A stretch of 64,000 nt of DNA. Source: Massalongia carnosa (lineage: Eukaryota). Under the pieces are notes generated by a model that saw nothing but the letters and a program-made list of their open reading frames with translations, was not told the DNA's origin and did not search any database. This document shows, one piece after another, positions 1 through 64,000 of the stretch; within the stretch, counting starts at the first letter, position 1, and each line of letters opens with the position of its first letter. The position numbers and the translations under genes are program-made. The DNA is taken from assembly GCA_965645245.1 (NCBI GenBank), contig OZ287072.1, forward strand, positions 186,001 through 250,000, read 5' to 3'.

Positions 1-75
1 ATTATTCTTTATGAACATGCTCTTTAATAAAGAGCACGTTTAAACTATAGAGCATCTGTTAATAAATGAATATAG

Positions 76-1061
76 TCAATGGAAGATATTTTCATCCTGG
101 GTCAAGGATAATTTTCCTAAACATGAGATATCTGTGTTACATCCAGACAAAAATACTCCATATTTGATAGCTTATTGGATTTATCAAAATTGTGATTCTC
201 CTGAATCTGTTGAGTAAATGCATTATTCTTTTATATTAATGAGCTCGTTTTTAATGAACCTGTCAGTAATAAAAACTCAACACTTGCTATTCCTCAAGAT
301 AAGTCATGGTTACATGCATATAAAATGCGCTCCGCATGCAGTTGGAAGTATGCATACAGCATGGAGTAAGGTTCTATTGAGCTTGATTTATTGATCTAAG
401 CTCTTGGTGATTGGAGAATGATTTACGTTTTAGATAGACACTTGAAATTGACACTTGGAATTGAGGTGATGATTGCTTGCATTGAAAGGATTTTGCACCC
501 ATTCTCTCAGTTACTAGAATGTTGGGATTCGGTTAATAGATTACCGTATCCGAGCTACATATCGCTTACTGCTTGACCACTAAACTGGCTGACAGGTTCG
601 CATCCTTGGAGAAAGGATCTAGATGGTTCATACAGTGGCAATCCGTCTATTTCGAGCACGGTATCTATCTACATGAAAAGCTTGCAAAGAAAAAAAGTGA
701 GTTCTTTTCGTTCGAGCTCCTTTAAAATGAGCATTATCAATAATATATTTCAGGTGCGAGCAAGTACTGTATCTCAAAGCGCAAGAGCAATAGACGCAAA
801 TTTGTTATTTCGTTTATACGAACATAACAAGCAACATAAAATCGCTAGTCAACTGCATAGACTCGGTGTAGACGAGCAAGGAGCTCGATTTTGGGGCGGA
901 GCAGCTCAACGTATGATGATGTTAGTTGCTTATGTTTTGAGTTTGTCTTTTGCGATTTGATGAAGTTCTGCACATTCACGCAAATCATATCGAGCTCATA
1001 GATGAAGAGAAAGGTAAAATCGCGTGGTGGTTAAAGTTTCGCAAAACACATCAGGAAGGAG
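76..1061 (+). pseudogene. 5' exons of an intron-rich tyrosine recombinase gene (continues at 24370-24889; true start lies upstream of 76)
   Basis: Manual splicing (GT-AG introns 214-266, 697-753) gives ...PYLIAYWIYQNCD...HAYKMRSA...GNPSISSTVSIYMKSLQRKK/VRA..SARAI...WGG..QRMM...LRFDEVLHI...LKFRKTHQEG, with catalytic R and K positions. Has a premature TAA, a frameshift near 948 and a solo LTR insertion. Confidence 0.8.
375..594. mobile_element. Solo LTR inserted in a YR exon
   Basis: TA(ex-TG)...CA ends, 5-bp TSD GGTTC at 370-374 and 595-599; removing it restores the frame GSHPWRKDLDGSYSGNPS. Confidence 0.8.
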
Positions 1062-1780
1062 GTATGTGATCGCTCATCGGGAAATCGGGAGATGACTAAT
1101 AGATCTTGATGATTAAATATTCGACTTTTTGGTTTCTTTAGTCTTTATTCGTCAACCTTTAGTCATTTGCCTTTATCTATTGTACGTCTTTTCGTCATAT
1201 TAGTCAGTGCAACCTGCATCTCAACAAATAATCGTCGCTCTGTCTCTACTTCTCGTCTCGATAAGCTTTATTATTCTCAGTACCTTGACCTTTTAATAAT
1301 TCAGTCGTATATTATCCACTCTATCCTATCTTTACGTCCTCTTTATCCGTCGCAGAGTAATTTTGGTTGTTCAGCTGCTCTCTTTACATGTCACATCGTC
1401 ATAAATTGGCTTCGTTGCAGCTTTTGTATCTTGCGTATAACATCTCTTTATAATGCGCAACCCACCCTGCATGTCTCATCGAAGATAATGTTACGCACAT
1501 TCAGTTCTCGAAGATCAACAGTATTCTACATCATTACGTGGTTGTGATTCTCATTATTCTTTGAATTGATGATTATCTGTTACTTGATGACGAGAAAGCC
1601 TGCTTAATGCTTAGAGAGCCCAGATCTTAGAAGACCAACTACTACCGCGACGACATATTAAGCTCATCTGTTCTGGAACAACAGTCCCTCTTAGACGGAA
1701 GCTCTTCCTTATCCTATCAAAAAGCGCATGCGTTTAGGAAACCAATTCTCTTCAATCCTAACATAACACAACAGGTTTCG

Positions 1781-1950
1781 TGTGACGAAGCGAGATAGTG
1801 AATAGATTTCTACCATTGCGCCACCTATCCTCCCGACCAAAAGGCACAATACTTAGTCCGCAGATCAAGCTCTATTCTACTATAACTGGGACTCCTGTTA
1901 TGTTCGCTGTAGGTCCTGCCGTCGAGACCACGCATGGTCGAACCGTTACA
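1781..1950. mobile_element. Solo LTR (same family as 42816-42984)
   Basis: TGTGACG...CGTTACA, highly similar to 42816-42984; no clear TSD (TTTCG vs TTACA). Confidence 0.8.
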
Positions 1951-2174
1951 TTACATTATAATCCCTAACGTTAAGTTATAATCCCAAACATAAGTTAAAC
2001 ACCTAATCCATCGAGTCTAAAGGATTCAAGAGCACATGTAGGTCTAGATATATGGGACGTGCGATCGGGGTGCGCTCTGGGTCGCAATACAAATGGACTC
2101 GGTTGGTTATATTAACCTGACAAATAGAGTCCACTACTTGATTTGTTCATCGGGATATATGCCACAAAATCCTT

Positions 2175-2480
2175 CGTATGGACGGTGGTCAAAGATAATA
2201 TGGATGATCGTATCGATAGTGGACAAGAAGGTGGTTTGGATGATAGTCAAAAGTTGGTATGGACGGTAGTCTGGATGGTGGTCAAAAGGTAATCTGGGTG
2301 GTGATCTGGATGGTAGATAAATGGTTGACGAAAGATGGTCTAGATGATGGTCAAAAGGTGGTATAAGAGGTGAACATTCAGTTCACGAAGAATGTGGCGA
2401 AGGGCCGTTGCGGAGCGTCGATGAGCAGGTCTGGGGCAGGAATTAGGCTTTTCGGGGGTGCTTACTATATTCAGTACTAT
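2175..2480 (+). repeat. Degenerate GGATGGTGGTCAAA-type tandem array followed by a motif shared with 48784-48800; possible non-autonomous Helitron relic
   Basis: Repeated TGGAYGRTRGTC units at 2175-2365; AGGGCCGTTGCGGAGCG at 2401-2417 is identical to 48784-48800. Confidence 0.45.
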
Positions 2481-2649
2481 CGTCTCCGCAAAGAACACTG
2501 TTGTCCTCTGCTATGTCCGCCGTCTTCAACGCTTCAGGTCTGAAGTGCCACGAACTCGTTGCCGCTTCCATGATACCTGGTAACTATTGTTACAGGTTAA
2601 CGGATATCATTGTATGTTAACCGTTGCTAAAAATTGCTAATCACAAGGA

Positions 2650-2856
2650 TTAGACATCAACTTTGCTGTTAGATGCTGTCCACTGCTGTTAGATGCTTCC
2701 AGCTCTTGTTAGATGACGCGCTTTGCTATTAGATAATAGAGACTTCTGTTAGATGACACCCTTCGCTGTTAGATGCTGTCAGCTGTTATAAGATGTTTCT
2801 AACTCTTGATAGATGACACGTTTTGCTGTTAGATGTTGGGTTCCCTTATTAGATGA
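2650..2856 (+). repeat. Array of ~10 CTGTTAGATG-core repeats, ~15-21 bp spacing
   Basis: Directly visible; reverse-complement core ATCTAACAG is arrayed at 21271-21345. Confidence 0.8.
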
Positions 2857-4973
2857 ATGACAGCAGTTTTGCAAGATTAGCATATCCTTATCAATGTTTT
2901 ACTTTCGATTTGATTGGTTTGATATCTGCTTTTCCGCCGTATCTGCTGCCCGGATCCCTTTGGCCAGAAATTCCTCGTCGTATAACGTGTTGAATTGATC
3001 CCAGTCTATGTAATTGTTGACGTAAAACACGTCTGAGTTGATTCCCGATGGTATCAAATGTGCGCTACGCATTATCATAGATAGATCGTAGAATCGTCTA
3101 CCATTCAAATTTCGGGGGATTTTGCGTGTGTTCTGGGCCAAGTCTTCATTTCTATCATTCCATGTATTTCATTCGGTTGACCATTGTTCCGAGGCCGTAA
3201 AAGATCAAGAAGCACACCAGAATACATCGGGTGTTTGCCTCGAGAGTCTCTTCTGGCATGATCAACAATGGTAACAATCAATTGAACATGTCCTATCAAT
3301 CTTCCCTCTAGAGCTCTAGAATTGCCAGTTCCGTGGCACTCTCCTGCAGAATTTTCCTGAACCCATACGTAATCTCGTCTCCAGTTTCTACTCCTCATCC
3401 AGCTTGGTGCGCAACGTATGATTTCGGACTTGAGCGCCTCCAGGTCCGATGAATCCTTGCCATCCCGTATCCAGCATTTGATACCTTTATGTATCGAAAT
3501 CAAATGTGAGCCCGCCCAAGAAGAATCCGTCTCTCGTCGATATAAATTAGCATTGCTAGTTCGTACACCCTCCAACTTGTATCGGCCTTCTCTGATGAAT
3601 ACTGCCAAGGCGTCGAGGAAATCGTGAAGATGAAGCACGTCCGCAACACGAAAAGCTTCTCGCCATATTTTGTAACTTCGTCCGACCGCTTGCAGTTGAT
3701 CCATTTCTTCCTCATCCCACGACCAGTCTAGTGACGAAAGATCGAGGGCTCGAGTAAGCGAGGACACTTGCACTGTCATCTCTTTATCTACTTGATTTCC
3801 CTTTCTGCTCTGCCTGTAAAGCTCAATGTCTTTCATTGCCAGGGAGTTGAGACGTCGCGTGTTGTGTTGTGCTATTTGATCTAAATAACCGTCTTTCTTG
3901 TTGGTCCTATCGAAAAAAGCTTTAACTAGATATCGATGAGCAGCTTCGCTGTGAGAAGTATCCATCCCATCTGCGCTGCCGAATTGTTTGATATGCTCCA
4001 CATAATGTGTCATGACATGCCACTTAGGAAAATTAAAGGTGGGTTGACCGGTTTCGTTGTCTTTGGGTCGACTTTTTCCAAACACCCTTTTGAGCTTGTC
4101 GATACGATACAACGCATTGTGGCGAAATCACAGATGGCTCGAACGCAGAGCATAGCAGCAGGACATTTGCCAGTCAGAAATGGAGCCACAACAGGAACAA
4201 ATATTCTTAGTATATCCTTTTGTTCGTTCCCCGACCATTGTGTTATCTTACTGAACTTCGAGAAATGTTGAAGATCAGAAAACGAAGGCACAACGTCAAA
4301 TCGATGGTCGAGCTGTGCAGCAATGGGCGCTTCCTCAATCAAAGCCTCGTCAAATCTTCGTTTTCTTTTGATTGGCGTTATATCATCAATAAGGATCTGA
4401 GTCCATTCTATCATATTCATTATAATGCCCTTCAGCAGTTGATGAAGTATATCAACCATCATTACACCGTGTATGTTGACCAATTGATGTTTCCAAGCAA
4501 AATTGGTCACTGGATGTACCCAGGCTTCATTTGCCTTTGGAATTACTTGTCTAGTTCGGCTATGCTGAGAGCTAGTGCGTCGTTAATCGAGACAGCTCCC
4601 GCTTTGATTTCGGCACCGCATGGATCTCTCGGACGGCATAGATGTCTCAGCACCATAAGGATGTCTCAGCACGGCATAGAGATCTTAGCACCGCATCGAT
4701 CCTTCGGACGACAGTTAGGTTTCGGATTTGTGTATGCCTTGCTATGGGCCGCGTTGATGGGGCATACTGGGATGGTAGAGTAGGACAAGGAGAATAGGAA
4801 GAAGATATATAAAGAGGAGGTCCCAGACGGTATCCCTCATCATCTCACATCTCAAGACAATCAAAAGCATAGCATTTTGATAGCACTGTTTGCAACGTTT
4901 TCTTTTCACCCAATTCAAATTTATACAACCACTACACTTAAATTTACTCTATTCAAATCCCTCTCCTCCAAAA

Positions 4974-6128
4974 ATGGCCACCCGCATCTCCAACAGAATC
5001 ACCAAGCCTACCTCCCGCACACAAGGCAGCACTCTAGCCCGTACTAGAACTAGAGCTAGGGCAAATCTAGCCAACTCCAACCCAGACGTCGAAGTACCCG
5101 ACTCACAAGACAGCACGGCAACCCTTCAAAGCCATCCTCAACCTTCTCCTCTTCCATCTTCAGCGTTTAATTCCTCCTCACAAGGGCCTGTTATACCGGA
5201 AACCCGTTCTCGCACCCCTGATGACATTATTGAACTTAGAGCACAACGCGAAATGTCCCGCAGGGAAGCCGAGGAAAGAGAAAGAGTAAGTCTTAGGCGG
5301 GATATCGAAACCCAACAAGCACGTGCCCGAGACGTGGTCCCTGGGCCAGTAGCCTCAGCTCAACAGCCTTCCCTATTATTTCCGACATCATTTCCACCGC
5401 ATCGACCAAACTCATTGTATACAGAAGGTATGGATCCTCGTTTTGTTTCTCTTATGAACGAATATCCCACTATCAAGCCCATATGGATAAAGCAAATCTC
5501 CGAGAATACGTTTGACCCAATCAACATTACCAAGCTATGTACCGACATCGACGGAGTTCAAACCAACTCTAGATACGTCAAACTCGGAGAAGGTCTGGAA
5601 ATCGCCACGAGAGAAGAAGATGGCTCCTTAAAAGATATCAAAGGGATAGTTCATTTGATACGATGTCTCGGGGTATATTGGATGATACTACTACACTTTG
5701 CACACCCCGGTCTCCAGATAAACCTGATGAGAGCCTTCATGGCTTATCAGGACCATCTTCTATCATTATACGCCTTCTACACCTGGGACTCGGTTCGCAT
5801 CTTTCATTTGAATTTCCACAAATCTCGAGCCTTTCGCGGGATTGACAACCCGGATGGATGGAAAGAAATGGACCATTCCTTGGAAAGGCATCTTGTGCGG
5901 AAACCGTCCGCTTACTTTGCAAAACCGGACGATAATTCTACGGCTTTCAAAACCTCAGGCGAAAAGATTATCTGTAAGAAATACAACTATGGCAAAGACT
6001 GTCCCGTATATTGTAGATTCCAACATGTGTGTGAGAAATGTGGAAAGCAACATCGGGCGATGGACTGTACAAATGGAAAAAATCAACCCTCTAACCCAAA
6101 TTCGATGCCTCTCCCATCAAGGCAATGA
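4974..6128 (+). CDS. Ngaro A Gag-like protein with C-terminal Cys/His zinc fingers
   Basis: ATG at 4974 downstream of TATATAAA (~4805); C-terminus CKKYNYGKDCPVYCRFQHVCEKCGKQHRAMDC. Confidence 0.85.
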   Translation: MATRISNRITKPTSRTQGSTLARTRTRARANLANSNPDVEVPDSQDSTATLQSHPQPSPLPSSAFNSSSQGPVIPETRSRTPDDIIELRAQREMSRREAEERERVSLRRDIETQQARARDVVPGPVASAQQPSLLFPTSFPPHRPNSLYTEGMDPRFVSLMNEYPTIKPIWIKQISENTFDPINITKLCTDIDGVQTNSRYVKLGEGLEIATREEDGSLKDIKGIVHLIRCLGVYWMILLHFAHPGLQINLMRAFMAYQDHLLSLYAFYTWDSVRIFHLNFHKSRAFRGIDNPDGWKEMDHSLERHLVRKPSAYFAKPDDNSTAFKTSGEKIICKKYNYGKDCPVYCRFQHVCEKCGKQHRAMDCTNGKNQPSNPNSMPLPSRQ

Positions 6129-7745
6129 CTAACCGCCCCATTCTTATCCATCGCGGAGTCCTTTCCATACACCTTGACGGACAATCTAACAAAGATCCCA
6201 CCGGGCCCATTGAAGAAAGAAGGCTGGGAGAAACATTTGGCCAATCACCCGGATCGCACTTACACACAAACAATTATCGATATCATCACCTACGGTGCCA
6301 AAGTTGGTTATACAGGACCACATCAACTCATTATTAGCGATAATCTTGCCTCTGCAAATGAGGCACCGGAAGTTCTTACCAATGACCTCGAAGAACAAAT
6401 AGCTAGTAATCGGTTGGAGAAAGTCAACAACATTCCTTCTTGCTTTATATGTTCCCCATTAGGCCTTGTACCAAAGGCTAACGGTGGTTGGCGGCGAATC
6501 CATCATCTATCGTATCCGGAGAGTAGCTCAGTCAACGACCACATACCGGAAGACTGGGGCTCCCTGGAATATACCAGCTTCGACGAAGCCATTAGGTTGA
6601 TTGAGCAACGCGGGCCAGGGTGTATTCTTATTAAAAGAGACTTTGCGGACGCTTTTCGCCACATACCAGTAGCAAAAAGCGATTGGTGGTTACTAGGTTT
6701 CAAGTGGCAGGATTCCTTTTGGATGGATAAATACTTACCCTTTGGGCTGAGAACGTCGCCGTTCCTTTTTGATCTGTTCGCGAAGGGTATCAACTGGATA
6801 TTGTACAACTGTGGTTGGAAAGACGCTATTCATTACTTGGATGATTTTTTAATAATAGTCAGCACCGGACCAGATGCTGAAAAGTTTGATCAAGTTTTCC
6901 ACAACATTTGTAAAGATCTTGGCATGAAAATCAAGCTCGAAAAGAACAGAACTGGAACGACTTGCGATTTCCTCGGCATTGAAATCGATACCGCGCTCAT
7001 GGAAGCACGCTTGCCTTCCGAAAAGTTACTAAAAGCAAAGACCCTAGTATCGGCAGCTTTGAATAAAAAAGCCATACCCAGGAAGGAACTCGACTCTCTT
7101 CTAGGATTCTTATGCTTTGCAGCCAGAGTGGTAAAACCAGGAAGAGCCTTTCTACGCCGTCTTTTCAATGCTACGGCAAGCGTAACCTCTAAACTAATCC
7201 ATCTTAACAAGGACATGAGGGCTGATCTTCTATGGTGGCATCATTTCCTACCTAAATGGAATGGCATACATCTGCTCAACCGTACTAGACATACTATGAG
7301 AATATGGACAGATGCGTCCGGCTCATATGGTATGGGCGGCTTTATCCTCAGCGAGGATCAAAATTTGCATAATATACAAGCAGCCCGGCAGGCTTTTAGC
7401 ACACGCTTTACTACGCGCCTTAGGGCAAAGCATATCAACGTCAAAGAAATGACAGCAATTCTTCAAGCTATGAAAAAGTGGCTACCTATATGCAAGGGTA
7501 GTCATTTAATCCTCTATTGTGATAGCTACGCTGTCACGAAAGGAGTGAATAAAACCTCTATACGAGGCCAAGCAATGCATGCCCTGCGGGCAATTACAAT
7601 GCTAGCTGCATTACATGATATCCAGATAGAAGCGCGATGGATATCATCCAAAGAAAATTATATTGCTGATCTCTTGTCTAGAGGACTTTTGAAGAAACTG
7701 GCTGACAAAATCCCTCAGTTTCAGGCTCTACCCTCAGCAATATAG
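6129..7745 (+). CDS. Ngaro A reverse transcriptase/RNase H (in frame with gag, no early ATG)
   Basis: SPLGLVPK, WRRIHHLS, DFADAFR, LPFGLRTSP, HYLDDF, TDAS, INVKEM, ADLLSR. Confidence 0.92.
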   Translation, partial: LTAPFLSIAESFPYTLTDNLTKIPPGPLKKEGWEKHLANHPDRTYTQTIIDIITYGAKVGYTGPHQLIISDNLASANEAPEVLTNDLEEQIASNRLEKVNNIPSCFICSPLGLVPKANGGWRRIHHLSYPESSSVNDHIPEDWGSLEYTSFDEAIRLIEQRGPGCILIKRDFADAFRHIPVAKSDWWLLGFKWQDSFWMDKYLPFGLRTSPFLFDLFAKGINWILYNCGWKDAIHYLDDFLIIVSTGPDAEKFDQVFHNICKDLGMKIKLEKNRTGTTCDFLGIEIDTALMEARLPSEKLLKAKTLVSAALNKKAIPRKELDSLLGFLCFAARVVKPGRAFLRRLFNATASVTSKLIHLNKDMRADLLWWHHFLPKWNGIHLLNRTRHTMRIWTDASGSYGMGGFILSEDQNLHNIQAARQAFSTRFTTRLRAKHINVKEMTAILQAMKKWLPICKGSHLILYCDSYAVTKGVNKTSIRGQAMHALRAITMLAALHDIQIEARWISSKENYIADLLSRGLLKKLADKIPQFQALPSAI

Positions 7746-8761
7746 GACGCGATCCACCCCCATCTTGGTACAGTGAGGTACCTTTAGACGAAATCGCAGC
7801 ACGATACCTCTGGTGGGGCCTGGCCACTAAGACAAGATCTTTATACACAACGGCAAGAAAGGGATACGTTCTTTACTGTAGGGTAAACCTCAACGCGCCA
7901 CCATTTCCAGCCAACATCCGGACGCTGTCTTCGTGGATCGCAGCGTTGGGTGAACGACGCCTGCAACCAAAAACTATTAAGAGCTACTTGACGGGCATAA
8001 GATCATGCCAGATAGATATGGGCCTCGGTAATCTCGACGTATTTCATCACCCGGTGTTAGATCGCATCCTTACTGGCATAAAGCGAAAGAACGGTGAAGC
8101 CGAGAAACGTGAAAGGTTACCAATTACTAGAGAGATCTTAATCAAATTGCTAAGTCGTCTTGATCAAACGAAAGAGAAAGGCGCAAATTTACATGCGGCG
8201 TACTGCTTAGCGTTTGCAGGCTTCTTACGAGCCGGAGAATTTACTTACACAACGCAAGATGTACTAGACCCAAGCTTTGATCAATGGCACCTCACCAGAA
8301 AATCTATTAGGTTCGAAGCAGATCACCTACAGCTCTCTCTACCAGTCTCCAAAACCGATCCCTTTCGCCGAGGCATAACACTGACAATTGCGGCTACCAA
8401 CGATGTTGCTTGTGCACTAGCTTCTCTTACAAATTTATATAGGCGATTCCCAAGTTCTCCGGCCGCACCACTCTTTAAAAACGGTCAGTCCTTCACTCGA
8501 GACTACATTACAACAGCGATGAAATCCACCTTAAGGAACTTGGGCTATATAGGAAATTTCTCTGGCCACTCGTTCAGAAGAGGTGCGGCAACAACAGCGC
8601 GACGGGCAGGACTCACCGAAGACGAGATTCAGATGCTAGGAAGATGGAAGTCAGACGCATACAAGCTTTACATACAAACCCACCCCACTTACCTTCTTAA
8701 CGCCTCAAAACGCCTTCAAACATTACCCACGGAACCTCACAATCCAGTCACTAGGTCCTGA
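7706..8761 (+). CDS. Ngaro A tyrosine recombinase (open frame starts at 7706 without ATG)
   Basis: FLRAGE, SKTDP, GHSFRRGAA, GRWKSDAYKLY; frame open from 7706. Confidence 0.92.
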   Translation, partial: QNPSVSGSTLSNIGRDPPPSWYSEVPLDEIAARYLWWGLATKTRSLYTTARKGYVLYCRVNLNAPPFPANIRTLSSWIAALGERRLQPKTIKSYLTGIRSCQIDMGLGNLDVFHHPVLDRILTGIKRKNGEAEKRERLPITREILIKLLSRLDQTKEKGANLHAAYCLAFAGFLRAGEFTYTTQDVLDPSFDQWHLTRKSIRFEADHLQLSLPVSKTDPFRRGITLTIAATNDVACALASLTNLYRRFPSSPAAPLFKNGQSFTRDYITTAMKSTLRNLGYIGNFSGHSFRRGAATTARRAGLTEDEIQMLGRWKSDAYKLYIQTHPTYLLNASKRLQTLPTEPHNPVTRS

Positions 8762-10130
8762 ACAACACCGCAAGCGGGTCGTTCCATGTTGGGGATTGGG
8801 AGTCTGTTCACAGCCCAAGGCCTGCGAGAGGGTCTTACATTAGTAGACAGCAAGGCCCTTATCGAGTCCCCCTCTCGAGGCCGGGGGCTGTGAGCAATAG
8901 CCCAAACATACTTAGTAGCAATATAACGAGATTGACACGAACTAGCTAGTTCGGCTATGCTGAGAGCTAGTGCGTCGTTAATCGAGACAGCTCCCGCTTT
9001 GATTTCGGCACCGCATGGATCTCTCGGACGGCATAGATGTCTCAGCACCATAAGGATGTCTCAGCACGGCATAGAGATCTTAGCACCGCATCGATCCTTC
9101 GGACGACAGTTAGGTTTCGGATTTGTGTATGCCTTGCTATGGGCCGCGTTGATGGGGCATACTGGGATGGTAGAGTAGGACAAGGAGAATAGGAAGAAGA
9201 TATATAAAGAGGAGGTCCCAGACGGTATCCCTCATCATCTCACATCTCAAGACAATCAAAAGCATAGCATTTTGATAGCACTGTTTGCAACGTTTTCTTT
9301 CCCACCCACCCACTCCAGTTCTTCTGTCGCTTAGATAGAGGGAGTCTGTTCACAGCCCAAGGCCTGCGAGAGGGTCTTACATTAGTAGACAGCAAGGCCC
9401 TTATCGAGTCCCCCTCTCGAGGCCGGGGGCTGTGAGCAATAGCCCAAACATACTTAGTAGCAATATAACGAGATTGACACGAACTAGCTCTCTTGTTTGG
9501 CGATTTGAGATCGAGTTGTTTCATGTGTGCGTGGATCCCATTTTCCTAGTAAATTTTCTCTTTCGTTTGAGGGAACCTGGCAAATGCTACAATGACGCTG
9601 ATATTTTATCCCCGTAATCAAAACCTGCTCTTCGTAGTCCACAGTGAAGCCGGCGATAATAGGATAACATCGTCGCACATGTCCATCGGCACAAGTCAAA
9701 AGGATACCATTTTTGAATGTTGTTTGATAGCTAGCACGGCATTCAAGTCATGGTTAGTTATCGTTATAATAAGGAGGGAGTGAAACTCACGTCTGAGCAT
9801 CATTTTCATTGCAAGATGATAGACCTGAGCTTTCAGTTCGTCTCCCTTCTCCTTCTCCTTGACAATAGGGATAAAACCTAACAAAACGATACCCGGTCTA
9901 TTGGGCTGGCGTCGAGTCTTTCGATCCAAGTTTCCAATCGTAAGATAAACAGGCCACGCCGACTGATCTCCATGATGCTGGGTGAGTCTTGTTTTGTCTG
10001 TAGCTAAGAGAAGTGGCACAACTGTTGCATTTTCAGGAAGCTGTTCTTGAATTGACCACCACCAGTCACCTGTTGCCATTTCACTGAACATACGTAGATC
10101 TGCGCTATTATACTGACGGATGGGTGCGTA

Positions 10131-11467
10131 CAGTACTAGGCCAAAAGTCTGCGGCCCCGCACCCCACCAACATTTCAATCATTCTATTCAATCAACAATC
10201 AACCACGTCACGATTGCTGAAATGTCTTGAAACTTTACATAATGATTACATACATACTAAACAAGAATTCCCCCAAAAATTGTTTTTTAATATTTAGTAT
10301 ACCATCCTTCCGACGCTATACACGCTTTTATCCTCCTATTCATGCTCTCTATTAACCTCCTCATCATTTTCACATCTATCAACGTCCAGGCTTCTTCTAA
10401 CGCTTTCCAAAGAACCTCACGAACAGTTTCATCACTGCCGATCACCAAATCTATGTTCGGGTTGACTTGATAGACGAGCTTTTTGAGCACATACCAAACG
10501 TGCTCGATGGGATTTAAATCAGGTGAATAGGGGGGCCAATCGATGACCTCTATGCCGTTCTCATTGAACCATTCCATCACCTTTTTAGCCTTATGTATAG
10601 TTGCGTTATCCTGCATGAAAATGAGGCCCGGTTGCCAAATTCCAAGCAGATTATCGTTCAATAATTCCATATATGAGTTCGCCGAGTACCCCATCTTCTT
10701 CGCAGCAAAATCACGAGCCAATTTGTAAAGATCTGACCTGTCATCTCCCCAAAAAGCTGCCCAGACCATGACACTGACTCCTTTGCCTTTGGGGACAGGT
10801 TGTATCATCTCTTTATTCCATTTTTCTTTCGGCAATCTGAACACCCACTGACGCTGTTTTCCTGACCCCTTTTCCACCGAGCACTCATCTGACCATATAA
10901 CTCTTGACTACTGCTCAAAAGTCCACTCACGCCGCAGCAAGCACCAATCCAATCGTTTCTTGGCCACCTCAGGCGTCAATAAAGGTCGTTTTTTAGCCAC
11001 CCAGTTGGTTAAACCATACAGTTTGATTGCCCGATAAATAGTCGTACGACTGCAGCCGAGCCCCACTTCTAGTTGGATTTGTGCATAAGTGATTCGTGGA
11101 TTGATTTGTGCATGCTTGATGATATAACGTCGATCGCGTTCTGACAGCACTTCAGGCCGTCCAGAACGTGATTTAGACACGCCGTCGTTGCGAATTGAGT
11201 GCTTCTGAATGGTGCTCTGCACGGTCGATTTAGTGAAATTAAGAGTCTTCCCAATCTCGGTCGGTGTGTGCCCCAACGCCTGGGCCCCAAAATCATACCA
11301 CGTTGATATGGCGTCAATTCAGTGTTACGAGGCCGATTACCACTTATGGGGGTCAAAGAAGCACGAAGCATGGTGAAATGATGGGGTGGAAGATGGGGGG
11401 TTGATGAGTTGAAAACGCGAAATCACGAAAATTATGGGTTGGGCCGCAGACTTTTGGCACGGGACTG
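10131..11467 (-). mobile_element. Tc1/mariner (DD34E) transposon with defective transposase (10287-11371)
   Basis: TA TSD (10129-10130, 11468-11469); ~27-bp imperfect TIRs sharing CAGT and GCCAAAAGTCTGCGGCCC; WSDEC, FMQDNA-34 aa-PDLNPIE; frameshift near 11285 and TAG at 10908. Confidence 0.93.
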
Positions 11468-13122
11468 TAAGTAAGATTGTCGGCAAATGGGGGATGACCT
11501 ATCAAGAACTGTAGAGCACCGATAACATTTCTGTATTTAATAGAATACTGGACAGGTTTCTGATCAACATATATCGGGTTCACCTGAAAAACATCGGTTC
11601 TCCATTCATCGTTCAATATACCATGAGGTATTTTATGTAGTAGAGTAATCCACTCGTCAGCATTCTTAAAACTTGAGTGGGAATGCAATGGCCTTAGACG
11701 ATGATCCTTGAAGTACTTATCTATCTCCCCTTTGGTGTTTTCGGCCTCCAGAAACCACATAGCCAGAGCATAGTCCGTCTCGTTTGCAAAGGGTTGATAG
11801 AGTACATGTGAAATGTCATTATAACCTTCAGTTGTCTTATAAGCAGTTGTCTCCACTGGTTCACCTGCAGTCCTCTTGTTTAATTCTTGATAAGTTTCTA
11901 TTCGTATCGACGAAGACGTGGAAAGTATACCGAAGCCATACGGGAAAGGCTTAACGAAATTATCATTGAATCCAACGATTAGGGACGTATCCTGAAACTC
12001 ATGTTCGCCAGCGTCAGCACTACTCTCAACATTTTTATCATGCATATTTCTTGAATCGGCAAGGATATGCTCGCCCTCGCAAACGATAGAAGAAAATGGG
12101 AGACTTAGGGGCAAAGTCTCCTTGATAACTATATTTTCCTCGCGTAGCCTGATCCGTCGTTTAGTACCGAAACGCACAGAGCAATGTTTGATATGCTGCT
12201 CGAGTCCTCTGGAAGATTTTGTCCTTTGCCGCAATAGCCGCAATCTCGATCCATATTGAAAGCTTGAGGAGTTTTCACTTTCCGCGACCCGTCAGAAATC
12301 AGATAAAACGTAAACAGATCCCCTGCATTAGCAAAACATGCTTGCTAACTGAATCACGTTAAATCCCGTTAAACTGTTAGCTACTCTGCAAGCCACCTTC
12401 GAAACCTTAAATAATCAACTATCTAGGGTCGGTTACTCTGTAGTTAGCTTAACTGTAAGAATGCGGCTCTGTGATAACTCTGGTCGGCTCTGCGATATAT
12501 TAAATGGTATTTAACGAAGAGTAATAATCTGTGAAATTCCCAGAAGAATATGTTCAGGAGCTAGTATAGGAATTTAATAATCTCAAACCAATAATCACTG
12601 CTGTAAAGTGATAATTCTATCAATATTGCCCTTCCTATATCTTAAGCTCAGGGTTATTTTAAAGAATATACATGTTTTTGTAAGAACAAGCAATAAAATA
12701 AGATCTAACAATTTGTGAACAGCTAATAGAAACTACTTGGAGGGATGCATGTATTTTTTGGAAACGTTCCAGTTCACAAAAAAATGCCAGTGATCGAATT
12801 GCAGTTCCTGGCATGAAACGTCAGTTATTGCTCGTTCAAGGATTTGCTGTATACTGGATGCTGGCAACGGAGAATTCTGACACAGGAAGAAGTTTTTTGG
12901 CAGATGAAATAGGCCTGGGGAAGGTAATACTTTCTACGTGGAATATTTATTATGTACGTCAGGATAACATATTACTTACAGACAACGATTTTATCGTTTT
13001 TAATCGCCATGTCAAGATGGATTGGTATTGCTCACAGCGAGGTTACAGCAGCGCGAGAAAAGAGTGATTATTCTCGTCATATCCGTGCAGGAACCAAGGA
13101 GAGTCCTCAGACCGAGATGTCC

Positions 13123-14953
13123 CGAGGTGCTTAGGGACAGTCCCACTAGTAATGCAACTGCCAACAGCACATTAAACTCTTTTCGGTTTAAATCGTATGA
13201 CGTGTTATTGCTACTAATAATTACCCTACTCGGTCTGATAAAGCATACCCTCACCCCCACACTCACCCTCACCCTCACCCTCACCCTCACTTACCATTTG
13301 CCCTTGCCTATAAGACAATCGGTGTAGAAAATATGTGATGAGGTGCGGAAAAAACAATTAGATCAGGAGATTTTGTGCAATCAACAGCGAATACGCAATC
13401 CTAGATTGATCGATAGAAATGCTTTTACGTTACTCATTGGGAAAATTACAAATCATGCCATTAGCCTCGTTTCAAGAGAACTCGATGCCGCCAAATAATT
13501 AGCTGAACGAATCCTTTCTATTGTCCCTGTTGGTGGAAGCTGTGTTTATGATTGTGAGTTGCCTTTAAGGTACGGTCTCCCATGCAAATGCTGGTTGTAT
13601 AAATGCATCATCGACTCGGTCCCTATTCCCGTTTCCCTCATCCACCCCCGCTGGTTTTTTGATGGCCCACCTTATGCGGTCTCTTGGCAAATGACCTTCG
13701 ATTTCGCTCGTGGCTCGGAGCCCGAGGTCGAAAAGATCGTCGATGAGGTCGAAGGGACGGGAGAGATTGAGGCGGATAAGGATGAGGTCGAGCTCGAAGA
13801 AGGCGTGTTGAGTGAGGATAGATTTCGCCGCGGGGGCCTTTATTTGCTACAATCTGTGGCATATCAATCTATTGACCTGCATCAATCAATAGAAGATTTT
13901 CATCGAAGGGAGGAGTACGCTCGCGAGCATGCTCATATCGTTGAAAGTTCAATAAGAAATGGTAAAAGAAGGAGCTGGTAAGACCTCTCATCCCCACCAC
14001 ATTCCCCGACGAAATTCGGCCCAAAGAAAACCTCATGTATAAGAAAGGAGGGAGTCGTCGACGTGCCTGCACTGGTCGCGAGGCAGCTGAGGCTAGAGAA
14101 ACTGAACAGCGACGTACTAGGCGAAGGGACTCTATTGAACAAGGGAGGAGGCTTAGATATAATAGATTGCGTGCTGGGGGCGACGATGAGGTTGAAGGTG
14201 AAACAGAAGGTAAAATTCACGATGGTGCAAAGTTATTGCGCTCGGGTCGGCTAATATTGGGTACAATAGTTTCAGGAGAAAACTTAGTTATGGCGAGAAT
14301 CGAAAACGCGTCTATCGTCTCCGACGACGATGACGAGGTGCAGTATATAAGCACTCAGCCCATTCTCGGTCGTTCTATGGATCCTATGCTTCCTTCGGAT
14401 GACGAAAATGATATTATTCTTACATCAGAAGCCTCGTCGGATTCGCTCGAAGATATTGACGATATGCTTGCCAAGCATAGTCAAAAAGCCCTACCTCAGG
14501 CAGCGCTGGCTCCATCTCTTTATAGTCTTAGCCAAAACGTACGCGCCAGTCAAATTCTCCCTACTTCCTCTGCAACAACGCGAAGGTCTCGGGGTGTGGC
14601 GAAGAAATCAAAGGCTCAGTTGGAGTTGGAATCTCAGCAAAGAGTCGAGAAATCAGTCAAACAGGCTAGGGCTCAAGCGAGAAAGGAAACGGCGATGAGA
14701 AAGGTGGCTAAAACCATGAAGCCTAGAAAAGATGATGTATCGCAATTGGCTGACGAGTTTTTGGAGTGGAAGTCATCGCAATAGGTAGATTTGTAGGTGT
14801 TGAGTACACTTAGTCAGTAACAGCAACATTATTAATACGTAGTCTAACTACTAGCTTGTACGCACCCTGGATGAGTAGTAAAATGGCTGTTTACTAGTAA
14901 AGATTTACAACAGGGGGGGGACGGTCGGGGGGGGACTGTCCCTAAGCATCTCG
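13123..14953 (+). mobile_element. Non-autonomous Mutator-like (MULE) deletion derivative, copy 1
   Basis: Termini CGAGGTGCTTAGGGACAGTCCC / GGGACTGTCCCTAAGCATCTCG; 10-bp TSD (C/T)GAGATGTCC; only the transposase C-terminus remains (SWIM-like GLPCKC, IHPRW); left TIR internally deleted. Confidence 0.88.
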
Positions 14954-16639
14954 TGAGATGTCCTACCGAGCCTTATCCTATGTGCTGTCCTTGCGTAGAT
15001 CGTTCACCATCTGCCAAACTCATTACCTTACCTGGTCCTTCATTAGTTTTCGCAGTAAAGAATCTATTACAGAATTGGAAGAATGAGTGGGAGAAGTCAG
15101 TGGACACTCAACGCTCCTCTTTGATGGATCTTCAGTTGTTTATAGCAGCACATCGAGATGAAAAGACTCTGCAACTACAATACCACCATCGACTCAGTCT
15201 ACATACGAACTCCGACGATCAGCCAATCTCCGGTTAGGAGCGATATGTGGTGCTAACTACTACGGGCTCTTACCAGGGTCAAGTACAAACACTACTCCGG
15301 AAGCTAATTCCACGTAAAGAACTGGCGTCCAATGGGGGCGCATCATTGTAGATGAGATCCATAAGCAAAAGAGTGTCTCCGCTACACTTCCCAGCCTATT
15401 GCATATCGTCGCGGGAAAGTACTTCAAACATCGACATCTCTCCTATGGATATGGCCGGCTATTTGCGAGCATTGGCTACCGAAAGCTGGGAAGCAGACTC
15501 AGTGCTACAGCATGGAACTAGAGCGGGATTAGAAAGCATTGGAAAAACCTTTCACGTATTGATAAAAAATCAAGCCGGTAACATAGAAGATAAAAAGAAG
15601 GTAACGGGAACTTTCAGAGCGCTGCTACAGCGGATTATGATTCGCCGGACTAGTCAGAGTCGTTGGTTTGACGACCAGCCATTGATAGATATTCCCCACA
15701 TAGACATCAAGAGGTGCCATGCCTCTTCAAGAAGAAATACGTCGCCGACATGAATGCGCTCATAGTCATAGCGGAGACAAAGCTCAAGGAAGATTGTGCA
15801 GCACGAAGTGCAGCATGGATCGATAGAGGTCGGATAGGAGAGGCACCAAAGCGTCCTTTTGTGCGTTTCTATGACCCTTATCGGTGCCGTTACCTTCGCT
15901 TGCGCTGGGGGGGCTTTTAATTGGATGAATTGATTTGAATGCTTGAATTTGATTGGGCATGGGAACGACACAGGTCAGCCCGGGCAGGCCTAGGCACGTG
16001 ACTCGGGGTCGGTGCTGAGGTGAGAACCTCATCTTCTAGGCCCGAGGCGTCTGCTGACGCTCAACGATCCGATAGATGATGCCCGACGGCAGTGCCCGAC
16101 GGCGATGATCTAGATGGAGGTGCCCGGCGGCGCTCCGGATCGATGCCCTGGTTGACCTGTACGCCCATCGCTCACTTAAGGTGGCTTCTAACTAGCTATG
16201 AATCTCGGGTGGCCGAGGGTGGGGAAAAGCAGCAAGCACTGACAGCGAGGTAGGGGCACCGAGACAACGTGGGGTCGACGACGAGTCAGTGAGATGGATG
16301 AGGCCGAGTGAGAAGAAGTGGATGAGGAAAGAATTTTCAGAGGGTGATTCTTAATTTACTTTGACTCAGGGGCCTCACGTGACATAGAACCATCTCATCT
16401 ATGACCCTTATCGGTGCCGTTACCTTCGCTTGCGCTGGGGGGGCTTTTAATTGGATGAATTGATTTGAATGCTTGAATTTGATTGGGCATGGGAACGACA
16501 CAGGTCAGCCCGGGCAGGCCTAGGCACGTGACTCGGGGTCGGTGCTGAGGTGAGAACCTCATCTTCTAGGCCCGAGGCGTCTGCTGACGCTCAACGATCC
16601 GATAGATGATGCCCGACGGCAGTGCCCGACGGCGATGAT

Positions 16640-17803
16640 CTAGATGGAGGTGCCCGGCGGCGCTCCGGATCGATGCCCTGGTTGACCTGTACGCCCAATG
16701 GAATGCCCAATTGAGTAGGGGTAGGAGTTTGTAGGATTCGTCTCGGCGACGACAGCACGTGGGACTGCTAGAGGGATGCCTTTTTGAAAACTGAGGTTCA
16801 AATTGAATAGTGAGGCCTGGGACGTCTGAAAGTATAGCTGAAACGCGTTTGATGACCATCTTCCGAGTCTCTGAATACTCTCATCCAGCATCCCGTGGTC
16901 GGCGGCGTGTTGTGCTGCTCCTTTTCTGAAGCTGTGTCCCGAGTATGCCGAGTCGTTGATGCCGACGGCTATCAGTCTCTTTTTCAGGGATGCTATGACG
17001 GAGGCTCTGGTGAATGCGGTGCCGAGACGAAAAAGCGGGGATGTAGATGGCTGAGGATCATTTCTGAAAAGACGCCGTAGTGCTGTCACGGGGCAAGTGC
17101 TCTCATTGGTCGCTGCCAGCACTATCTGAACTCCTGAGTGATTTGTGTCTGTTTTGCTTCTTTTGAGACGTAATGTCGCGTATTGATCGTTCTCGGCGAA
17201 TGAGATGTCACCTCGTGTAGGTTTCAATCTCTGAAAAGATGTCTTCTTACGATCAGCGACAGTGTAGGTGATTTCCCCGAGTCTGAGGAACCCTGCCCAT
17301 GCAACTTTGAATGTCGCGTCGATGTTGAGGTCTTCGGCCGAATGAGCGGGAATACTGGTGATTTTTGTCAGTAATTCTTTTGAAATGGGTAGGCGTCTTC
17401 TTTTTGTCTGAGAAAAGATCCTTTTTCCCCCTTTCAGCATCAATTGAAGTCTCGGCCCCTCGAATGGGGTGAGGCCGTATCCTCGGTCTACATGGTATGA
17501 TCTGAGGCCGGCGAGGTAGCTCGCTGCCGTCTCTGGTTTTATCTTTCCCTGCTTGGGTGTGCCGCCCCCGTATAGTCGACCGGCTAGCCATTCCTCGAGG
17601 GACTCGGTTGTTGCAGGCCACGACGTGCGTCCCGTCGTCGCGCAGAATGCCTCGTATGAGTCGATCGCCGTCCCGTACCCTTTTCTCGTGTCCGCCGAGT
17701 GTCCGTGCCAGACGAGACGTTTTACCAGGGCTGACCCTGGTGTGGAGGATAGGTAGGTGGAGGGAGGTTCATCGAATTGTATGGGTTCTGCCAATGAGGG
17801 CAA
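16640..17803 (-). CDS. Ngaro B tyrosine recombinase
   Basis: FLRLGE, KRSKTD, GHSFRKGAA, GRWSSNAFQLY. Confidence 0.92.
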   Translation of the reverse strand: MPSLAEPIQFDEPPSTYLSSTPGSALVKRLVWHGHSADTRKGYGTAIDSYEAFCATTGRTSWPATTESLEEWLAGRLYGGGTPKQGKIKPETAASYLAGLRSYHVDRGYGLTPFEGPRLQLMLKGGKRIFSQTKRRRLPISKELLTKITSIPAHSAEDLNIDATFKVAWAGFLRLGEITYTVADRKKTSFQRLKPTRGDISFAENDQYATLRLKRSKTDTNHSGVQIVLAATNESTCPVTALRRLFRNDPQPSTSPLFRLGTAFTRASVIASLKKRLIAVGINDSAYSGHSFRKGAAQHAADHGMLDESIQRLGRWSSNAFQLYFQTSQASLFNLNLSFQKGIPLAVPRAVVAETNPTNSYPYSIGHSIGRTGQPGHRSGAPPGTSI

Positions 17804-19425
17804 AAGTTAGCCAATCTTTCATCATCAAAACGTGACAGGGCATCTGCTAGTCCATTGGAAGTGCCACTGATCCATTGACAACGTAGTACGATGTCCCACT
17901 TTGCAGCTATGGACAGTATTTCTCGTAGAGGCGCGTTGGCCGGTCCCTTGAGGGTTAGATTCGTGAATCCTGTGTATGCTGTGTTGCTGTCGGTAAAGAC
18001 AAGGATCTGTCGATGTCGCCATGTCGGCGCCCATTTCTGAAGGATTAGAAGGATAGCTTCGACTTCTCGGACGTTTATGCTCGGTGATCCTTCCTGATTG
18101 AGGACTAGGACTCGGGCCCTACATGCGTTTTTTTGATTCACGAGCTCGTTGTCTTGTTGAAAATAGCCTCCGAGACCCGTGAGGCATGCATCCGTATGCA
18201 CCTTGATCGTGTCTCGTGTTGACGTCTCGAAGAAGACAATACCGTTGAAGTCCACTAGAAGTTTGTTCCACCAGATGAGATCCTGTCTGACCCATGTGGG
18301 AATTCTTCTTTTGACCCGACGATGACTGCCCGAGGGAAATGAGGCTATAAAATTCCAGAATAATCGTAAGAAGACTCGGCCCAATTTGACTGCCTGTGCG
18401 CAGAAGCTTAGGAAGCCCGCTATTGACTGCATGTCGCCGAGGCTGATTGTCGTCTCGTTTAGTGCCTTTGTAGTGATGATTCTCGCTTTTTCCAGCTTGT
18501 CCGCTGGCAGACGAATAAGACTGTTGATGGTGTCGACCTCGAGTCCGAAGACTGTCGCTGTCGTTCCCTCGGCGTCTTTTGAGTCGTTTCTCGGGATGCC
18601 GAGAATGTCGGTGAGAATGTTGTAGGCTTTTGTTTCTTGGTGCAATCGTTCTGACGATGTCTCGGATGGGAAAATTGCAACGAAGTCGTCTAGATAGTGA
18701 TGTAATCTCCATTGTAGAAAGGATTCCAAAATCCAATGAAAGCCTTCCGCAAAAAGATTGAAGATGAACGGGGCCGTCGACAGTCCGAACGAAAGGCATG
18801 TCTCGGTGTAGAATTCGTCATTCCATCCGAAACCCAGAAGCCATTGATGATGAGGTGCGACGGGAACGTTTCGAAAGGCGTCTTTGACGTCTCTTTTCAC
18901 TATGACAGCACCTTTGCCCGCTGACAGAATCAATTGAATAATGTCGTCGAGTCTGGCGTATTGTAATTTGGATGCCTCTTCTGGAATGTTGTCGTTGACT
19001 GATGTTTGATTGGGATGAGACAGATGATGAATGCGTCGCCATCCTCCGTCATGTTTCGGGACCAAGCCGAGGGGGGAGGCCACAAATGGCTGACTCGGGG
19101 CGGCTATTCGTCTGACTCGGCCCTTCCTGAGGTCCTCTTGGAGCTTATTCTCGATCGTTTCCGGGTCCTCATTCGCTGATGTCAGATTTTTTTCGATCCG
19201 AAGGATGTCTGTGGGGCCTTCGTATCCGATTTGTACTCCGAAACGAAGGATCATGGGCAGATGGACTCGGAGGGGGCCCGGATACTCTTGAAGTAGAGTT
19301 GCCCATGCGGACGGTACGAGGGGAGATGGGCTGTCTTTCAAACGCTGACGAGATGCGTCTACGAGTTGAAACGAAGGGATTGTATTTGGTCTGATTGGTG
19401 CAGGTAAGCAGGGATGGGACGTCAT
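17722..19425 (-). CDS. Ngaro B reverse transcriptase/RNase H
   Basis: SPLGLVPK, DVKDAFR, LSFGLSTAP, HYLDDF, HTDAC, INVRE, TDS, ADALSR. Confidence 0.93.
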   Translation of the reverse strand: MTSHPCLPAPIRPNTIPSFQLVDASRQRLKDSPSPLVPSAWATLLQEYPGPLRVHLPMILRFGVQIGYEGPTDILRIEKNLTSANEDPETIENKLQEDLRKGRVRRIAAPSQPFVASPLGLVPKHDGGWRRIHHLSHPNQTSVNDNIPEEASKLQYARLDDIIQLILSAGKGAVIVKRDVKDAFRNVPVAPHHQWLLGFGWNDEFYTETCLSFGLSTAPFIFNLFAEGFHWILESFLQWRLHHYLDDFVAIFPSETSSERLHQETKAYNILTDILGIPRNDSKDAEGTTATVFGLEVDTINSLIRLPADKLEKARIITTKALNETTISLGDMQSIAGFLSFCAQAVKLGRVFLRLFWNFIASFPSGSHRRVKRRIPTWVRQDLIWWNKLLVDFNGIVFFETSTRDTIKVHTDACLTGLGGYFQQDNELVNQKNACRARVLVLNQEGSPSINVREVEAILLILQKWAPTWRHRQILVFTDSNTAYTGFTNLTLKGPANAPLREILSIAAKWDIVLRCQWISGTSNGLADALSRFDDERLANFCPHWQNPYNSMNLPPPTYPPHQGQPW

Positions 19426-19470
19426 GAATTCAGCTATTGAAGCTATTCTACTGCCTCCTGCACCAACCCC

Positions 19471-20484
19471 CTATTTCTTCGTTGGGCATGTCTTCTGGCC
19501 ATGCCCAGCCGCGCCGCACGATTTACATTTGTGCTGTCGGTAGCACGACGGCCAGGTGCAGGTGCCGCTGTTGTACTTGTCGCAGATTTCCCCCGCTGCC
19601 TTCTCGGCCCTATCGGCCCTGTCTCCTCTCGGGGTCGGTCGCCGGGACGGCGGGGATCGTGAGCGGCGACGGCGTAGGACTGTGAGGGGGGTGCAGAATC
19701 GAGCTTGGAATTCGTCGGGCATTTTCCATTGGGATGCGTCGGATGGCTGAGACGCGATGATGTGAGTGTGGGTTTCGATGGCGAGGGGGAGGACTGCTTC
19801 CTGCCACTCGTACACCTTGGCCAGCGTGAGGATTTTTCCGTGGAATGCCGACATGGTGGCGTGAAGCTGTTGACTCGATTTCCCGAAAAGACTGACCATG
19901 ATCGAGGTGTAGTTGATGAAGCTCTCGGTCCAGACGTCATGAACTGTCTTTCCGAAATCTTTGTAGGTCCCGGATGCCTTTCTCAACCTCAAGGCGCCGT
20001 CTTCGATGCCGATGCGGTCCTGATCCTTGTAGGACTCGTATTGCATGCCGTGCATGTGTCGGAGGCGGGAGAGGTTGATGGCTTTGAATTTATTTGAAAA
20101 GATCTTGATGATCTCGTCCTGTGGTAGGCCCGCGAAACGGGGTGCTATACTTCTTACTTCGAGAGGGATCTCACCTAGGTCCTCGTCGTCATCGCCGACG
20201 ACACGACTCGGCTTGCCAGCAGGAATGACGGCCGCTATTCGGGCGTCAGATTCTCGGCGCATGCAGTCGATTTCTAGCTGCATTTTTTCCACCTCCTTCT
20301 CGGCGACCAATGCCTTGGACTCGGCAATTCTGGCCTCAGCCTCGGCCGCCTTCGCTTCTGCCTCGGCTTTCTTCTTTTGTAGGGCGAAGATTTGATTGGA
20401 CTGGGCCTGCGTCAATCCGACAATCTCCTGGGAGTCGGGGACTATGTCGTCCATCGGGGTGCTTTGGGAACGGGTGTTCGTCAT
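19471..20484 (-). CDS. Ngaro B Gag-like protein
   Basis: ATG at 20484; coiled-coil-like N-terminus; C-terminal CDKYNSGTCTWPSCYRQHKCKSCGAAGHGQKTC. Confidence 0.85.
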   Translation of the reverse strand: MTNTRSQSTPMDDIVPDSQEIVGLTQAQSNQIFALQKKKAEAEAKAAEAEARIAESKALVAEKEVEKMQLEIDCMRRESDARIAAVIPAGKPSRVVGDDDEDLGEIPLEVRSIAPRFAGLPQDEIIKIFSNKFKAINLSRLRHMHGMQYESYKDQDRIGIEDGALRLRKASGTYKDFGKTVHDVWTESFINYTSIMVSLFGKSSQQLHATMSAFHGKILTLAKVYEWQEAVLPLAIETHTHIIASQPSDASQWKMPDEFQARFCTPLTVLRRRRSRSPPSRRPTPRGDRADRAEKAAGEICDKYNSGTCTWPSCYRQHKCKSCGAAGHGQKTCPTKK

Positions 20485-21270
20485 TGGGAAAAAGCACCGA
20501 CAGCGAGGTAGGGGCACCGAGGACAACGTGAGGTCGACGACGAGTCAGTGAGATGGGAAAAGCAGCAAGCACTGACAGCGAGGTAGGGGCACCGAGACAA
20601 CGTGGGGTCGACGACGAGTCAGTGAGATGGATGAGGCCGAGTGAGAAGAAGTGGATGAGGAAAGAATTTTCAGAGGGTGATTCTTAATTTACTTTGACTC
20701 AGGGGCCTCACGTGACATAGAACCATCTCATTTCTTGACGGCGTACAAGTTACGAGTCGCCACGACCTTTTCATTCTTGGCCAAGCTGTACAAGAATTAC
20801 AATTCTAAACCTATCGAAATAACAAAAAAAGAGTGACATATCAAGCCAGATCCAGAGTTTAATCCATATGTGCAGCATCTTGGGGAGACCATAGAATCGA
20901 GCTTTGACTAGAATGAGCTGATGTATTCGTTAGGTCAGGAGCATAACGACACGAGAAAATCTATTGACTATGTTATCTTCCCTAGCCGGATGTCATGTTG
21001 CATTTGTGGTGCGTCACATCCTATACTACTCTCATTATCGATTCAATGAAATAATTTAACCTACTGCATAGAACAGATACTAAAACATAGAATGAATACC
21101 GACGTTCAAAATAACAGTCGCAGCGCTCACGATACTGGAGGACTACGAACTATCTACATATGACTCGGGATCACGGGCATTGGAGACTTTATCGTTTGAG
21201 ACTTTTGAGGTTTGACATACTGAACCTTTTACAGAGATGATCTACGGTAAGCTAACACTAACTAATCCTA

Positions 21271-21345
21271 ATCTAACAGCTAACAGGATTTTCTTGATCT
21301 AACAGGGTTTTCATGATCTAACAGGGGCTGTTTTAATCTAACAGG
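21271..21345 (+). repeat. ATCTAACAG repeat array (inverse of 2650-2856 core)
   Basis: Four ATCTAACAG copies plus partial units. Confidence 0.75.
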
Positions 21346-21552
21346 AACCGTTAGCATATCATAACAAAGTCAACTATCCTAACACGCTAGATTTGATTGC
21401 AATGGCAAACTTGTTCCTTTTACTTTTCGCGTCGATCTCTTCTACTTTGCTCGTTTCCCAAACCCACAGGTATTGCATATTCCTTGTTGCTTCTTTTTTT
21501 TCACTATGTCAACATCAAAGGCAACCACTACTAACAACCCACAAAGAATCAC

Positions 21553-23924
21553 AATGGTACGAACCTCCCCAGGATGTATAGAAACCAACGTGTATCGGCT
21601 GACTTTGCTTTTCCTTCGAGAACTCTCAGGATTTTGATGATTCGCCTTCCGAGGAAGACTTGCCTACATTGGCACAAGTAAAACGCTCTCGTGCACAATT
21701 TGATGGAAATAACACTTACGGAGACAACAAACGCTCACATCGCCTGCCTTGTGTGGACGAGTTGGCTGAATCTAGTACTGGCAACGACTCAAGCGATGCG
21801 AGTTTCCAGCCGAGTGTAAATAGTACAGTCATGAATGCATGTATCGGGTTCTGACTTAGAACAGAAAACGCCGATAACTAAGTATGTGGCGAGGACATTA
21901 CGGGCCGGTGCAGGCCGCGGTATTCAATACAGCTCAAGTTCTCCATCTCGAAGGAGCTCCTTACGAAGGGCAACGTTCCCCTCGTCTCCACCGAGAAAGC
22001 CTTCCCGCGCACTGGATAATATCTTGTCACCTTCACAAATACGCACTCGTCGGGGTTTGCCTGCGACACTCTCCTCGCAAACTCTCGAGATCTCAAAGGT
22101 CCTCCCGATCAAGTTTACTTCCGGCACAAGGGCTGGCATAACGGAGGACGAGACAGTCTCCGAAATCAAAAAAATAGATGCTTATCGTTTACTCTGGGGT
22201 GACATATCAAGGCGAACCAAATTCAACTCTGGCCCTGCTCATCAACCAATACTACGTGCCATGATTCCTTTTTTCAACGCTCTGATAACATCCGGACACG
22301 TGGTTGAATTATGTTCGCCTTGGGCGAATACACAGAAGCCTCGATTGAGCAAATTAATGAGTCGTACTTGGCAGGACCTTGCGAAGCGTCTCGGTGACCT
22401 TCCTGGCAACCGGAACGTCGACGTAGCAGAACTTCCCACCGCCGAAGAGGCTCGCAGGGTAGGTGAGGACTTGCTTACAACGGTTGTACATATAAAAACT
22501 AATCTGAGACTAGATTTATGATTCGACAACGGATTTTCGCTCTCAAATGTTGAGCAAAGTGAGATTGCTTGTGGCTAACGAATACCCGTTCTCAGTTCAG
22601 AGCGACTGTCGAATATTCGTGTCCACTTTGCTAGACGATCTTCATTTTCTGTGCGAAGATTTATCAACGGTTAATATGTCCTAGTTATCTTGATATAAAG
22701 TTTAACTAACTCGCGAGTAGGCTCCGAAAAGGCAGTTTCTCGCGCCTATCTTGATAAAGGCAATTACTCTGATATTCTTCAATAACGACAATGACTGCAG
22801 CTATGGACGCAATATCGACACTGCGCATTTGTTCAATCCACTTCGAGGAGAAGTGATCGTGTTGATAGCAACTCTGATTCAACATTCTATTGGAGAGTAT
22901 GAATACGGGCAAAAAAAGGTACAGGCTTTTGATGGGTCACAGCGAGAGAGTAAGTTTGTATCAATATAATCTTTGCTGAGTTGAGGCATTAATACTGAAA
23001 AGCAACCCATACTCGAATGACGAACACCTGGAATCAACAGTCCTCGGAGAGAAAGATGCTGTTACAAAGAATCATTCATCGGCGGGTTATGCGTCAGACT
23101 GGACAAAGAGATGGGGACTTTTCGGCGGTCACAGAAGCTGTCCACAATCCATTTGCCACTTCTATTGACGATCTTGTAGATCTTGATGCGGGAGATGAAA
23201 TGACAAAGTCGGTCAGGTCGACAGCGCGGCTTTCTTCCTTGACAGCTTCGTGTAGAACTTCGATCGTTCGTTGCGAGGAGGTGGATTCGGGTTTTTCGGT
23301 ATGTCTTGATTGGTATTATGCTTTGGAATTATCAGTAACAACAATAGAAGGAAACCTCTTCACCTAGACCGCCGCAGTTGACGAGCCACGAGGTATGCAA
23401 TCTTATTAACCGCGTTCTAACGTAGTGTTAACATCTCTCCTAGAATTCTTCGCAGCGTGGACCCTCACAATTAAAGCATAGCGCAGCAAGTTCATCCTTC
23501 GTAAGTATTCGCTTTATTTATAGAATATCTATTAGTCTAACAATTGCGTTGGAAACAGATTAACGACAAGATATCGTCAACTCCAACTCCACTCGCGCAA
23601 GACGCAATCGTGACGACAGATTCGGGTCAAGAAGATGCGGTAGATTACGATTTACGCATAGGGAAAGACTGGCGGATTAGGATGAGGTATGATGCAACGT
23701 GGAAGGAGTGGCAGACTGCTGTGGGAATGAAAGATGGAGAGTCGTTCTGGTATACTGTACCAACATTTCCCGAGGCCGTATTGAGCTTTGAGGAGGAATA
23801 TAGTTCGTTTTTGGATCGGGTGGAACAGGTGCATAGAGTAATGATACGAAGAGGAAACTGGGCGCAATCTCAAGCAGATGAAGACTCTGCGAGGGAGGAC
23901 GACAATATGGGAGAACTCACATAA
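21553..23924 (+). pseudogene. Uncharacterised multi-exon gene in the right arm of the Plavaka element, probably degraded
   Basis: Consecutive + strand frames (21660-21854, 21835-22521, 22751-22969, 23544-23924) separated by intron-like GT..CTRAC..AG segments; no recognisable family. Confidence 0.5.
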
Positions 23925-24369
23925 CATTATTTAAACTAAATCTTGATAATATACTCGACTGGTGTGTTTTTATTGTCGTATCTTGCAGCATCAAGCGCTC
24001 GAAATGGAAACAAAAGCAGTGCATTTTGACATACGCAAGATTTGTTACAATCGTTACTAAAACAACAAGTTAATTAATGAAATTATTGGATTCAAATGCT
24101 TATAACGACACAAAAGAGTCAATATAACAATTATCATCATTGGACAAAGAAAGGTAAAGGTAATCAATAGTCAAAGAGCAACTGTTTACACGTCAAATGT
24201 TCGACTATTCGTCAAGCGCCCATGTCAAACGTGGGCGCAATCGGCAGTACCTAGAACATTTCGGCTAATTGACTAATGTAGCCTATTAGTCGACCATTTG
24301 ACCAATTCGCGGGTCCTCCCGATTCCCCGATGCTATATGAGAGTTCATATTTAAAATAAAATTTCTCAG

Positions 24370-24889
24370 AAATCAAACCGTTTTATTTATACTGGAATCG
24401 GAAGGAACCTCATCTAGATGCTGTACATCTCTTGTGTAGATGGTTGCATCATACTGAATTAAAAGAAGGATTTATTTTTCGTCGATTCGATCAGTATGAT
24501 AGAGTAGATAAAGCAAGTCGTCCTATGGTGAGTATGCTTGATAGTTCTTGTTTTCAAAGTGCTCTTTTTAAACGAGCTCTTAGACCTCGTCCACGTTTTT
24601 AGAGAATTTTCGCAATAATCTTGCCGATATAGGAATAGATCCAGCTCCTTATGGTACTCATTCATTTCGAAGAGGAGGCGTACAATATCTTTCGAGTGAA
24701 AAACGATGGAACATACGCAAATTATGTGATTGGGGTGGATGGTCTCAAAGTTATGATACTTTGACAATCGTTCGTTATTTAATGAATTGGAATGACGATC
24801 CTACAAGACGACGAGATGATTTCATGAATCCGGAAGCACGGATCGGAGTAAAATGTTCTTATTATGGTCGAGCTTGCGATTGTGCATAA
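24370..24889 (+). pseudogene. 3' exons of the intron-rich tyrosine recombinase gene
   Basis: EIKPFYLYWN...GFIFRR...RPM / intron 24528-24583 / FLENFRNNLADIGIDPAPYGTHSFRRGGVQYL...W...LCDWGGWS...IVRYL...CSYYGRACDCA*; HxxR, W and Y catalytic positions present. Confidence 0.88.
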
Positions 24890-25010
24890 AGAACTCATTA
24901 AATACTAGTTCATGAGCTCGAGTAATGAAAACCAGGAGGATGATTTCGATCTGTTCTATAATGATAAAAAGTTAAGTGCTCATTTAGATAAACTCTTTTC
25001 ACCCGAAATC

Positions 25011-26230
25011 CTACTCCTCATCATCATCCTCCCCCCCTCCCTCCTCTTCACCCTCCTCCTCACTCCTCTCCTCCTCCTCACCTTCCTCCTCTCTCATCTC
25101 CTTATCCTCACTGAAAGGATCGGACAACACTTCCTCAAAAAGTGGATCATCACTTTCGCCCAGTTTAGTCAAAAGATCGACAGCAGCAGCATCCACCCTT
25201 TCGCCTCTACTAGCCATCTAAATTCGATTAAAACGAGTTCGTTTATAATGAGCATGTTCGGATGATTTACTTTTCTATAAGACCATTCACCCAGTATGGC
25301 CTCAAAAAGACGAACACAATGCTCTCGTCGACCTCCAAGAGTCAAGTCCTCTTGCGCAACTTTCTATAAACATTAAATATTAGGTCGAGCTCATATATAA
25401 CGAGTATATATTAACGATTTACTTTGGTTTTGGCATTTGAAATGATTTGCTTCTCGAACATCCATTGTTCGAGCATAGACGCACCATGAGCACATCCGCA
25501 AGGCAAGAGATTAATCTTGTCTAAGCCCAACGGAATATTCTCGCCCTTAGGCATCTCCTGCATTCGTTTTAAACGAGCTCATCCGTAACAGCTATCATCA
25601 TTTATAACGAGCTCATACCTTTTGTGACCGATAACATCCATGACATCGGGCATAGCCCGGATTCTGTCTCCAGAATTTCGCCCGTAGCCCTTCTTCTCCC
25701 TCGGTTTCTTCTGGTTTTGCCCCAGGACCCCAACGTGTCTTATAAGCATTCATTCGTCTTCATTAATAACGAGTCAGTTTAAAACGAGCTCATTTCATAC
25801 AATAATATATTGTAATAGAAGCTCTGCTAGCATAGTAAAAAGCTCACTTTTGAAACGATTGATATTTCTATCTACCTATCTAAGGACCGTGTTTATATAG
25901 ATAGAAAAACATGCCGAAAACCGTTCTCCCTATGACTCACCTTCCTACTTCCTAGAAATCTAAGATTGGTGATTGACTCATATCCAATTTATGACTCGAT
26001 GGGAATGTTCATAGAAGTTTTGCGGTGCTTCTCGAGGTCGTTATGTGTTGCCTAATGTTCTTACCAACGCACTAATCCCAATGCGGTACCATGTGACTCT
26101 GAACACTTTACTAGGCATCAGCCGGGTGACTTTGCACATTACAACATAATACATACATCTTCTCTGCAGGCTTCTTGTGTTTCGCTTGTTCGAGCTCTAT
26201 TTTTTTTTCTGTCTTCGATAACCGCAGCAT
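25011..26230 (-). CDS. Multi-exon hypothetical gene convergent with the YR gene; Cys cluster and acidic tail; 5' end unresolved
   Basis: Introns at about 25218-25270, 25364-25422, 25558-25618, 25739-25800 splice in frame to TRWGPG...YARCHGCYRSQK/EMPK...LLPCGCAHG...EQWMF.../...MASRGER...EEEGGGEDDDEE*. Confidence 0.6.
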
Positions 26231-26320
26231 TATGTTTAGAAGACATGAGTTTGTTATGTGATTATAAGGAAAATTGGTTGCAAGTTTACGAAGTGAGTCA
26301 TTTGAAACGAGCTTGATTAA

Positions 26321-29300
26321 GGCCCCGTTTGTGTACAGCGTAGATGGCCCGCTTCCTCCGGTAATTTTCGACGTTACGCCATACACTTTTGGTGGTGTTT
26401 TATCCGCCATTGCCGGCATTTTGGGACCAATTGTACGATTCTACTCTTGAGGCCGTTTTTTTGGGCCATTGCCTCCTACGCGGAGGATTATAACGATATA
26501 CAGTTCAATTCAAGGAATCGGCGCAATGGGTCAAGTCTCTACGGCGAGTAATGGATGGAGCAACTGCTCGATCAGCGCCATATGAATCGATCTACGACAA
26601 CCTTCGCATGGATCGCGAAACGACATCTTCGCTGTCTCTACGTTCGACCTACAGTTCAGCTACATTCTTGCTGGATGGGAGGGCTCTGCGCATGATGCGC
26701 TAGTCCTTAAGGATGCCGTCTCCTATCATGGATTGAGGCTCCCTCCAGGGAAGTACCTCCTTGCGGACGCTGGATACTCTAATACGGAGCACACCTTGAT
26801 GCCGTTTCGGGGCACGAGGTATCATCTCAAGGAGCAGAGGCTGGCTGGAGAAAGGTAAGATCTACAGCCTATATGAATGGTGCTAATGGTCTATAGGCCC
26901 CAATCGTCCAACGAGATGCTTAGGGACAGTCCCCCCCCGACCGTCCCCCCCACCCCCCCCCTAGGTAAATCTTTACTAGTAAACAGCCTTTTTACTACTC
27001 ATCCAGGGTGCGTACAAGCTAGCAGTTACACCACGTATTAATAATGTTGCTGTTACTGACTAAGTGTATTCCACACCTACAAATCTACCGATTGCGATTA
27101 CTTCAACTCCAAAAACTCGTCAGCCAATTGCGATACATCATCTTTTCTAGGCTTCATTGTTTTAGCCATTTTTCTCATCGCCGTTTCCTTTCTCGCTTGA
27201 GCCCTAGCCTGTTTGACTGATTTCTCGACTCTTTGCTGAGATTCCAACTTCAACTGAGCCTTTGATTTCTTCGCCACACCCCGAGACCTTCGCGTTGTTG
27301 CAGAGGAAGTAGGGAGAATTTGACTGGCGCGTACGTTTTGGCTAAGACTATAAAGAGATGGAGCCAGCGCTGCCTGAGGTAGGGCTTTTTGACTATGCTT
27401 GGCAAGCACATCGTCAATATCTTCGAGCGAATCCGACGAGGCTTCTGATGTAAGAATAATATCATTTTCGTCATCCGAAGGAAGCATAGGATCCATAGAA
27501 CGACCGAGAATGGGCTGAGTGCTTATATACTGCACCTCGTCATCGTCGTCGGAGACGATAGACGCGTTTTCGATTCTCTCCATAACTAAGTTTTTTCCTA
27601 AACCTATTGTACCCAATATTAGCCGACCCGAGCGCAATAACTTTGCAACATCGTGAATATTACCTTCTGTTTCACCTTCAACCTCATCGTCGCCCCCAGC
27701 ACGCAATCTATTATATCTAAGCCTCCTCCCTTGTTCAATAGAGTCCCTTCGCCTAGTACGTCGCTGTTCAGTTTCTCTAGCCTCAGCTGCCTCGCGACCA
27801 GTGCAGGCACGTCGACGACTCCCTCCTTTCTTATACATGAGGTTTTCTTTGGGCCGAATTTCGTCGGGGAATGTGGTGGGGATGAGAGGTCTTACCAACT
27901 CCTTCTTTTGCCATTTCTTATTGAACTTTTCAACGATGTGAGCATGCTCGCGAGCGTACTCCTCTATTCGATGAGAATATTCTATTGATTGATGCAGGTC
28001 AATAGATTGATATGCTATAGAATGTAGCAAATCAAGGCCCCCGCGGCGAAATCTATCCTCACTCAACACGCCTTCTTCGAGCTCGACCTCATCCTTATCC
28101 GCCTCAATCTCTCCCGTCCCTTCGACCTCATCGACGATCTTTTCGACCTCGGGCTCCGAGCCACGAGCGAAATCGAAGGTCATTTGCCAAGAGACCGCAT
28201 AAGGTGGGCCATCAAAAAACCAGCGGGGGTGGATGAGGGAAACGGGAGTAGGGACCGAGTCGATGATGCATTTATACAACCAGCATTTGCATGGGAGACC
28301 GTACCTTAAAGGCAACTCACAACCATAAACACAGCTTCCACCATCAGGGACAATAGAAAGGATTCGTTCAGCTAATTATTTGGCGGCATCGAGTTCTCTT
28401 GAAACGAGGCCAATGGCATGATGCGTAATTTTCCCAATGAGTAACGTAAAAGCATTCCTATCGATCAATCTAGGATTGCGTATTCGCTGTTGATTGCACA
28501 AAATCTCCTGATATAATTGTTTTTTCCGCACCTCATTACATATTTTCTGCACCGATTGTCTTATAGGCAAGGGCAAATGGTAAGAGAGGGTGAGGGTGAG
28601 GGTATGCTTTATCAGACCGAGTAGGGTAATTATTAGTAGCAATAACACGTCATACGATTTAAACCGAAAAGAGTTTAATGTGCTGTTGGAAGTTGCATTA
28701 CTAGATTGTACGCACCCTGGATAAGCAGTGAAATGGCTGTTTACTAGCAAAGATTTACACAGGGGGGACGGTCGGGGGGGGGACTGCCCATAAGCACCTC
28801 GATCGTCCAAAGAGTTGTTCAATCTCCGCCACTCCTTTCTCCACAACGTCGTCGAACGGATCTTTGGGATCTTTAAGAGGAGGTTGAAGATTCTACGGAG
28901 CGCGCCTGAGTACCCAATACGGTCTCAGGTTCACCTAATCTACGCTCTGACCGCAATACACAACTATATACGGAGGAAGCTGGGCAGGAGGCGCTGGAGA
29001 CTGAGCTGGGCGCGGAGGAACTTGACCTTGGCGCACACGAGGGTCAAGAGGCTACAAGAGAAGGATCTACGTCAACAAGGATGGGCAGACTACGGGATGA
29101 AATGGCAGAGAGCATGGGGGACTACGTGGATGTGGTGTTTGCGGGGGAGGATTAGGATATATTATAGATCTATAGAAGTTATTGAAGTTATCATAGCCTT
29201 TATAATGACCTTTTTGTCTTCCGCGCTCTTGAGACTTTTTAAAAACAGTTGCGTTATTGAGTACACTGGGAATGGCCTCACGGAGGCGAAAAAGTAGGAT

Positions 29301-29366
29301 ATTACTTTATCAGGCTATGCGGCGACAAATTCCCAACAGCCATCTACGGCGTATCCAAACGCGGCC
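26321..29366 (+). mobile_element. PIF/Harbinger element with internally deleted transposase
   Basis: TAA TSD (26318-26320, 29367-29369); 28-bp imperfect TIRs GGCC(C/G)CGTTTG...CGTAGATGGC; AGWEGSAHD, YLLADAGY, RYHLKE, ELFNLRH...VERIFG...KRR, IHNYIR. Confidence 0.92.
26912..28801 (-). mobile_element. Non-autonomous MULE derivative, copy 2, nested in the Harbinger transposase
   Basis: ~100-bp TIRs; 9-bp TSD ATCGTCCAA (26903-26911, 28802-28810); very similar to 13123-14953; open 405-codon frame 27098-28315. Confidence 0.9.
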
Positions 29367-29601
29367 TAAATCCTTGATTATGCAAGCTAACTTAAAGTAA
29401 AAGGCAACATTACGCGAAACAAAAAGCCGCAATGTAAGAGCTGTGGGCCTTGCTGCAAAAAGGAAGCATGTTGGGACATTTTACATAGATCATGAGGGGT
29501 AATTGAGGTGTTGTACCCATTATCGTCAGAAATGGAAAATGCAGTAAATCTGATTGGTCAGATTAAAGTTATTAGTCATTACCCGGTGACGGTGCGTGTA
29601 A

Positions 29602-32600
29602 ATGAGATGGTTCTATGTCACGTGAGGCCCCTGAGTCAAAGTAAATTAAGAATCACCCTCTGAAAATTCTTTCCTCATTCACTTCTTCTCACTCGGCCTC
29701 ATCCATCTCACTGACTCGTCGTCGACCCCACGTTGTCTCGGTGCCCCTACCTCGCTGTCAGTGCTTGCTGCTTTTCCAATCTCACTGACTCGTCGTCGAC
29801 CTCACGTTGTCTCGGTGCCCCTACCTCCCAATGACGAACACCCGTTCCCAAAGCACCTTGATGGACGACATAGTCCCCGACCCCCAGGAGATTGTCGGAT
29901 TGACGCAGGCCCAATCCAATCAAATCTTCGCCCTACAAAAGAAGAAAGCCGAGGCGGAAGCGAAGGCGGCCGAGGCTGAGGCTAGAATTGCCGAGTCCAA
30001 GGCATTGGTCGCCGAGAAGGAGGTGGAAAAATGCAGCTAGAAATCGACTGCATGCGCCGAGAATCTGACGCCCGAATAGCGGCCGTCATTCCTGCTGGCA
30101 AGCCGAGTCGTGTCGTCGGCGATGACGACGAGGACCTAGGTGAGATCCCTCTCGAAGTAAGAAGCATAGCACTCCGTTTCGCGGGCCTACCACAGGACGA
30201 GATCATCAAGATCTTTTCAAATAAATTCAAAGCCATCAACCTCTCCCGCCTCCGACACATGCACGGCATGCAATACGAGTCATACAAGGATCAAGACCGC
30301 ATCGGCATCGAAGACGGCGCCTTGAGGTTGAGAAAGGCATCCGGGACCTACAAAGATTTCGGAAAGACAGTTCATGACGTCTGGACCGAGAGCTTCATCA
30401 ACTACACCTCGATCATGGTCAGTCTTTTCGGGAAATCGAGTCAACAGCTTCACGCCACCATGTCGGCATTCCACGGAAAAATCCTCACGCTGGCCAAGGT
30501 GTACGAGTGGCAGGAAGCAGTCCTCCCCCTCGCCATCGAAACCCACACCCACATCATCGCGTCTCAGCCATCCGACGCATCCCAATGGAAAATGCCCGAC
30601 GAATTCCAAGCTCGATTCTGCACCCCCCTCACAGTCCTACGCCGTCGCCGCTCACGATCCCCGCCGTCCCGACGACCGACCCCGAGAGGAGACAGGGCCG
30701 AGAGGGCCGAGAAGGCAGCGGGGGAAATCTGCGACAAGTACAACAGCGGCACCTGCCTGGCCGTCGTGCTACCGACAGCACAAATGCAAATCGTGCGGCG
30801 CGGCTGGGCATGGCCAGAAGACATGCCCAACGAAGAAATAGGGGGTTGGTGCAGGAGGCAGTAAAATAGCTTCAATAGCTGAATTCATGACGTCCCATCC
30901 CTGCTTACCTGCACCAATCAGACCAAATACAATCCCTTCGTTTCAACTCGTAGACGCATCTCGTCAGCGTTTGAAAGACAGCCCATCTCCCCGTACCGTC
31001 CGCATGGGCAACCCTACTTCAAGAGTATCCGGGCCCCCTCCGAGTCCATCTGCCCATGATCCTTCGTTTCGGAGTACAAATCGGATACGAAGGCCCCACA
31101 GACATCCTTCGGATCGAAAAAAATCTGACATCAGCGAATGAGGACCCGGAAACGATCGAGAATAAGCTTCAAGAGGACCTCAGGAAGGGCCGAGTCAGAC
31201 GAATAGCCGCCCCGAGTCAGCCATTTGTGGCCTCCCCCCTCGGCTTGGTCCCGAAACATGACGGAGGATGGCGACGCATTCATCATCTGTCTCATCCCAA
31301 TCAAACATCAGTCAACGACAACATTCCAGAAGAGGCATCCAAATTACAATACGCCAGACTCGACGACATTATTCAATTGATTCTGTCAGAGGGCAAAGGT
31401 GCTGTCATAGTGAAAAGAGACGTCAAAGACGCCTTTCGAAACGTTCCCGTCGCACCTCATCATCAATGGCTTCTGGGTTTCGGATGGAATGACGAATTCT
31501 ACACCGAGACATGCCTTTCGTTCGGACTGTCGACGGCCCCGTTCATCTTCAATCTTTTTGCGGAAGGCTTTCATTGGATTTTGGAATCCTTTCTACAATG
31601 GAGATTACATCACTATCTAGACGACTTCGTTGCAATTTTCCCATCCGAGACATCGTCAGAACGATTGCACCAAGAAACAAAAGCCTACAACATTCTCACC
31701 GACATTCTCGGCATCCCGAGAAACGACTCAAAAGACGCCGAGGGAACGACAGCGACAGTCTTCGGACTCGAGGTCGACACCATCAACAGTCTTATTCGTC
31801 TGCCAGCGGACAAGCTGGAAAAAGCGAGAATCATCACTACAAAGGCACTAAACGAGACGACAATCAGCCTCGGCGACATGCAGTCAATAGCGGGCTTCCT
31901 AAGCTTCTGCGCACAGGCAGTCAAATTGGGCCGAGTCTTCTTACGATTATTCTGGAATTTTATAGCCTCATTTCCCTCGGGCAGTCATCGTCGGGTCAAA
32001 AGAAGAATTCCCACATGGGTCAGACAGGATCTCATCTGGTGGAACAAACTTTTAGTGGACTTCAACGGTATTGTCTTCTTCGAGACGTCAACACGAGACA
32101 CGATCAAGGTGCATACGGATGCATGCCTCACGGGTCTCGGAGGCTATTTTCAACAAGACAACGAGCTCGTGAATCAAAAAAACGCATGTAGGGCCCGAGT
32201 CCTAGTCCTCAATCAGGAAGAATCACCGAGCATAAACGTCCGAGAAGTCGAGGCTATCCTTCTAATCCTTCAGAAATGGGCGCCGACATGGCGACATCGA
32301 CAGATCCTTGTCTTTACCGACAGCAACACAGCATACACAGGATTCACGAATCTAACCCTCAAGGGACCGGCCAACGCGCCTCTACGAGAAATACTGTCCA
32401 TAGCTGCAAAGTGGGACATCGTACTACGTTGTCAATGGATCAGTGGCACTTCCAATGGACTAGCAGATGCCCTGTCACGTTTTGATGATGAAAGATTGGC
32501 TAACTTTTGCCCTCATTGGCAGAACCCATACAATTCGATGAACCTCCCTCCACCTACCTATCCTCCACACCAGGGTCAGCCCTGGTAAAACGCCTCGTCT

Positions 32601-33912
32601 GGCACGGACACTCGGCGGACACGAGAAAAGGGTACGGGACGGCGATCGACTCATACGAGGTATTCTGTGCGACGACGGGACGCACGTCGTGACCTGCAAC
32701 AACCGAGTCCCTCGAGGAATGGCTAGCCGGTCGACTATACGGGGGCAGCACACCCAAGCAGGGAAAGATAAAACCAGAGACGGCAGCGAGCTACCTCGCC
32801 GGCCTCAGATCATACCATGTAGACCGAGGATACGGCCTCACCCCATTCGAGGGGCCGAGACTTCAATTGATGCTGAAAGGGGGAAAAAGGATCTTTTCTC
32901 AGACAAAAAGAAGACGCCTACCCATTTCAAAAGAATTACTGACAAAAATCACCAGTATTCCCGCTCATTCGGCCGAAGACCTCAACATCGACGCGACATT
33001 CAAAGTTGCATGGGCAGGGTTCCTCAGACTCGAGGAAATCACCTACACTGTCGCCGATCGTAAGAAGACATCTTTTCAGAGATTGAAACCTACACGAAGT
33101 GACATCTCATTCGCCGAGAACGATCAATACGCGACATTACGTCTCAAAAGAAGCAAAACAGACACAAATCACTCAGGAGTTCAGATAGTGCTGGCAGCGA
33201 CCAATGAGAGCACTTGCCCCGTGACAGCACTACGGCGTCTTTTCAGAAATGATCCTCAGCCATCTACATCCCCGCTTTTTCGTCTCGGCACCGCATTCAC
33301 CAGAGCCTCCGTCATAGCATCCCTGAAAAAGAGACTGATAGCCGCCGGCATCAACGACTCGGCATACTCGGGACACAGCTTCAGAAAAGGAGCAGCACAA
33401 CACGCCGCCGACCACGGGATGCTGGATGAGAGTATTCAGAGACTCGGAAGATGGTCATCAAACGCGTTTCAGCTATACTTTCAGACGTCCCAGGCCTCAT
33501 TATTCAATTTGAACCTCAGTTTTCAAAAAGGCATCCCTCTGGCAGTCCCACGTGCTGTCGTCGCCGAGACGAATCCTACAAACTCCTACCCCTACTCAAT
33601 TGGGCATTCCATTGGGCGTACAGGTCAACCAGGGCATCGATCCGGAGCGCCGCCGGGCACCTCCATCTAGATCATCGCCGTCGGGCACTGCCGTCGGGCA
33701 TCATCTATCGGATCGTTGAGCGGCAGCAGACGCCTCGGGCCTAGAAGATGAGGTTCCCACCTCAGCACCGACCCCGAGTCACGTGCCTAGGCCTGCCCGG
33801 GCTGACCTGTGTCGTTCCCATGCCCAATCAAATTCAAGCATTCAAATCAATTCATCCAATTAAAAGCCCCCCCCAGCGCAAGCGAAGGTAACGGCACCGA
33901 TAAGGGTCATAG
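29602..33912 (+). mobile_element. Ngaro family B, copy 2; lacks A2-B2, ORFs disrupted
   Basis: Near-identical to 15869-20731; AA flanks; frameshifts near 30030, 30757 and 30993; TGG>TGA at 32690 in YR; single A and single B repeat. Confidence 0.93.
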
Positions 33913-33914
33913 AA

Positions 33915-34160
33915 CCAGAGGATTTTGCCAGTCCCATCTTTACAATCGCTGAGTACAAGGCAACATACCAGTCATTTTTACATCCTATTGATCTCAATGT
34001 TCTCGCAGCGGCCGATGTGAAACGACTAGAATTTGTAGTCCAGGCTGGTCGCCAAAAAATCAGATGTGAGAGAAGAAAACGATTTGATTTATCAAAGCAG
34101 AGGATGAGATGCTCAATCTGCAAGAGTTTCAAGCATAACAGGCGTAGAAGATTTCCCGAG
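33915..34160 (+). pseudogene. Probable MuDR-like transposase C-terminal fragment
   Basis: PEDFASPIFTIAEYKATY...HPID...AGRQK...MRCSICKSFKHNRR resembles the MULE terminal zinc-knuckle region. Confidence 0.5.
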
Positions 34161-35401
34161 GAAATGCCGCGCCCGGCGAAATGCCGCACTTTACAATTCG
34201 GCATTAGAATATTGTTTTCGTCGTTAATCAACAACTACAACGATTAATGGAATGTGTTTTAAATATAGTATAAATAGAAATTATGTAGCCGAGCCTTTCT
34301 TTATTGCTACTTCTCAAAACATCTATATAGTACTGAAAGAGTTACCCTGCTACTTTGGGCAACACTACCTTATTCGGTTAGATTGAACCCGAAAAAGGGA
34401 ACGCGGCTTTGCGGAACAGTACTGAATTATCAAATAATGCGGGGAGGACCTCCCTGCGGACAGGACCAAAAATTCCCCTCTTGCCTCGACCGTACCGGAC
34501 CGTTTCACTTCGTCAAACTTCGGAGATCGACTGATCCTGTTGATATCAGTCCGTATCGCGAAAACTACGTTCTTTTACGTTCGTTGTGGGCCGCGAGAGG
34601 TGGTCGTTGTTCGCGTTTTTCATGTTTTGATGTTCCCGAAAACTGCGCTAAATCCGTCCGTTCAATGAACCTGCGAAAACCCTCGATTCGGTTTAACGTA
34701 GTCTTAATTGGGTTTAGCATTAACAATTATCTGATCTCTTCGCAACAACAGCAACGACTACCGCTATATCTTTGCAGCCTAGCTCTTCTCCTCGAGAAAT
34801 CGTTTCTCGACTTCCCATTCCGTTACGACAATGGTGTTCTCTCCGTAGACCGCATAATAAAGTGAATTCTCCGGAAAATCCTCCCGCAAAACGCGTTCGT
34901 CTAATCTTACGACCACCGAAAACGTTCTGTTAGTCTTTTCCTGTCAGGGGAGGGCTGGAGAGATACAAGACTCTATCTTGCAGAACGGATATCTAGATAT
35001 GCTAAAACTAGAAGTAGAGAATAATACACAAGACGTCCGATGAAGAGCTCTAAACACCTGGGAAACCACAGACTTTATAGCCATGGCTTTCAACTCTCCT
35101 ATTCTCGACTTGCCCCGTCTCTGTTCCTGTACTAATTTCCTTAACATGATTGCTTTGACCTATCCCGCCTTTATCTGTGCTGAAGCACTCTCAGTCATAA
35201 GCCTGGATAGTGGAGACGTTGAGATTGGATGCGGATTGTAGGAGATTGATAGTGCGCTGAGGGCGGCAGAAGAACGCCTGAGCACGATGGATGACAGCAA
35301 TGGGCCCTGTTAAATACTAACCCGATCAGGACAAGCGGGAGGGTGCGAAGCGATTCCGTGACAGTAGCTCCCCTCTTCAAGAACGAGCTCCTGCGAGTTG
35401 A

Positions 35402-38400
35402 CTAAATTTCTTGGCAACGACAGCGGGGAGTTGTACATGGGGTGATGTGTGGTCCGGCGGCGGCAGGGTAAGCGGAATGAAAGTCGTCTAAGGCTTGCTG
35501 ACAATTAGTTAGGAAGTTGAATGGTTCCCAAGTAGGGGTATGTCCTTCCCAATTGACGAAATACTGCAACAGAGGCGGCTGATAACGGCGATCGTATTTT
35601 GAGTTCAGAATACTGTTTACATACCATTCCCGTTGCCCGTCTTCTGCGATAACAGGATCACGCGGTGCTGGGTGTTGACCGGGCAAAGGGTCGGCAGGGT
35701 CGTGTTGCAAGAGATTGACATGGAAAACAGGATGAATCTTGACAGTCTCTGGGAGTTCCAACTGTACGATTAAAGGATTGTTCGGGAAGACACGATTCAC
35801 CCGATATGGTCCTATATTTCTGTCGTCCAATTTCACCGTAGGTCTGGCAGTCTGGATATTCTTTGTGTTTAACCAGACCATATCTCCGACAGAATAACGA
35901 GGGCAGGGACGACGATTTGCGTTAGCGTTGGATTCATATATGGCTTGGGCAATTAGCATTTCGTCACGCAGGTGAGAATCTAATTTCTGCATCCTGTCAG
36001 CGAATTTATTAGCAGCAATCAGATTTGCCCGGGCCTGGGTCGATATATTTTCCGGTAGAGGTTCTGCAGGTTCAAAGCCCATGCGGGGGTGTTGCCCTGA
36101 ATTCGCTAAAAATGGCGATGCCAGAGTGCTAGATGAATCAGTGTTATTGGCAGCGAATTCAGCGCCAGGAAGAAACTCGACCCAATCATCCTGCATATAA
36201 TTCACATAAGCCCTAAGGTAATGCTCCATTGACGCATTTGCTCTTTCCGTTTGACCATCTGTTTCAGGATGATAACTGGTTGATAAACGAGCATCAATCT
36301 TTAGTCGTTTGCACAATGTTTGCCAGAAGTCCGATACGAATTGGGATCCACGATCAGAAACTAGAACATCTGGCAGGCCATGGTGTTTCCATACATACCA
36401 ATAAAAAGCTGTTGCGGCTTCTTCGACTTCCATCGTTACGGTAGGTGCGTAATGCTTTTGTTTGGATAATCGATCAACGAATACAAGAATGTAGCGATAG
36501 GTGACTCCCATAAAGGTACTTACGGGGAGAGGACCGACATAATCCATGGATACGTCGCGCCAGCGGCGTTCTGGCGGAGGCAACGGTCGCAACCATCCTT
36601 GATATCTTTCCCGCGATGGTTTAGACCGTTTGCACACATGGCAGTTTCGCACGAATTGCTGAATGGTCTTATGCATACTGGGCCACTAATAGGAGCGGCC
36701 GATAATCTCGAAGCATTTCGCACGTCCTGGATGGCCACCTACCACACTATCGTGGGCTAATTGCAGAATCCTGAGTCTCAATCTGTCTGATTTTGGTACA
36801 TATCGTCGATTTCGGAAGTAAAGAACACCATCCCTGTCTTCGCATTCAGCCAACTGAATTCCGCTGTGATATCTGGTTCCGTTTTGCAGCATTACTAGAA
36901 TTTTCGGGGCAAAGCGATCTCTTTGAATGGCTTGATTCCAAAGCTCGTCGGTAGGGATATCCATCGGGTCATTGTCAGAGGCGATCTGATCTGAATCTGG
37001 ATCGAGTTGAGGTTCGTCGTTATGATTATCATCTTCGTTGCCTAGATTTTCGGATTCATCGAGTTCGTGTTCCTGTTCTAAAAACGCAGGTGCTAGCCTT
37101 ATGACTTCTTGTTCTAGGAAAGCGGGTGCTAATCTTATAGCAGGGCATAAATTCAGGTCTCGGGCAACTTCTTCATCTATATTATGCGATTTGATGACAG
37201 TTTGATGTTGAAATTGTCGGCGTTCGTCTGTTTCATCCCCTTCTTTAGGGAGATCTCCTGATCTCCTTGTTAGGGCGTCTGGTTTCCCACCTGCTTTTCC
37301 AGGGCGATAGATTATTTTATAATCAAATCGGGATAAGAACTCGCTCCAGCGGGCTTGACGGCGGCTCAATTGCTTGGAAGACGTGAAATATTCTAGATTT
37401 TTGTGATCCGTGATTACATTGATTGGGTGAGCGGAACCCTCCAATTCGGGTCTCCATTCTTCGAAAGCCCGAACGATTGCCATTAACTCCTTATCATAGA
37501 TTTCATAATTACATTCCGCCGGATTGTGTTTCTTGGAAAAGTAAGCAATAGGTCTTAGAACACTGTTCTTGTCATATTGCGAAAGAATTCCTGCGGATAT
37601 ATAATCAGAGGCGTCTGTCTCCACGATAATTGGCTTGTCTGGATCGAAGTGCAATAAGACTACGTCTGAGGTGAAGGTTCTCTTCATAGTGTCGAAAGCT
37701 TGCTGACATTTATCAGTCCATAAAAATTTCACGTCTTTTCGTGTGAGGTTGGTTAATGGGCCAGCAATCATGCTAAACCTCAGAATGAATCGTCTGTAAA
37801 AGTTCGCAAACCCTAAGAAGCTCTGTACGTCTTTCACGTTTTGGGGAGTGGGCCAATTAATAACAGTTTCGACTTTGGCAGGATCCATTTTTATCCCCTC
37901 TGTGGTCACGATTAGACCTAGATATGAAACTTCTTTCACATGAAATGCGCATTTAGTGATGTCTGCTTGAAGGCCTGCCTCACGCAGTTTGATCAGAATT
38001 CTTTTAACGTGAACTCGTGCTCTGATTCAACGTCACTGTATATCAGAATGTCATCCAAATATGCGGTGCAAAAGTCGTCCAGATACTCTCGCAGAGTATC
38101 GTTGATAAAGTGCTGAAAAGAGGCGGGTCCATTACACAACCCGAAAGGCATTACCAGGTACTCAAATAGACCAAATCTTGTGCGGAATGCGGTGAGTTCT
38201 TCGTCGCCTTCCTTTATGCGTAGGCGATTAAAGGCTGCTATTATATCTAATTTAGTAAATATTTTAGCTCTGGACAAGCGATTCAAGGTCTCGGCTATCA
38301 ATGGCAACGGATATCTATTCTTGATAGTGACGGCATTCAGGCCTCTGTAATCAACACAGAAGCGAAGGCCCCCTCCGGGCTTTTTCACGAACATGACAGG

Positions 38401-39840
38401 AGACGCCGCATGCGAACGGCTGGCACGAATGAACCCCTTGGCCAAATTATCGTCTAAATACCGACGGAGTTCTTCTATTTCGTCGCGGCTCATGCCGTAT
38501 AACGCTTGATTTGGAGGTTGGAAGCCATCTTTCAAATTGATGGCATGGTCGTAGGGCCGGCGCTCTGGAAGCACTTCAGATTCTTTTCTAGAAAAAACGT
38601 CTAGGAATTCGTGATATTGTTTCGGTAAGATGGTGCTCGGGTCAACGTTCTTTCGTTCCCGAATGGCTTCAAGCTCTTCTTGAGTTACGGATGTTTCTAA
38701 GGTTAGCTCCTTATTCATTTTGCAGATGGTCATATGCATATCCTTATCGCTAGGGCAGGCCTTCGGATTCAATGGTGGAAAGGCCTGCATCGCTATTAGG
38801 CTAATGGATGAGCTAGGGTCGGAATGACTGGGACTGGGACTGGGAGGTGCTTTTATTCCTAAAAAGCGATCGATTTCATGAAGTGAGATACTAAATATCT
38901 CGTGATTTTTCTTTCTAGCAAGGCGATCGAAAGTTACTGCGCTGACTTCGCAAATTTGTGACGAATTGCTGCAGGATGTTTGAGTTGAGTTGATTGTCTG
39001 AACTGAGCTGGATATCTGAGTCTGATTGGGTTTCTGGATTGGACTGAGTGTCCGAACTGATTGGGGTCTGACACGTACATAGCTTTGTGATCGTGGTCTG
39101 ATTTTCGGAGTTGTGCCTCTCTGAATGGCGGTGAGTATTCGGCTTGGGCCATCTTCTTTTTGATATTCAAAGATGGAGAGCTCGGGTTGACTGGTCTGCA
39201 GAGCTGTTTCTTCTGCTTGCCATACCTTCTGACTTTCGGCAGGCATAAGGAATTCTTCTTCTTTCGTGGTGGCTGATTGCACCATTACAGGTGAAGGACA
39301 GCAGTGTGCAAGGCAAAAGGGGGACGATAGGGACAAGGTGTTGTTGGAAAAGTTTGTAATGACTCCGTGTCTGCGAAGCCATGGGTGGCCCAAAACAATG
39401 GGGTAATGTCTTAATCCTGTTACATAAAGAAAGAGCTTTTCTACATGCCCATTTAGGTCCATGGTAACTTCGGCGATGTGAGTTATGTTGCCAGTCAATG
39501 CTGGCTGGCCATCGAAGCCGGAAAGTCGTCTAGGATATTTCAATTGGTGTAAGGGGAAGTTATGAAAACGCGCGAAATCTTGATCAATAAAGGAATATCC
39601 AGATGCACCACTGTCCACAAGAATCAAAGCTTTTATTCTGGTTTGAAAACGACGTAATATACAAGAGATAACCATATGACTATCTCTAAATGTCTCATCA
39701 GTTTCAAAAAGAGTAAGAGCAGACGCCGCCGAAAAACGATTGCTAGACATGAGCGGCGGTGTAAACGATGTGGACAGCAGGCAAGAAGAAATCAAGAAAT
39801 CTGGTTGTCTCTGCGCGCGACTATGCGCAGAGACTAAGCT
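35402..39840 (-). pseudogene. pol: Gypsy pol (PR-RT-RH-IN-chromodomain) with a frameshift near 38010 and TAG at 36686
   Basis: [48 protein letters not shown], chromodomain YFVNWEG..PTWEP. Confidence 0.92.
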
Positions 39841-41072
39841 TTTTCCACCTCCTGGACCTTAGATATCTGTGACGTTGATATCGGCGTTGATTGTGCATTT
39901 GATGATCCCTCATATAGGACAAGGGAGCGAACCGCGGTTGTCTTTCGATTCGGGCAGTCACCAATGGTACCCGGATGTTGACGTCGACAATAGAAGCATA
40001 GCTTCCAGTCATCACAGATCTTACGGACTCCTGGATCCGTCAACTTATGGCCTCGAACGGCGGCCATTGCTGAACTCAGATCCATAGGATCGCCGCCGGC
40101 AGCGGCGACAGGGGCAGCAGGTGTGGTGACGGCCGGGGTGATGCGTGTGGTCGTGTTGGAGGTGCTGGTCGTGGCAGGTGCGTTTCCTCGTCTAGTGGTC
40201 GGAGGATTGCTAGCATTAGCAGCAGGGGTGGTGCGAGAATGGCGATGTTTTAACTGTCTCAGGTCCCAGTCGGTGTCGGACCACATCTGCACATGATCGT
40301 CAAACGTAACGGGCCTGGACCCATCGGTTTTTCGCCACGAGATTGCGGCTGCCTGTGTGGCGTAGTTGACATTTGATCGCATGGCGTCGATTAGAGAGGC
40401 ATCTTCCATTCCCGATCGTTCTTTCTTCTGTGTGAAGAGGTTATAGTATTCTTCGAAACTTAGCGTACCCTGTTTGAGGGTGTCACGAAGATAGGTGCGT
40501 GCGTCTTCTTCCTCAAAGCGATTGCCACATGCCTGGCGCAATTTCATTCGCCAATCTTTTAGACTTGTCAGCGCGCACAAGCCATCCTTTCTATACCTGT
40601 TCATCAAGTTGTGTGCTTTTTTTCCGATGGTAAGTCGGGATTCGGCATAGGTTATCTTTTCGTTCTCTGTAGGATAGCGGTCATGGTTCACATGCATCCT
40701 CTGTATCAGACTCTGTTCCCATGAATCGAGATTGTCCATGTTGCCGTCGTATTCGGCAATGTCCGGCAGCTTTTCTGACTTGGCCGGTTTGTCTGTGGAG
40801 AGGTTCTTGGACATAGCAGCTGTTACGGCGGCCACGATCGAAGTAAGGAACTCGGGACTGAGAGAGGAAGAAGGGGAAGACGTGGAAGGTGGTGTAACGA
40901 TGGTGGAGGCTTGTCGTGCTTGGGCTTCCTGTTCCAATTTTGCTATTTGGTTTTGCAATCTCTCCATTTCTTGAAGGAATGGAAGGGGGTTGGCCTGCAC
41001 GTAGGCAAGCTGTGCATCTGTGCTTTCAATGGGCTGCTCGGGCATAGGTTGTCCTTGATCTTGGTTTGACAT
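39834..41072 (-). CDS. gag: Gypsy gag
   Basis: 412-aa ORF after the 5' LTR; DPMDL and CFYCRRQH...CP knuckle. Confidence 0.9.
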
Positions 41073-42815
41073 GACTGATTATCTATAGGCAAAAAACGAA
41101 AAGAGAAAGGAAGAATAGTGCTTTGAAAAACACAAAAAAATATAGATCGGACGTAATGTCAGGGGAGGGCTGGAGAGATACAAGACTCTATCTTGCAGAA
41201 CGGATATCTAGATATGCTAAAACTAGAAGTAGAGAATAATACACAAGACGTCCGATGAAGAGCTCTAAACACCTGGGAAACCACAGACTTTATAGCCATG
41301 GCTTTCAACTCTCCTATTCTCGACTTGCCCCGTCTCTGTTCCTGTACTAATTTCCTTAACATGATTGCTTTGACCTATCCCGCCTTTATCTGTGCTGAAG
41401 CACTCTCAGTCATAAGCCTGGATAGTGGAGACGTTGAGATTGGATGCGGATTGTAGGAGATTGATAGTGCGCTGAGGGCGGCAGAAGAACGCCTGAGCAC
41501 GATGGATGACAGCAATGGGCCCTGTTAAATACTAACCCGATCAGGACAAGCGGGAGGGTGCGAAGCGATTCCGTGACATTTCCTGCGTCCGCCTGCTCCT
41601 CCAAGAAGTTCGATTGTATCTCCTGTCACTCTTCTATCTTTGCAGAGTTCGCCTAACAGTTCAGTAACGAATTCCGTTTCTCCCGTATCGTCGGCTTTCC
41701 ACTCGCCAAGCCCGCCAAATCGAAATGATTTGCAGTTGGAAAATCCGAACATTTGGGAAGAAATGCTGCTCAACGAAGCAGAAGCGGGTCAGTACAATCA
41801 CAACCGAGCTCGCGGTTTCGTAAGGTCGAGTTTCGGACATATTTCTCCATCCATTGCGAGTTCCAGACCTGTTTCTCCACCTGTTAATCATCGTGAGTCA
41901 CGAAGAAATCGTCGAACACGTCGTCGCGACCGTACTGTTGAAGCCCGTGACCATGCGGCTGCAAATCGTAACTTTCCTGCCGCATTTAAAAGTCAGTACA
42001 CTTTAGAATCCGCGATACAACGAATTCAACACATGACAGATCATTGCAGAAACTTGCGGTGCGTGGCATTGGGAAACGGAAGCTGTTCAGAGTGACAGAA
42101 GACGAGATCGAGTATACAAATCCTGTTGCAAGCGAGGTGGTGTCGTGTTGCCACCGTTTCAGCCTCCTCCTGATTATTTACGGCAACTGTTAATTGGTGA
42201 CGATATTAGAACCCGCACATTTCGCAAAAACCTCCGAAAATATAATTCCACGTTGACGTTCACCTCCGTAAACTACAAACCCGATCGCCGACTTCCTCGC
42301 AACGGTCGTGGACCGGTATGTTTTCAAAATCACGGAGAACTGTATCACCTGCAAGGTCCTTTGGATCCCGTTGACGATTCTCCTCGCTTTGCTCAACTGT
42401 TTTTTACGATCCCGACGAAGCAACCGCGATTCGTACTCGACAACATACAGAATTGGATCCCGATATTGTACGACGTTTAACAGATGTTGCACAATATGAA
42501 TCCCTTTATCAGGCTTTACAAATCCGCCAGCGAGGCTTTGCGGGAGAATGCGGCCACAACCGATGATCGTCGTGTTACGGATCCTACGGCCTTATGGAAT
42601 CGATACGAAAATGATGTATATGACGATTTACCGCATCGATTACGATCAATGACTGATGTTCCTGACGATTTAATGAGTCCGCATTTAGATTACGGCCTTT
42701 ATTTGTTAAACGGAGGTCTTTCGGATTTAGGAAAACGATTAGAGGATTAGAATATGCCGCTGTTTACATACGATTGGGGTCGGAGTACTGGAAATCCGTT
42801 GATCGCAAATGAAAT

Positions 42816-42984
42816 TGTGACGAAGCGAGAAGTAAATAGATTTCTACCATTGCGCCACCTGTCCTCCCGACCAAAAGGCACAATACTTAGTCCGCAGACC
42901 AAGCTCTATTCTACTATAACTGGGACTCCTGCTTTGTTCGCTGTAGGTCCTGCCGTCCGCACCACGCATGGTCGAACCGTTACA
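42816..42984. mobile_element. Solo LTR in the Helitron coding region
   Basis: TG..CA, TSD GAAAT (42811-42815, 42985-42989); same family as 1781-1950. Confidence 0.9.
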
Positions 42985-45299
42985 GAAATGACTTACGATT
43001 TCAACGGAGAAACGACGTTACGAAATGAACGATATACTCAATTGAATGCGGATCAGAAATACTGTTTTGATACCATTGTTGCGAGAGTTAGAGATTATCC
43101 TAGAATGGCGCATTTTTTTGTTCACGGACCTGCAGGAACAGGTAAGACTTTTTTATAATAGAATCTTTGCAATGATATTCGGGCGGAGAATAAAATCATT
43201 CTTTGCGTTGCGTCTCCCGGCATTGCGGCTTTACTTCTTCCTAGCGGACAGACTTCACATTCCCGGTTGAAAATTCCTTTGATTTTAAATGAGGACAGCA
43301 TGTGTAATATCACCCGCAACACGCATTTACACTGTCTTTTGCAACGCACAGCCTTAATCATTGGGGATGAGGTGCCGATGCAACACAAACAATGCTTCAT
43401 GGCCGTACATCGCACTTTTACGGACCTTTTAGGTAATGACGACCTTTCGGAGTTATTCCGATGGTGTTAGGCGGAGATTTCGCTCAAATCTTGCCCGTTG
43501 TTCCCCGTGGAAATCGGGAAGCCATCGTTGCGGCGAACATTCAAAACACCTTCTGTGGCCGCGATTTCAAAAACTGTTTTTGCGTCAAATCATGCGAATT
43601 CGTAACGAAGTCGCCAATGAGGCGTTTGCGGACTGGATCGGGAAAATGTCTTATGATCCTGCTTTTTCCGGTCGTGTTCAGCTACCGGAACAAGTCAATC
43701 AACTGAACAACTTAGACAGTTTCGTGGACACCGTTTTTCCTTCCGATCGCATGCGGCAAGCTCATCTGGATGCGGATTCTTTCGCAAGTCGAGCAATTTT
43801 GACTTTGCGGAACGATATCGTCGCAGAGTTAAACGGTGCAGTACTGAATAAATTGCAGGGCGGTTCGCACACCTTGAACTCCGTTGCTCAAATAGAGAAC
43901 GATACGGCGCAGGAACGAGGAGACTTTCTTCCTCCCGAGTTTTTACAACCCTTGCAAACATCGTCTATACAACCTTCACAATTGCAACTGAAACTTGGAG
44001 CCCGAATCATTTTTTTGCGGAATTTGTATCCCAAACTTGGTCTCTGTAACGGCACCCGATTACGTCTTACTCACATTTCGCGGACCTGTCTAGAGGGAAA
44101 GATTTTGGGATAAGAATTCAACGGTGAAACGCGATTAATTCCCCGGATTCTTCTTAATACCACGGAAGGCGAGTTGCCCTGGATCATAAGTCGCAAACAA
44201 TTTCCGATACGATTGTGCTTTGCTATGACTGTCAACAAGTCGCAAGGTCAATCATTGGACACGATAGGAGTCGATTTGCGAGCTCCTCCTTTTACTCATG
44301 GTCAGTTATATGTGGCATTATCTCGAGTTATGGATGTGTCTCGATTGTGTATGTTGTTTCCGGAACGAAATGACTGGAAAACGGATAACATTGTATATCC
44401 GGAAGTAATTCTGCGATCGCAACATGACATGATAACTCATGTTCCTCCGAATCCTGCTGTAAGTTTATGATGATATAGGGTATCATGTCACTTAGAAAAT
44501 GTATTCAATTGCAAAATAGACAGCAAGTTTATTGTGATATCAAAAATTTATCGTCCGGGTCATCAAGTGTGACATTTTCCGCTAATTTCGCAAGTCGTAA
44601 GTTTTAGAAAATTTAAGAAAAGTTTTCAATTTTTCGATTTCAATCCTGAAATTAAATAGATAATTTTGTATTGCATACGTGGTTTTAAATTTACAACCTT
44701 TTACGAATTGTATCGATCGTAAAAACTTGAAACCGGTTCCAAAATCTCAGTTCTGAGATGGCACGGTCTCGTCTATATAGTACTGAAAGAGTTCCCCTGC
44801 TACTTTGGGCAACACTACCTCATTCGGTTAGATCTAACCTCATGCGGTTAGGTTTAACCCGAAAAAGGGAACGCGGCTTGCGGAACAGTACTGAGTTATC
44901 AAATAATGCGGAGAGGACGCCGTACGGAAAGGACCAAAAAGAGGCACCTCATTGCGAGCTTGCATTTCATCGTATGATATCGTAAAACTTTGCAGACCTA
45001 CTAATCACATCAACCATAGTCGATATCTCGAAACTTGCGTGCTTTTTCGCCCGTTTGCGGTGGGGGGAGGAGGTCTCTTTGCGAAGCATCAGATTTTCTT
45101 TGAAATCGTCCATAAGAGATTTAGCGCGGACTCGATTGGGTTTACGGTGCTTTTCGTGTTATTTACCTATCATCGCAGCTCTTTTCATCCTAGCCTTTTC
45201 ATCGCAGCTCCTTTCACCGCTGAATATCAACGTGAACTCGATACAGGAATATTAACGGAGGATACTTTGACGAAAAAAATTGACGATGATATAGATAAG

Positions 45300-47947
45300 G
45301 AGTACGGATACGTGGACACCCCTTTGGTTACCTGGACACCCCCCAGTGATACACGGACACCCCCTTCCTAGAATAGGTAAGAATCAAGGGTTCAGGCCCC
45401 TCACTTACCCACTTCGGGGTAAGCTCCCGGGCGCATATCGGGGAAATTTTTTCCTTCACCTTTTGAAAGTGGTCGGGAATTTCTGAAACGAAGTCGATTG
45501 GCACTGTCTTTGCAAATCAGACTCTGATTCTAGAAACTAAGCCTCATTTGGTCTAATTAATGATGATAACCTCCTCATCTCCGCTTGCTGTCGCTGTCCC
45601 CCCCCCCCCCTGTCGCCGTCCCCGCCTCCGAGTCATTTGTAGTCAGCTTATCTGCCAATCCCCTTGTTATAACCCCTCCTCTAGCCCTACCTCCCCGTCC
45701 CCGTCCCCGTCCCCATCCCGATCCCCGTCCCCGTCTGCCTCGTCCACGACCAGGTGCCGGGTCCGCTCGATGAACGGCTGATTGATCTGCATCCGGGTCC
45801 ACCCGCTCGAAAAGGGAAGGATCACGATTAGTAGATGCCTCGAATGCTTGCTGTCTTCTATTCAAATTCTCCGCACCTGGAGGTCTGCCCCTTGGTCTAG
45901 CAACTTCGGGTGCCTGAACCCGAAGATAAGGATTATCAATAGCCACACGGGCTGTCCTATCAAACCTCCAATGAGGATGAATATCTTCCAATAGCAACTT
46001 TCCCCCCCCATCCCCATACAATCGTTCCTGAATCTTATGACTGCACGGAAGACCCATGGTTAAACTGAACGTTCCAGTACAGGCCGGAATAGCTGTTGGT
46101 TGACCAACCAAACGTTCGTATTGAGGCATTATCTTTCTCAAAGCATAGGAAGTGACGTATGGACTGATTTCCTGAAAGATAGGTTTGCGAATATCCATAG
46201 GTAGTCGCACCTTCGCTTCATCAAGACGAATCAGATGATTGTGAAGTTCATTGATCAATAGAAGATTGATTCCGTCCACCACCGTCTTAAGATCTCCAGA
46301 TGATGACCCTAGCTGTCGCTTAAGTACTGCATGCCCACCTTCACCTCGAGAGGTAGTGGTGGTTTCGAAATGAGTAATCATACTGGTATAGCACTTGACA
46401 AAACGATGTCGGAAGGGTATGTAGATGTCGTTTAGATATTCCACACATTGATCCTGACCCTGATACTGAATCCTGAATCGCTCCCATGACTCCAAAAACT
46501 CTGGTTCTGACGAGGCATAAACGACCGTTTTCCAGTCAGCGAAGAAGGAGTCCCACGCCTCTTTGGTATCGAAGCTCTTCTTGCAATTGGTCAGGACGTT
46601 ATTATTGATGTGCCATAAGCAAAGCAGATGATTGGTTGCGGGGAAAACATCCTCAATTCCAGCTATCAGACTCTTTTCCATGTCCGTGACTATGACGATC
46701 GGGTTAGGAAGCATCATCCCATCATACATACCTCGCAATTGCTGCAACATCCAGGTATAATCAGACGTGGCTTCCTTGGCCATGAAGCAAAATGCCACAT
46801 AGAAGTTGGTATGTAGGGCGGTTTGACCACTGATGATCAATAAGGGCATCTTATATCTGTTGGTTTTGTAAGTGGCGTCCATCACCAACACCTCGTAATT
46901 CGTCTTCAATAGTCGTTGAGAACAGCCCTTAATAAAGAATAAATGAGTTATTCTATCTAGATCATCCTTTTGCATCTGATACGTCCAATCTCCTTGATCC
47001 AGCTCCCGGATTAATGCCTGAACCGGAGTCAATGGGCCGAGTGTCTCGCGACGAAGCTGTGCTTTGACGTTGTAGATATCCCGAGGTTTGAATAAGGGAT
47101 TGATGATGTAGGGATTTTCTGGATCGTCAAAATTGATTCCCGTCGTCGGATCAGCAACACGAAGACTAGATAAAATCTTGAAAGGGGCTGTTTGCACGAT
47201 CAGAGCTCGGGAAATCTCACTTTTAACCTCTTTCGTCATCGCCAATTTCCTCAACGCTGGATGAGCACCAGCGAGGGTAGAAGCATGATTATGAGTCGAT
47301 TTGACCACCTCCAAAAACCAGATACCACTGTCGTTTTCTCGTGTGGCCACACAAGAGAAAGGGCATTCAATTCGTCGGCTACCCGTATGTCGCCGATCCT
47401 GACCTCTTGGTCCGTCGGTTTTTCTTCCTCGATCACATATCAGCCATGCCTTTCTTGTTACCTTAAGTTTCGACTTCTTGGTTCGACCCAAAACGACTGC
47501 GTATCCTTGACGACCAGCATGCTCATTGACTCGTAGAACCAGGTCTTCCAGACTTTCAAAACTTTGTCCATCCTCGGGGGGTGCAAGTCCGCCAGGGGGT
47601 AGAGGGCCAGGTGGTCGGGGTGGAGTAGCTGGTTCATCTTCGAGGGGTGCAAGTCCGTCAGGAGGTGGGGCAGGAGGTGGGGGGTCAGGAGGTGGTGCAG
47701 ACATGATAAAGTGTCAAAATGTTGGTGATGATGATGTTTACGAAGTGCCAAAATGTTGGTGTTTACGGTTGAAAAAAAATTCCCGAGGTGCACCCTCGGG
47801 AGCTTACCCCGAAGTGGGTAAGTGAGGGGGCTGAACCCTTGATTCTTACCTATTCTAGGAAGGGGGTGTCCGTGTATCACTGGGGGGTGTCCAGGTAACC
47901 TCAGGGGGTGTCCAGGTAGCCAAAGGGGTGTCCACGTATCCGTACTC
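45300..47947 (-). mobile_element. Apparently autonomous Mutator-like (Hop-like) transposon
   Basis: ~150-bp TIRs GAGTACGGATACGTGGACACCCC...; 8-bp TSD TAGATAAG (45292-45299, 47948-47955). Confidence 0.95.
45575..47704 (-). CDS. MULE transposase, 709 aa, uninterrupted
   Basis: FAR1-like C..C..HNH, MDATYKTNRYKMPL, VTDME, CLWH, TTSRGEGGH, SWIM CTG..GLPCSH, RG-rich tail. Confidence 0.95.
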   Translation of the reverse strand: MSAPPPDPPPPAPPPDGLAPLEDEPATPPRPPGPLPPGGLAPPEDGQSFESLEDLVLRVNEHAGRQGYAVVLGRTKKSKLKVTRKAWLICDRGRKTDGPRGQDRRHTGSRRIECPFSCVATRENDSGIWFLEVVKSTHNHASTLAGAHPALRKLAMTKEVKSEISRALIVQTAPFKILSSLRVADPTTGINFDDPENPYIINPLFKPRDIYNVKAQLRRETLGPLTPVQALIRELDQGDWTYQMQKDDLDRITHLFFIKGCSQRLLKTNYEVLVMDATYKTNRYKMPLLIISGQTALHTNFYVAFCFMAKEATSDYTWMLQQLRGMYDGMMLPNPIVIVTDMEKSLIAGIEDVFPATNHLLCLWHINNNVLTNCKKSFDTKEAWDSFFADWKTVVYASSEPEFLESWERFRIQYQGQDQCVEYLNDIYIPFRHRFVKCYTSMITHFETTTTSRGEGGHAVLKRQLGSSSGDLKTVVDGINLLLINELHNHLIRLDEAKVRLPMDIRKPIFQEISPYVTSYALRKIMPQYERLVGQPTAIPACTGTFSLTMGLPCSHKIQERLYGDGGGKLLLEDIHPHWRFDRTARVAIDNPYLRVQAPEVARPRGRPPGAENLNRRQQAFEASTNRDPSLFERVDPDADQSAVHRADPAPGRGRGRRGRGSGWGRGRGRGGRARGGVITRGLADKLTTNDSEAGTATGGGGDSDSKRR

Positions 47948-48174
47948 TAGATAAGACTCGAGACGGACGAGCTTATAATCACGTCAAACTACATATAATA
48001 GAAAATCGGGTTGGAGGGGAGAAAACGGAGTCGATTAATTTTACGCTTCTAGAGTGTCTCATTATCGACAGCTTCGAGAAAATAGACGAATTCAAGATAC
48101 ACGAGACCAAAAAGCTAAAGAAGCTATGCGAAAAGCGGCGGAAAAAGAAAATTGATAACGAGGGAGATAGATAT

Positions 48175-48740
48175 TGAGGCTATTCAAGAGGCTATCTGAA
48201 AGCTATTTGGGAAACTATTTGGGAGACTTTTTGAAAGGCTATTTGAAAAGCAGCGGAGATTATCTGGGAGACTATTTGGGAGGCTAATTGGAAAGTTATT
48301 TGGGAGGCTATTTGGGATATTATTTGATAGCTAAGCAGAATATCTGGAAGGCTATTTGGGAGGCTATTTGGAAGACTATTTGAAAGCGGTGAAGATTATC
48401 TGGGAGGCTATTTGGGAGGCTTTATGCGAGGCTTTATGCAAGGCTATTTGAGATACTATCTGAAAAGCAGCGGAGACTATTTGGGAGGCTATTTGATAGC
48501 TATTTGGGGGAATATTTGGGAGACTATTTGGGAGATATTTGAGAGATACTTGGAAGATAATTGAAAGGCTATTTGGGAGGCTATTTGAAAGGCTTTTTGG
48601 GAGGCTTTTGGGAGGCTTTTGGGAGGCTATCTGGGAGACTATTTGAAAAGCAGCGGAGACTATTTGAAAGGCTATTTAGGGGCTAGATGTGGGGCCTTAT
48701 AAAAATCAGCGGAGGCTATCTGGGAGACTATTTGGAAGAT
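48175..48740 (+). repeat. Degenerate ~12-bp minisatellite (GGAGGCTATTTG)n
   Basis: Dozens of variant units with a recurring AAAGCAGCGGAGA spacer. Confidence 0.9.
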
Positions 48741-48919
48741 GCTTTGACAGATGCTTTGGCGGGTGCCAAGGAGGAGATAGCGTAGGGCCGTTGCGGAGCG
48801 AAGCGAAGCATGTCCGGAGCAGAAATCAGAGATATTTTGAGATTCGCATGAAAAAATAGCAAGCCAAATAGTAAGTAATGAAAAGTAGTAGTAAATTAGA
48901 TTTTTTCATTCGAAACATC

Positions 48920-51900
48920 TGTCAGGATCCTAGCCTGACATAGGGCTGAGATGGAAGGGGGGAGCACGCGAGGCTAGCGCGACGCTCGGTGCAGATATTT
49001 CTAGCGAGTCGCGCACAATGTTTCTTTTCTTCTTTTGTAGATAAATTTAGTTTAATAGCGGTTGATTAGAATCGACGACAGCTTCCTTACACAATTTATC
49101 TACCTATTAGTATTCTTTCTTCCAGAACTTCCAGTAGGGACGAGGTCCCGTTCCAGCAACTTTCTTCCAGATAGGGTGAAAACCCGTTCCAGTAACTTTC
49201 CAGACTGATCGTTTGTGCGAATCCAAACCGATCCAAATTCCAGAACTTCCAGAACTTTTAGAATCAGGGAATCAAGCTTTCCCATCGTCAGAGTCCAGTC
49301 ATGAGCTCAAAAACGCCCATGACGGCGAGAAAGGCCGTAGCCCCTCCCGCAGAGGCCCAGACCGGCCCAGCATTTAACACCCGCGCTCGTTCCGTCTCCC
49401 ATCATTCGTCTCGCTCGGATAGCAGCATGCCGGGAACGTTTGAAGACTCCGAATTACCTCAGAACGAACAGATTAAAGAAACCACGGAGGGGACGTGGGA
49501 AAAAACCCCAAGAGCAGGACGTGAAAAAGAAAAGAAGTTTTTTCAGAAGATCGATGTCTCCGATCATCCATATTACGAGAAGGAAGCCGCGGAACATCCG
49601 TCCCACGTTGCAGCACACAATTTAAAGGAATTGCAGAGCATCTTGCGAGACGAGAAAGAAGGACCCCGATGGTATGACTTCCTCGCGAGAGCGCTCGAAT
49701 ACGACAAGACCCTATTCAACAAATACATCTCCTTGCAGGGCGACCTGGAGAAGCTTGGCGAGGCCAAAAAGATCAACAGACGTTACAAACAAGTACATGA
49801 ACGTCTCATCACGGAAAAAGACGATGCCGAACGAGAGGCCCTTCTCGCGCAAGAAGAACTATCGCATAGAGATATCGAATTAAAGGCAATGACTATAGCA
49901 AAAGAGAGATTACAGAAAGACATAGACTCCCTGGTCCGCCAGTTAGCGGAAACACGGGAAACACCACGTCATCAACGAGAAGATACCGTTACTACCCGAA
50001 GCACCAACACCAACCCCCAGAATTGGCGACCCCGTGGTATAAACCCTAGCAAGCCACTTAAAGGTGAGGATTCGGAGGAGTATAGTCCTTGGGCGTACTC
50101 CGTCCGCAATAAACTGAAGACAGACGCACCCCTCTACGCCGATGAGAACGAAAAGGTCGGTTACGCGCTGTCTCAAATGGAAGCGCGGATCTTCGGGGCT
50201 ATGCACTCTTGGATAGTGGATATGGGAGACTCACTATCGGCCGACGCTTTATTCGAAGAGATAGAGCACTATATGGGCATTCACCTCCAGAGTCGCGACG
50301 CCAAGAAAGAACTCCTCACCATCACCATGAAAGGGGGCGAAAGCGTCAGCGAGTATTATCACCGAATCTTCAAGCTATGGCAGAAAGCCAAAACTCCCGT
50401 TGACGAGCGAATTGAGAAGTTCCTCGTGACGTTAAAGCCTAGCATCTCCAACTCTCTTATGGGTTCAGTCTTTACTGATTTCCGCCCTTTACTTGACGAA
50501 GCACGAAGAATCGAAGACCGCCGCAAAGATATGGCGCACCACTTTCCTCGTCCCGATAAACCAGCCGCAACGAAGAATTCCAGCCAACGAAGCAACTTCT
50601 CCAGCGGACAATCCTCAACCCAGTCCTCCGGCGGAAAGTCCGCCTCATCCTCCATCAATCAAACCAGCTCCAAGAAATCTGATGATCGGCCGAATGCGAA
50701 ACTGATGCCAACGATAGTCAAACCGGCCGGTTGGATAGGCACCTGGTATGATCCAGACCCAAACCCAAAGAAGCTGAAGGACGACGAGCGCGAGTCCCTC
50801 TCCCGTCAACGCCGATGCTGGGCATGCAGGGGATCAGGACATCGAGGAAACGATACCATTTGTCCTCAATACAGGGACAAGAACTTGAGCACCATGAGAA
50901 CAGTAGAAATAGATTCGGGAGCGGAATCTGAGGCGGGAAAAGCCTAGTCCTTGATCGAAATCGCGATCAAGGGCTTACAAACAAGGAGGTTGTTAATGGG
51001 AACGGTGACACTGAAACAAAAATGATTAGGGTCTCTACTTGTGCTGTCCGCGATACTGAAAAGAAAATCGAGGGCAAGCATTTAGTTTTTAAAACTAGCG
51101 TAGCTGGAATTAAAACTCGTTTACTTATCGATAATGGAAGTGAAGCTGAACTCATTGACGAATCCTTTGTGCGTAAACACAAATTGAACACCTTTAAATT
51201 GGATAAGAAGGTGAAACTTTCTTTGGGAAATGGAGAGGTAGTACAGCTCCTCTCGAAGGCCGCCTTGATCGACGTGAAAATCGGAGATCACGAAGAGCAA
51301 GTCTTATGTTATTTGGCAAAACTAGAAGCGTATGCAGTCATTTTAGGGGATGGATGGCTGCAAACCCACAACCCAATGATCAATTGGAAAGAGAGAAGGA
51401 TGAAGTTCAACTCATCAGATTGTCTTGAAAAAGGATGTCTTACACGAGGGATAACTTGCACCGAATTCGCTGTGGGAAGCAAGGTTAAGAATAGGATCGA
51501 GCCTAAGGAAGACATCGAAGTTCTTCCAGTCAACGCAAAACACTTCTTTCGAATGGCCAGAAAGAAGGATCACGACGGCTATCTATGGATTCCTCGAGAA
51601 ACAAAGAAGGCCTTCTGCGCAACTACCACCGGAGCAGTGACATCAGGAGATTACGACAAGTTCATAAAGAAAAACCGGAATACACCCAAAAGGAGTTGTT
51701 GGAGAGAGTCCCAGCAGCTTATCACAGCGTAATAGATGTTTTCATGAAGCACAAGGCGGATGAACTGCCTGAACACCGGAAGGAGGATCATCAGATAAAT
51801 CTCGAAGCGGGAAAAGAAGCTCCGTACGTAAGGAACTATAAACCCATGTCAGAACAAGAATTGGAAGTGGTTAAGAAATACATCGACGAGCATCTGGGAA

Positions 51901-52350
51901 AAGGCTTCATCCGTCCAAGTTCGTCAAGCGCAGCAGCCCCCGTTCTTTTAGTTAGAAAACCAGGGGGTGGTTTAAGATTTTGCGTAGATTATAGAGCCTT
52001 AAACTCCATCACGATCAAGAACAGGTACCCAATACCGTTGATAAATGAAACGTTGGGAAAACTATCACAAGCCAAGAAGTTCACAAAACTGGATGTGATT
52101 ACCGCTTTCAATCGTATGAGAATGAAGGAAGGCCACGAATGGCTAACGGCTTTCAATACCAGATATGGCCAGTTCGAATATCTGGTAATGCCATTCGGTC
52201 TCTGCAACGCTCCGGGAACCTTTCAGAGCTTCATTAACGATACAATCAGAGAATAATTAGACGTCTTCTGCACTGCGTACTTGGACGATGTCCTAATTTA
52301 TAGCGAAAAGGAAGAAGAGCATTCCGAACAAGTGTTAAAAGTTCTAACTC
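48920..52350 (+). mobile_element. 3'-truncated Ty3/Gypsy element (5' LTR ~48920-49091, gag, protease, partial RT)
   Basis: TGTCAGG start; gag 49301-50947; LIDNGS protease; [21 protein letters not shown]; frameshift near 51670 and TAA at 52254. Confidence 0.88.
49301..50947 (+). CDS. gag: Gypsy gag
   Basis: 548-aa ORF; ESVSEYY, CWACRGSGH knuckle, ends GKA at a slippery site. Confidence 0.88.
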   Translation: MSSKTPMTARKAVAPPAEAQTGPAFNTRARSVSHHSSRSDSSMPGTFEDSELPQNEQIKETTEGTWEKTPRAGREKEKKFFQKIDVSDHPYYEKEAAEHPSHVAAHNLKELQSILRDEKEGPRWYDFLARALEYDKTLFNKYISLQGDLEKLGEAKKINRRYKQVHERLITEKDDAEREALLAQEELSHRDIELKAMTIAKERLQKDIDSLVRQLAETRETPRHQREDTVTTRSTNTNPQNWRPRGINPSKPLKGEDSEEYSPWAYSVRNKLKTDAPLYADENEKVGYALSQMEARIFGAMHSWIVDMGDSLSADALFEEIEHYMGIHLQSRDAKKELLTITMKGGESVSEYYHRIFKLWQKAKTPVDERIEKFLVTLKPSISNSLMGSVFTDFRPLLDEARRIEDRRKDMAHHFPRPDKPAATKNSSQRSNFSSGQSSTQSSGGKSASSSINQTSSKKSDDRPNAKLMPTIVKPAGWIGTWYDPDPNPKKLKDDERESLSRQRRCWACRGSGHRGNDTICPQYRDKNLSTMRTVEIDSGAESEAGKA

Positions 52351-53274
52351 GATAGATCACTGATCAATTATGCAACAAAATAGCTGACAAACTTCGAGGC
52401 AAGGCAGGTCGCAAACGACTTCAAAAGCCCACCCAGGAGAGCTGAAACACATCTGGGCCAAAAGCCTACTGATCGACTCAAAAATAGTTCAACCACCAAA
52501 GGCACACCCACCACGGTTCGAAGTCTACCCGGCGTGGCACCGCGAAGCTACCGTTGCGGCAACGGCCCGACACAAGCAGATGCAAACAATCAAAGCACGA
52601 CAAATGAAGGTCTGGAACGACTCGTGGTGCGCATATCAAAATCGGGTCATCGAACCCTCCATAGCACAATCAGTCCCACTGAGCAAAACACGGCTGAAAA
52701 TACACACGCAGCTAAAAAAGGCAGAAAGCGCTCTAACAACTCAAATCCGCACTGGCAAAATCGGGTTAGCTGACTTCCTCTACAAGCGACGGGTGCCCTC
52801 CGTCACCTCACCGGCCTGCTCATGTGGCTGGCACAGACAAACTCCAGAACATGTAATCATGTTCTGCAGACTTATTGACAATAGAGAACAGATGTTTCGC
52901 GCCGCCGGCACGAGCGACTATCAGCAGCTTACCAAATCATCAAAAACTCTGAAGATACTAACTGCTTGGCTAATGAAAACAGGCTTATTGAATCAATTCT
53001 CACTAGCATCAACATTATTGTAAAATCAACAATAGTTGAACCTTTCTTTCTTTCTTCTCTTTTCACAAGGCATTACAGTTCCCACACGTCTTTTGCACTG
53101 CGTCTCCCGCCCGACGTCGACCCGTAGTCATATCGGACGGGTATCAAGGGACATGGTTTTTACACCTGTGAAAGGTTTTCCATGTAACATAACTTAGATA
53201 GCTTTGCCCGCATGGGCCGGCCTACGGCCGGTGTCATATCGGAGTATGAATACATCATCATCATCATCATCATA
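52351..53274 (+). mobile_element. LINE (Tad1-like) 3' fragment
   Basis: QIRTGKIGL..FL...CSCG...QTPEHVIMFC zinc finger (52580-53023), 3' UTR, AATA followed by a (CAT)n tail. Confidence 0.85.
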
Positions 53275-53737
53275 ATCACTAATCAATTTATTGATTACAT
53301 TTCATCTGCTGCTATTTCATAATGACTTTTTTTATAATGACTTTATTTCTACTGTTCTATTACTATTATAGAGTCGTATAATTACAACTGTTCTTACTTC
53401 GTCTTATAGAACTTATTATATAAAGTCAATTCATATACTGATTGAATCATCACAGAAAAAATCGAAATGTTAAGTTTTACTATTAATTCGATTGAGCTTT
53501 TCCTTCGAAATTATATTTGTATTTTCGTTCTCTTTCATAAAAAAGTTTTTCTATTTTGGACGACTCGAGTAAAAATCAGATTGTTATCGGACCCTGCATA
53601 GTTAAGCTTAAATTACAGGACACAGTAACCTTCTTCGTCTTCAAACAAGATTTAGATTTACGTTTTGCGCATGAAGACTACTTCGACAACGGCGAAACGT
53701 TTTTCTTTCAGTCAAAATAGTCAAGTGCTATGAAAGA

Positions 53738-56700
53738 ATGGTAGGATATTAATATTCCAGTACCTCATTAGCGGATACACGTTAAGAAACCTTCTATAGT
53801 ACAATTTAACTCCCGCTACTGGAGACGTTCGTCGAGCAAGTGAACCCTCGACTAACAATGTTTTACAGCCCATCAGGCTAGAACCACTGACTTCTTCGCC
53901 AACTACCTTTGGATCAAGCTCAATCATCGGAATCCCGGAGCGATCACGATCGCGATCCATCGGTCGGTGCAACGATCCTCTTGGTCTAACAGTCGTTCAC
54001 GAGCCAGAGACATCGCCTCCTTTAGACATCATCTTTGTTCATGGCTTGGGTGGTACTAGTCGAGCAACATGGGCAAAAGGACGAGATTTAAACAAATTCT
54101 GGCCGCAAAAATGGCTTCCATTCGAGCCAGGAATTCGAACTGCGAGAATTTTATCCTATGGTTACAACAGCAACTTTGCTGCTACCGGGCCAGCGCCGAT
54201 TACCGGCATCGCAGACTTTGCTAAAGACCTCCTATGTTCAATGAAATTTGCGAAGGATGAGCAATTGGAAGAATTGGAACTTGGCCAGGTGAGCTAGATC
54301 ACTCCTACCTATCAGGAAATAAGAGTTTGATGACTCGCACGTCTAGAGGCCAATTATCTTCATTGTTCATTCCATGGGGGGACTTGTTGTTAAACAGGTC
54401 AGAAATTATCATCTCGTGGTCGAAGTATTCTTCCAAACGTTAATGGTTTTCACTCGTGTAGGCTTATATTCTTGGTCAAAACGACGAAAAGTATTCTAGC
54501 ATTGTCTCATCTATCAGCGCGATATTGTTTCTAGCTACACCACACCGCGGATCAAATCTGGCGGACATGTTGAATCGGATTCTCATGGTCTCTATCTTCA
54601 ATCACAGTCCAGAATTATATATATCAGAGCTTAGAAATGGGTCACAGACGATAGAGGCTCTCAATGACCAATTCCGGCATATTGCTCCAAGAATAGACAT
54701 ACTTTCGTTCTACGAGACATTGCAGACTTCTGTCGGGCCGAGCAAAATTGTGTGTGTTCTCTTACCCGACTTTTTATTGAACGGATTTGTTGATTTACCT
54801 ATTGATGGTGGTGGAGAAAGCTTCAGCCACTCTTGGCTATCCAGACGAGATTACGAGATCCTTAAATGCTGATCACCATACTGTATGCAAGTTCGACAGC
54901 ATTCAAGATTCGAATTATATCAGCGTTAGGAACGCGCTAAAAACTTTGGTCACTACCATTCGCTTAACAGGTACGTGGGTTGATGCACAGATTCTAGCTT
55001 AGTCAAAGAAAAGTACAAGTGATCACTTCGACATTCACTCATGCCTTTATTGTCATGGAATAGGCTAATTCATATCTCATCTACTCCACGCTGACTTGAA
55101 CCAGGACAACATATACCTGGAGGGCAAGGAAAACCCCAGCTCGATCAATTAGGGACACTACTTGCCGTCTCTGAAACCCATCAAGATGATCTTGAGTTTT
55201 TCCGCAAACGATGGACTCCAGGAACCTGCAAATGGATTCTTTTAAATCCGTCCTTTAATAAGTGGGTGGACGAAAGCAAGGAGGCCCTAAAAATGCTCTG
55301 GTTACACGCTTTGCCAGCTAGCGGGAAATCGATTCTATCTTCCTTTATTATTAACCACCTTCTTGAGGAGTCGTTTTGCGTTTATTACTTCTTCAGATTT
55401 GGTGATCAATCAAAACGTTCGCTAAGTACCTGCTTGAGGACTATTGCCTTTCAAATTGCAGAGCAGCTCCCTCAATTTCGTCGTGCATTGTTAGATATAC
55501 GGGTTTCAGCCAAGACGCTAGAAAAAACAGATGCGAAGACGATTTGGGAGAAGGTTTTTATTGGTATCCTCTTTAAGTTGAGACTTACGATGCTTATGTA
55601 TTGGGTTATTGATGCACTGGATGAATCAGATCACCCACAGCTCTTGGTTGAATTGATGCAAAGTATACCTAATTCTTCGGCGCCGATAAAGGTACTACTT
55701 GTCAGCCGGCAGACTCCTGAGCTGATCTCAACTTTCGATCGCTTGTCAGTAGTCGTGCCGGTTGGGTATTTGCCACTAGCGGATACCAAAAACGACATTC
55801 GAATCTTTGTGGAGAAGGAGATACAATACATGCACGCTCCTTCAGATTTCAAATCGCAAATTGTTGAGAGGTTGGTTGCTGGTGCTGTTGGAAATTTTTT
55901 ATGGGCTAGTCTCGCGCTGGTAGATGTCATGAAGTGCCATACACAAGAGGACCTTGACAAAACACTAGAGGGTATTCCGAGTGGTATGGAGCAGCTATAT
56001 CAACGGATGGAGCGCAAAATTATTGAGAATACAAGGCCACAAGATCAGAAATTGGGACAGCTGATTCTGACATGGGCAGCATGTTCACGCCGACCACTAG
56101 TCCTGAAAGAGCTTGCACAAGCTCTGCAACCAGAATTCTCAGTGATGCTAGATCTGACCTTCACTATCAGTCGCGTTTGTGGTCAATTTGTTGTTGTCGA
56201 CTCTACTGATCAGTTAGTCATGGTACATCAGACAGCGAGGGACCACATCATCGCGACAGTTTCGGCCCTGGCAGTCAACGTCACAGAAGGCCATGAGAAG
56301 CTCTTTACGAAATGCTTGTCAGTTTTAGAAGAAAATAATCAACGTCGGGATTCGGACCGCCGACAATGTAACCAAGAATTCGTCCGCTACGCAATGACAT
56401 CATGGGCGTATCATTTGAATATGATCTCTCCAGAGTCTGATACGCCGCTGTTACTATTGTCAAAATTCCTAAAAGGAAACTCGGTTTTAGCTTGGATCGC
56501 ATCACTGGCGCACCAAAATCAGCTGAAGGTGCTAGCTTATTCCTCCAAAAGTATGAATTTATACGTGCGTCGAAAATGGGGTCGCTATGCAGCAATAAAT
56601 CCGCTACTTCACCGAGTTCAGGAGCTTGATCTACTTGAGTTGTGGGCAACTGACTTCCTCAAACTCCTTGGAAAATTTGGACGAAATTTAACGGCATGCC

Positions 56701-58883
56701 CTACCTCAATATACCAGCAAATTCCGCCATTCTGTCCGAAGAACTCCATGATATACCAACAGTTCAAGCAACACGCCTCACTTCCGCATCCGCTAGCTGT
56801 TGAGGGAGTATCAAAAACCACGTGGGATGATAGCCTAGCTAGACTATCTCTTGGACCCGGGTCTCAGACTCTCACCATTATTTGTTCCGGAGACCACTTT
56901 GCAGTTCTTACAGCTACTGGACTGATCGTTTTATACAACTCCACAACCTTCGAAATCAAGCAAACTCTTGTGCACGCGGAACGGGTTTGTGCTATGAGCT
57001 TCAGCACTTGTTCCAATCTGCTCGTAACGTACGGCTTTCATACAACGAAGGTATGGTCGGTACTTACAGGGCAAATTATGTACCAGATTCCCAATCCTTC
57101 AAGCAGAGCTTTCACCATAACATTCTCTGCTGGGAACACCGAGCTGGTAATTGGTTCGAACGATCGCCTTATTAGAGTTGTGCGATTGGCAGCTGCAAAT
57201 CCAGTTTGGTCCATTTCGCACCAGGCACTTTTGAAAGACGACACAGCTTTGGACAGACCTGTGCAAAATGTGCCATGGCGTATAGCTTTCAACTCCGAGG
57301 CGAGCTGCGTGGCTGTAGCCTATCGTAGTTCTCCATTGTGTGTCTGGGCCATGGATCCCCCGGAACTCATTGGGCGATGTATGCGCAATCAAGAATATGC
57401 AGGCAATTCTTGGACTGTTGTCGACCAGGTCATCTGGCATCCAAAATCCGAGGAAGTTCTCGGATTATATATGGGAGGCCATGTCTTTCGATGGAATCCA
57501 TATGACAACACCCAGCAGGAATTGCAAGCGGAGGCTTCCATCCTTGCATCCAGTCCCGAGGGAAGGTTTTTCGTGATAGGGGACAGTAATGGCACCATCA
57601 AGCTCTATAACTTCCACCACTTCACTTTGATTTACCAGCTATCTTGCGAGAATATGATCAATGATATTTGCTTTAGCCCCGATAGCAAACGCTTATATGA
57701 TCTACGAGGACAGTTCTGTAATATTTGGGAACCAAATGCCTTAATTCGAGTAGATGAGACTAGTGAACAAGATAGCGAGGTCGCAAGTGAAGTATCCAGT
57801 ATTCCAACAGCGGCGGTCTCGGAAGCGTTTGCGGAAGTACGGGATCAGATAACAGCAATTGCCATTCAATTTCGAGGACGGTATCAGGCGATTGGAAACG
57901 AAGCTGGAGTTGTGAGCGTGGTAGACTCCTTAGAAGGCGATCATGTTGCAGTTCAACTCTGGAGATCACCGGTTATGTTATCAATCGGACATCTCCATTG
58001 GTCCTGTGATGGGAATTATCTGGCCTGTGCCGAGTTGACAGGAAAAGTCATCGTCAAAAAGGTGCAGCTAGAAAACGCCGTTGGCTGGACCGTAGCACCA
58101 GTCTTTGACGTTAAGCTTAAGGTGAGCTCCGAGGGCATTCAGCAAGTCTTGCTGAATAGCAATGGGAAATTATTGTTGGTAAAAAATGGACCTTCAGTGA
58201 CCGTCTGGCCAGTGAGGGTGTCATCCAGCTCTGAAACTCACGGTAAATCAATCATGTCACCTGATACGAAGTGGATCAAACACCCTACAGACTCGACGCT
58301 TCTGTTAGCTTTCAGCCCTTCTCTCGTACGAGTATATCTTTGGGACGATTTATCAGAGATTGCAGCCTTCAGCATGGATGGACCGCCTCTCTCCTCGAGT
58401 CCAGACGCAAATGAAACGAGCAATCTAGCCGATAAGCCTTCAAGAGCAGCCAAAATTAGCAGTATCTTCACCAACCCTTCAGGGTCTCATTTTCTCATGC
58501 ACAGCGTTCTTCCGCCTAATGAAGGCCAAACACATCTCACAACTTTGTTCGAAACCTCCAGCATAACACCATCCTCTGCCTCACTACCTCCTTCCACTCC
58601 TACACCCACCCCCATCCCTCGAGAAATCCAATATCAAATTGAGACTCCTCTTGGTATCCTCCCCAAACAACGGCTAATATTTCTTGACAAAGACTACTGG
58701 ATGTGTTCCTGGCGTCTAGGTGCCAACCTCATAACCGAGAAAATACAGAGATATTATTTCCTTCCAAAGGATTGGCTGAATGTTGAGTGTTTAGAGTTGT
58801 GTGCGTTACTTGCTGATGGAAGGTTTTTGATTCCAAATAATGGGGAGCTGGCTGTTATTAAGAGTAGGGGGATAAGTCATTAG
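53738..58883 (+). CDS. Alpha/beta-hydrolase - NACHT - WD40 protein (fungal NLR-like); start uncertain
   Basis: DIIFVHGLGG, IVHSMGGLVVKQ, FLATPHRGS, ADHHTVCKF; TPGTCKW, ALPASGKS, VIDALDE; WD40-like repeats; several introns 5' of the 1205-codon frame. Confidence 0.88.
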
Positions 58884-59694
58884 TGATTACTGTCTTATTG
58901 CTTTCAGACTTTACCGCACAATGCGCCTAAGGATAACGAAATTTGAAGTGAGAGACAGGAACCGGGTATTAGTGGGGACTTTCGAAAGAAGCGGTGTATT
59001 CAGGGCAGCTTGGATAGCAATCGAATCTTAACACCGAGACTGCTTGTTCGAATATGCGCAAACTGATCATTGTGCGGAATGCTATTTGATTCTTGTCCTG
59101 AGTAGGGACAAATTAGATGGCCCAGCTGCTCTCGAGAAGCTTGTGGGTTTGATGGATAATACAAGGTCGTCGCACAAGGGAGAGATGGAATAAAAATGAT
59201 GCTTTCCGCAAACGTACCAGTTTTGGTTAGCCTAGGAAGGGGTGCCCATCCACCAGCAAGAGGGGTTGTACAAATCAATACACCAGCGGCACGAGGGGCA
59301 GAATAATAGGGTGAAATGCACGGGATATCACAAACTGGTTCACCCCCAGTATAAATGCAAGGGTGCATGCATACTCTGCATGTGGAGGGCGGCCAGGATC
59401 ATTTCATCCAATGTTGACTTCATACCGAGATTGCTACCGTCTGTTATCAAATCACATATACCTAGTGTGATCCGATAAATGGAAGGAAGTTCCATTTGAA
59501 CCAGTCGTTGCAGCTGAAAACTTTTATTTCGGCCCCAGTTGCCCAAGGCCTTGTATGTGGGAAGAGGAGGATACGCAGGCCTCTCGAGCTACTAGCCGAG
59601 TGACATAGGAACACTATGTCTCGCTGTTAAATCCTGCGTAAGTAGTTAAAAGCCTAGATGTTCTCTCCAACAGTTATGACTAACATTGACTAAC

Positions 59695-60983
59695 ATGATG
59701 GAGGTGTGGGCTCCTCCAACTTTTTCGGCGGGTAAAGTTCCTCAAGTAACACCAGGCACAAGTGGTTCTCAAAAGATCCATGGGGACTTTCCATTAGACC
59801 AGTTCGTGATCGACCGTAAGTAACAGCGAACTCTTAAAGAAGCCCATATCTCAATGGGTTTTCAGAGCTTCCTCCGGGTACGCAAATCCATTCCTGCGAT
59901 CGATATGGAGCGTCTGCCTGGACAGTGACAGCCAGAATTACAACATCCTCTCAAGATGGCGAACGGAAGTTCTATTTCCTCAAGGTATCAGACCATCACA
60001 AAAATATCAGCATACGGCTGACTAGCTTGCAGTGTGCAGAAGACTCTCAAGGGAAAGCCATGTTAGAGGGGGAGTTCAATTCCATGTGTGAGCTATACAA
60101 AACAGCGCCAACATTTATTCCTAAGCCTTACACGTGGGGGAAGCTCAACGTTACCAGCCCAGACACCTACTACTTTCTGTGTGACTTCATCGAGATGACG
60201 AACCAAAACCCAGATCCAGTGCAGCTATGCACCAAGCTTGTCCAAATGCACCAAGCGAGCGAATCTCCTACCGGCAAATTTGGGTTCCATATCAATACTT
60301 GTCAGGGAAATCTCCCTCAACAGACGGCATGGAATCCAAGTTGGGTGGACTTTTATATTCAGCTGGTCAATGGTGCGATGCAACTGAACCGGGAGAGAAA
60401 TGGCACGTGGAAGAACTTGGAGCAAGTCGTCGACCGGCTAATTACTCACGTCGTCCCAAAAGTTCTCGGGCCATTGGAAGCAGAAGGACGGGTCGTGAAG
60501 CCCACGTTAATTCACGGTGACCTCTGGGACGGTAATATCGGGATCGACTTTGAAAGTGGAGAAGTCTATGTCTTTGATGCGAGCGCCTACTATGCACATA
60601 ATGAGATGGAGATCGCAATGTGGCGCGGAAAGTTCAACAAAATCGTCAGTTCGAAGGTTTACCTGAATTCCTATCTCAGCAGGATGGGTATCAGCGAGCC
60701 GGCAGAGCAGTTCGACGATCGCAACAGGATCTATAGTTGCTACATGACTCTTCACGAATCCGCTTGTCATAATGGCTCGGTCTTCCGAGAAGAGTAAGTG
60801 TCCCTTCGTGGCTTTGTTTTCAAAGATTAGAGAATGACAAATTGACGTATTCACAGGTGCTATGAGAACATGAATTACCTAATCGGTAAATATGCGCCAT
60901 TTCCGGAGGGAGAGTCTGGATTGCCTGACAAGCGTCGTGACACATCAGAGAGTGTTTCGGTTTCGCAGACAGGGCCTGTATAA
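59695..60983 (+). CDS. Fructosamine-3-kinase family protein
   Basis: FYFLK, MLEGEF, GKFGF, PTLIHGDLWDGN, FDASAYYAHNE; GT-AG introns. Confidence 0.88.
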
Positions 60984-61573
60984 CGTAGTTGTGATGGTGA
61001 GATAATCTTGCAGAAAAGATCAGGGCTGAAGAACGGCGGAAGAAGGTTGGACATGACGCAGGAGCGTATACAGGATCGCCTCCCGTCTTGGACATTGCTT
61101 AGGGTTAGTTACATAACTTACATACTCCTCGCAACTTGAATTAAATCTCTTGACCTTCTCTCTGCAAAGCGTTCTTATGGATGACAACCAGCTATCCAAT
61201 GATGATTGATACCGACTGCATTGATCAGGTTCCTTACTAAGACGAGGGGAAACCCTTCGAACAGGCAGTGCCGGAGAATTCCTGAGTGCGGAAGGACGAC
61301 GTCGAGTGCTCAACCGTTGCCTTGAAATCGGTAGGTTCCTCGAGCGTGCGATTTCAAATCACTTTACCGAGCGGCCATGTACCACCAGCATATAAGTACC
61401 CCCCCCTCCTCCCCACAGTGCCTTGTTTCTTATCTACTCCCACATAGTTGTGGCTCTCGTTGGTGGCCGTTAAACGCTTAATTTTCTGCCTTTCTCCCTG
61501 TAGACCACCCTCAACATTTTTCCTGTACACTTTTTGACTCTTAGAGTAACTCGAACTGACGCCGATTACAAAC

Positions 61574-63572
61574 ATGACCACCGTCTCCGAAGAAGCCTCA
61601 CAGGACGAATCGGCCCTGAAAGAAACCCCCCCCCCCTCGTCTCCCACGACACCGCCACTCTACTCGCACTTCACCAAATCGCAAAAACGCCTCATAGTTT
61701 TCCTCATTACCTTCGCCGCCACCTTCTCTCCCATGTCATCCTTCATCTTCTTTCCTGCCATAAACGCCCTGTCCGCATCCCTCCACGTCTCGGTCGAAAA
61801 AGTAAATCTTACCATCACCTCTTATATGATAGTGGCTGGCATTGCACCAGCCGTCATAGGCGATATGGCTGATATGACTGGACGACGAACAGTGTATTTG
61901 TTGACTATGGGCATTTATTGTATGGCGAACGTGGGACTGGCGCTGCAGAGTAGTTGGACGGCGTTGTTTGTTTTGAGAATGTTGCAAAGTGCTGGGGGTG
62001 CTGGTGCATGATTCTCTTTTCTTTTCCGAAAGGTCTATGGACGGGATATAGTGCTGATTTGCGTGTAAGCTACTATTGCCATTGGGTATGGCGTGGTGTC
62101 TGATATTGCTTCGCCGTCAGAGCGCGGTGGATATGTTGGTGCGGTGCTCCTGGGGTAAACAATCTTTCTCACTTCAACCCAGCCAACCCTTCCTTCCGCG
62201 TATTTTAACTCTCTCCATTTCTCCTTCTCCATTTTGATCCCCAATTCCCCATCCTAAATTCCCCCAAATTTCATGAGAAAATCTAATGCTTACGAACTCG
62301 CACAAGTCCCAACTTCGCAACAGCAATCGGCCCGGTCCTCGGCGGAGCCCTTGCCCAAAACCCTGGCTGGCGCTGGATCTTCTGGATCCTCGCCATCTCC
62401 TCAGGCATCTGCCTCCTCCTCATCTCTTTCTTCCTCCCCGAGACATCCCGATTCATAGTCGGCAATGGCTCTCGAAAAGTCTCAGGTCTTCATCGCACAC
62501 TCTTTTCCTATTTCCATCCTTCGAAACCTCTCCACGCACGTAGCGGCTTTGTTGGTTCAGCAAACGGAATATCAGAGGAACAAGATGAAGCTACTCCCAA
62601 GTCATTCCGGATCCCTAACCCATTAGCGAGTTTGAAAATGCTCTGGGCCAAAGACACCGCGCTAATAACACTGATATATGGTATTTACTATATGAATTTT
62701 AGCTGTCTACAAGCTTCCATTTCAATACTTTTTATTAATCTTTACGCACTCTCGGAACTCAAGGCGGGACTAATTTACTTGCCGTTTGGAATTGGCTCCT
62801 GTATTGGGGCGTATTGCTCTGGTCATTTCCCCTTTCCTCCTCCTCCTCCTCCTCCTCCTCCTCCTCCTCCTTCTTTATCAGCATTGTTTGTATTGGTTTG
62901 ACTTGGAAAATTGATAGGTTAAAGTTGACAAATTTGTCCTAAACAGGAAAAATAATGAACCGCGACTACCGCCTCACAGCCCGTGACCACAACATAGTAA
63001 TCAACGCTATAAGCGGCGACGACCTAACCGATTTCCCGATTGAGAAAGCAAGATTTAGAAGCATCTGGTATTCAATTAGTGTTAGTGGGGCTTGTACGAC
63101 TGGGTATGGGTGGGCGTTGCATTCGAGGACGGTAAGCGTACGATAGTACAAATCGGCATGATCTACTTATAGACAATACGAACAGCATATAGCCGTTCCT
63201 CTCATCTTACAGTTCGTCACGGGATTTTCGATAGCTATAACTTTCAACGTAGGCGTTCCATCCCTTTACCTCCTCCCCCCCTACCCCGCCTCACGCCCTA
63301 ACTATGACTTAACGCAGCTCTGCGGTACACTCCTTGTAGACCTGCACCCCAAGTCCCCCGCTGCAGCTCAAGCCGCCAACAACATCGTACGTTGTTCCCT
63401 CGCAGGTGGCGGTCTCGCTCTCCTGCAGGTATTCCTAGACGCCCTGGGCACAGGGCGAACGTTTACGCTGTTTGGAGGCGTGTGTACGGGGTGTCTGGGC
63501 TTGGCGGGGCTGGAGTGGAGGTATGGGAAGAGTTGGAGGGGAAGGATGAGGGATAGGGGCGTTGAGCGATGA
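61574..63572 (+). CDS. MFS transporter, DHA1-like drug:H+ antiporter family
   Basis: GDMADMTGRRTVY (motif A), LRMLQSAG, ERG, GPVLGG, WRWIFW, LPET, PIEKAR; multiple introns. Confidence 0.9.
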
Positions 63573-64000
63573 GTTGATCGGGAGTTGGTGAGCGGTGTGT
63601 AGATGACAGTATTATGATGTGAAGACCGAATCAAATCTTTCACTTGGGTGAAATCTGAAATAATAAGAATTGTTATCCAGAGTCCGAACAATCCGACGTG
63701 ATCTAAAGGTAGGCTTTATCAATTAAGACTTCTTGTATTAGAAGAATATTCCAAAAATTTGATCACAATTTTGTAAAAGAAGATAGAGTTCTTCCTCATC
63801 GCTGAGAATTTGCTCTTATCTTGCTGTCAAATTGTCTGACTCGCTTCATCGCTCTGAATTTATAACGCGCAGCCCCAAATCCCGCCCAACTCTTCGCTGC
63901 AGTAATCCCAACAACATATCGTCCAGTTAACCACATCCCGATGCAACCCGTCTATCACAACGTGTATATAACTACGAAAACCCCCTATCACTCACTACCT

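Follow-up and report, generated by a model that had tools for sequence, protein, structure and literature searches.

The window, a 64,000-nt stretch of Massalongia carnosa DNA, carries the pieces of a tyrosine recombinase (YR) gene near its left edge and again some 23 kb further on. Seven pieces, all on the forward strand and extending from 44 to 24889, align colinearly and without overlap to full-length fungal proteins of 430–530 aa, with 44–70% identity to the relative P0007 (tblastn). The first exon (44..206, with the alignment to relatives reaching 217; 5' side open; ...WKIFSSWVKDNF...WIYQNCDSPES) belongs to the core-binding domain and matches residues 95–146 of P0007 at 44% identity. It is followed by an exon at 286..369 (IPQDKSWLHAYKMRSACSWKYAYSME), placed by alignment to relatives with an approximate acceptor position, by an exon region at 577..696 (GSHPWRKDLDGSYSGNPSISSTVSIYMKSLQRKK; donor at 697), by an exon at 754..939 preceded by an in-frame 57-nt intron (697-753), and by an exon at 941..1061 that contains the catalytic Arg/Glu (LLRFDE) and Lys (FRKT) and ends in phase 1. 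The gene resumes with an exon at 24370..24527 (IKPFYLYWNRKEPHLD...FIFRRFDQYDRVDKASRPM) and closes with the last exon at 24584..24889 (stop 24887-24889), which encodes HSFRRGG, GGWS, TIVRYL and a C-terminal knuckle. These catalytic motifs follow one another in the order R..E..K..HxxR..W/H..Y. When spliced at 1061/24370 (phase 1, GT..AG), the sequence reads HQEG-E-IKPF, and its spacing is exactly that of the relatives. The N-terminal ~100 residues of the relatives are absent from the window, which the gene leaves at the left edge. An earlier note had read the stretches on both sides as one tyrosine recombinase with R-K-HxxR-W-Y residues; the colinear alignment, the phase-1 junction and the presence of all motifs agree with this reading and show that 44-1061 and 24370-24889 encode one colinear Cre-like YR.

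The window copy has accumulated two lesions. Relative to all relatives, five nucleotides are missing from the assembly sequence at 937..945 (+), just upstream of the catalytic Arg: the window reads AYVLS-[t]-CLLR where relatives present AYxxAF(L/V)CLLR, a 5-nt deletion near 940. In addition, relatives end in CxxCGRxCxC, whereas the window C-terminus is KCSYYGRACDCA and its second Cys codon (24863-24865, TAT) encodes Tyr. The loss of this Cys through a TGT>TAT change had been guessed beforehand, and the relatives indeed have Cys at the second position. The window copy thus appears to be a pseudogene, dead because the deletion shifts the frame near 940 and a zinc-knuckle Cys was replaced by Tyr. 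The same relic was found at the same locus on contigs from four runs of three studies, which indicates an old copy that has reached fixation or come close to it. A small convergent Cys-rich partner gene may persist as a weak relic (...LLPCGC...) at 25414..25759 (-). The best window ORF in an HMM search for this gene was 25414-25578 (-, E 0.0024), and the next one, at 25616-25759 (-, E 0.28), is colinear with it; a tblastn search of the window for the same gene returned no match at E<=0.01. We looked for recognisable element ends of the window copy and found none, the upstream side lying beyond the window.

The two halves of the gene are separated by a multicopy DNA transposon with nested elements, 23,258 bp in total (1075..24332). 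This stretch is missing in run X2, where a single 4810-nt lichen-metagenome contig joins ...CAGGAAGGAGGTATGTGATC (window 1042-1071) straight to 24332 onward. Since this contig carries the locus with its halves joined, 1075-24332 is a polymorphic insertion rather than a native intron, and the empty site dates the transposon nest as a recent polymorphism. The insert is bounded by 17-nt terminal inverted repeats, CATCGGGAAATCGGGAG at 1075..1091 (+) and a copy identical at 16/17 positions at 24316..24332 (-); the 64-kb window contains two matches to these ends against 0.04 expected. The target-site duplication is CT/GCT and forms the last 2-3 nt of the 5' part of a conserved small intron (1062..1074, +; GTATGTGATCGCT), whose 3' part (24333..24369, +) opens with the second CT and closes with ...TTTCTCAG. 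The same intron measures 32-56 nt in the loci of 13 relatives and 48 nt at the window locus without the insert. At 24332, thirteen contigs of runs X1, X3 and X4 depart from the stretch and continue into differing sequence, and the summed contig depth of X1 over 23300-24352 is higher, roughly 10-fold or more. A multicopy cut-and-paste transposon has therefore landed in the conserved phase-1 intron of the YR gene.

Four elements then settled in the insert, two Ngaro retroelements, a mariner and a further one with inverted ends, and swelled the 48-nt intron to 23.3 kb. Ngaro-type retroelement A (4551..9489, +) encodes RT, RNase H and YR and has split direct repeats (A1 / B1-A2-B2) that are 100% identical; Ngaro-type retroelement B is found at 15868..20731 (-). 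Plavaka transposase fragments extend over 9696..12291 (-), and a further piece at 4010-4582 (-) places Ngaro A inside the Plavaka gene. The transposase domain PF18759 was detected in both parts (E 9e-36 at 9696-10178, -; E 9.6e-5 at 4010-4582, -). The remaining nested elements are a Tc1/mariner (10129..11469, -; DDE_3 and HTH_Tnp_Tc3_2, 29-nt inverted ends) and a 1.9-kb element with 48-nt inverted ends and without Pfam match (13097..14979). The inserted transposon probably belongs to the Plavaka family, to which the transposase domain pieces, terminal inverted repeats, 2-3-bp duplication and many copies of the 23-kb insert correspond. We infer the link between the outer ends and the Plavaka gene, and these outermost ends may instead be those of another nesting layer. 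The window contains three Ngaro copies overall.

These results correct two claims of the earlier note. What it had described as an intron-rich gene spanning 23 kb is a pseudogene with a transposon nest in a small conserved intron. Similarly, the YR element had been proposed to have seeded the cluster, but the elements around it (Ngaro, Plavaka, mariner, Harbinger, MULE and Gypsy) are unrelated, and the YR copy was their target.

The YR family to which the window copy belongs is large, with 3387, 1040 and 265 clusters at E<=1e-3, 1e-10 and 1e-30, respectively. Its hosts include Agaricomycetes, lichen and rock ascomycetes (Physcia, Cryoendolithus) and the aphelid Amoeboaphelidium, for which the protein is represented by three accessions on three contigs. 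We also confirmed 300 out of 367 candidate metagenome stretches as relatives. In our tree, the window YR clusters with Physcia and Cryoendolithus (SH-aLRT 96) and adjoins a clade with complete units. When compared to PDB sequences, the family profile aligned LLRvdE and RKT to the Arg/Glu and Lys region of Cre (E 0.0016); at E<=10 this search returned Cre/Tre only and no Ndc10. An AF2 model of the relative P0004 (pLDDT 81.6) was compared to PDB with Foldseek, and the best matches were again Cre/Tre (E 1e-9, 366-400 columns, target-normalised TM 0.49-0.53), followed by lambda Int and Xer; Ndc10 was absent among the matches listed. The family YR is thus predicted to adopt a two-domain fold, core-binding plus catalytic.

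Complete units were recovered from soil-metagenome contigs of a sister clade of the window's. They are 4.5-5.1 kb long and consist of the YR and a SAP-domain gene, without cargo. An exon of the SAP gene was detected in 46-49 of 80 loci and always on the strand opposite to the YR, and a small convergent Cys-rich gene (four Cys), an addition of the clade next to the window's, in 22-23 of the 80. In L060 and L001, the unit has no genes beyond the YR and two small ones. The unit ends carry inverted arms, GGACTGTC in one clade and CCGTATTT in another, and the right end presents an arm, a 6-8-nt spacer and a second arm in a loxP-like layout. Seven complete units have GAAT(T) or TAAT(T) as a direct repeat at both ends; no long repeats were found in L031. 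Two pairs of near-identical relatives, L009/L013 (98.6%) and L049/L058 (99.6%), diverge in their flanks right after GAAT(C/T), and the homology between L060 and L077 (77%) ends at both termini. Near-identical copies in different flanks argue for mobility of these relatives, although no circle junction or empty site of the YR element itself was seen. The 12 partner-gene ORFs scanned with Pfam (E<=1), taken from L060, L001 and the window, gave no RT match, and the only RT next to the window YR copy is that of the unrelated nested Ngaro elements. Pfam scans of family YR proteins for GCR1_C, DUF3435 and DUF3504 were likewise negative (0/14 at E<=0.1 and 0/29 at E<=0.01), in line with the earlier description of a YR without adjacent RT or GCR1_C that is not of the DUF3435 type.

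The family combines features of a Crypton in the broad sense: a YR without RT, short terminal direct repeats and mobility (both read in the relatives) and no long terminal repeats. We consider it likely that 44-1061 and 24370-24889 are what remains of a defunct Crypton-type DNA transposon gene, which encoded a Cre-like YR with a C-terminal CxxCGRxCxC knuckle. The idea of a separate YR element with a convergent partner agrees in part with the relatives, which are compact and have partner genes including a convergent one; the window copy is only a Crypton-type relic. Judging from the intact metagenome relatives, the active element would be 4.5-5.1 kb long, with the YR and an opposite-strand SAP-domain gene. 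The YR may bind the inverted arms at the element ends and recombine both ends at the GAAT(T) core, releasing a circle whose junction would then be recombined by the YR with a GAAT(T) target. Such circle excision and integration correspond to the Goodwin model (PMC9977147, PMC3212892) and were observed for CryptonF-1_cRei in Chlamydomonas.

It is possible, although we propose it tentatively and at less than even odds, that the family constitutes a lineage of eukaryotic YR DNA transposons that has yet to be described, spread across Dikarya and aphelids. It would be defined by a Cre-like zinc-knuckle recombinase, a separate SAP-domain partner, a small four-Cys protein in one clade and clade-specific lox-like arms around an AATT core, with the lichen and rock-ascomycete copies nested among soil-metagenome copies. 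Full-text literature searches turned up neither a described Crypton with a SAP-domain partner nor an account of the YR family itself; the family may already have an entry in Repbase/Dfam. To our knowledge, no class of eukaryotic DNA transposons is less well understood than the Cryptons, whose ends are notoriously difficult to define. In this family, several complete copies let the ends, candidate binding arms, crossover core and two partner genes be read directly, and excision and integration assays are therefore straightforward to design. If the lineage is truly undescribed, it would represent a small site-specific recombination system that is native to eukaryotes and whose site can be read. 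Cre/loxP of phage P1 matches the family best, in sequence as well as in fold and across both domains, and resembles it in the two inverted arms that flank a 6-8-nt spacer at the right end; in contrast to Cre, the family is eukaryotic, intron-bearing and multicopy, is known from sequence and shows 15-17% identity.

Goodwin reportedly described CryptonF DNA transposons in 2003. Alternatively to a new lineage, the YR could be a member of this described group whose DNA-binding module lies on a separate gene and is too diverged for Pfam, which we regard as unlikely. As a lead in this direction, an Atlas feature search of the YR ranked second a Mucoromycota cluster (score 0.98, 194 shared features) with NDC10_II, the CryptonF-like YR domain of Ndc10, and 1 of 14 family proteins matched NDC10_II (E 0.0066). 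Another Atlas lead is that the SAP-gene protein, in its C-terminal half, is nearest to two clusters with GCR1_C in 33% and 47% of their members (scores 0.88 and 0.87). The family also shares with CryptonF (Kojima & Jurka 2011, PMC3212892; PMC9977147) a YR DNA element that is a few kb long, has spliceosomal introns and lacks RT and long terminal repeats, and a 4-6-bp terminal direct repeat matching the target (CACCG/CAYCG in CryptonF, GAAT(T) here); its 4-5-bp repeat agrees with CryptonF behaviour. However, CryptonF as described in PMC3212892 has YR and GCR1_C on one protein, whereas GCR1_C was detected neither in the family YRs nor in 15 partner proteins (E<=1) nor in P0171 (E<=10), and the DNA-binding candidate is the separate SAP-domain gene. 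The PDB comparisons, which favour Cre/Tre over Ndc10, also speak against membership. Finally, unlike CryptonF, the family has the C-terminal knuckle, the third gene in one clade, and imperfect inverted arms with a lox-like site, while PMC3212892 describes Cryptons without TIRs.

It is quite improbable that the window copy is a domesticated host gene, i.e., a resident recombinase-derived protein, rather than a transposon relic. The occurrence of the locus in contigs of four runs from three studies, the fact that most YR exons of the window copy are still open and the annotation of family members as ordinary genes in many genomes would fit a host gene. Against this, the copy has lost its frame before the catalytic Arg, a conserved Cys and, in this genome, its continuity to a 23-kb insertion; its surroundings are transposon debris, and the family has many copies, a patchy distribution among phyla and numerous fragments, and includes near-identical relatives in different flanks.

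A functional gene whose intron spans 23 kb would account for the canonical GT at 1062 and AG at 24369 in the correct phase, but is barely credible given the allele without the insert, the origin of these splice signals in the older 48-nt intron and the frame broken upstream. Among other known groups, CryptonA/Glomhopper was rejected on the lack of DUF3504 in the scans above. It is equally hard to see in the window copy a Starship captain (of the DUF3435 type, such as those of the lichen 'Tangerine' family) or a recombinase that strayed from a DIRS/Ngaro element. Starship captains are also fungal YRs that mobilise DNA in lichen fungi, with short direct repeats and in some cases TIRs; however, DUF3435 matched 0 of the 43 family proteins scanned, the complete relatives are small and without cargo, and a core-binding domain matching that of Cre is present here, whereas Tangerine captains lack one (PMC13486527). 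DIRS/Ngaro elements share a fungal host and the HSFR(R/K)G..W..Y catalytic box, and Ngaro elements are found in the same window, but the complete units have neither an adjoining RT/RNase H nor split direct repeats. In partial local alignments, the window's Ngaro YRs are only 20-30% identical to the family (for instance, 23-26% across 147-207 aa); in the same tree they form the outgroup with a support of 100.

The window holds a pseudogenised Crypton-type tyrosine recombinase (YR) gene, at 44-1061 and 24370-24889 (+), that has been split by a polymorphic transposon nest. The earlier note had proposed a single YR spliced from both ends of its reported span, and stop-to-stop translation indicates that these end pieces are indeed parts of one protein. 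Seven window pieces aligned in order and without overlap to seven full-length relatives (431-530 aa), and the Physcia protein P0007, used as a tblastn query, recovered six segments in colinear order (44-70% identity). None of the catalytic boxes is missing, and 1061|24370 forms a canonical GT..AG junction in phase 1 that yields HQEG-E-IKPF with the spacing found in relatives. Given the colinear pieces, the complete catalytic boxes and the C-terminus, the reported recombinase is real. The terminal motif reads KCSYYGRACDCA where relatives present CxxCGRxCxC, and a TAT codon lies at 24863-24865, as expected from the suggested change of TGT to TAT. The frame shifts between 928 and 945, where the window encodes A-Y-V-L-S, an extra t and C-L-L-R and every relative presents AYxxAF(L/V)CLLR; read from this alignment, the change appears to be a 5-nt deletion directly upstream of the catalytic Arg codon. 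The first ~100 residues of the relatives have no counterpart in the window because the gene continues past its left edge. Using the last piece (24584-24889, 101 aa) to search longer proteins returned 19 matches at E<=1e-3 among 34 candidates, with 56-70% identity; every named match was fungal, and function names, where given, were "DNA breaking-rejoining enzyme" or "Tyr recombinase domain-containing". RIP was rejected as the source of the low GC content (37-40%) and of the TGT>TAT change based on its dinucleotide ratios (TpA/ApT of 0.69-0.73; (CpA+TpG)/(ApC+GpT) of 1.23-1.49) and on the similarly low GC content of the relatives' units (34-41%).

The motif WWAACGAGCTCAT, allowing one mismatch, occurs six times in the 64 kb against 0.41 expected, and is confined to the YR relic unit: 239-251(-), 987-999, 24569-24581, 25570-25582, 25604-25616 and 25781-25793. 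These positions fall mostly in introns of the YR relic and in the partner-gene relic. The allele in X2, a public lichen metagenome run, carries a 14-nt intron insert whose core resembles WWAACGAGCTCAT, and CTCGATTTTTAC is common to introns of metagenome relatives. WWAACGAGCTCAT may represent a conserved element of introns or branch sites.

The two halves of the gene are separated by foreign DNA. The sequence CATCGGGAAATCGGGAG is found at 1075-1091, thirteen nucleotides into the "intron", and an inverted copy, identical at 16 of 17 positions, ends at 24332; with up to two mismatches, exactly two occurrences are present in the window where 0.04 are expected. We compared window 23300-26800 with contigs from four public sequencing runs (X1-X4). 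One 4810-nt contig of X2 matches 24332-25801 and 26146-26798; immediately ahead of 24332 it carries the 30 letters CAAAACACATCAGGAAGGAGGTATGTGATC, identical to window 1042-1071, and it also extends 1.5 kb past the left edge of the window. Since this contig joins both gene halves at the same locus, 1075-24332 (23,258 bp) is an insertion, and the 23-kb gene span of the earlier note does not stand: once the insert is removed, 48 nt of intron remain, and the same phase-1 intron measures 32-56 nt in the loci of 13 relatives. The sequence is GATCGCT|ATATGAG at the empty site and GATCGCT[insert]CTATATGAG at the filled one, so that the target duplication is 2 bp (CT) or, shifted by one base, 3 bp (GCT). 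Contigs that reach 24332 and then enter differing sequences were found in X1 (six), X3 (four) and X4 (three), and the summed contig depth of X1 over 23300-24352 exceeds that of the YR exons by a factor of roughly ten or more; the inserted element is therefore multicopy and ends at 24332.

Between the two CATCGGGAAATCGGGAG copies, repeats define a 1.9-kb element with inverted ends. Pfam and repeat searches identified two gag-less RT/RNase H/YR units of Ngaro pattern with split direct repeats, unit A at 4551-9489 (+; A1 ... B1-A2-B2) and unit B at 15868-20731 (-). Unit A is flanked on both sides by Plavaka transposase pieces recognized by Pfam (9696-10178 and 4010-4582, both -), and a Tc1/mariner element with 29-nt inverted ends was identified from Pfam and repeats at 10129-11469. 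Within unit A, and likewise within unit B, the split direct repeats match at 100% identity, and the YR of unit B is 98.8% identical to that of a third Ngaro-type retroelement, unit C, at 29986-33670, which suggests very recent activity.

A family profile built from 12 full-length relatives matched 3387 clusters (50% identity) at E<=1e-3, 1040 at E<=1e-10 and 265 at E<=1e-30, with numerous fragments among the best 150 clusters. The named members include Agaricomycetes (Mycena, Paramarasmius, Pleurotus, Ganoderma, Psilocybe, Suillus and others), the ascomycetes Physcia stellaris and Cryoendolithus antarcticus, and the aphelid Amoeboaphelidium, in which one family protein has three accessions on three contigs. 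Pfam searches yielded weak Phage_integrase matches in 4 of 14 proteins at E<=0.1 and 5 of 29 at E<=0.01, and a single match to NDC10_II (E 0.0066). None of the 43 family proteins (14 searched at E<=0.1 and 29 at E<=0.01) matched RT, GCR1_C, DUF3435 or DUF3504 by Pfam, consistent with the view already taken from the sequence that the gene lacks RT and GCR1_C and does not resemble DUF3435. Against PDB sequences, the profile matched Cre/Tre alone (17 rows, best E 0.0016), with the R/E/K region aligned, and the AF2 model of family protein P0004 (pLDDT 81.6) matched Cre/Tre at E 1e-9 over 366-400 columns, followed by lambda Int and Xer. Identity between the family YR and the three Ngaro YRs of the window was 20-30% in partial local alignments and 23-26% in the longer ones (147-207 aa). 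The YR is fused to XPG_N/XPG_I, in both orders, in three gene models: P0019 and P0020 (Paramarasmius) and P0077 (Arthromyces). We did not retain the XPG nuclease as a partner: neither the window nor any of 80 metagenome loci with YR relatives gave an XPG match by tblastn, and the models were treated as neighbour-gene fusions in one Agaricales lineage. These fusions may mark a larger Agaricales element bearing both genes.

The metagenome scan confirmed 300 relatives out of 367 candidates, from which these 80 loci were kept. About fourteen contigs were 4.6-5.5 kb long, and those compared were homologous over nearly their whole length (e.g., 77% identity between L060 and L077, over 189-4719 and 182-4708). 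Complete units contain three genes each: an opposite-strand SAP gene, the YR with small introns and a small convergent gene. Of the 80 loci, 46-49 contain the main exon of the SAP gene, never on the same strand as the YR: one clade has it upstream in divergent orientation, other clades downstream in convergent orientation. The small convergent gene, which encodes a KCxGC...CGC motif, was found in 22-23 loci. No fitting Pfam family was found for the partner-gene exons. Full-length homologues of the SAP-gene product amounted to 33 matches in all and are multicopy in Agaricales (e.g., four in Galerina and three in Phlegmacium); the SAP-gene query returned one match among longer proteins. An N-terminal SAP domain was detected in all 12 full-length partner proteins at E<=0.25, four of which exceed the Pfam cut-off, and GCR1_C in none of 15 at E<=1 (Pfam). 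In the partner protein model (pLDDT 64), fold matches (Z about 5; Foldseek E 0.8-5) were confined to the SAP domain; none was clear for the C-terminal domain. An Atlas search with the SAP partner placed GCR1_C-bearing clusters nearby (scores 0.88 and 0.87), which we consider a lead only. In the low-GC (34-41%) clade of complete units (L001, L060, L067, L071, L076, L031 and others), the conserved YR intron, at ~32-43 nt, is unusually short for fungi. The YR of L056 (6393 nt) takes the most basal ingroup position in the ML tree; the 400 nt at one end of this locus are a perfect inverted copy of the 400 nt at the other, reflecting either a palindrome created in assembly or inverted ends of great length.

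In the complete-unit clade, the 7-mer GGACTGT and its complement are clustered near both ends only. In 11 of 21 loci examined, the right end consists of GGTGGT - about 20 nt - ACAGTCC - 6-8 nt - GGACTGTC(G/T)GATT.C.G...GAAT(T), a second such palindrome is present inside the left end in 10 of the 21, and the outer left end reads, as reverse complement, GGTGGT...GGACTGTC...AGGCCCAATT. Homology between loci is limited by GAATTGGG(G/C)C at the left and GAAT(T) at the right in seven units with both ends, which are about 4.5-5.1 kb long. Two pairs of loci diverge exactly at the unit terminus: L009/L013 (98.6% identical) after ...ACAGGAAGAATC and L049/L058 (99.6% identical; a different clade with arms CCGTATTT) after ...GGAGAATT. 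The "boundaries" of L033/L034/L035 corresponded to a polyubiquitin repeat and an A-rich stretch and were discarded as element ends. The YR element would recombine at a short AATT-type core, leaving the observed termini; we infer this mechanism, as neither a circle junction nor an empty site of the YR element itself was seen. The GAAT(T) termini resemble the short terminal repeat of CryptonF-1_cRei, whose terminal CACCG matches the target CAYCG (PMC9977147), and the 4-6-bp terminal repeats described for Cryptons (PMC3212892). Judged against published descriptions of Cryptons, the family looks like an undescribed variant of that group, with lox-like ends and a SAP partner encoded by its own gene. 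We found no description of it in the full-text literature searched, and Repbase or Dfam may already list it.

In a quick ML tree of 86 rows, rooted on the Ngaro YRs of the window, the window YR groups with the Physcia protein and two Cryoendolithus proteins (SH-aLRT 96). This group adjoins the clade of complete three-gene units (99), apart from most Agaricomycete copies. The convergent partner gene of the earlier note is weakly supported: an HMM of the small convergent gene matched best at 25414-25578 (-) (E 0.0024; ...LLPCGC...), with a second, colinear match at 25616-25759 (-) (E 0.28), and tblastn with this gene found nothing in the window. The HMM favors 25414-25578 over 25011-25217 ("VDLL"), which was dropped as partner relic. 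No SAP gene was found in the window; in the clade of the window YR its place would be upstream, beyond the edge. No ends of the element were recognised: left- and right-end nhmmer profiles gave best E-values of 0.31-0.44 in the window, at unrelated places, and a candidate terminus picked by eye at 26388-26436 had no match in a pattern search.

A MULE fragment splits a Harbinger element downstream of the YR relic, where the third Ngaro, a further MULE, two Gypsy elements and helitron-like pieces also lie. The YR copy is just one of many transposon relics here and not, as had been suggested, the element that seeded the cluster. Contigs from X1, X2 and X4 bypass a 344-bp segment (25802-26145), joining 25801 directly to 26146, and X1 contig depth is about 175,000-327,000 over 25757-26107 compared with about 2,000-20,000 for the YR exons and relic; the segment is a small element present in high copy number and represents a second polymorphic insertion. 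PIF1-like helicase fragments (PIF1, Pif1_2B, UvrD_C_2) at 42751-44470 (+) suggest a degraded Helitron. Beside the transposon field, a 1262-aa open frame at 55095-58883 (+) combines a NACHT-type NTPase (NPHP3_N, E 2e-44) with WD40 repeats and a winged helix and is an NLR-like gene; a fructosamine kinase gene (59838-60797) and an MFS transporter fragment come after it.

What the first reader, a model, noticed from the sequence alone, without database searches (positions are those of the whole stretch)
1073..24334. Exact ends of a Plavaka element: CA..TG 17-bp TIRs and a 2-bp TSD, supported by intron restoration
Seen: CT|CATCGGGAAATCGGGAG ... CTCCCGATTCCCCGATG|CT. Removal gives GTATGTGATCGCTATATGAG...TTTCTCAG, a phase-correct intron joining KTHQEG to EIKPF. 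TATTCGTCAA occurs near both ends (1146-1155, 24206-24215). Knowledge: short CA..TG TIRs with 2-3-bp TSDs typify CACTA/CMC elements; Plavaka is known mainly from its protein. Inference: a ~10.1-kb multi-gene Plavaka unit.
Basis: partly seen in the sequence, partly recalled or inferred. Interest (0 to 1): 0.78.

Follow-up and report, generated by a model that had tools for sequence, protein, structure and literature searches.

The report
Plavaka transposon ends confirmed, already known type

Summary
CATCGGGAAATCGGGAG (1075-1091) and its inverted copy (24316-24332, 16 of 17 bases) are flanked by CT/CT.

The decisive evidence is a 4.8-kb contig from a public run. It carries the uninterrupted site: left flank 1042-1071 runs straight into G-CT-ATATGAG. 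In three other runs, 13 contigs lose likeness exactly behind 24332 into unlike flanks, so these are other copies with the same end.

The insert is 23,258 bp. Removing four nested elements leaves 10,272 bp. These are two Ngaro-like retroelements, a Tc1/mariner and a MULE-like element.

It encodes:
- a Plavaka transposase (PF18759) with its catalytic motifs kept, broken by two insertions and two frameshifts;
- a DUF6532 gene;
- an SNF2-like helicase remnant.

The ends are not new. Kojima 2025 (PMC12730594) gives PlavakaB termini CATCA..TGATG with 2-3-bp duplications, and one published family starts CATCAGGAAATTGGTGA.

I found no description of two features: a DUF6532 gene inside related Plavaka elements (4 of 22 metagenome loci), and inverted CTGTTAGAT arrays in both arms.

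Verdict: a new member of a known kind.

The parts
1073..1074 (.). Left copy of the 2-bp target-site duplication (CT)
   Evidence: The empty-site contig of run X1 carries a single CT here.
1075..1091 (+). Left terminal inverted repeat, CATCGGGAAATCGGGAG
   Evidence: It matches the start of published PlavakaB-1_SLL (CATCAGGAAATTGGTGA) at 12 of the first 14 positions (compared by eye).
24316..24332 (-). Right terminal inverted repeat (16 of 17 bases match the left one)
   Evidence: In runs X2, X4 and X3, 6, 3 and 4 contigs lose likeness exactly behind 24332.
24333..24334 (.). Right copy of the 2-bp target-site duplication (CT)
2908..12228 (-). Plavaka transposase gene. It is interrupted by the Ngaro-like element A and the Tc1/mariner, and has two frameshifts (about 4115-4193 and about 3115) and at least one intron (about 9715-9790).
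   Evidence: PF18759 scores 124 bits against a cut-off of 26.3. P0001 residues 14-1027 are covered, and the breaks fall exactly at the nested elements. After excision in a script, one segment covers residues 14-611. The motifs ATDKT, VDYEEQ, CSIC, PKWHVMTHY and SEAAH are kept.
12702..15750 (+). SNF2-like helicase gene remnant, divergent from the transposase and split by the MULE-like element. No Helicase_C part was found.
   Evidence: SNF2-rel_dom gives a weak hit, E 0.016. The SNF2 ORFs of metagenome locus L004, which also lie next to and divergent from a Plavaka transposase, hit 12702-12935 (E 1.8e-14) and 14956-15696 (E 1.2e-22).
21835..23364 (+). DUF6532 gene (several exons; homology runs over 22514-23211), just inside the right end and divergent from the transposase
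   Evidence: PF20149 gives E 2.1e-10 and 41 bits against a cut-off of 24 for ORF 22721-22966. The atlas nearest clusters are DUF6532. DUF6532 ORFs of L003, L010, L011 and L036 hit this region. The outer limits of the gene are my estimate.
2666..2834 (+). Array of CTGTTAGAT motifs at a 20-bp period (5 exact and 2 one-mismatch copies), left arm
21271..21344 (-). Array of the same CTGTTAGAT motif in inverted orientation (4 exact and 1 one-mismatch copies), right arm
   Evidence: All 9 exact copies in the 64-kb window lie in these two arrays.
4551..9489 (+). Nested Ngaro/PAT-like tyrosine-recombinase retroelement A (gag-like, RT/RNase H, YR) with split direct repeats: 4551-4912 matches 8946-9308, and 8798-8947 matches 9340-9489
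   Evidence: It lies between transposase residues 464 and 465.
10131..11467 (-). Nested Tc1/mariner element (DDE_3) with 27-nt TIRs and a TA duplication
   Evidence: Its removal restores a 418-aa transposase reading frame.
13123..14953 (.). Nested MULE-like element with a 9-bp duplication (GAGATGTCC, offset by one base at the right). A second copy lies at about 26911-28790 with the duplication ATCGTCCAA.
15867..20733 (-). Nested Ngaro/PAT-like retroelement B. A second copy lies at 29600-33914 (98.6% alike).
941..1061 (+). Host gene exon upstream of the insertion (Crypton-like tyrosine-recombinase gene)
24370..24889 (+). Host gene exons downstream of the insertion (24370 to about 24530, and about 24599-24889)

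Best explanation
This is one insertion of a Plavaka DNA transposon. Plavaka belongs to the CACTA/Mirage/Chapaev/Transib-related clade, and this copy has PlavakaB-like ends. Its limits are 1075 and 24332.

A DDE transposase of this family recognised the 17-bp CA..TG inverted ends. It cut the element out of a donor site and pasted it into a 48-nt intron of a Crypton-like tyrosine-recombinase gene. A 2-bp staggered cut of the target was filled in to give the CT duplication.

The element was about 10.3 kb and carried three genes. The transposase is on the minus strand. An SNF2-like helicase gene lies upstream and divergent from it. A DUF6532 gene sits just inside the right end.

Four other mobile elements landed in it afterwards: two Ngaro-like retroelements, a Tc1/mariner and a MULE-like element. 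Two frameshifts also arose, so this copy can no longer make transposase. It could move only if a transposase from another copy acted on its still intact ends.

Shown: the ends, the duplication, the empty site, other copies with the same right end, the gene content and the nesting.

Inferred from what is known of DDE cut-and-paste transposons: the cutting and joining chemistry, and any role of the DUF6532 and SNF2-like genes.
For: 1. TIR pair and CT flanks.
2. The empty-site contig in run X1 joins 1071 to 24332/24333 and keeps a single CT.
3. In X2, X4 and X3, 6, 3 and 4 contigs run on unlike exactly behind 24332. Consensus agreement is only 0.56-0.58, so the flanks differ.
4. Summed contig depth over 21146-24441 is several times that of the flank in most bins of all 4 runs. 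In X1 it is 604-1395 against 348.5. The tool says this is not a copy number.
5. The transposase scores 124 bits on PF18759. It aligns to P0001 over residues 14-1027 and keeps the D, D, C(2)C, H(3)H and E motifs.
6. Published PlavakaB ends are CATCA..TGATG with 2- or 3-bp duplications, and the PlavakaB-1_SLL terminus is very similar to this one.
7. In metagenome loci L003 and L011 a CATCAG...CTGATG pair encloses a Plavaka transposase and a DUF6532 ORF. L010 has the same left end. Likeness among the copies starts and stops exactly at those bases.
8. Host-gene homologues align without a gap across the junction in 5 of 9 cases.
Against: The left end rests on the TIR symmetry and on the single empty-site contig.
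2. No genome is held for this window, and the window has no second copy. I could not tabulate duplications of other copies in the same genome.
3. In the two related metagenome elements with both ends, the flanking dinucleotides do not match: TA/TC in L003 and TT/TA in L011. That is 0 of 2. Several copies in the published Fig. S2 also lack matching flanks.
4. The fifth base is G, not the A of the published PlavakaB consensus.
5. I could not place the transposase in the published A/B tree, because the reference sequences are cut in the copy I could read.
6. The stretch 20734-21145 has much lower depth than 21146-24332. Other copies break at 20988/20991 and 21206, so most relatives in those runs are not collinear with this copy.
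Confidence: 0.9

Rival explanations
1. Same element, but with a 3-bp duplication GCT. The element would end at 24331 (CATCGGG...CCCGAT), because G at 1072 equals G at 24332.
For: The empty-site contig aligns from 24332, which shows that this base is ambiguous. PMC12730594 states that PlavakaB families make 2- or 3-bp duplications.
Against: It would break the symmetry of the inverted ends. The 13 contigs of other copies in X2, X4 and X3 are listed as losing likeness behind 24332, not 24331. A base belonging to the duplication should differ in most copies. Note that 142 further loose ends were not shown.
Confidence: 0.07
2. Composite element. The CATCGGG ends and the DUF6532 arm would belong to an outer, mostly non-autonomous element. 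The transposase/SNF2 core, bracketed by the inverted CTGTTAGAT arrays, would be a separate unit that came to lie inside it.
For: Only 21146-24332 is at high depth in the runs. Other copies break at 21206 and 20988/20991. One X1 contig joins sequence like the left CTGTTAGAT array directly to 20991 (read). The two arrays are inverted and flank the core.
Against: No second inverted-repeat pair exists between the arms. The best inverted match between them is the terminal 17-mer. L003 and L011 hold a transposase and a DUF6532 ORF inside one CATCAG pair. The breakpoints are what internal-deletion derivatives of an autonomous element would give.
Confidence: 0.05
3. The inverted 17-mers and the CT flanks are a chance pair, and the 23 kb is ordinary intron or intergenic DNA.
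For: A 2-bp flank match alone has a 1 in 16 chance. 1 of 100 shuffles gave two matches at up to 3 mismatches.
Against: An allele without the whole 23,260 bp exists. The right end is shared by other copies. The ends match a published family.
Confidence: 0.01

Closest known systems
PlavakaB families of Kojima 2025 (PMC12730594), e.g. PlavakaB-1_SLL of Serpula lacrymans
   Same: [quoted passage not shown]
- Termini begin CATC and end GATG.
- 2-bp duplication (the paper gives 2 or 3 bp).
- Size class: published insertions in Fig. S2 span about 6.2-9.3 kb, against 10.3 kb here once restored.
- The first 14 bases match PlavakaB-1_SLL at 12 positions.
   Different: - The fifth base is G (CATCG..CGATG) where the published consensus has A.
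- The published complete families are from Agaricomycotina. The nearest named transposases here, at 47-50% identity, are from assemblies labelled Sclerophora and Chaenotheca, and one holder run is a lichen metagenome.
- This copy has no TET/JBP gene.
- I saw no mention of DUF6532 or SNF2-like genes in the passages I read.
PlavakaA families (same paper), e.g. PlavakaA-1_LB
   Same: 2-bp duplication. The inner part of the terminus is similar: TGTCGGAAAAATCC there against CATCGGGAAATCGG here.
   Different: PlavakaA ends are TGT..ACA. This element starts CA and ends TG.
Plavaka consensus elements of Tuber (PMC12581995)
   Same: 2-bp duplications and short TIRs starting with CAT (passage read).
   Different: The motif given there is 5'-CATAC-3', not CATCG.
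En/Spm (CACTA) elements
   Same: - Related DDE transposase clade.
- CA..TG ends.
- More than one gene.
- Short repeated motifs in inverted orientation in the two arms. The comparison with TnpA-binding subterminal repeats is from my own knowledge.
   Different: - The ends are not CACTA or CAC..GTG.
- The duplication is 2 bp, not 3 bp.
- The motif arrays lie 1.6 and 3.0 kb from the ends, not in the first few hundred bases.

Membership tests
Plavaka (CMCT clade) | Transposase matches Pfam PF18759 above its curated cut-off | tested here: met
   ORF 9696-10178 scores 124.2 bits (cut-off 26.3), E 9e-36. P0001 (1030 aa, PF18759) is covered over residues 14-1027.
Plavaka (CMCT clade) | [quoted passage not shown] | tested here: met
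   The window translations hold ATDKT, VDYEEQ, C-S-I-C, H-VMT-H and SEAAH. These sit at the columns that are invariant in 28 relatives: D415, C431, C434, H660, H664 and E684. Which D and E are catalytic is taken from the paper, not tested.
Plavaka (CMCT clade) | 5'-CA..TG-3' termini with short inverted repeats | tested here: met
Plavaka (CMCT clade) | Target-site duplication of 2 bp (A) or 2-3 bp (B) | tested here: met
   CT lies on both sides and is single in the empty-site contig. A 3-bp GCT reading is formally possible.
PlavakaB subgroup | Termini 5'-CATCA..TGATG-3' | tested here: inconclusive
   The termini here are CATCG..CGATG, 4 of 5 bases at each end. Related metagenome elements L003, L010 and L011 have CATCAG.
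PlavakaB subgroup | Transposase falls in the PlavakaB branch of the published tree | not testable with these tools
   The reference consensus sequences are cut at 400 characters in the supplement copy. No Repbase is at hand.
En/Spm (CACTA) | Termini CACTA or CAC..GTG | tested here: not met
   The element starts CATCG.
En/Spm (CACTA) | 3-bp target-site duplication | tested here: not met
   A 2-bp CT is the reading that keeps the ends symmetric.

The most novel reading that the evidence does not exclude
Plavaka elements of this lineage are multi-gene transposons. Their conserved DUF6532 gene always sits just inside one end and divergent from the transposase. It would encode the element's accessory DNA-binding factor, in the manner of En/Spm TnpA, acting on the inverted CTGTTAGAT arrays in the two arms. 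The SNF2-like helicase, or an SF1 helicase in other lineages, would be further element-borne machinery.

The co-location is shown here. DUF6532 lies next to a Plavaka transposase in 4 of 22 metagenome loci, and inside the inverted ends in L003 and L011. One full-text search for DUF6532 found one paper. It lists the domain beside Plavaka in genome counts and draws no link. The function is pure inference.
Probability: 0.15. Interest if true: 0.5.

Novelty: new member of a known kind. Interest (0 to 1): 0.3.

Why it matters
This is a clean, base-exact example of a Plavaka insertion. It has a filled site, an empty site and other copies sharing the same end. It extends the published CATC..GATG, 2-bp pattern to a fungus that is probably outside the mushroom-forming groups in which complete elements were described.

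For annotation, the 23 kb should be masked as one Plavaka with four nested elements. The flanking exons should be joined into one Crypton-like gene.

The side observation may help to explain what DUF6532 proteins are and how these large transposons are organised. DUF6532 genes, and in some lineages SNF2-like or SF1 helicase genes, travel inside Plavaka elements. That observation is a lead, not a result.

Tried and rejected
1. Whole-genome search.

2. Earlier notes of this scan held nothing on this genome, this sequence or Plavaka.

3. Word-based protein searches with the 228-aa ORF 21835-22518 and the 82-aa DUF6532 ORF, both against longer proteins only, gave no hit. This is weak evidence, as the tool says.

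4. Pfam on the host-gene exons gave no family. Homologues P0045, P0052 and P0057 give only sub-threshold Phage_integrase matches, and P0031 and P0146 give none. 'Crypton-like tyrosine recombinase' is therefore an inference from those weak hits and from the H-x-x-R / Y motifs I recall.

5. PDB sequence search of the SNF2-like ORFs gave only E 0.34 and 0.58 hits to SNF2L2 for one ORF and nothing for the other. The SNF2 assignment rests on locus L004 instead.

6. Subterminal repeats near the ends. TTAGTCA occurs 14 times in the window, with a shuffle mean of 7.9. Four of the 14 lie within 135 nt of an end. This is suggestive only. TATTCGTCAA is judged to be chance.

7. The inverted-repeat scan of 47 of the 80 metagenome loci gave mostly noise. 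Only L003, L011 and perhaps L051 (CATCTGA, 14 of 15) look real. Most contigs are too short to hold both ends.

8. The genome search on metagenome loci: the records are not held.

9. I did not predict a DUF6532 structure. The available ORFs are single exons of about 80 conserved residues.

10. The parts of the laid stretch with low depth (20734-21145) are not used as evidence of absence.
Full report
**The observation**

The 17-mer CATCGGGAAATCGGGAG lies at 1075-1091. Its reverse complement, with one mismatch, lies at 24316-24332. These are the only two matches in the window at up to three mismatches. Dinucleotide-preserving shuffles gave a mean of 0.23, and 1 of 100 gave two or more. Each copy is flanked on the outside by CT.

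No further inverted similarity follows the 17 bases. The terminal 17-mer is also the best inverted match between the two arms of the element.

The shared TATTCGTCAA is at the stated places, but both copies are on the same strand. By my own estimate, one shared 10-mer between two 600-nt stretches is about what chance gives. I do not count it.

**The intron**

Read, the upstream exon ends at 1061 in phase 1. Stretches 1062-1074 and 24335-24369 together make a 48-nt GTATGT...CAG intron. G(1061) plus AA(24370-24371) gives the E of KTHQEG|EIKPF.

An exhaustive HMMER search with the last exon (24584-24886) found 302 relatives at E up to 0.001. I ran nine full-length relatives back against the window. 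Five of them (P0031, P0045, P0049, P0052 and P0056) have segments that abut at the junction within three residues. The other four matched the upstream and last exons but not, or only later in, the middle exon.

The window exons match no Pfam family. Three of five homologues give Phage_integrase matches below the curated cut-off. I therefore call the host gene a Crypton-like tyrosine-recombinase gene by inference.

**The empty site and other copies**

No genome is held for the window. I looked for public runs holding 20734-25500 (five holders in three studies, with shares of sampled words from 0.42 to 0.57). I then laid four of them on 20734-26900.

In run X1, labelled a lichen metagenome, one contig of 4810 bp lies on 24332-25801 and 26146-26874. 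It shows 26 other letters in the first piece. The 30 letters before 24332 read as window 1042-1071. It holds one CT.

In runs X2, X4 and X3, 6, 3 and 4 contigs run on unlike exactly behind 24332. Consensus agreement is only 0.56-0.58, so the flanks differ. These are other copies with the same right end. The table notes that 142 further loose ends were not shown.

Summed contig depth over 21146-24441 is several times that of the flank in most bins of all four runs. The tool warns that this is not a copy number.

Because G(1072) equals G(24332), a 3-bp GCT duplication is formally possible. The symmetry of the ends argues for 2 bp. So does the position of the loose ends, which lie behind 24332 and not 24331.

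**What lies between the ends**

The insert is 23,258 bp. Self-comparison and repeat finding show four nested elements:

| Element | Coordinates | Strand | Marks |
|---|---|---|---|
| Ngaro/PAT-like tyrosine-recombinase retroelement A | 4551-9489 | + | split direct repeats, 99.4-100% alike |
| Tc1/mariner | 10131-11467 | - | 27-nt TIRs, TA duplication |
| MULE-like element | 13123-14953 | not assigned | 9-bp duplication; second copy near 26911-28790 |
| Ngaro/PAT-like retroelement B | 15867-20733 | - | second copy at 29600-33914 |

**The transposase**

The transposase lies on the minus strand from 12228 to 2908. ORF 9696-10178 scores 124 bits on PF18759. A 1030-aa relative (P0001) is covered over residues 14-1027, and the breaks fall exactly at the Tc1/mariner and at retroelement A.

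Removing the Tc1/mariner restores a 418-aa frame. After all excisions, one tblastn segment covers residues 14-611. That segment holds four in-frame stops, at least some of them in an intron with GTGAGT...CTAAC...AG signals.

Two frame changes remain with no gap in the protein alignment, near 4115-4193 and near 3115. The copy is therefore dead.

The motifs ATDKT, VDYEEQ, C-x-x-C, H-x3-H and SEAAH are all kept. They sit at the columns invariant in 28 relatives. This matches the C(2)C and H(3-4)H signature that PMC12730594 gives for Plavaka and its clade.

**Two more genes in the unit**

The first is a DUF6532 gene. ORF 22721-22966 (+) matches DUF6532 (PF20149) with E 2.1e-10, above the curated cut-off. 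The atlas look-alikes are DUF6532 clusters.

The second is an SNF2-like remnant. ORFs at 12702-13064 and 15352-15750 (+) carry SNF2-like motifs. On their own they give only a weak hit, E 0.016, with PDB hits at E 0.34 and 0.58.

To test whether these genes belong to Plavaka elements, I fetched 80 metagenome loci encoding relatives of the transposase. Of 598 pattern matches, 392 were confirmed and the best 80 were kept. I then scanned 139 ORFs of at least 100 aa, lying within 7 kb of the match, from 22 of those loci.

- DUF6532 ORFs lie next to the transposase in 4 of the 22: L003, L010, L011 and L036.
- SNF2-rel_dom or Helicase_C ORFs lie there in 4: L004, L009, L016 and L050.
- SF1 helicase ORFs (AAA_11/AAA_12, some with zinc knuckles) lie there in L004, L006, L007 and L015, with a weak hit in L025. 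L006 and L007 look like the same element.

These counts are lower bounds, because short exons were not scanned.

The DUF6532 ORFs of all four loci hit window 22514-23211. The SNF2 ORFs of L004 hit 12702-12935 (E 1.8e-14) and 14956-15696 (E 1.2e-22), broken exactly at the MULE-like insertion. In all, 6 of 21 query ORFs hit inside the element.

In L003, L010 and L011 the DUF6532 ORF is upstream of and divergent from the transposase, as it is in the window.

**Ends of the relatives**

I scanned 47 of the 80 loci for inverted pairs around the transposase. L003 (133..6039) and L011 (34..6712) carry CATCAGCAAAAGTGT ends, and L010 has the same left end. Likeness among these copies starts and stops exactly at CATCAG and CTGATG. 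The DUF6532 ORFs of L003 and L011 lie inside those ends.

Their flanking dinucleotides do not match (TA/TC and TT/TA). The 2-bp duplication is therefore confirmed in 0 of 2 of these older copies. Several copies in the published Fig. S2 also lack matching flanks. L051 has a possible CATCTGA pair. The rest of the scan was noise.

**Repeated motifs in the arms**

The exact 9-mer CTGTTAGAT occurs nine times in the 64-kb window, and all nine are in this element. Five lie on the + strand at 2666-2834, at a 20-bp period just beyond the 3' end of the transposase gene. Four lie on the - strand at 21271-21344. With one mismatch allowed there are 28 matches against a shuffle mean of 14.2, and no shuffle reached 28.

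The arrays are inverted relative to each other, but they lie 1.6 and 3.0 kb from the ends.

One X1 contig has, directly before 20991, 30 letters that match the left array at 28 of 30 positions (one search read). Other contigs break before 21206 and 20988. I read these as internal-deletion derivatives that keep both arms and the DUF6532 gene but lose the transposase. This is an inference from loose ends only.

**Comparison with what is known**

PMC12730594 (Kojima, December 2025) reconstructs complete Plavaka families. I read passages of the main text and the held supplement, including Fig. S2. It states that PlavakaA has TGT..ACA ends with 2-bp duplications, and that PlavakaB has CATCA..TGATG ends with 2- or 3-bp duplications. 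PlavakaB-1_SLL begins CATCAGGAAATTGGTGA. PlavakaA ends read TGTCGGAAAAATCC.

PMC12581995 (passage read) reports 2-bp duplications and a CATAC TIR motif for Plavaka in Tuber. [quoted passage not shown] PMC8290104 (passage read) says the Plavaka TIR motif was characterised in its supplementary figure, which I did not see.

The present element fits the published B pattern, with G instead of A at the fifth base. I could not place the transposase in the published tree.

The nearest named proteins, at 47-50% identity, come from assemblies labelled Sclerophora amabilis and Chaenotheca gracillima. This copy may therefore come from a lineage other than the Agaricomycotina in which complete families were described.

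One full-text search for DUF6532 found one paper, which lists the domain beside Plavaka in genome counts without linking them. A search for Plavaka together with helicase found 10 papers and listed 8. In the three whose passages I read, I saw no element-borne helicase described for Plavaka. The bioRxiv supplements, Repbase entries and the Iyer 2014 paper were not available to me and may describe such genes.

**Verdict**

The element is a new member of a known kind. The DUF6532 and helicase gene content and the inverted motif arrays are the only parts that go beyond what I found in print, and their function is untested.

Noticed in passing
window 25802-26145: A 344-bp stretch in the flank is skipped by contigs of runs X1, X2 and X4 (joint 25801 to 26146). 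It has very high summed depth in all runs. It looks like a high-copy miniature transposon that is polymorphic between samples. A second joint, 25591 to 26320, skips 728 bp in X2, X3 and X4.
   Followed up: partly
window 4551-9489, 15867-20733 and 29600-33914: Three copies from two families of Ngaro/PAT-like retroelements (gag-like with zinc knuckle, RT/RNase H, tyrosine recombinase). Their split direct repeats are 99.4-100% alike within a copy, so they look young.
   Followed up: partly
window 13123-14953 and about 26911-28790: A 1.8-kb element with 23-nt-plus inverted ends and 9-bp duplications, which is Mutator-like. Its 425-aa ORF (27098-28375, minus strand) matches no Pfam family at E 0.001. 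An autonomous MULE with a 712-aa transposase lies at 45309-47918.
   Followed up: partly
window 1781-1950 and 42816-42984: A 170-bp stretch inside the left arm of the Plavaka recurs at 42.8 kb (94.7% alike) with unrelated flanks. It may be a short interspersed repeat. No transposase lies at the second place.
   Followed up: partly
window 34942-41578: A Gypsy-type LTR retrotransposon with a chromodomain integrase. Its 422-bp LTRs are 100% identical.
   Followed up: no
window 55095-58880: An intron-less 1262-aa ORF with an NPHP3_N (NACHT-like) N-terminal domain and WD40 repeats, like fungal NLR-type proteins. Fructosamine-kinase and MFS transporter genes follow it.
   Followed up: no
loci L004, L006, L007, L015: Large SF1 helicase ORFs (AAA_11/AAA_12), two of them with CCHC zinc knuckles, lie directly beside Plavaka transposases in metagenome contigs. 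Whether they lie inside the element ends is not known.
   Followed up: no

Follow-up and report, generated by a model that had tools for sequence, protein, structure and literature searches.

A conserved candidate intron joining gag to the tyrosine recombinase in Ngaro-type retrotransposons

We propose that two Ngaro-type retrotransposon families, A and B, probably express their tyrosine recombinase (YR) through a conserved long spliceosomal intron, which would fuse the N-terminal region of Gag to the recombinase. Both families lie in the window, a stretch of 64,000 nucleotides of Massalongia carnosa DNA (contig OZ287072.1, positions 186,001 to 250,000). From comparison of related sequences, we infer that the splice signals are used, that they are paired in this way and that splicing is partial. 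The reading is strongly supported by a donor, a branch site, an acceptor and a phase that are conserved in 22-30 diverged Ngaro clusters, and also by the lack of conserved alternatives and by a public protein of the predicted architecture. The original prediction had the recombinase made from a spliced mRNA with its acceptor at 7724; the signals and their phase are indeed conserved, whereas the acceptor is more likely the CAG ending at 7718, and the sole joint seen in contigs ends 107 nt downstream of the donor instead of at the YR ORF.

Element A, family B and the predicted splice sites

Element A is an intact Ngaro-type tyrosine-recombinase retrotransposon (Table 1). Self-BLAST finds the split direct repeats of a Ngaro element: A1 (4551-4912) matches A2 (8946-9308) at 99.4%, and B1 (8798-8947) matches B2 (9340-9489) at 100%. 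The gag, RT/RNase H (RT/RH) and YR ORFs follow one another on one strand, with the RT/RH ORF directly 3' of the gag stop and in the same frame, which is a read-through geometry. In these ORFs, Pfam identifies RVT_1 and RT_RNaseH, together with a weak match to Phage_integrase that falls short of the curated cut-off (E 4.6e-4). At E <= 0.01, the three ORFs have no Pfam match to a methyltransferase, a protease or a DDE integrase. DIRS1 and PAT elements, unlike Ngaro, have a methyltransferase domain. The YR of A carries the catalytic R, K, HxxR, H/W and Y of a recombinase in alignment A1, where R175, K216, H288, W314 and Y322 are invariant and R291 and Y319 nearly invariant.

Table 1. Positions of the elements, ORFs and candidate splice signals in the window (a slash marks the predicted cut)
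Feature	Positions	Strand	Basis or remark
Ngaro-type element A, whole	4551..9489	+	A1 - gag - RT/RH - YR - B1 - A2 - B2; self-BLAST, ORFs, Pfam
gag ORF	4974..6128	+	384 aa, stop TGA 6126-6128
Predicted exon 1 (Gag')	4974..5427	+	gag ATG to first base of codon 152; 151 codons + 1 nt
Predicted 5' splice site	5425..5433	+	AAG/GTATGG (G5428), phase 1
Stretch skipped in one X4 contig	5428..5534	+	107 nt, GT..AG, from predicted donor to AAG
RT/RNase H ORF	6129..7745	+	nearly all within predicted intron
Predicted branch site	7701..7706	+	GCTGAC, branch A at 7705
Tyrosine recombinase ORF	7706..8761	+	351 codons, first Met = codon 105; frame -1 vs RT/RH
Predicted main 3' splice site	7716..7718	+	CAG, 13 nt past branch A; exon 2 from 7719, phase 1
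Second CAG	7722..7724	+	same phase; exon 2 would begin at 7725
Family B copy 1	16640..20544	-	gag ATG 20484 to stop 19471, RT/RH 19470-17722, YR 17806-16640
Family B copy 2	29986..33670	+	degraded (frameshifts, stops)

Several features that the original prediction had read from element A hold. The YR frame lacks an ATG for about 100 codons, its first Met being codon 105, and it opens at GCTGAC: the TGA at 7703-7705, which closes the frame upstream, lies inside this motif, and the frame is open from 7706. The gag donor is in phase 1, as codon 152 begins at 5427. Among the 16 phase-1 GTs in the gag of A, only this one reaches a donor score of at least 4. The claimed acceptor, the CAG ending at 7724, is present and in phase, but the conserved homologue is the earlier CAG ending at 7718, which is the first AG after the branch A and has the 13-nt spacing of most relatives. 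The join first put forward, 4974-5427 to 7725-8761, gives 1491 nt with a single stop at the end, that is, an uninterrupted 496 aa; joining at 7718 gives an ORF of 498 aa. The Gag' part is basic and Ser/Thr/Pro-rich and is followed by a run of charged residues. Elsewhere in this gag, a perfect GTAAGT at 5286 is incompatible in phase.

Family B has the same geometry, as had been claimed. In copy 1, on the minus strand, the donor TAG/GTGAGA has its G at 20174 in phase 1, GGCTAAC occupies 17812-17806, a CAG ends at 17788, and the joined frame is open over 485 aa. The degraded copy 2 retains the donor (G30140), CTAAC (32500-32504) and CAG (32520-32522).

Conservation of the signals and public proteins

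One element proves little; thus, 79 related loci were compared. The acceptor survey covered 84 elements (79 loci from metagenomes and three copies from the window), the first AG being taken 8-40 nt past a CTRAY, and clusters were defined at <=70% YR identity, with one representative each. CTRAY and AG stand at the opening of the YR frame in 73 of the 84 elements, with the AG in phase 1 in 72 of these 73; in the 11 misses, the YR match used began within the ORF or in a shifted frame. All 30 clusters have CTRAY and the first AG at this place, at a spacing of 13, 16, 17 or 19 nt, and phase 1 is kept in 29 of them. Read in the RT frame, the motif is xCT RAC. Across the 30 representatives, the third position of xCT is T in every case, against a background of 19.7% for Ala/Thr codons; that of RAC is C in about 28, against 58%; and the acceptor is CAG in 29, against 44.6% among Gln codons. 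For L037, the listed acceptor is GAG, and a CAG is also present 13 nt past its CTAAC. In L040 and L043, CTAAC lies in a different codon register and the AG is still in phase 1, which points to a constraint on the RNA and not on the protein. At the gag/RT junction, used as a control region, any CTRAY-AG occurs in only 4 of 15 representatives, none of them positionally conserved.

On the donor side, a phase-1 GT stands just 5' of the gag core in all 37 gag-bearing elements (22 clusters), although the homologous donors were picked by eye from among the phase-1 GTs, so that their phase cannot count as independent evidence. The hexamers are GTATGT (14 elements), GTACGT (9), GTACTA (3), GTAATG (3), GTATGA (2) and six singletons, so that GTATGT or GTACGT is present in 23 of 37. 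By cluster, G is at -1 in 20/22, A at +3 in 21/22 and G at +5 in 15/22. The Gly codon of the donor is GGT, against a background of 20%, and its Thr codon is ACG in 9/9 GTACGT elements, against 13.8%; the Thr-bearing hexamers other than GTACGT have ACT, ACC or AAC. When representatives of the main cluster are aligned on the FPG motif further downstream, an anchor that makes no assumption about the donor, about 9 of 11 have the donor motif. The donors of A and its nearest relatives are weak (GTATGG, GTAATG, GTACTA, GTAATA).

The joined frame is open in 26 of the 37 elements (exon 2 of at least 300 aa or reaching the contig end), and a compensating change of phase was found in none of the families compared. 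The predicted introns are 2255-2889 nt long, far longer than typical fungal introns of tens to low hundreds of nt and thus outside the usual range of length. The original prediction had named the donor, CTRAC and CAG as signals to look for in relatives, and there they are conserved (22 gag clusters; 30/30 YR clusters). While a single element would be insufficient, the conservation of acceptor and donor across related elements is far beyond chance.

Two public proteins, P0018 and P0121 (513 aa; NCBI, Logan, ENA), have the architecture predicted for the Gag'-YR product of A, namely a Gag N-terminus homologous to that of A followed directly by YR. Residues 32-110 of P0018 match residues 78-150 of the Gag of A (E 6e-7), and the tblastn match ends at 5423. 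The YR of both proteins is 51% identical to that of A, from which they differ in a Tyr in place of the HxxR His and in a Gly-run insert. P0018 may derive from a gene model with a spliced intron, from a transcript or from a DNA copy that lacks the intron. Among the best 150 matches of a phmmer search against 1.84 billion representatives, no second protein had its N-terminus. A protein search with the Gag' of A (residues 1-151) found Gag itself only (P0144, 99% identical to the Gag of A) and no 496/498-aa product, and the 102 matches of a search for long YR proteins were mostly ab initio RT-YR or RH-YR gene models. By eye, P0157 and P0158 from Collybiopsis were candidates for Gag'-YR; they are not counted as such, since their N-termini have no significant BLAST match to the Gag-bearing models of the clade.

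Alternative routes to the recombinase

A search for sequencing runs that contain A found six, none of them recorded as RNA. Contigs from four sequencing runs, X1, X4, X5 and X6, were compared with A. X1 and X4 are probably Hi-C-type DNA libraries, judging from loose ends at GATC sites; X5 covers only 6047-8778 and X6 only 6456-8800, at depth 2. The contigs of the four runs contain neither a 5427/7719 nor a 5427/7725 joint. The only joint in them uses the predicted donor with a different acceptor: one contig of the DNA-like run X4 (depth 1023.8) goes from 5424 to 5532 with the cut at +3, its shorter side being 26 nt. The skipped stretch has TTGAC, 19 nt and then the AAG acceptor. This joint speaks for use of the predicted donor, and it is also a point for a reading in which the splice sites are real and paired otherwise, either from a donor in RT/RH, yielding a Gag-RT-YR fusion, or from the gag donor to nearby acceptors. 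Phase-compatible candidates for the former are ATG/GTATGG in A, 389 nt upstream of the acceptor, and CAT/GTAGGG in B, 335 nt upstream. Such a pairing is nevertheless quite unlikely: only 4 of 29 representatives have a phase-compatible donor within the final 400 nt of RT/RH, without positional conservation, and only 4 of 22 have a strict CTRAY-AG within 260 nt past the gag donor, none conserved. The TTGAY..AAG that four elements share represents a protein motif of Gag, and a splice to its AAG breaks the gag frame. A spliced pol mRNA, for which A offers the GTAAGT at 5286 and a CTAAC at its gag stop, was also considered and rejected, because the 14 other representatives show no conserved CTRAY-AG where gag meets RT.

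Another reading is recoding: where RT/RH ends, ribosomes would shift to the -1 frame, or be recoded in some other way, and so produce a Gag-RT/RH-YR polyprotein; the splice-like motifs would then be coincidental or serve another role. Nearly all loci do have YR in frame -1 with respect to RT/RH (relation '2', in about 66 of 75 rows), a relation that frameshifting would also require, and the two ORFs overlap by 22-1039 nt. P0145, a relative with RT/RH and YR in a single frame, shows that some families have a polyprotein route, and the published wording for the YR ORF of fungal Ngaro elements (DIRS order) is, in the searched passages, only 'in the same frame or frameshifted' (Muszewska et al. 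2013, PMC3783388). Against this, the X_XXY_YYZ heptamer is absent from the overlap in A and B, and the 6 of 29 representatives that have one share no position for it; the overlap of A measures only 40 nt and that of L030 only 22 nt; and the fixed synonymous positions of CTRAC..CAG and of the gag GGTAYGT would be left unexplained. We thus consider recoding unlikely. Separate translation of YR, from Met105, from a non-AUG codon or from an internal-promoter transcript, with the motifs reflecting protein-coding or other cis constraints, is very unlikely. Public ORF calls do begin at Met105 (P0001, 247 aa), and an ATG upstream of the conserved N-terminal domain of YR occurs in 6 of 30 representatives; however, Met105 of A lies inside this domain in alignment A1, the first ATG is not conserved among the 30 representatives, and two full-length YR ORFs (L003 and L078) have no Met at all. 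In addition, third-codon positions are fixed against the background, and the motif is kept in another codon register. Chance resemblance without function is the least probable reading and highly improbable. An in-frame donor/acceptor pair is not rare in one element, as the many phase-1 GTs in the gag of A illustrate, but the signals are kept in 22-30 clusters at <=70% protein identity and the control region has no such motif; their conservation would have to be an artefact of close copies, which the clustering argues against.

Proposed expression strategy and its significance

For the preferred reading, the spliced gag-YR mRNA, we propose the following. The A1 repeat would drive transcription of a full-length RNA. 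Left unspliced, this RNA would encode Gag as well as Gag-RT/RNase H, the latter made by ribosomes that read past the in-frame gag stop, and it would also be copied by reverse transcription. The spliceosome would act on only part of the transcripts and link the gag donor (after 5427 in A) to the acceptor at the YR start, for which the most likely candidate in A is the CAG ending at 7718 and the alternative, in the same phase, is 7724. This would remove about 2.3 kb, comprising the gag core and nearly all of RT/RH, and leave an mRNA of about 2.2 kb that would be translated from the gag AUG into a 498-aa (or 496-aa) Gag'-YR fusion. We speculate that, through the N-terminal part it would share with Gag, the recombinase is directed to Gag or into the nucleus. 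With confidence only slightly better than even, we extend this proposal to fungal Ngaro elements as a group: the host spliceosome would make their integrating enzyme by removing a 2.3-2.9-kb intron, thus fusing the Gag N-terminal region to the recombinase, and the spliced RNA, which would keep both element ends and so could itself be reverse-transcribed, may give rise to intron-less Gag'-YR copies or domesticated genes, of which P0018 may be an example.

The geometry met in A and B, with a donor inside gag, an acceptor just 5' of the distal ORF and an in-frame join, is of the retroviral type. In avian leukosis/Rous sarcoma virus, the donor of the env mRNA lies inside gag, the protein begins at the gag AUG with the first residues of Gag, and the unspliced RNA is both genome and gag-pol mRNA. 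That virus donates only about six Gag codons, and to the envelope protein, whereas a Ngaro element, which has no LTRs, protease or env, would donate 100-300 codons to its integrating enzyme. Partial splicing of genomic RNA, and not frameshifting, also sets the protein ratio in the foamy-virus pol mRNA and in the spliced copia and BARE RNAs, as proposed here for Ngaro; foamy Pol, however, is not fused to Gag, and the copia/BARE splice removes pol and makes Gag, whereas the Ngaro splice would remove the gag core and RT/RH and make the recombinase. The ORF IV mRNA of rice tungro bacilliform virus, a plant pararetrovirus, likewise has a very long intron, and a short 5' ORF supplies an in-frame AUG to a distal ORF without a start, which resembles the proposal for Ngaro; that 5' ORF is a short leader ORF and not gag.

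Our literature search, with the founding Ngaro paper and the main review outside its scope, found no description of Gag-YR splicing in Ngaro, which fits the claim of novelty made in the original prediction. The fungal Ngaro elements described in the searched passages of PMC3783388 resemble A in their split direct repeats (A1-B1A2B2), their order of gag, RT/RH and YR, their lack of a methyltransferase, a protease and a DDE integrase, and a YR frameshifted relative to RT/RH; in these passages, neither 'intron' nor 'splic' occurs, and the conserved set of donor, branch site and acceptor for YR expression is what we propose here in addition.

How DIRS and Ngaro elements express an out-of-frame, start-less recombinase ORF has so far been left open. 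If the proposal is true, fungal Ngaro elements would do so through a conserved gag-to-YR intron. Annotators would then have a rule for their YR gene models, and one would expect split reads across a defined junction as well as genomic copies of Gag'-YR that lack the intron. Among tyrosine-recombinase (DIRS-order) retrotransposons, this would be the first natural strategy of expression by splicing, and partial splicing as used by retroviruses would be found in a third class of retrotransposons as well.

Predicted splice signals in the Ngaro elements of the window

Element A is an intact Ngaro-type retrotransposon whose ORFs match RVT_1, RT_RNaseH and, weakly, Phage_integrase, with no methyltransferase, protease or DDE integrase found by Pfam. 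A second Ngaro family, family B, is present in two copies and is about 36-40% identical to element A in the reverse transcriptase (RT) and tyrosine recombinase (YR). Element A sits within a Plavaka-type transposase gene, the ORF pieces of which resume across the insertion (PF18759 match at 9699-10178, E 9e-36), and transposable elements abound in the window, where four further features lie between 10287 and 58883. Contigs of X1 and X4, two public sequencing runs holding element A, have differing sequence just upstream of 4916, near the end of repeat A1; thus, at this point the element has a different 5' neighbour in other copies or arrangements. At position 7784, the window has T versus C in all four runs compared, in a synonymous Leu codon of YR.

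Coordinates of element A, family B and neighbouring features in the window
Feature	Position	Strand	Remark
Element A	4551-9489	plus
Repeats A1 / A2 of element A	4551-4912 / 8946-9308		99.4% identical
Repeats B1 / B2 of element A	8798-8947 / 9340-9489		100% identical
gag of element A	ATG 4974 to TGA 6126-6128	plus
RT/RNase H ORF of element A	6129-7745	plus	directly after gag, in gag's own frame
YR ORF of element A	7706-8761	plus	-1 frame
Family B, good copy	16640-20544	minus
Family B, degraded copy	29986-33670	plus
Plavaka-type transposase gene	3105-4582 and 9484-10178	minus
DDE_3 (Tc1/mariner-like) transposase fragment	10287-10907	minus
Ty3/gypsy-type element	35402-41078	minus	RVT_1, RNase H, rve
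MULE transposase	45575-47713	minus
NACHT/WD40-repeat gene	55095-58883	plus

The original prediction was that a long intron joins gag to the YR frame. The donor that it placed in gag is present as AAG|GTATGG (G at 5428); since gag codon 152 begins at 5427, this donor is in phase 1, and it is the only donor-like site among the 16 phase-1 GTs of gag. Gag also holds a perfect consensus donor, AGA|GTAAGT (G5286; 5283-5291), which is in phase 0 and therefore incompatible with the YR acceptor, and splicing from it would leave the product out of frame. The YR frame, said to lack an ATG for about 100 codons, indeed has its first Met at codon 105, already within the conserved N-terminal domain; it opens at 7706 because the TGA closing it lies inside GCTGAC (7701-7706). 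The proposed acceptor stood in part: a CAG does end at 7724 and the 5427/7725 join is open for 496 aa, but an earlier CAG ending at 7718, in the same phase and with an open 5427/7719 join of 498 aa, is the more likely acceptor, as it is the first AG past the branch A, at 13 nt, a spacing that matches most relatives. The like geometry claimed for family B was also recovered, with a phase-1 donor TAG|GTGAGA (G20174), GGCTAAC at 17812-17806 and a CAG ending at 17788, giving an open join of 485 aa. Splice signals in one element alone are not compelling.

Conservation of the acceptor and donor

YR homologues numbered 1474 at E <= 1e-10, and metagenome contigs scanned with a YR alignment yielded 79 loci, many with full elements. 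The comparison set of 84 elements, the three window copies included, forms 30 clusters at no more than 70% YR identity and 15 at no more than 60%; at such divergence, synonymous sites between clusters should be saturated.

CTRAY, followed by its first AG 8-40 nt on, stands exactly at the opening of the YR frame in 73 of the 84 elements, and the exon would start at the second position of a YR codon in 72 of these 73; in the 11 elements without the motif, the YR match used either began partway through the ORF or did so in a shifted frame. The original prediction pointed to fungal relatives as the place to look for the signals, and cluster by cluster the comparison set carries them: CTRAY-AG in 30/30 (phase 1 in 29, the exception being locus L044) and a phase-1 donor GT in all 22 clusters with gag. 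CT[GA]AC includes the stop at which the YR frame opens, hence this stop is TGA or TAA. The branch motif overlaps the RT/RNase H (RT/RH) frame, which reads it as xCT|RAC; at its third codon positions, the base is fixed, contrary to the background codon usage of these RT ORFs: T in the Ala/Thr codon in 30/30 (background 19.7%) and C in the Asp/Asn codon in about 28/30 (background 58%). The acceptor triplet is CAG in 29/30, against 44.6% of Gln codons in these ORFs; the site counted for locus L037 is GAG, its true CTAAC-13-CAG (CAG 13 nt past CTAAC) being listed separately. At loci L040 and L043, CTAAC lies in another codon register (17-nt spacing, Leu-Thr) and the AG is still in phase 1, which, judged from sequence, is what an RNA constraint rather than a protein constraint looks like. 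In the control, a scan around the gag/RT junction, only 4 of 15 representatives have CTRAY-AG, none positionally conserved, and the CTAAC at the gag stop of element A belongs to these cases.

On the donor side, a phase-1 GT marks the point where the variable N-terminal region gives way to the conserved gag core in all 37 elements with gag. Since homologous donors were picked by eye among phase-1 GTs, phase is no independent test here; when the sequences are instead aligned by the FPG motif downstream, a procedure that does not presuppose the donor, about 9 of 11 main-cluster representatives have GGTAYGT in the same column or no more than 6 nt from it. The donor hexamers are GTATGT (14 elements), GTACGT (9), GTACTA (3), GTAATG (3) and GTATGA (2), with one each of GTATGG (element A), GTGAGA (family B), GTAATA, GTACCT, GTAACT and GTATCC; per cluster (n=22), G occupies -1 in 20, A +3 in 21, G +5 in 15 and T +6 in 13. 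The codon split by the donor is nearly always Gly GGT, versus 20% background, and the Thr that follows is ACG in 9/9 GTACGT elements, versus 13.8% background, the other Thr-bearing hexamers having ACT, ACC or AAC. Locus L005 splits an Arg codon, CGT, instead; here the nucleotides are conserved and the residue is not. Among five very divergent families, the distance from the donor to the core motif downstream is 29-32 nt in four and 98 nt in the fifth. In many main-cluster elements, another phase-1 G|GTGAGA follows the donor by 39 nt; family B appears to use this site.

Possible routes to the recombinase

The join from gag ATG to YR stop is open, meaning that exon 2 reaches at least 300 aa or continues up to the contig end, in 26 of the 37 elements, and the remaining joins are in visibly decayed copies; predicted introns measure 2255-2889 nt. 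An ATG precedes the conserved YR N-terminal domain in only 6/30 representatives, at no fixed codon, and the full-length YR ORFs of loci L003 (5926-7017, 364 aa) and L078 (3505-4581, 359 aa) hold no Met at all; thus, these recombinases need an upstream AUG to be supplied.

A -1 frameshift would agree with the near-universal -1 relation of YR to the RT/RH frame; however, the X_XXY_YYZ heptamer is absent from the overlap in A and B and occurs there in only 6/29 representatives, at no common place, and the RT/RH-YR overlap shrinks to 22-40 nt in some elements. For RT/RH to be joined to YR by a short intron, the RT/RH tail would have to offer a donor of compatible phase, yet one scoring at least 4 occurs in the last 400 nt of only 4/29 representatives and is not conserved. 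A polyprotein route exists in some families, as the database protein P0145 (890 aa) carries RT/RH and YR in one frame across the CTGAC..CAG place.

P0145 is a relative of the L054/L072 family. In the divergent loci L040, L043, L054, L072, L069, L075, L076 and L078, the RT/RH frame stays open 350-1000 nt into the YR ORF, a long two-frame overlap. RT/RH follows the gag stop directly in one frame, a read-through geometry, at 6126-6131 (element A, TGA then CTA) and at 19473-19468 on the minus strand, and likewise in L001, L003, L005, L030, L043, L071, L076 and L078; in L009 and L023, RT/RH is in another frame, overlapping gag. Ngaro families seem to differ in their route to pol.

Candidate product and significance

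The database protein P0018 (513 aa; NCBI, Logan) has the architecture of the predicted gag-YR product, seen in protein sequence, and P0121 (Logan, ENA; 28-kb contig) is a one-residue variant of it. Their N-terminus aligns to element A Gag residues 78-150 (E 6e-7), the match in the window ending at 5423, four bases before the donor, and runs directly into a YR 51% identical to that of element A, with Tyr in place of the HxxR His. Six public runs hold element A, none recorded as RNA, and the contigs of four were compared. The only joint in them is one contig of X4 that skips 5428-5534 (107 nt, GT..AG), its first skipped base being the G of the predicted donor. The shorter flank of this joint spans 26 nt, and its placement is ambiguous by 3 nt; the acceptor (TTGAC, 19 nt, AAG) lies within the gag protein motif FD....KL, and gag is thrown out of frame by the skip. 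From their loose ends at GATC sites, X1 and X4 look like Hi-C-type DNA; if so, the joint would be an aberrantly spliced RNA copied into DNA. It is weak evidence for donor use, and suggests a cryptic event in which the donor was nonetheless recognised.

Goodwin & Poulter 2004 and Poulter & Butler 2015 are not known to describe natural splicing in Ngaro or DIRS elements, but either may do so. In the literature outside these two, full-text searches found no description of it in the text available, in keeping with the original remark that no such account was known for Ngaro. In the accessible text of PMC3783388, 'intron' and 'splic' occur nowhere; that of PMC7192593 mentions splicing only for an engineered marker intron, and that of PMC6681497 and PMC8547959 is without natural splicing in these elements.

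By comparison of sequences, the splice signals are real and conserved. Their best explanation is, with good probability, a long intron with its donor in gag and its acceptor at the YR opening, the removal of which would fuse Gag', the N-terminal Gag part upstream of the donor, to the recombinase. Partial splicing is used by retroviruses, some LTR elements and pararetroviruses, and the gag-to-YR strategy of Ngaro would resemble it. If true, this splicing strategy would be new for tyrosine-recombinase retrotransposons.

Follow-up and report, generated by a model that had tools for sequence, protein, structure and literature searches.

A conserved intron probably joins a Gag leader to the tyrosine recombinase of Ngaro-type retrotransposons in Massalongia carnosa

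Fungal Ngaro elements, members of the DIRS order, carry gag, reverse transcriptase/RNase H (RT/RNase H) and tyrosine recombinase (YR) genes with split direct repeats arranged A1...B1-A2-B2, lack a methyltransferase, and have a YR open reading frame (ORF) lying "in the same frame or frameshifted" relative to RT (Muszewska et al. 2013, PMC3783388). How these elements express a recombinase that lacks a start codon and whose frame varies with respect to RT is left open in the part of the DIRS-order literature considered here, which describes overlapping or frameshifted ORFs. As far as that account of fungal Ngaro elements extends (PMC3783388), the family analysed here (family B) shares with them the gene order, the absence of a methyltransferase, the repeat layout and the YR frame relation, and differs in a predicted conserved intron, "intron" and "splic" being absent from that article. 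In the literature covered by the search, no earlier description of a conserved intron giving a Gag-leader-YR protein was found.

The window is the whole 64,000-nt stretch of Massalongia carnosa contig OZ287072.1 (positions 186,001 to 250,000), and its family B copy 1 is an intact Ngaro-type tyrosine-recombinase retrotransposon (Table 1). A gag-like ORF1 is followed by RT/RNase H and then by the recombinase, and the split direct repeats of Ngaro elements are present, each pair 100% identical (D8, 20555-20731 = 16222-16398; D5, 16398-16697 = 15868-16167). Pfam RVT_1 and RT_RNaseH both fall within 19470-17722; these are the only domains of the pol ORF, in which a methyltransferase domain is absent, and the element holds no further long ORF. 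This absence, as in Ngaro elements, sets family B apart from DIRS1-like and PAT-like elements. The YR frame, for which 242 homologues were found, is -1 relative to RT with an overlap of 85 nt, and its first methionine lies more than 120 codons in, deep inside the fold.

Table 1. Coordinates of elements, ORFs and predicted splice features in the window
Feature	Position	Strand	Remarks
Ngaro family B copy 1, whole element	15868..20731	-	Repeats D5/D8, ORFs, Pfam RVT_1, RT_RNaseH, Phage_integrase
Order of parts, family B copy 1	A1 20731-20555; coding region; B1 16697-16398; A2 16398-16222; B2 16167-15868	-	
Gag ORF	19471..20484	-	337 aa from ATG; stop TAG 19473-19471
RT/RNase H ORF	17722..19470	-	Gag frame, immediately past single TAG
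YR ORF	17806-16640	-	Phage_integrase match weak, E 0.005
Predicted exon 1, coding part	20175..20484	-	Gag ATG + 103 codons + 1 nt; variable, charged N-terminal leader
Predicted 5' splice site GTGAGA (AG|GTGAGA)	20169..20174	-	Phase 1 in Gag
Proposed intron	17788..20174	-	2387 nt
Branch-point-like GCTAAC	17806..17811	-	Ala-Asn in RT frame
Predicted 3' splice site CAG	17788..17790	-	G = first base of YR codon (phase 1)
Predicted exon 2, tyrosine recombinase CDS	16640..17787	-	Includes stop
Alternative/cryptic donor GT, CAT|GTAGGG	18121..18122	-	Joined to 17788 acceptor; one contig of run X3
Ngaro family B copy 2	29600..33873	+	Signals identical at 30140 and 32522
Ngaro family A	4551..9489	+	YR ORF 7706-8761
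Family A predicted signals	Intron start 5428; GCTGAC 7701-7706; CAG ends 7718 and 7724	+	Donor AAG|GTATGG

We consider it likely that the element is expressed by three routes, one of them a conserved spliced subgenomic mRNA that makes a Gag'-YR protein. Full-length RNA would serve as the Gag mRNA, ribosomes reading through the lone in-frame TAG that follows Gag would produce Gag-RT/RNase H, and a fraction of the RNA would be spliced from G|GTGAGA to CAG| with GCTAAC as branch site, presumably by the spliceosome of the present host. Such splicing would excise the Gag core and the zinc knuckle together with the Gag stop and the whole of RT/RNase H, and would leave the opening 103 codons of Gag joined in phase 1 to a recombinase ORF without its own start codon; the 485-aa Gag'-YR product would be translated from the Gag AUG, and the shared N-terminal leader may bring the recombinase to Gag assemblies or the nucleus. 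An intron of 2.4 kb is long for fungi, which counts against the model. The splice model is supported, at the level of sequence, by the signals, the open join, synonymous conservation, the constant phase and one joined product in a relative.

The minus-strand letters of copy 1 bear out the donor AG|GTGAGA in phase 1 at 20174, and the placing of GCTAAC 18 nt before the end of the CAG at 17788, that the first-pass annotation had given. Exon 1 would have ...GACCTAG as its last letters, with the final G at 20175. The branch A, at 17807, stands 19 nt before the G of CAG, no further AG lies between GCTAAC and CAG in this copy, and the YR frame opens at a stop codon, the TAA within GCTAAC. When 20175 is joined to 17787, the junction codon becomes G|AA (Glu) and an open protein of 485 aa results. 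GT...AG ends, a CTRAY branch 10-40 nt before the first AG and an open join are what a spliceosomal intron should display, and copy 1 has all three. Copy 2 carries the same signal letters, as had also been claimed, yet the open join holds for copy 1 only, since exon 1 of copy 2 is frameshifted and its YR has a stop. With this non-open join, and as a near-identical duplicate (98.6% identity; 36 mismatches and 6 gap openings in 4335 nt) whose flanks are duplicated too, copy 2 does not count as independent support. In the divergent family A the fusion is open at 498 aa, and the donors of the two families, said to occupy alignable Gag positions, indeed lie 2 columns apart, immediately ahead of the conserved Gag core, when 23 ORFs are aligned.

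Conservation was assessed in 80 metagenome loci with 34-50% amino-acid identity, which together with families A and B formed 53 clusters at 80% YR identity. The motif NCT[AG]A[CT] followed by YAG or AAG stands at the YR start in 43 of the 53 clusters, with the acceptor triplet (CAG in 35, TAG in 6, AAG in 2) 11-19 nt past the branch A and its G forming the first base of a YR codon (phase 1) in all but one of these (42/43). Among the remaining 10 clusters, 6 are without upstream DNA, 2 conform by eye, 1 reads CTGAA...CAG and 1 is degenerate; L014, L026 and L056, missed by the automated acceptor rule because AAG or GAG occurs 3-5 nt past the branch, were assessed by eye. A phase-1 GT, in most cases G|GTGAG, marks the boundary of the Gag core in 16/16 Gag clusters, exactly at the aligned column in 12 and at most 10 codons off in the other 4, and the donor pattern recurs in two further clusters (L064 and L061/L073). 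Open fusions of 426-567 aa, across introns of 2291-2563 nt, are predicted in 11 loci (L003, L006, L010, L012, L022, L024, L034, L064, L073, WA and WB). Such conservation of the signals in nucleotides and phase among diverged relatives is expected of a spliceosomal intron. In the clade L058/L060 the donor is uncertain. Gag and RT are parted by a single in-frame stop in 16/20 loci examined, the stop context being TAG CAA TT[AC] in five loci and TAG CAA plus another codon in two more.

Overlapping frames are a classic arrangement in retroelements, and the recombinase might instead be made by a programmed -1 frameshift from RT, within a Gag-RT-YR readthrough-plus-frameshift polyprotein, with the splice-like motifs incidental. 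The -1 relation and 85-nt overlap in family B, and the -1 relation in most relatives, fit this reading, which we nonetheless regard as improbable. Conservation of the YR frame begins right after CAG, and the shift would therefore be confined to the 18 nt between TAA and CAG, where no X XXY YYZ heptamer exists in family B or in the consensus AAY NNN TGY CCN CAY TGG CAG. The -1 relation is also not constant: YR is in the same frame as RT in L014 and +1 in L003/L004, where the RT stop lies inside CTAAC, while in L031, L040 and L064 the acceptor TAG is itself the RT stop and the RT/YR overlap shrinks to the 18 nt. Across all these frame relations the splice phase is unchanged. A frameshift also leaves unexplained the invariant T of the Ala codon at the branch and the conserved GGT GAG in Gag, both detailed below.

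Another reading is translation of the recombinase alone, by internal initiation at the head of its ORF on full-length or internally promoted RNA, starting at an ATG in some families and at TTG (17803-17801) in family B. Gene callers do begin many homologues at M-[SP]-x-L-A there, and some named or JGI models start with a literal M at this place. An ATG is the second YR codon in just 5/43 clusters, however (L012, L013, L015, L021 and L035, the last of cluster L034), a proportion close to or lower than the 1-in-4 expectation for NTG, which arises from the RT-frame Cys codon, and in families A and B more than 100 codons pass without an ATG. A conserved YR start codon is thus lacking in these clusters, and the YR-frame residues upstream of CAG are exactly those predicted by the RT-frame CPHW; we consider internal initiation very improbable.

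Constraint on the encoded proteins, with chance and no splicing, could in principle account for the motifs: the encoded residues Gly-Glu in Gag and Ala-Asn...Gln at the C-terminal end of RT are themselves conserved, the latter within [IVL]-A-[ND]-x-C-P-H-W-Q. The first-pass annotation had itself cautioned that RT-frame coding (LA[D/N]...Q) could contribute. That constraint is real, and because CPHWQ is conserved at the protein level the conservation of the acceptor region is partly protein-driven, but it cannot explain the data. The synonymous test was defined by homology, at the 12th codon past the first A of A[DN]xLSR, where the third base is T in 30/33 clusters and the codon pair reads NCT-RAY in 29/33. 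Where this codon encodes Ala it is GCT in 25/25 clusters, against 16/33 and 9/30 for the two control Ala codons of ADALSR and a background GCT frequency of 0.23, and neighbouring codons vary in their third bases (TGT 13/TGC 7; CCT 13, CCA 3, CCC 4; CAT 13/CAC 6). At the donor codon, NGT throughout (GGT 14, CGT 1, AGT 1), Gly is GGT in 14/14 cases (background 0.22), and the following codon is GAG in 11/11 clusters with Glu (background 0.43). Synonymous sites are fixed at the signal positions only. The nucleotides also outlive changes of amino acid: Thr/Ser substitutions at the branch codon retain CT, YAG is kept where Gln has become the RT stop TAG (three clusters), NGT persists through G/R/S, and the signals stay in phase 1 despite the changed RT/YR frame relation. 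These results, strongly positive for GCTRAC, CAG and the donor across the 80 distant relatives, answer the synonymous-site check that had been proposed and support the view that the recurrence goes beyond chance; together with the exact joined product described next, they leave protein constraint disfavoured and, in our estimate, highly improbable.

Under the splice model a joined protein should exist, and one was found in a relative. P0160 (324 aa, from a 2222-nt public contig, RNA or DNA) reads ...PTADEDDE-G-LLLFNPPAAF...; the residues before the junction are those of the Gag of P0268/P0269, which run on ...DEDDE-GE-IPPEA, and the residues after it are those of the YR of P0075 (VPPLA-G-LLLFNPP). 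It is thus a relative's Gag N-terminus joined to YR exactly at the predicted junction codon, and its tblastn matches to YR loci start precisely with the acceptor G in L005, L015, L016 and L017. Compared with P0075 it has a small deletion and a late frameshift, and therefore comes from a decayed copy. A second form, P0182/P0267 (513 aa; contig RNA or DNA), has a family-A-like Gag leader and YR with nothing between, the leader matching family A Gag residues 79-151 at E 5e-7 and the YR being 51% identical to that of family A. Fused forms of family B itself were sought with Gag residues 1-110, a search that returned 2 proteins only, both own-family Gag. P0020 was rejected as a spliced product, since its N-terminus enters the Gag core (LE[IV]xxxAxxFxGLxxD[ED]I[IL]) and its YR part begins 36 residues past the acceptor position. 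The N-terminal extensions of P0168, P0223, P0262 and P0205, a model from Collybiopsis confluens, could not be tied to a Gag leader.

Six runs hold the element, none on record as RNA. Contigs of runs X1, X3, X4 and X6 on 16399-20731, none on record as RNA, give 38 joints, and the 15 of these that are listed do not include the predicted 17787->20175; the 25 variant places in those contigs miss the splice signals and have no power as a test. The best-supported of the 15 listed joints, 17787->18123 in run X3, skips 335 nt with CT..AC ends on the plus strand, that is, GT..AG on the element strand, and ends exactly at the predicted acceptor. Because it uses another donor (18122) and its junction codon T|AA is an immediate stop, this joint could be noise or stem from a DNA copy that has been rearranged.

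Least probable of all is the reading that P0160 and P0182 are DNA deletion derivatives formed by recombination and that the motifs have another cis function: P0020, a Gag-YR fusion not joined at the donor, means that deletion derivatives do exist, but both breakpoints of P0160 match the conserved G|GT and YAG| to the codon, the donor and acceptor motifs have no common core for recombinase exchange, and the motifs fit the consensus of 5' splice site, branch and 3' splice site in order, spacing and phase.

Beyond the splice model itself, we tentatively raise the possibility, on balance doubtful, that the intron is ancestral to the fungal Ngaro lineage, is the sole route to the recombinase and forms part of an independent three-tier programme (Gag; Gag-RT by readthrough; Gag'-YR by splicing of a 2.3-2.6 kb intron), with the spliced RNA seeding mini-elements. 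Such RNA would retain both terminal repeat sets and would therefore be reverse-transcribed and inserted; if so, intronless Gag'-YR mini-elements such as P0160 and P0182/P0267 (28-kb contig) would be seeded, and recombinase-only units could form a bridge between YR retrotransposons and Crypton-like DNA elements.

A conserved intron would offer a concrete answer to the question of how DIRS-order recombinases are expressed. For annotation, the recombinase would be modelled as a two-exon gene starting from the Gag AUG, the splice signals could serve as a diagnostic for intact copies, and intronless Gag'-YR copies are predicted in genomes.

Several retroelements set protein ratios in comparable ways. 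Readthrough of the gag-pol stop is of the murine leukaemia virus type, and UAG CAA UUA is a context of the tobacco-mosaic-virus type; the single in-frame stop between Gag and RT, with TAG CAA TT[AC] in five loci, resembles these, a likeness that would concern the Gag-RT step only. Foamy-virus Pol and Drosophila copia Gag are expressed from spliced subgenomic RNAs, and there, as proposed here, the balance between retroelement proteins is set by splicing and not by a frameshift; foamy Pol carries no Gag fusion, however, the copia splice yields Gag only, and neither involves a tyrosine recombinase. Retroviral env is expressed from a spliced subgenomic mRNA, which in avian sarcoma/leukosis viruses takes its AUG and first few codons from gag. 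The Ngaro arrangement would match this in having one primary transcript, a 5' splice site in gag, an acceptor just before the downstream gene, and a downstream protein that is initiated at the gag AUG and fused to a short piece of Gag; it differs from retroviral env in that the downstream gene encodes the integration enzyme, the leader has ~100 residues rather than 6, RT is removed, and the host is a fungus. Ngaro elements may accordingly represent a third retroelement class with retroviral logic, in which protein ratios are set by readthrough and subgenomic splicing, and what is new here is a variant of the known spliced-subgenomic-mRNA strategy, with Gag'-YR probably made via a conserved intron.

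Both Ngaro-type tyrosine recombinase (YR) retrotransposon families of the window carry splice signals between a Gag leader and the recombinase; signals and phase are conserved among relatives, the joins are open, and the exact joined product occurs in a relative. The YR ORFs of families A and B have no methionine for more than 100 codons, and their frame is opened by a stop within the branch-like motif itself (TAA inside GCTAAC in family B, TGA inside GCTGAC in family A). The letters of family B copy 1 bore out the first-pass annotation: the proposed donor AG^GTGAGA (^ marks the splice site) would start a phase-1 intron within Gag at 20174, and the last base of GCTAAC (17811-17806) lies 18 nt before the G of the CAG at 17788, with no AG in between. 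The predicted junction (...GACCTAG^AACCCATAC...) yields the claimed open product of 485 aa, in which a Glu formed at the junction links 103 residues of Gag to the recombinase. Copy 2, put forward as a second instance (donor 30140, acceptor 32522), has the same letters, but its join is not open, exon 1 being frameshifted and YR containing a stop. As this copy is also a 98.6% duplicate within a larger inverted duplication, it is not independent evidence. Flanking stretches of ~1.8 kb (13146-14920 versus 26945-28704, 97% identity) share the inverted duplication, and the two copies look like one segmental inverted duplication rather than two insertions.

Features of the Ngaro-type elements and of neighboring mobile and repeated DNA in the window
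Feature	Position	Strand	Remarks
Family B copy 1, whole element	15868-20731	minus
A1 repeat, family B copy 1	20731-20555	minus
Gag ORF, family B copy 1	ATG 20484, TAG 19473-19471	minus
RT/RNase H ORF, family B copy 1	19470-17722	minus	Gag frame, directly after Gag stop
YR ORF, family B copy 1	17806-16640	minus	-1 frame
B1-A2-B2 repeats, family B copy 1	16697-15868	minus
Family B copy 2	29600-33873	plus
Family A	4551-9489	plus	layout as family B
Ty3/gypsy-type LTR retrotransposon	34942-41456	minus	terminal repeats (300 nt or more) identical
MULE/Mutator-type transposase ORF	45575-47713	minus	inverted repeats 45300-45452 and 47774-47947
12-nt-period tandem array	48177-48750		adjoins MULE/Mutator-type element 45300-47947

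Family A and family B copy 1 are each preceded, on their own strand, by arrays of CTGTTAGAT (at 2666-2834, plus, and 21271-21344, minus, respectively; 9 exact copies versus 0.4 expected, spacing ~20 nt); none was found upstream of copy 2. Elsewhere in the window, the Ty3/gypsy-type element encodes protease, RT, RNase H, integrase and a chromodomain in a frame broken into four ORFs. Host genes at 55095-58883 and 59838-60797 include a NACHT(NPHP3_N)-WD40 NLR-like ORF (1262 aa) and a fructosamine-kinase-family ORF, which are consistent with a filamentous fungus.

Relatives of the recombinase are numerous, with 242 homologues at E <= 1e-5 annotated no further than 'integrase' or 'hypothetical'. 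In metagenome contigs 605 stretches matched, and 423 of them encode relatives; the best 80 loci (34-50% amino acid identity), together with families A and B, formed 53 clusters at 80% YR identity. NCT[AG]A[CT] precedes the YR start in 43 of the 53 clusters, where the first usable AG follows the branch A by 11-19 nt (CAG in 35, TAG in 6, AAG in 2), against a background of ~0.5 such acceptor sites per kb in these loci. A YR codon begins with the acceptor G in 42 of the 43, the exception (L079) having YR in another frame. Among the remaining ten clusters, six have no DNA upstream of YR in the locus, two conform by eye (L014, L026), one has CTGAA...CAG (L053) and one is degenerate (L055).

To avoid circularity, the branch codon was placed through homology, 12 codons downstream of the first A in the RNase H motif A[DN]xLSR (33 clusters). 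Synonymous sites at GCTRAC, to which the first-pass annotation had pointed, are indeed constrained: the third base is T in 30/33 clusters and NCT-RAY is present in 29/33. Where the residue is Ala, the codon is GCT in 25 of 25, compared with only 16/33 and 9/30 for the two control Ala codons, which lie slightly upstream in ADALSR. Replacement by Thr (ACT) or Ser (TCT) keeps CT, alternation of the next residue between Asn and Asp keeps RAY, and neighboring synonymous sites vary freely. Four clusters depart from NCT-RAY: L003 and L044, in which CTAAC...TAG^ is displaced downstream, L055, which is related to L044 and degenerate, and L027. Past the CAG, conservation ceases altogether in the RT frame and begins in the YR frame ([EG]P[LI]xF[DN]xPP); in three clusters RT ends with TAG exactly at the acceptor, so that Gln is lost and YAG is kept. 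Separately, the open RT frame runs 336-987 nt past the acceptor, over much of the YR gene, in several clades (L007, L041, L046, L049, L050, L058, L061), and in others it stops within 0-90 nt.

The donor is conserved as well, extending its previously noted alignability between families A and B. In an alignment of 23 Gag ORFs, 20 of which span the region, a phase-1 GT marks the boundary between a variable charged leader and the conserved Gag core in 16/16 clusters, on the aligned column in 12 and 2-10 codons off in the other 4. Most donors read G^GTGAG, the others G^GTATG, G^GTACG/T, C^GTGAG or A^GTGAG. The donor codon NGT is GGT in 14 clusters, CGT in 1 and AGT in 1 (GGT background 0.22), Glu after it is GAG in 11/11 (background 0.43), and phase-1 GTRNG occurs elsewhere in these Gag ORFs at ~0.4% of codons. 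Two further clusters, with Gags missed by the profile, have G^GTGAGT (L064) and G^GTATGA (L061/L073) at a like place; the donor assignment in L058/L060 is uncertain. In the 11 loci with both ends intact, a join of the two conserved sites would remove an intron of 2291-2563 nt and leaves an open fusion of 426-567 aa.

Alternatively, the recombinase might be produced by a -1 frameshift from RT, which would have to occur after the YR-frame stop and before the CAG, a stretch of 18 nt that contains no slippery heptamer; in L031, L040 and L064 the overlap is just those 18 nt. Moreover, the relation of the RT and YR frames is inconstant (+1 in L003/L004, with the RT stop inside CTAAC, and 0 in L014), whereas the splice phase is constant across all these relations. 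Translation from a start codon of its own is disfavored by ATG being the second YR codon in only 5/43 clusters, about or below chance for NTG, and by the YR-frame residues before the CAG (x-[SP]-x-L-A), which are the RT-frame C-P-H-W read in another frame.

The joined Gag'-YR form also has counterparts among public proteins. A profile search of 1.84 billion representatives returned 27,809 matches, and from the best 150 we retrieved 12 that were N-terminally extended or odd. One of these, P0160 (324 aa, from a single public contig of 2222 nt), reads ...RRPTADEDDE-G-LLLFNPPAAFHAW..., and its first 110 residues matched six proteins. Three of them, P0268 (recorded as hypothetical, from Elaphomyces granulatus), P0269 and P0270, are Gag proteins that run on as ...TADEDDE-GE-I[PS]PEA..., that is, G^GT GAG; P0075 and P0078 are YR ORFs (VPPLA-G-LLLFNPP... 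and MSPLA-G-LLNFHPP...). P0160 is therefore a Gag leader joined to YR, and the join falls on precisely the codon predicted. When aligned by tblastn with other YR loci (L005, L015, L016, L017), P0160 matches from exactly the acceptor G onward. P0182/P0267 (513 aa) has a leader homologous to family A Gag residues 79-151 (E 5e-7), the alignment stopping one or two residues short of the donor codon, and a YR 51% identical to that of family A. Whether cDNA or intronless genomic copies, the contigs of these proteins would presuppose a spliced RNA. Contiguous Gag'-YR ORFs lacking RT are present in public assemblies (P0160, P0182/P0267; contigs of 2.2, 3.85 and 28 kb); if genomic, they would be retro-copied spliced RNAs, amounting to recombinase-only mini-elements. 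P0020, considered as a third splice product, was discounted, its fusion not being joined at the donor.

Public sequencing runs holding family B copy 1 numbered six, none recorded as RNA. Contigs of four runs differed from the element at 25 places, none in the splice signals, a comparison without power. Run X3, of unrecorded type, covered 16399-20731 with 4110 short contigs at a summed word depth of ~250,000 and showed numerous internal joints of non-canonical type, a picture that could reflect very high copy number, enrichment or strong expression. Among the 15 listed of its 38 joints, the expected 20175^17787 was absent, in a run not recorded as RNA. In the best supported of those 15 (17787 to 18123, depth 1962), 335 nt with GT...AG ends on the element strand are skipped, from a donor reading CAT^GTAGGG to precisely the acceptor that was predicted, and the codon formed at the junction, T^AA, is a stop. 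This joint hints that the predicted acceptor is used, but not in a productive mRNA.

Under the expression model that we propose, full-length RNA would encode Gag, readthrough of a single in-frame stop would give Gag-RT, and a spliced fraction would yield Gag'-YR from the Gag AUG; the leader common to the three proteins may co-localise them. Structure prediction with two leader copies gave no verdict on association. A single stop splits Gag from RT/RNase H in the window (19471-19473, 6126-6128) and in L003, L007, L011, L012, L024, L034, L063 and others; of 20 loci examined, 16 have an ORF of at least 370 codons that continues in the Gag frame after the stop. Often (five loci) the stop is set in TAG CAA TT[AC], the leaky-stop context of the tobacco-mosaic-virus type; family A has TGA CTA and family B TAG GGG. 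This arrangement suggests that Gag-RT is made by stop-codon readthrough.

For fungal Ngaro elements, the consulted portion of Muszewska et al. 2013 (PMC3783388) describes the YR ORF as in the same frame or frameshifted, states nothing more, and contains neither 'intron' nor 'splic'. A natural intron is also absent from Ribeiro et al. 2019 (PMC6681497) and Piednoel et al. 2011 (PMC3266345), and the sole intron in Malicki et al. 2020 (PMC7192593) is an artificial marker intron. A full-text literature search, whose reach did not include the original Ngaro description, found no description of such a conserved Ngaro intron. Retroviruses, copia and foamy viruses are classical cases of subgenomic splicing, a strategy that the Ngaro-type elements here would share. 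Given its classical standing there and the lack of any description found for this class, the proposed Gag'-YR intron is a new form of a known splicing strategy, in an element class where it was so far undescribed.
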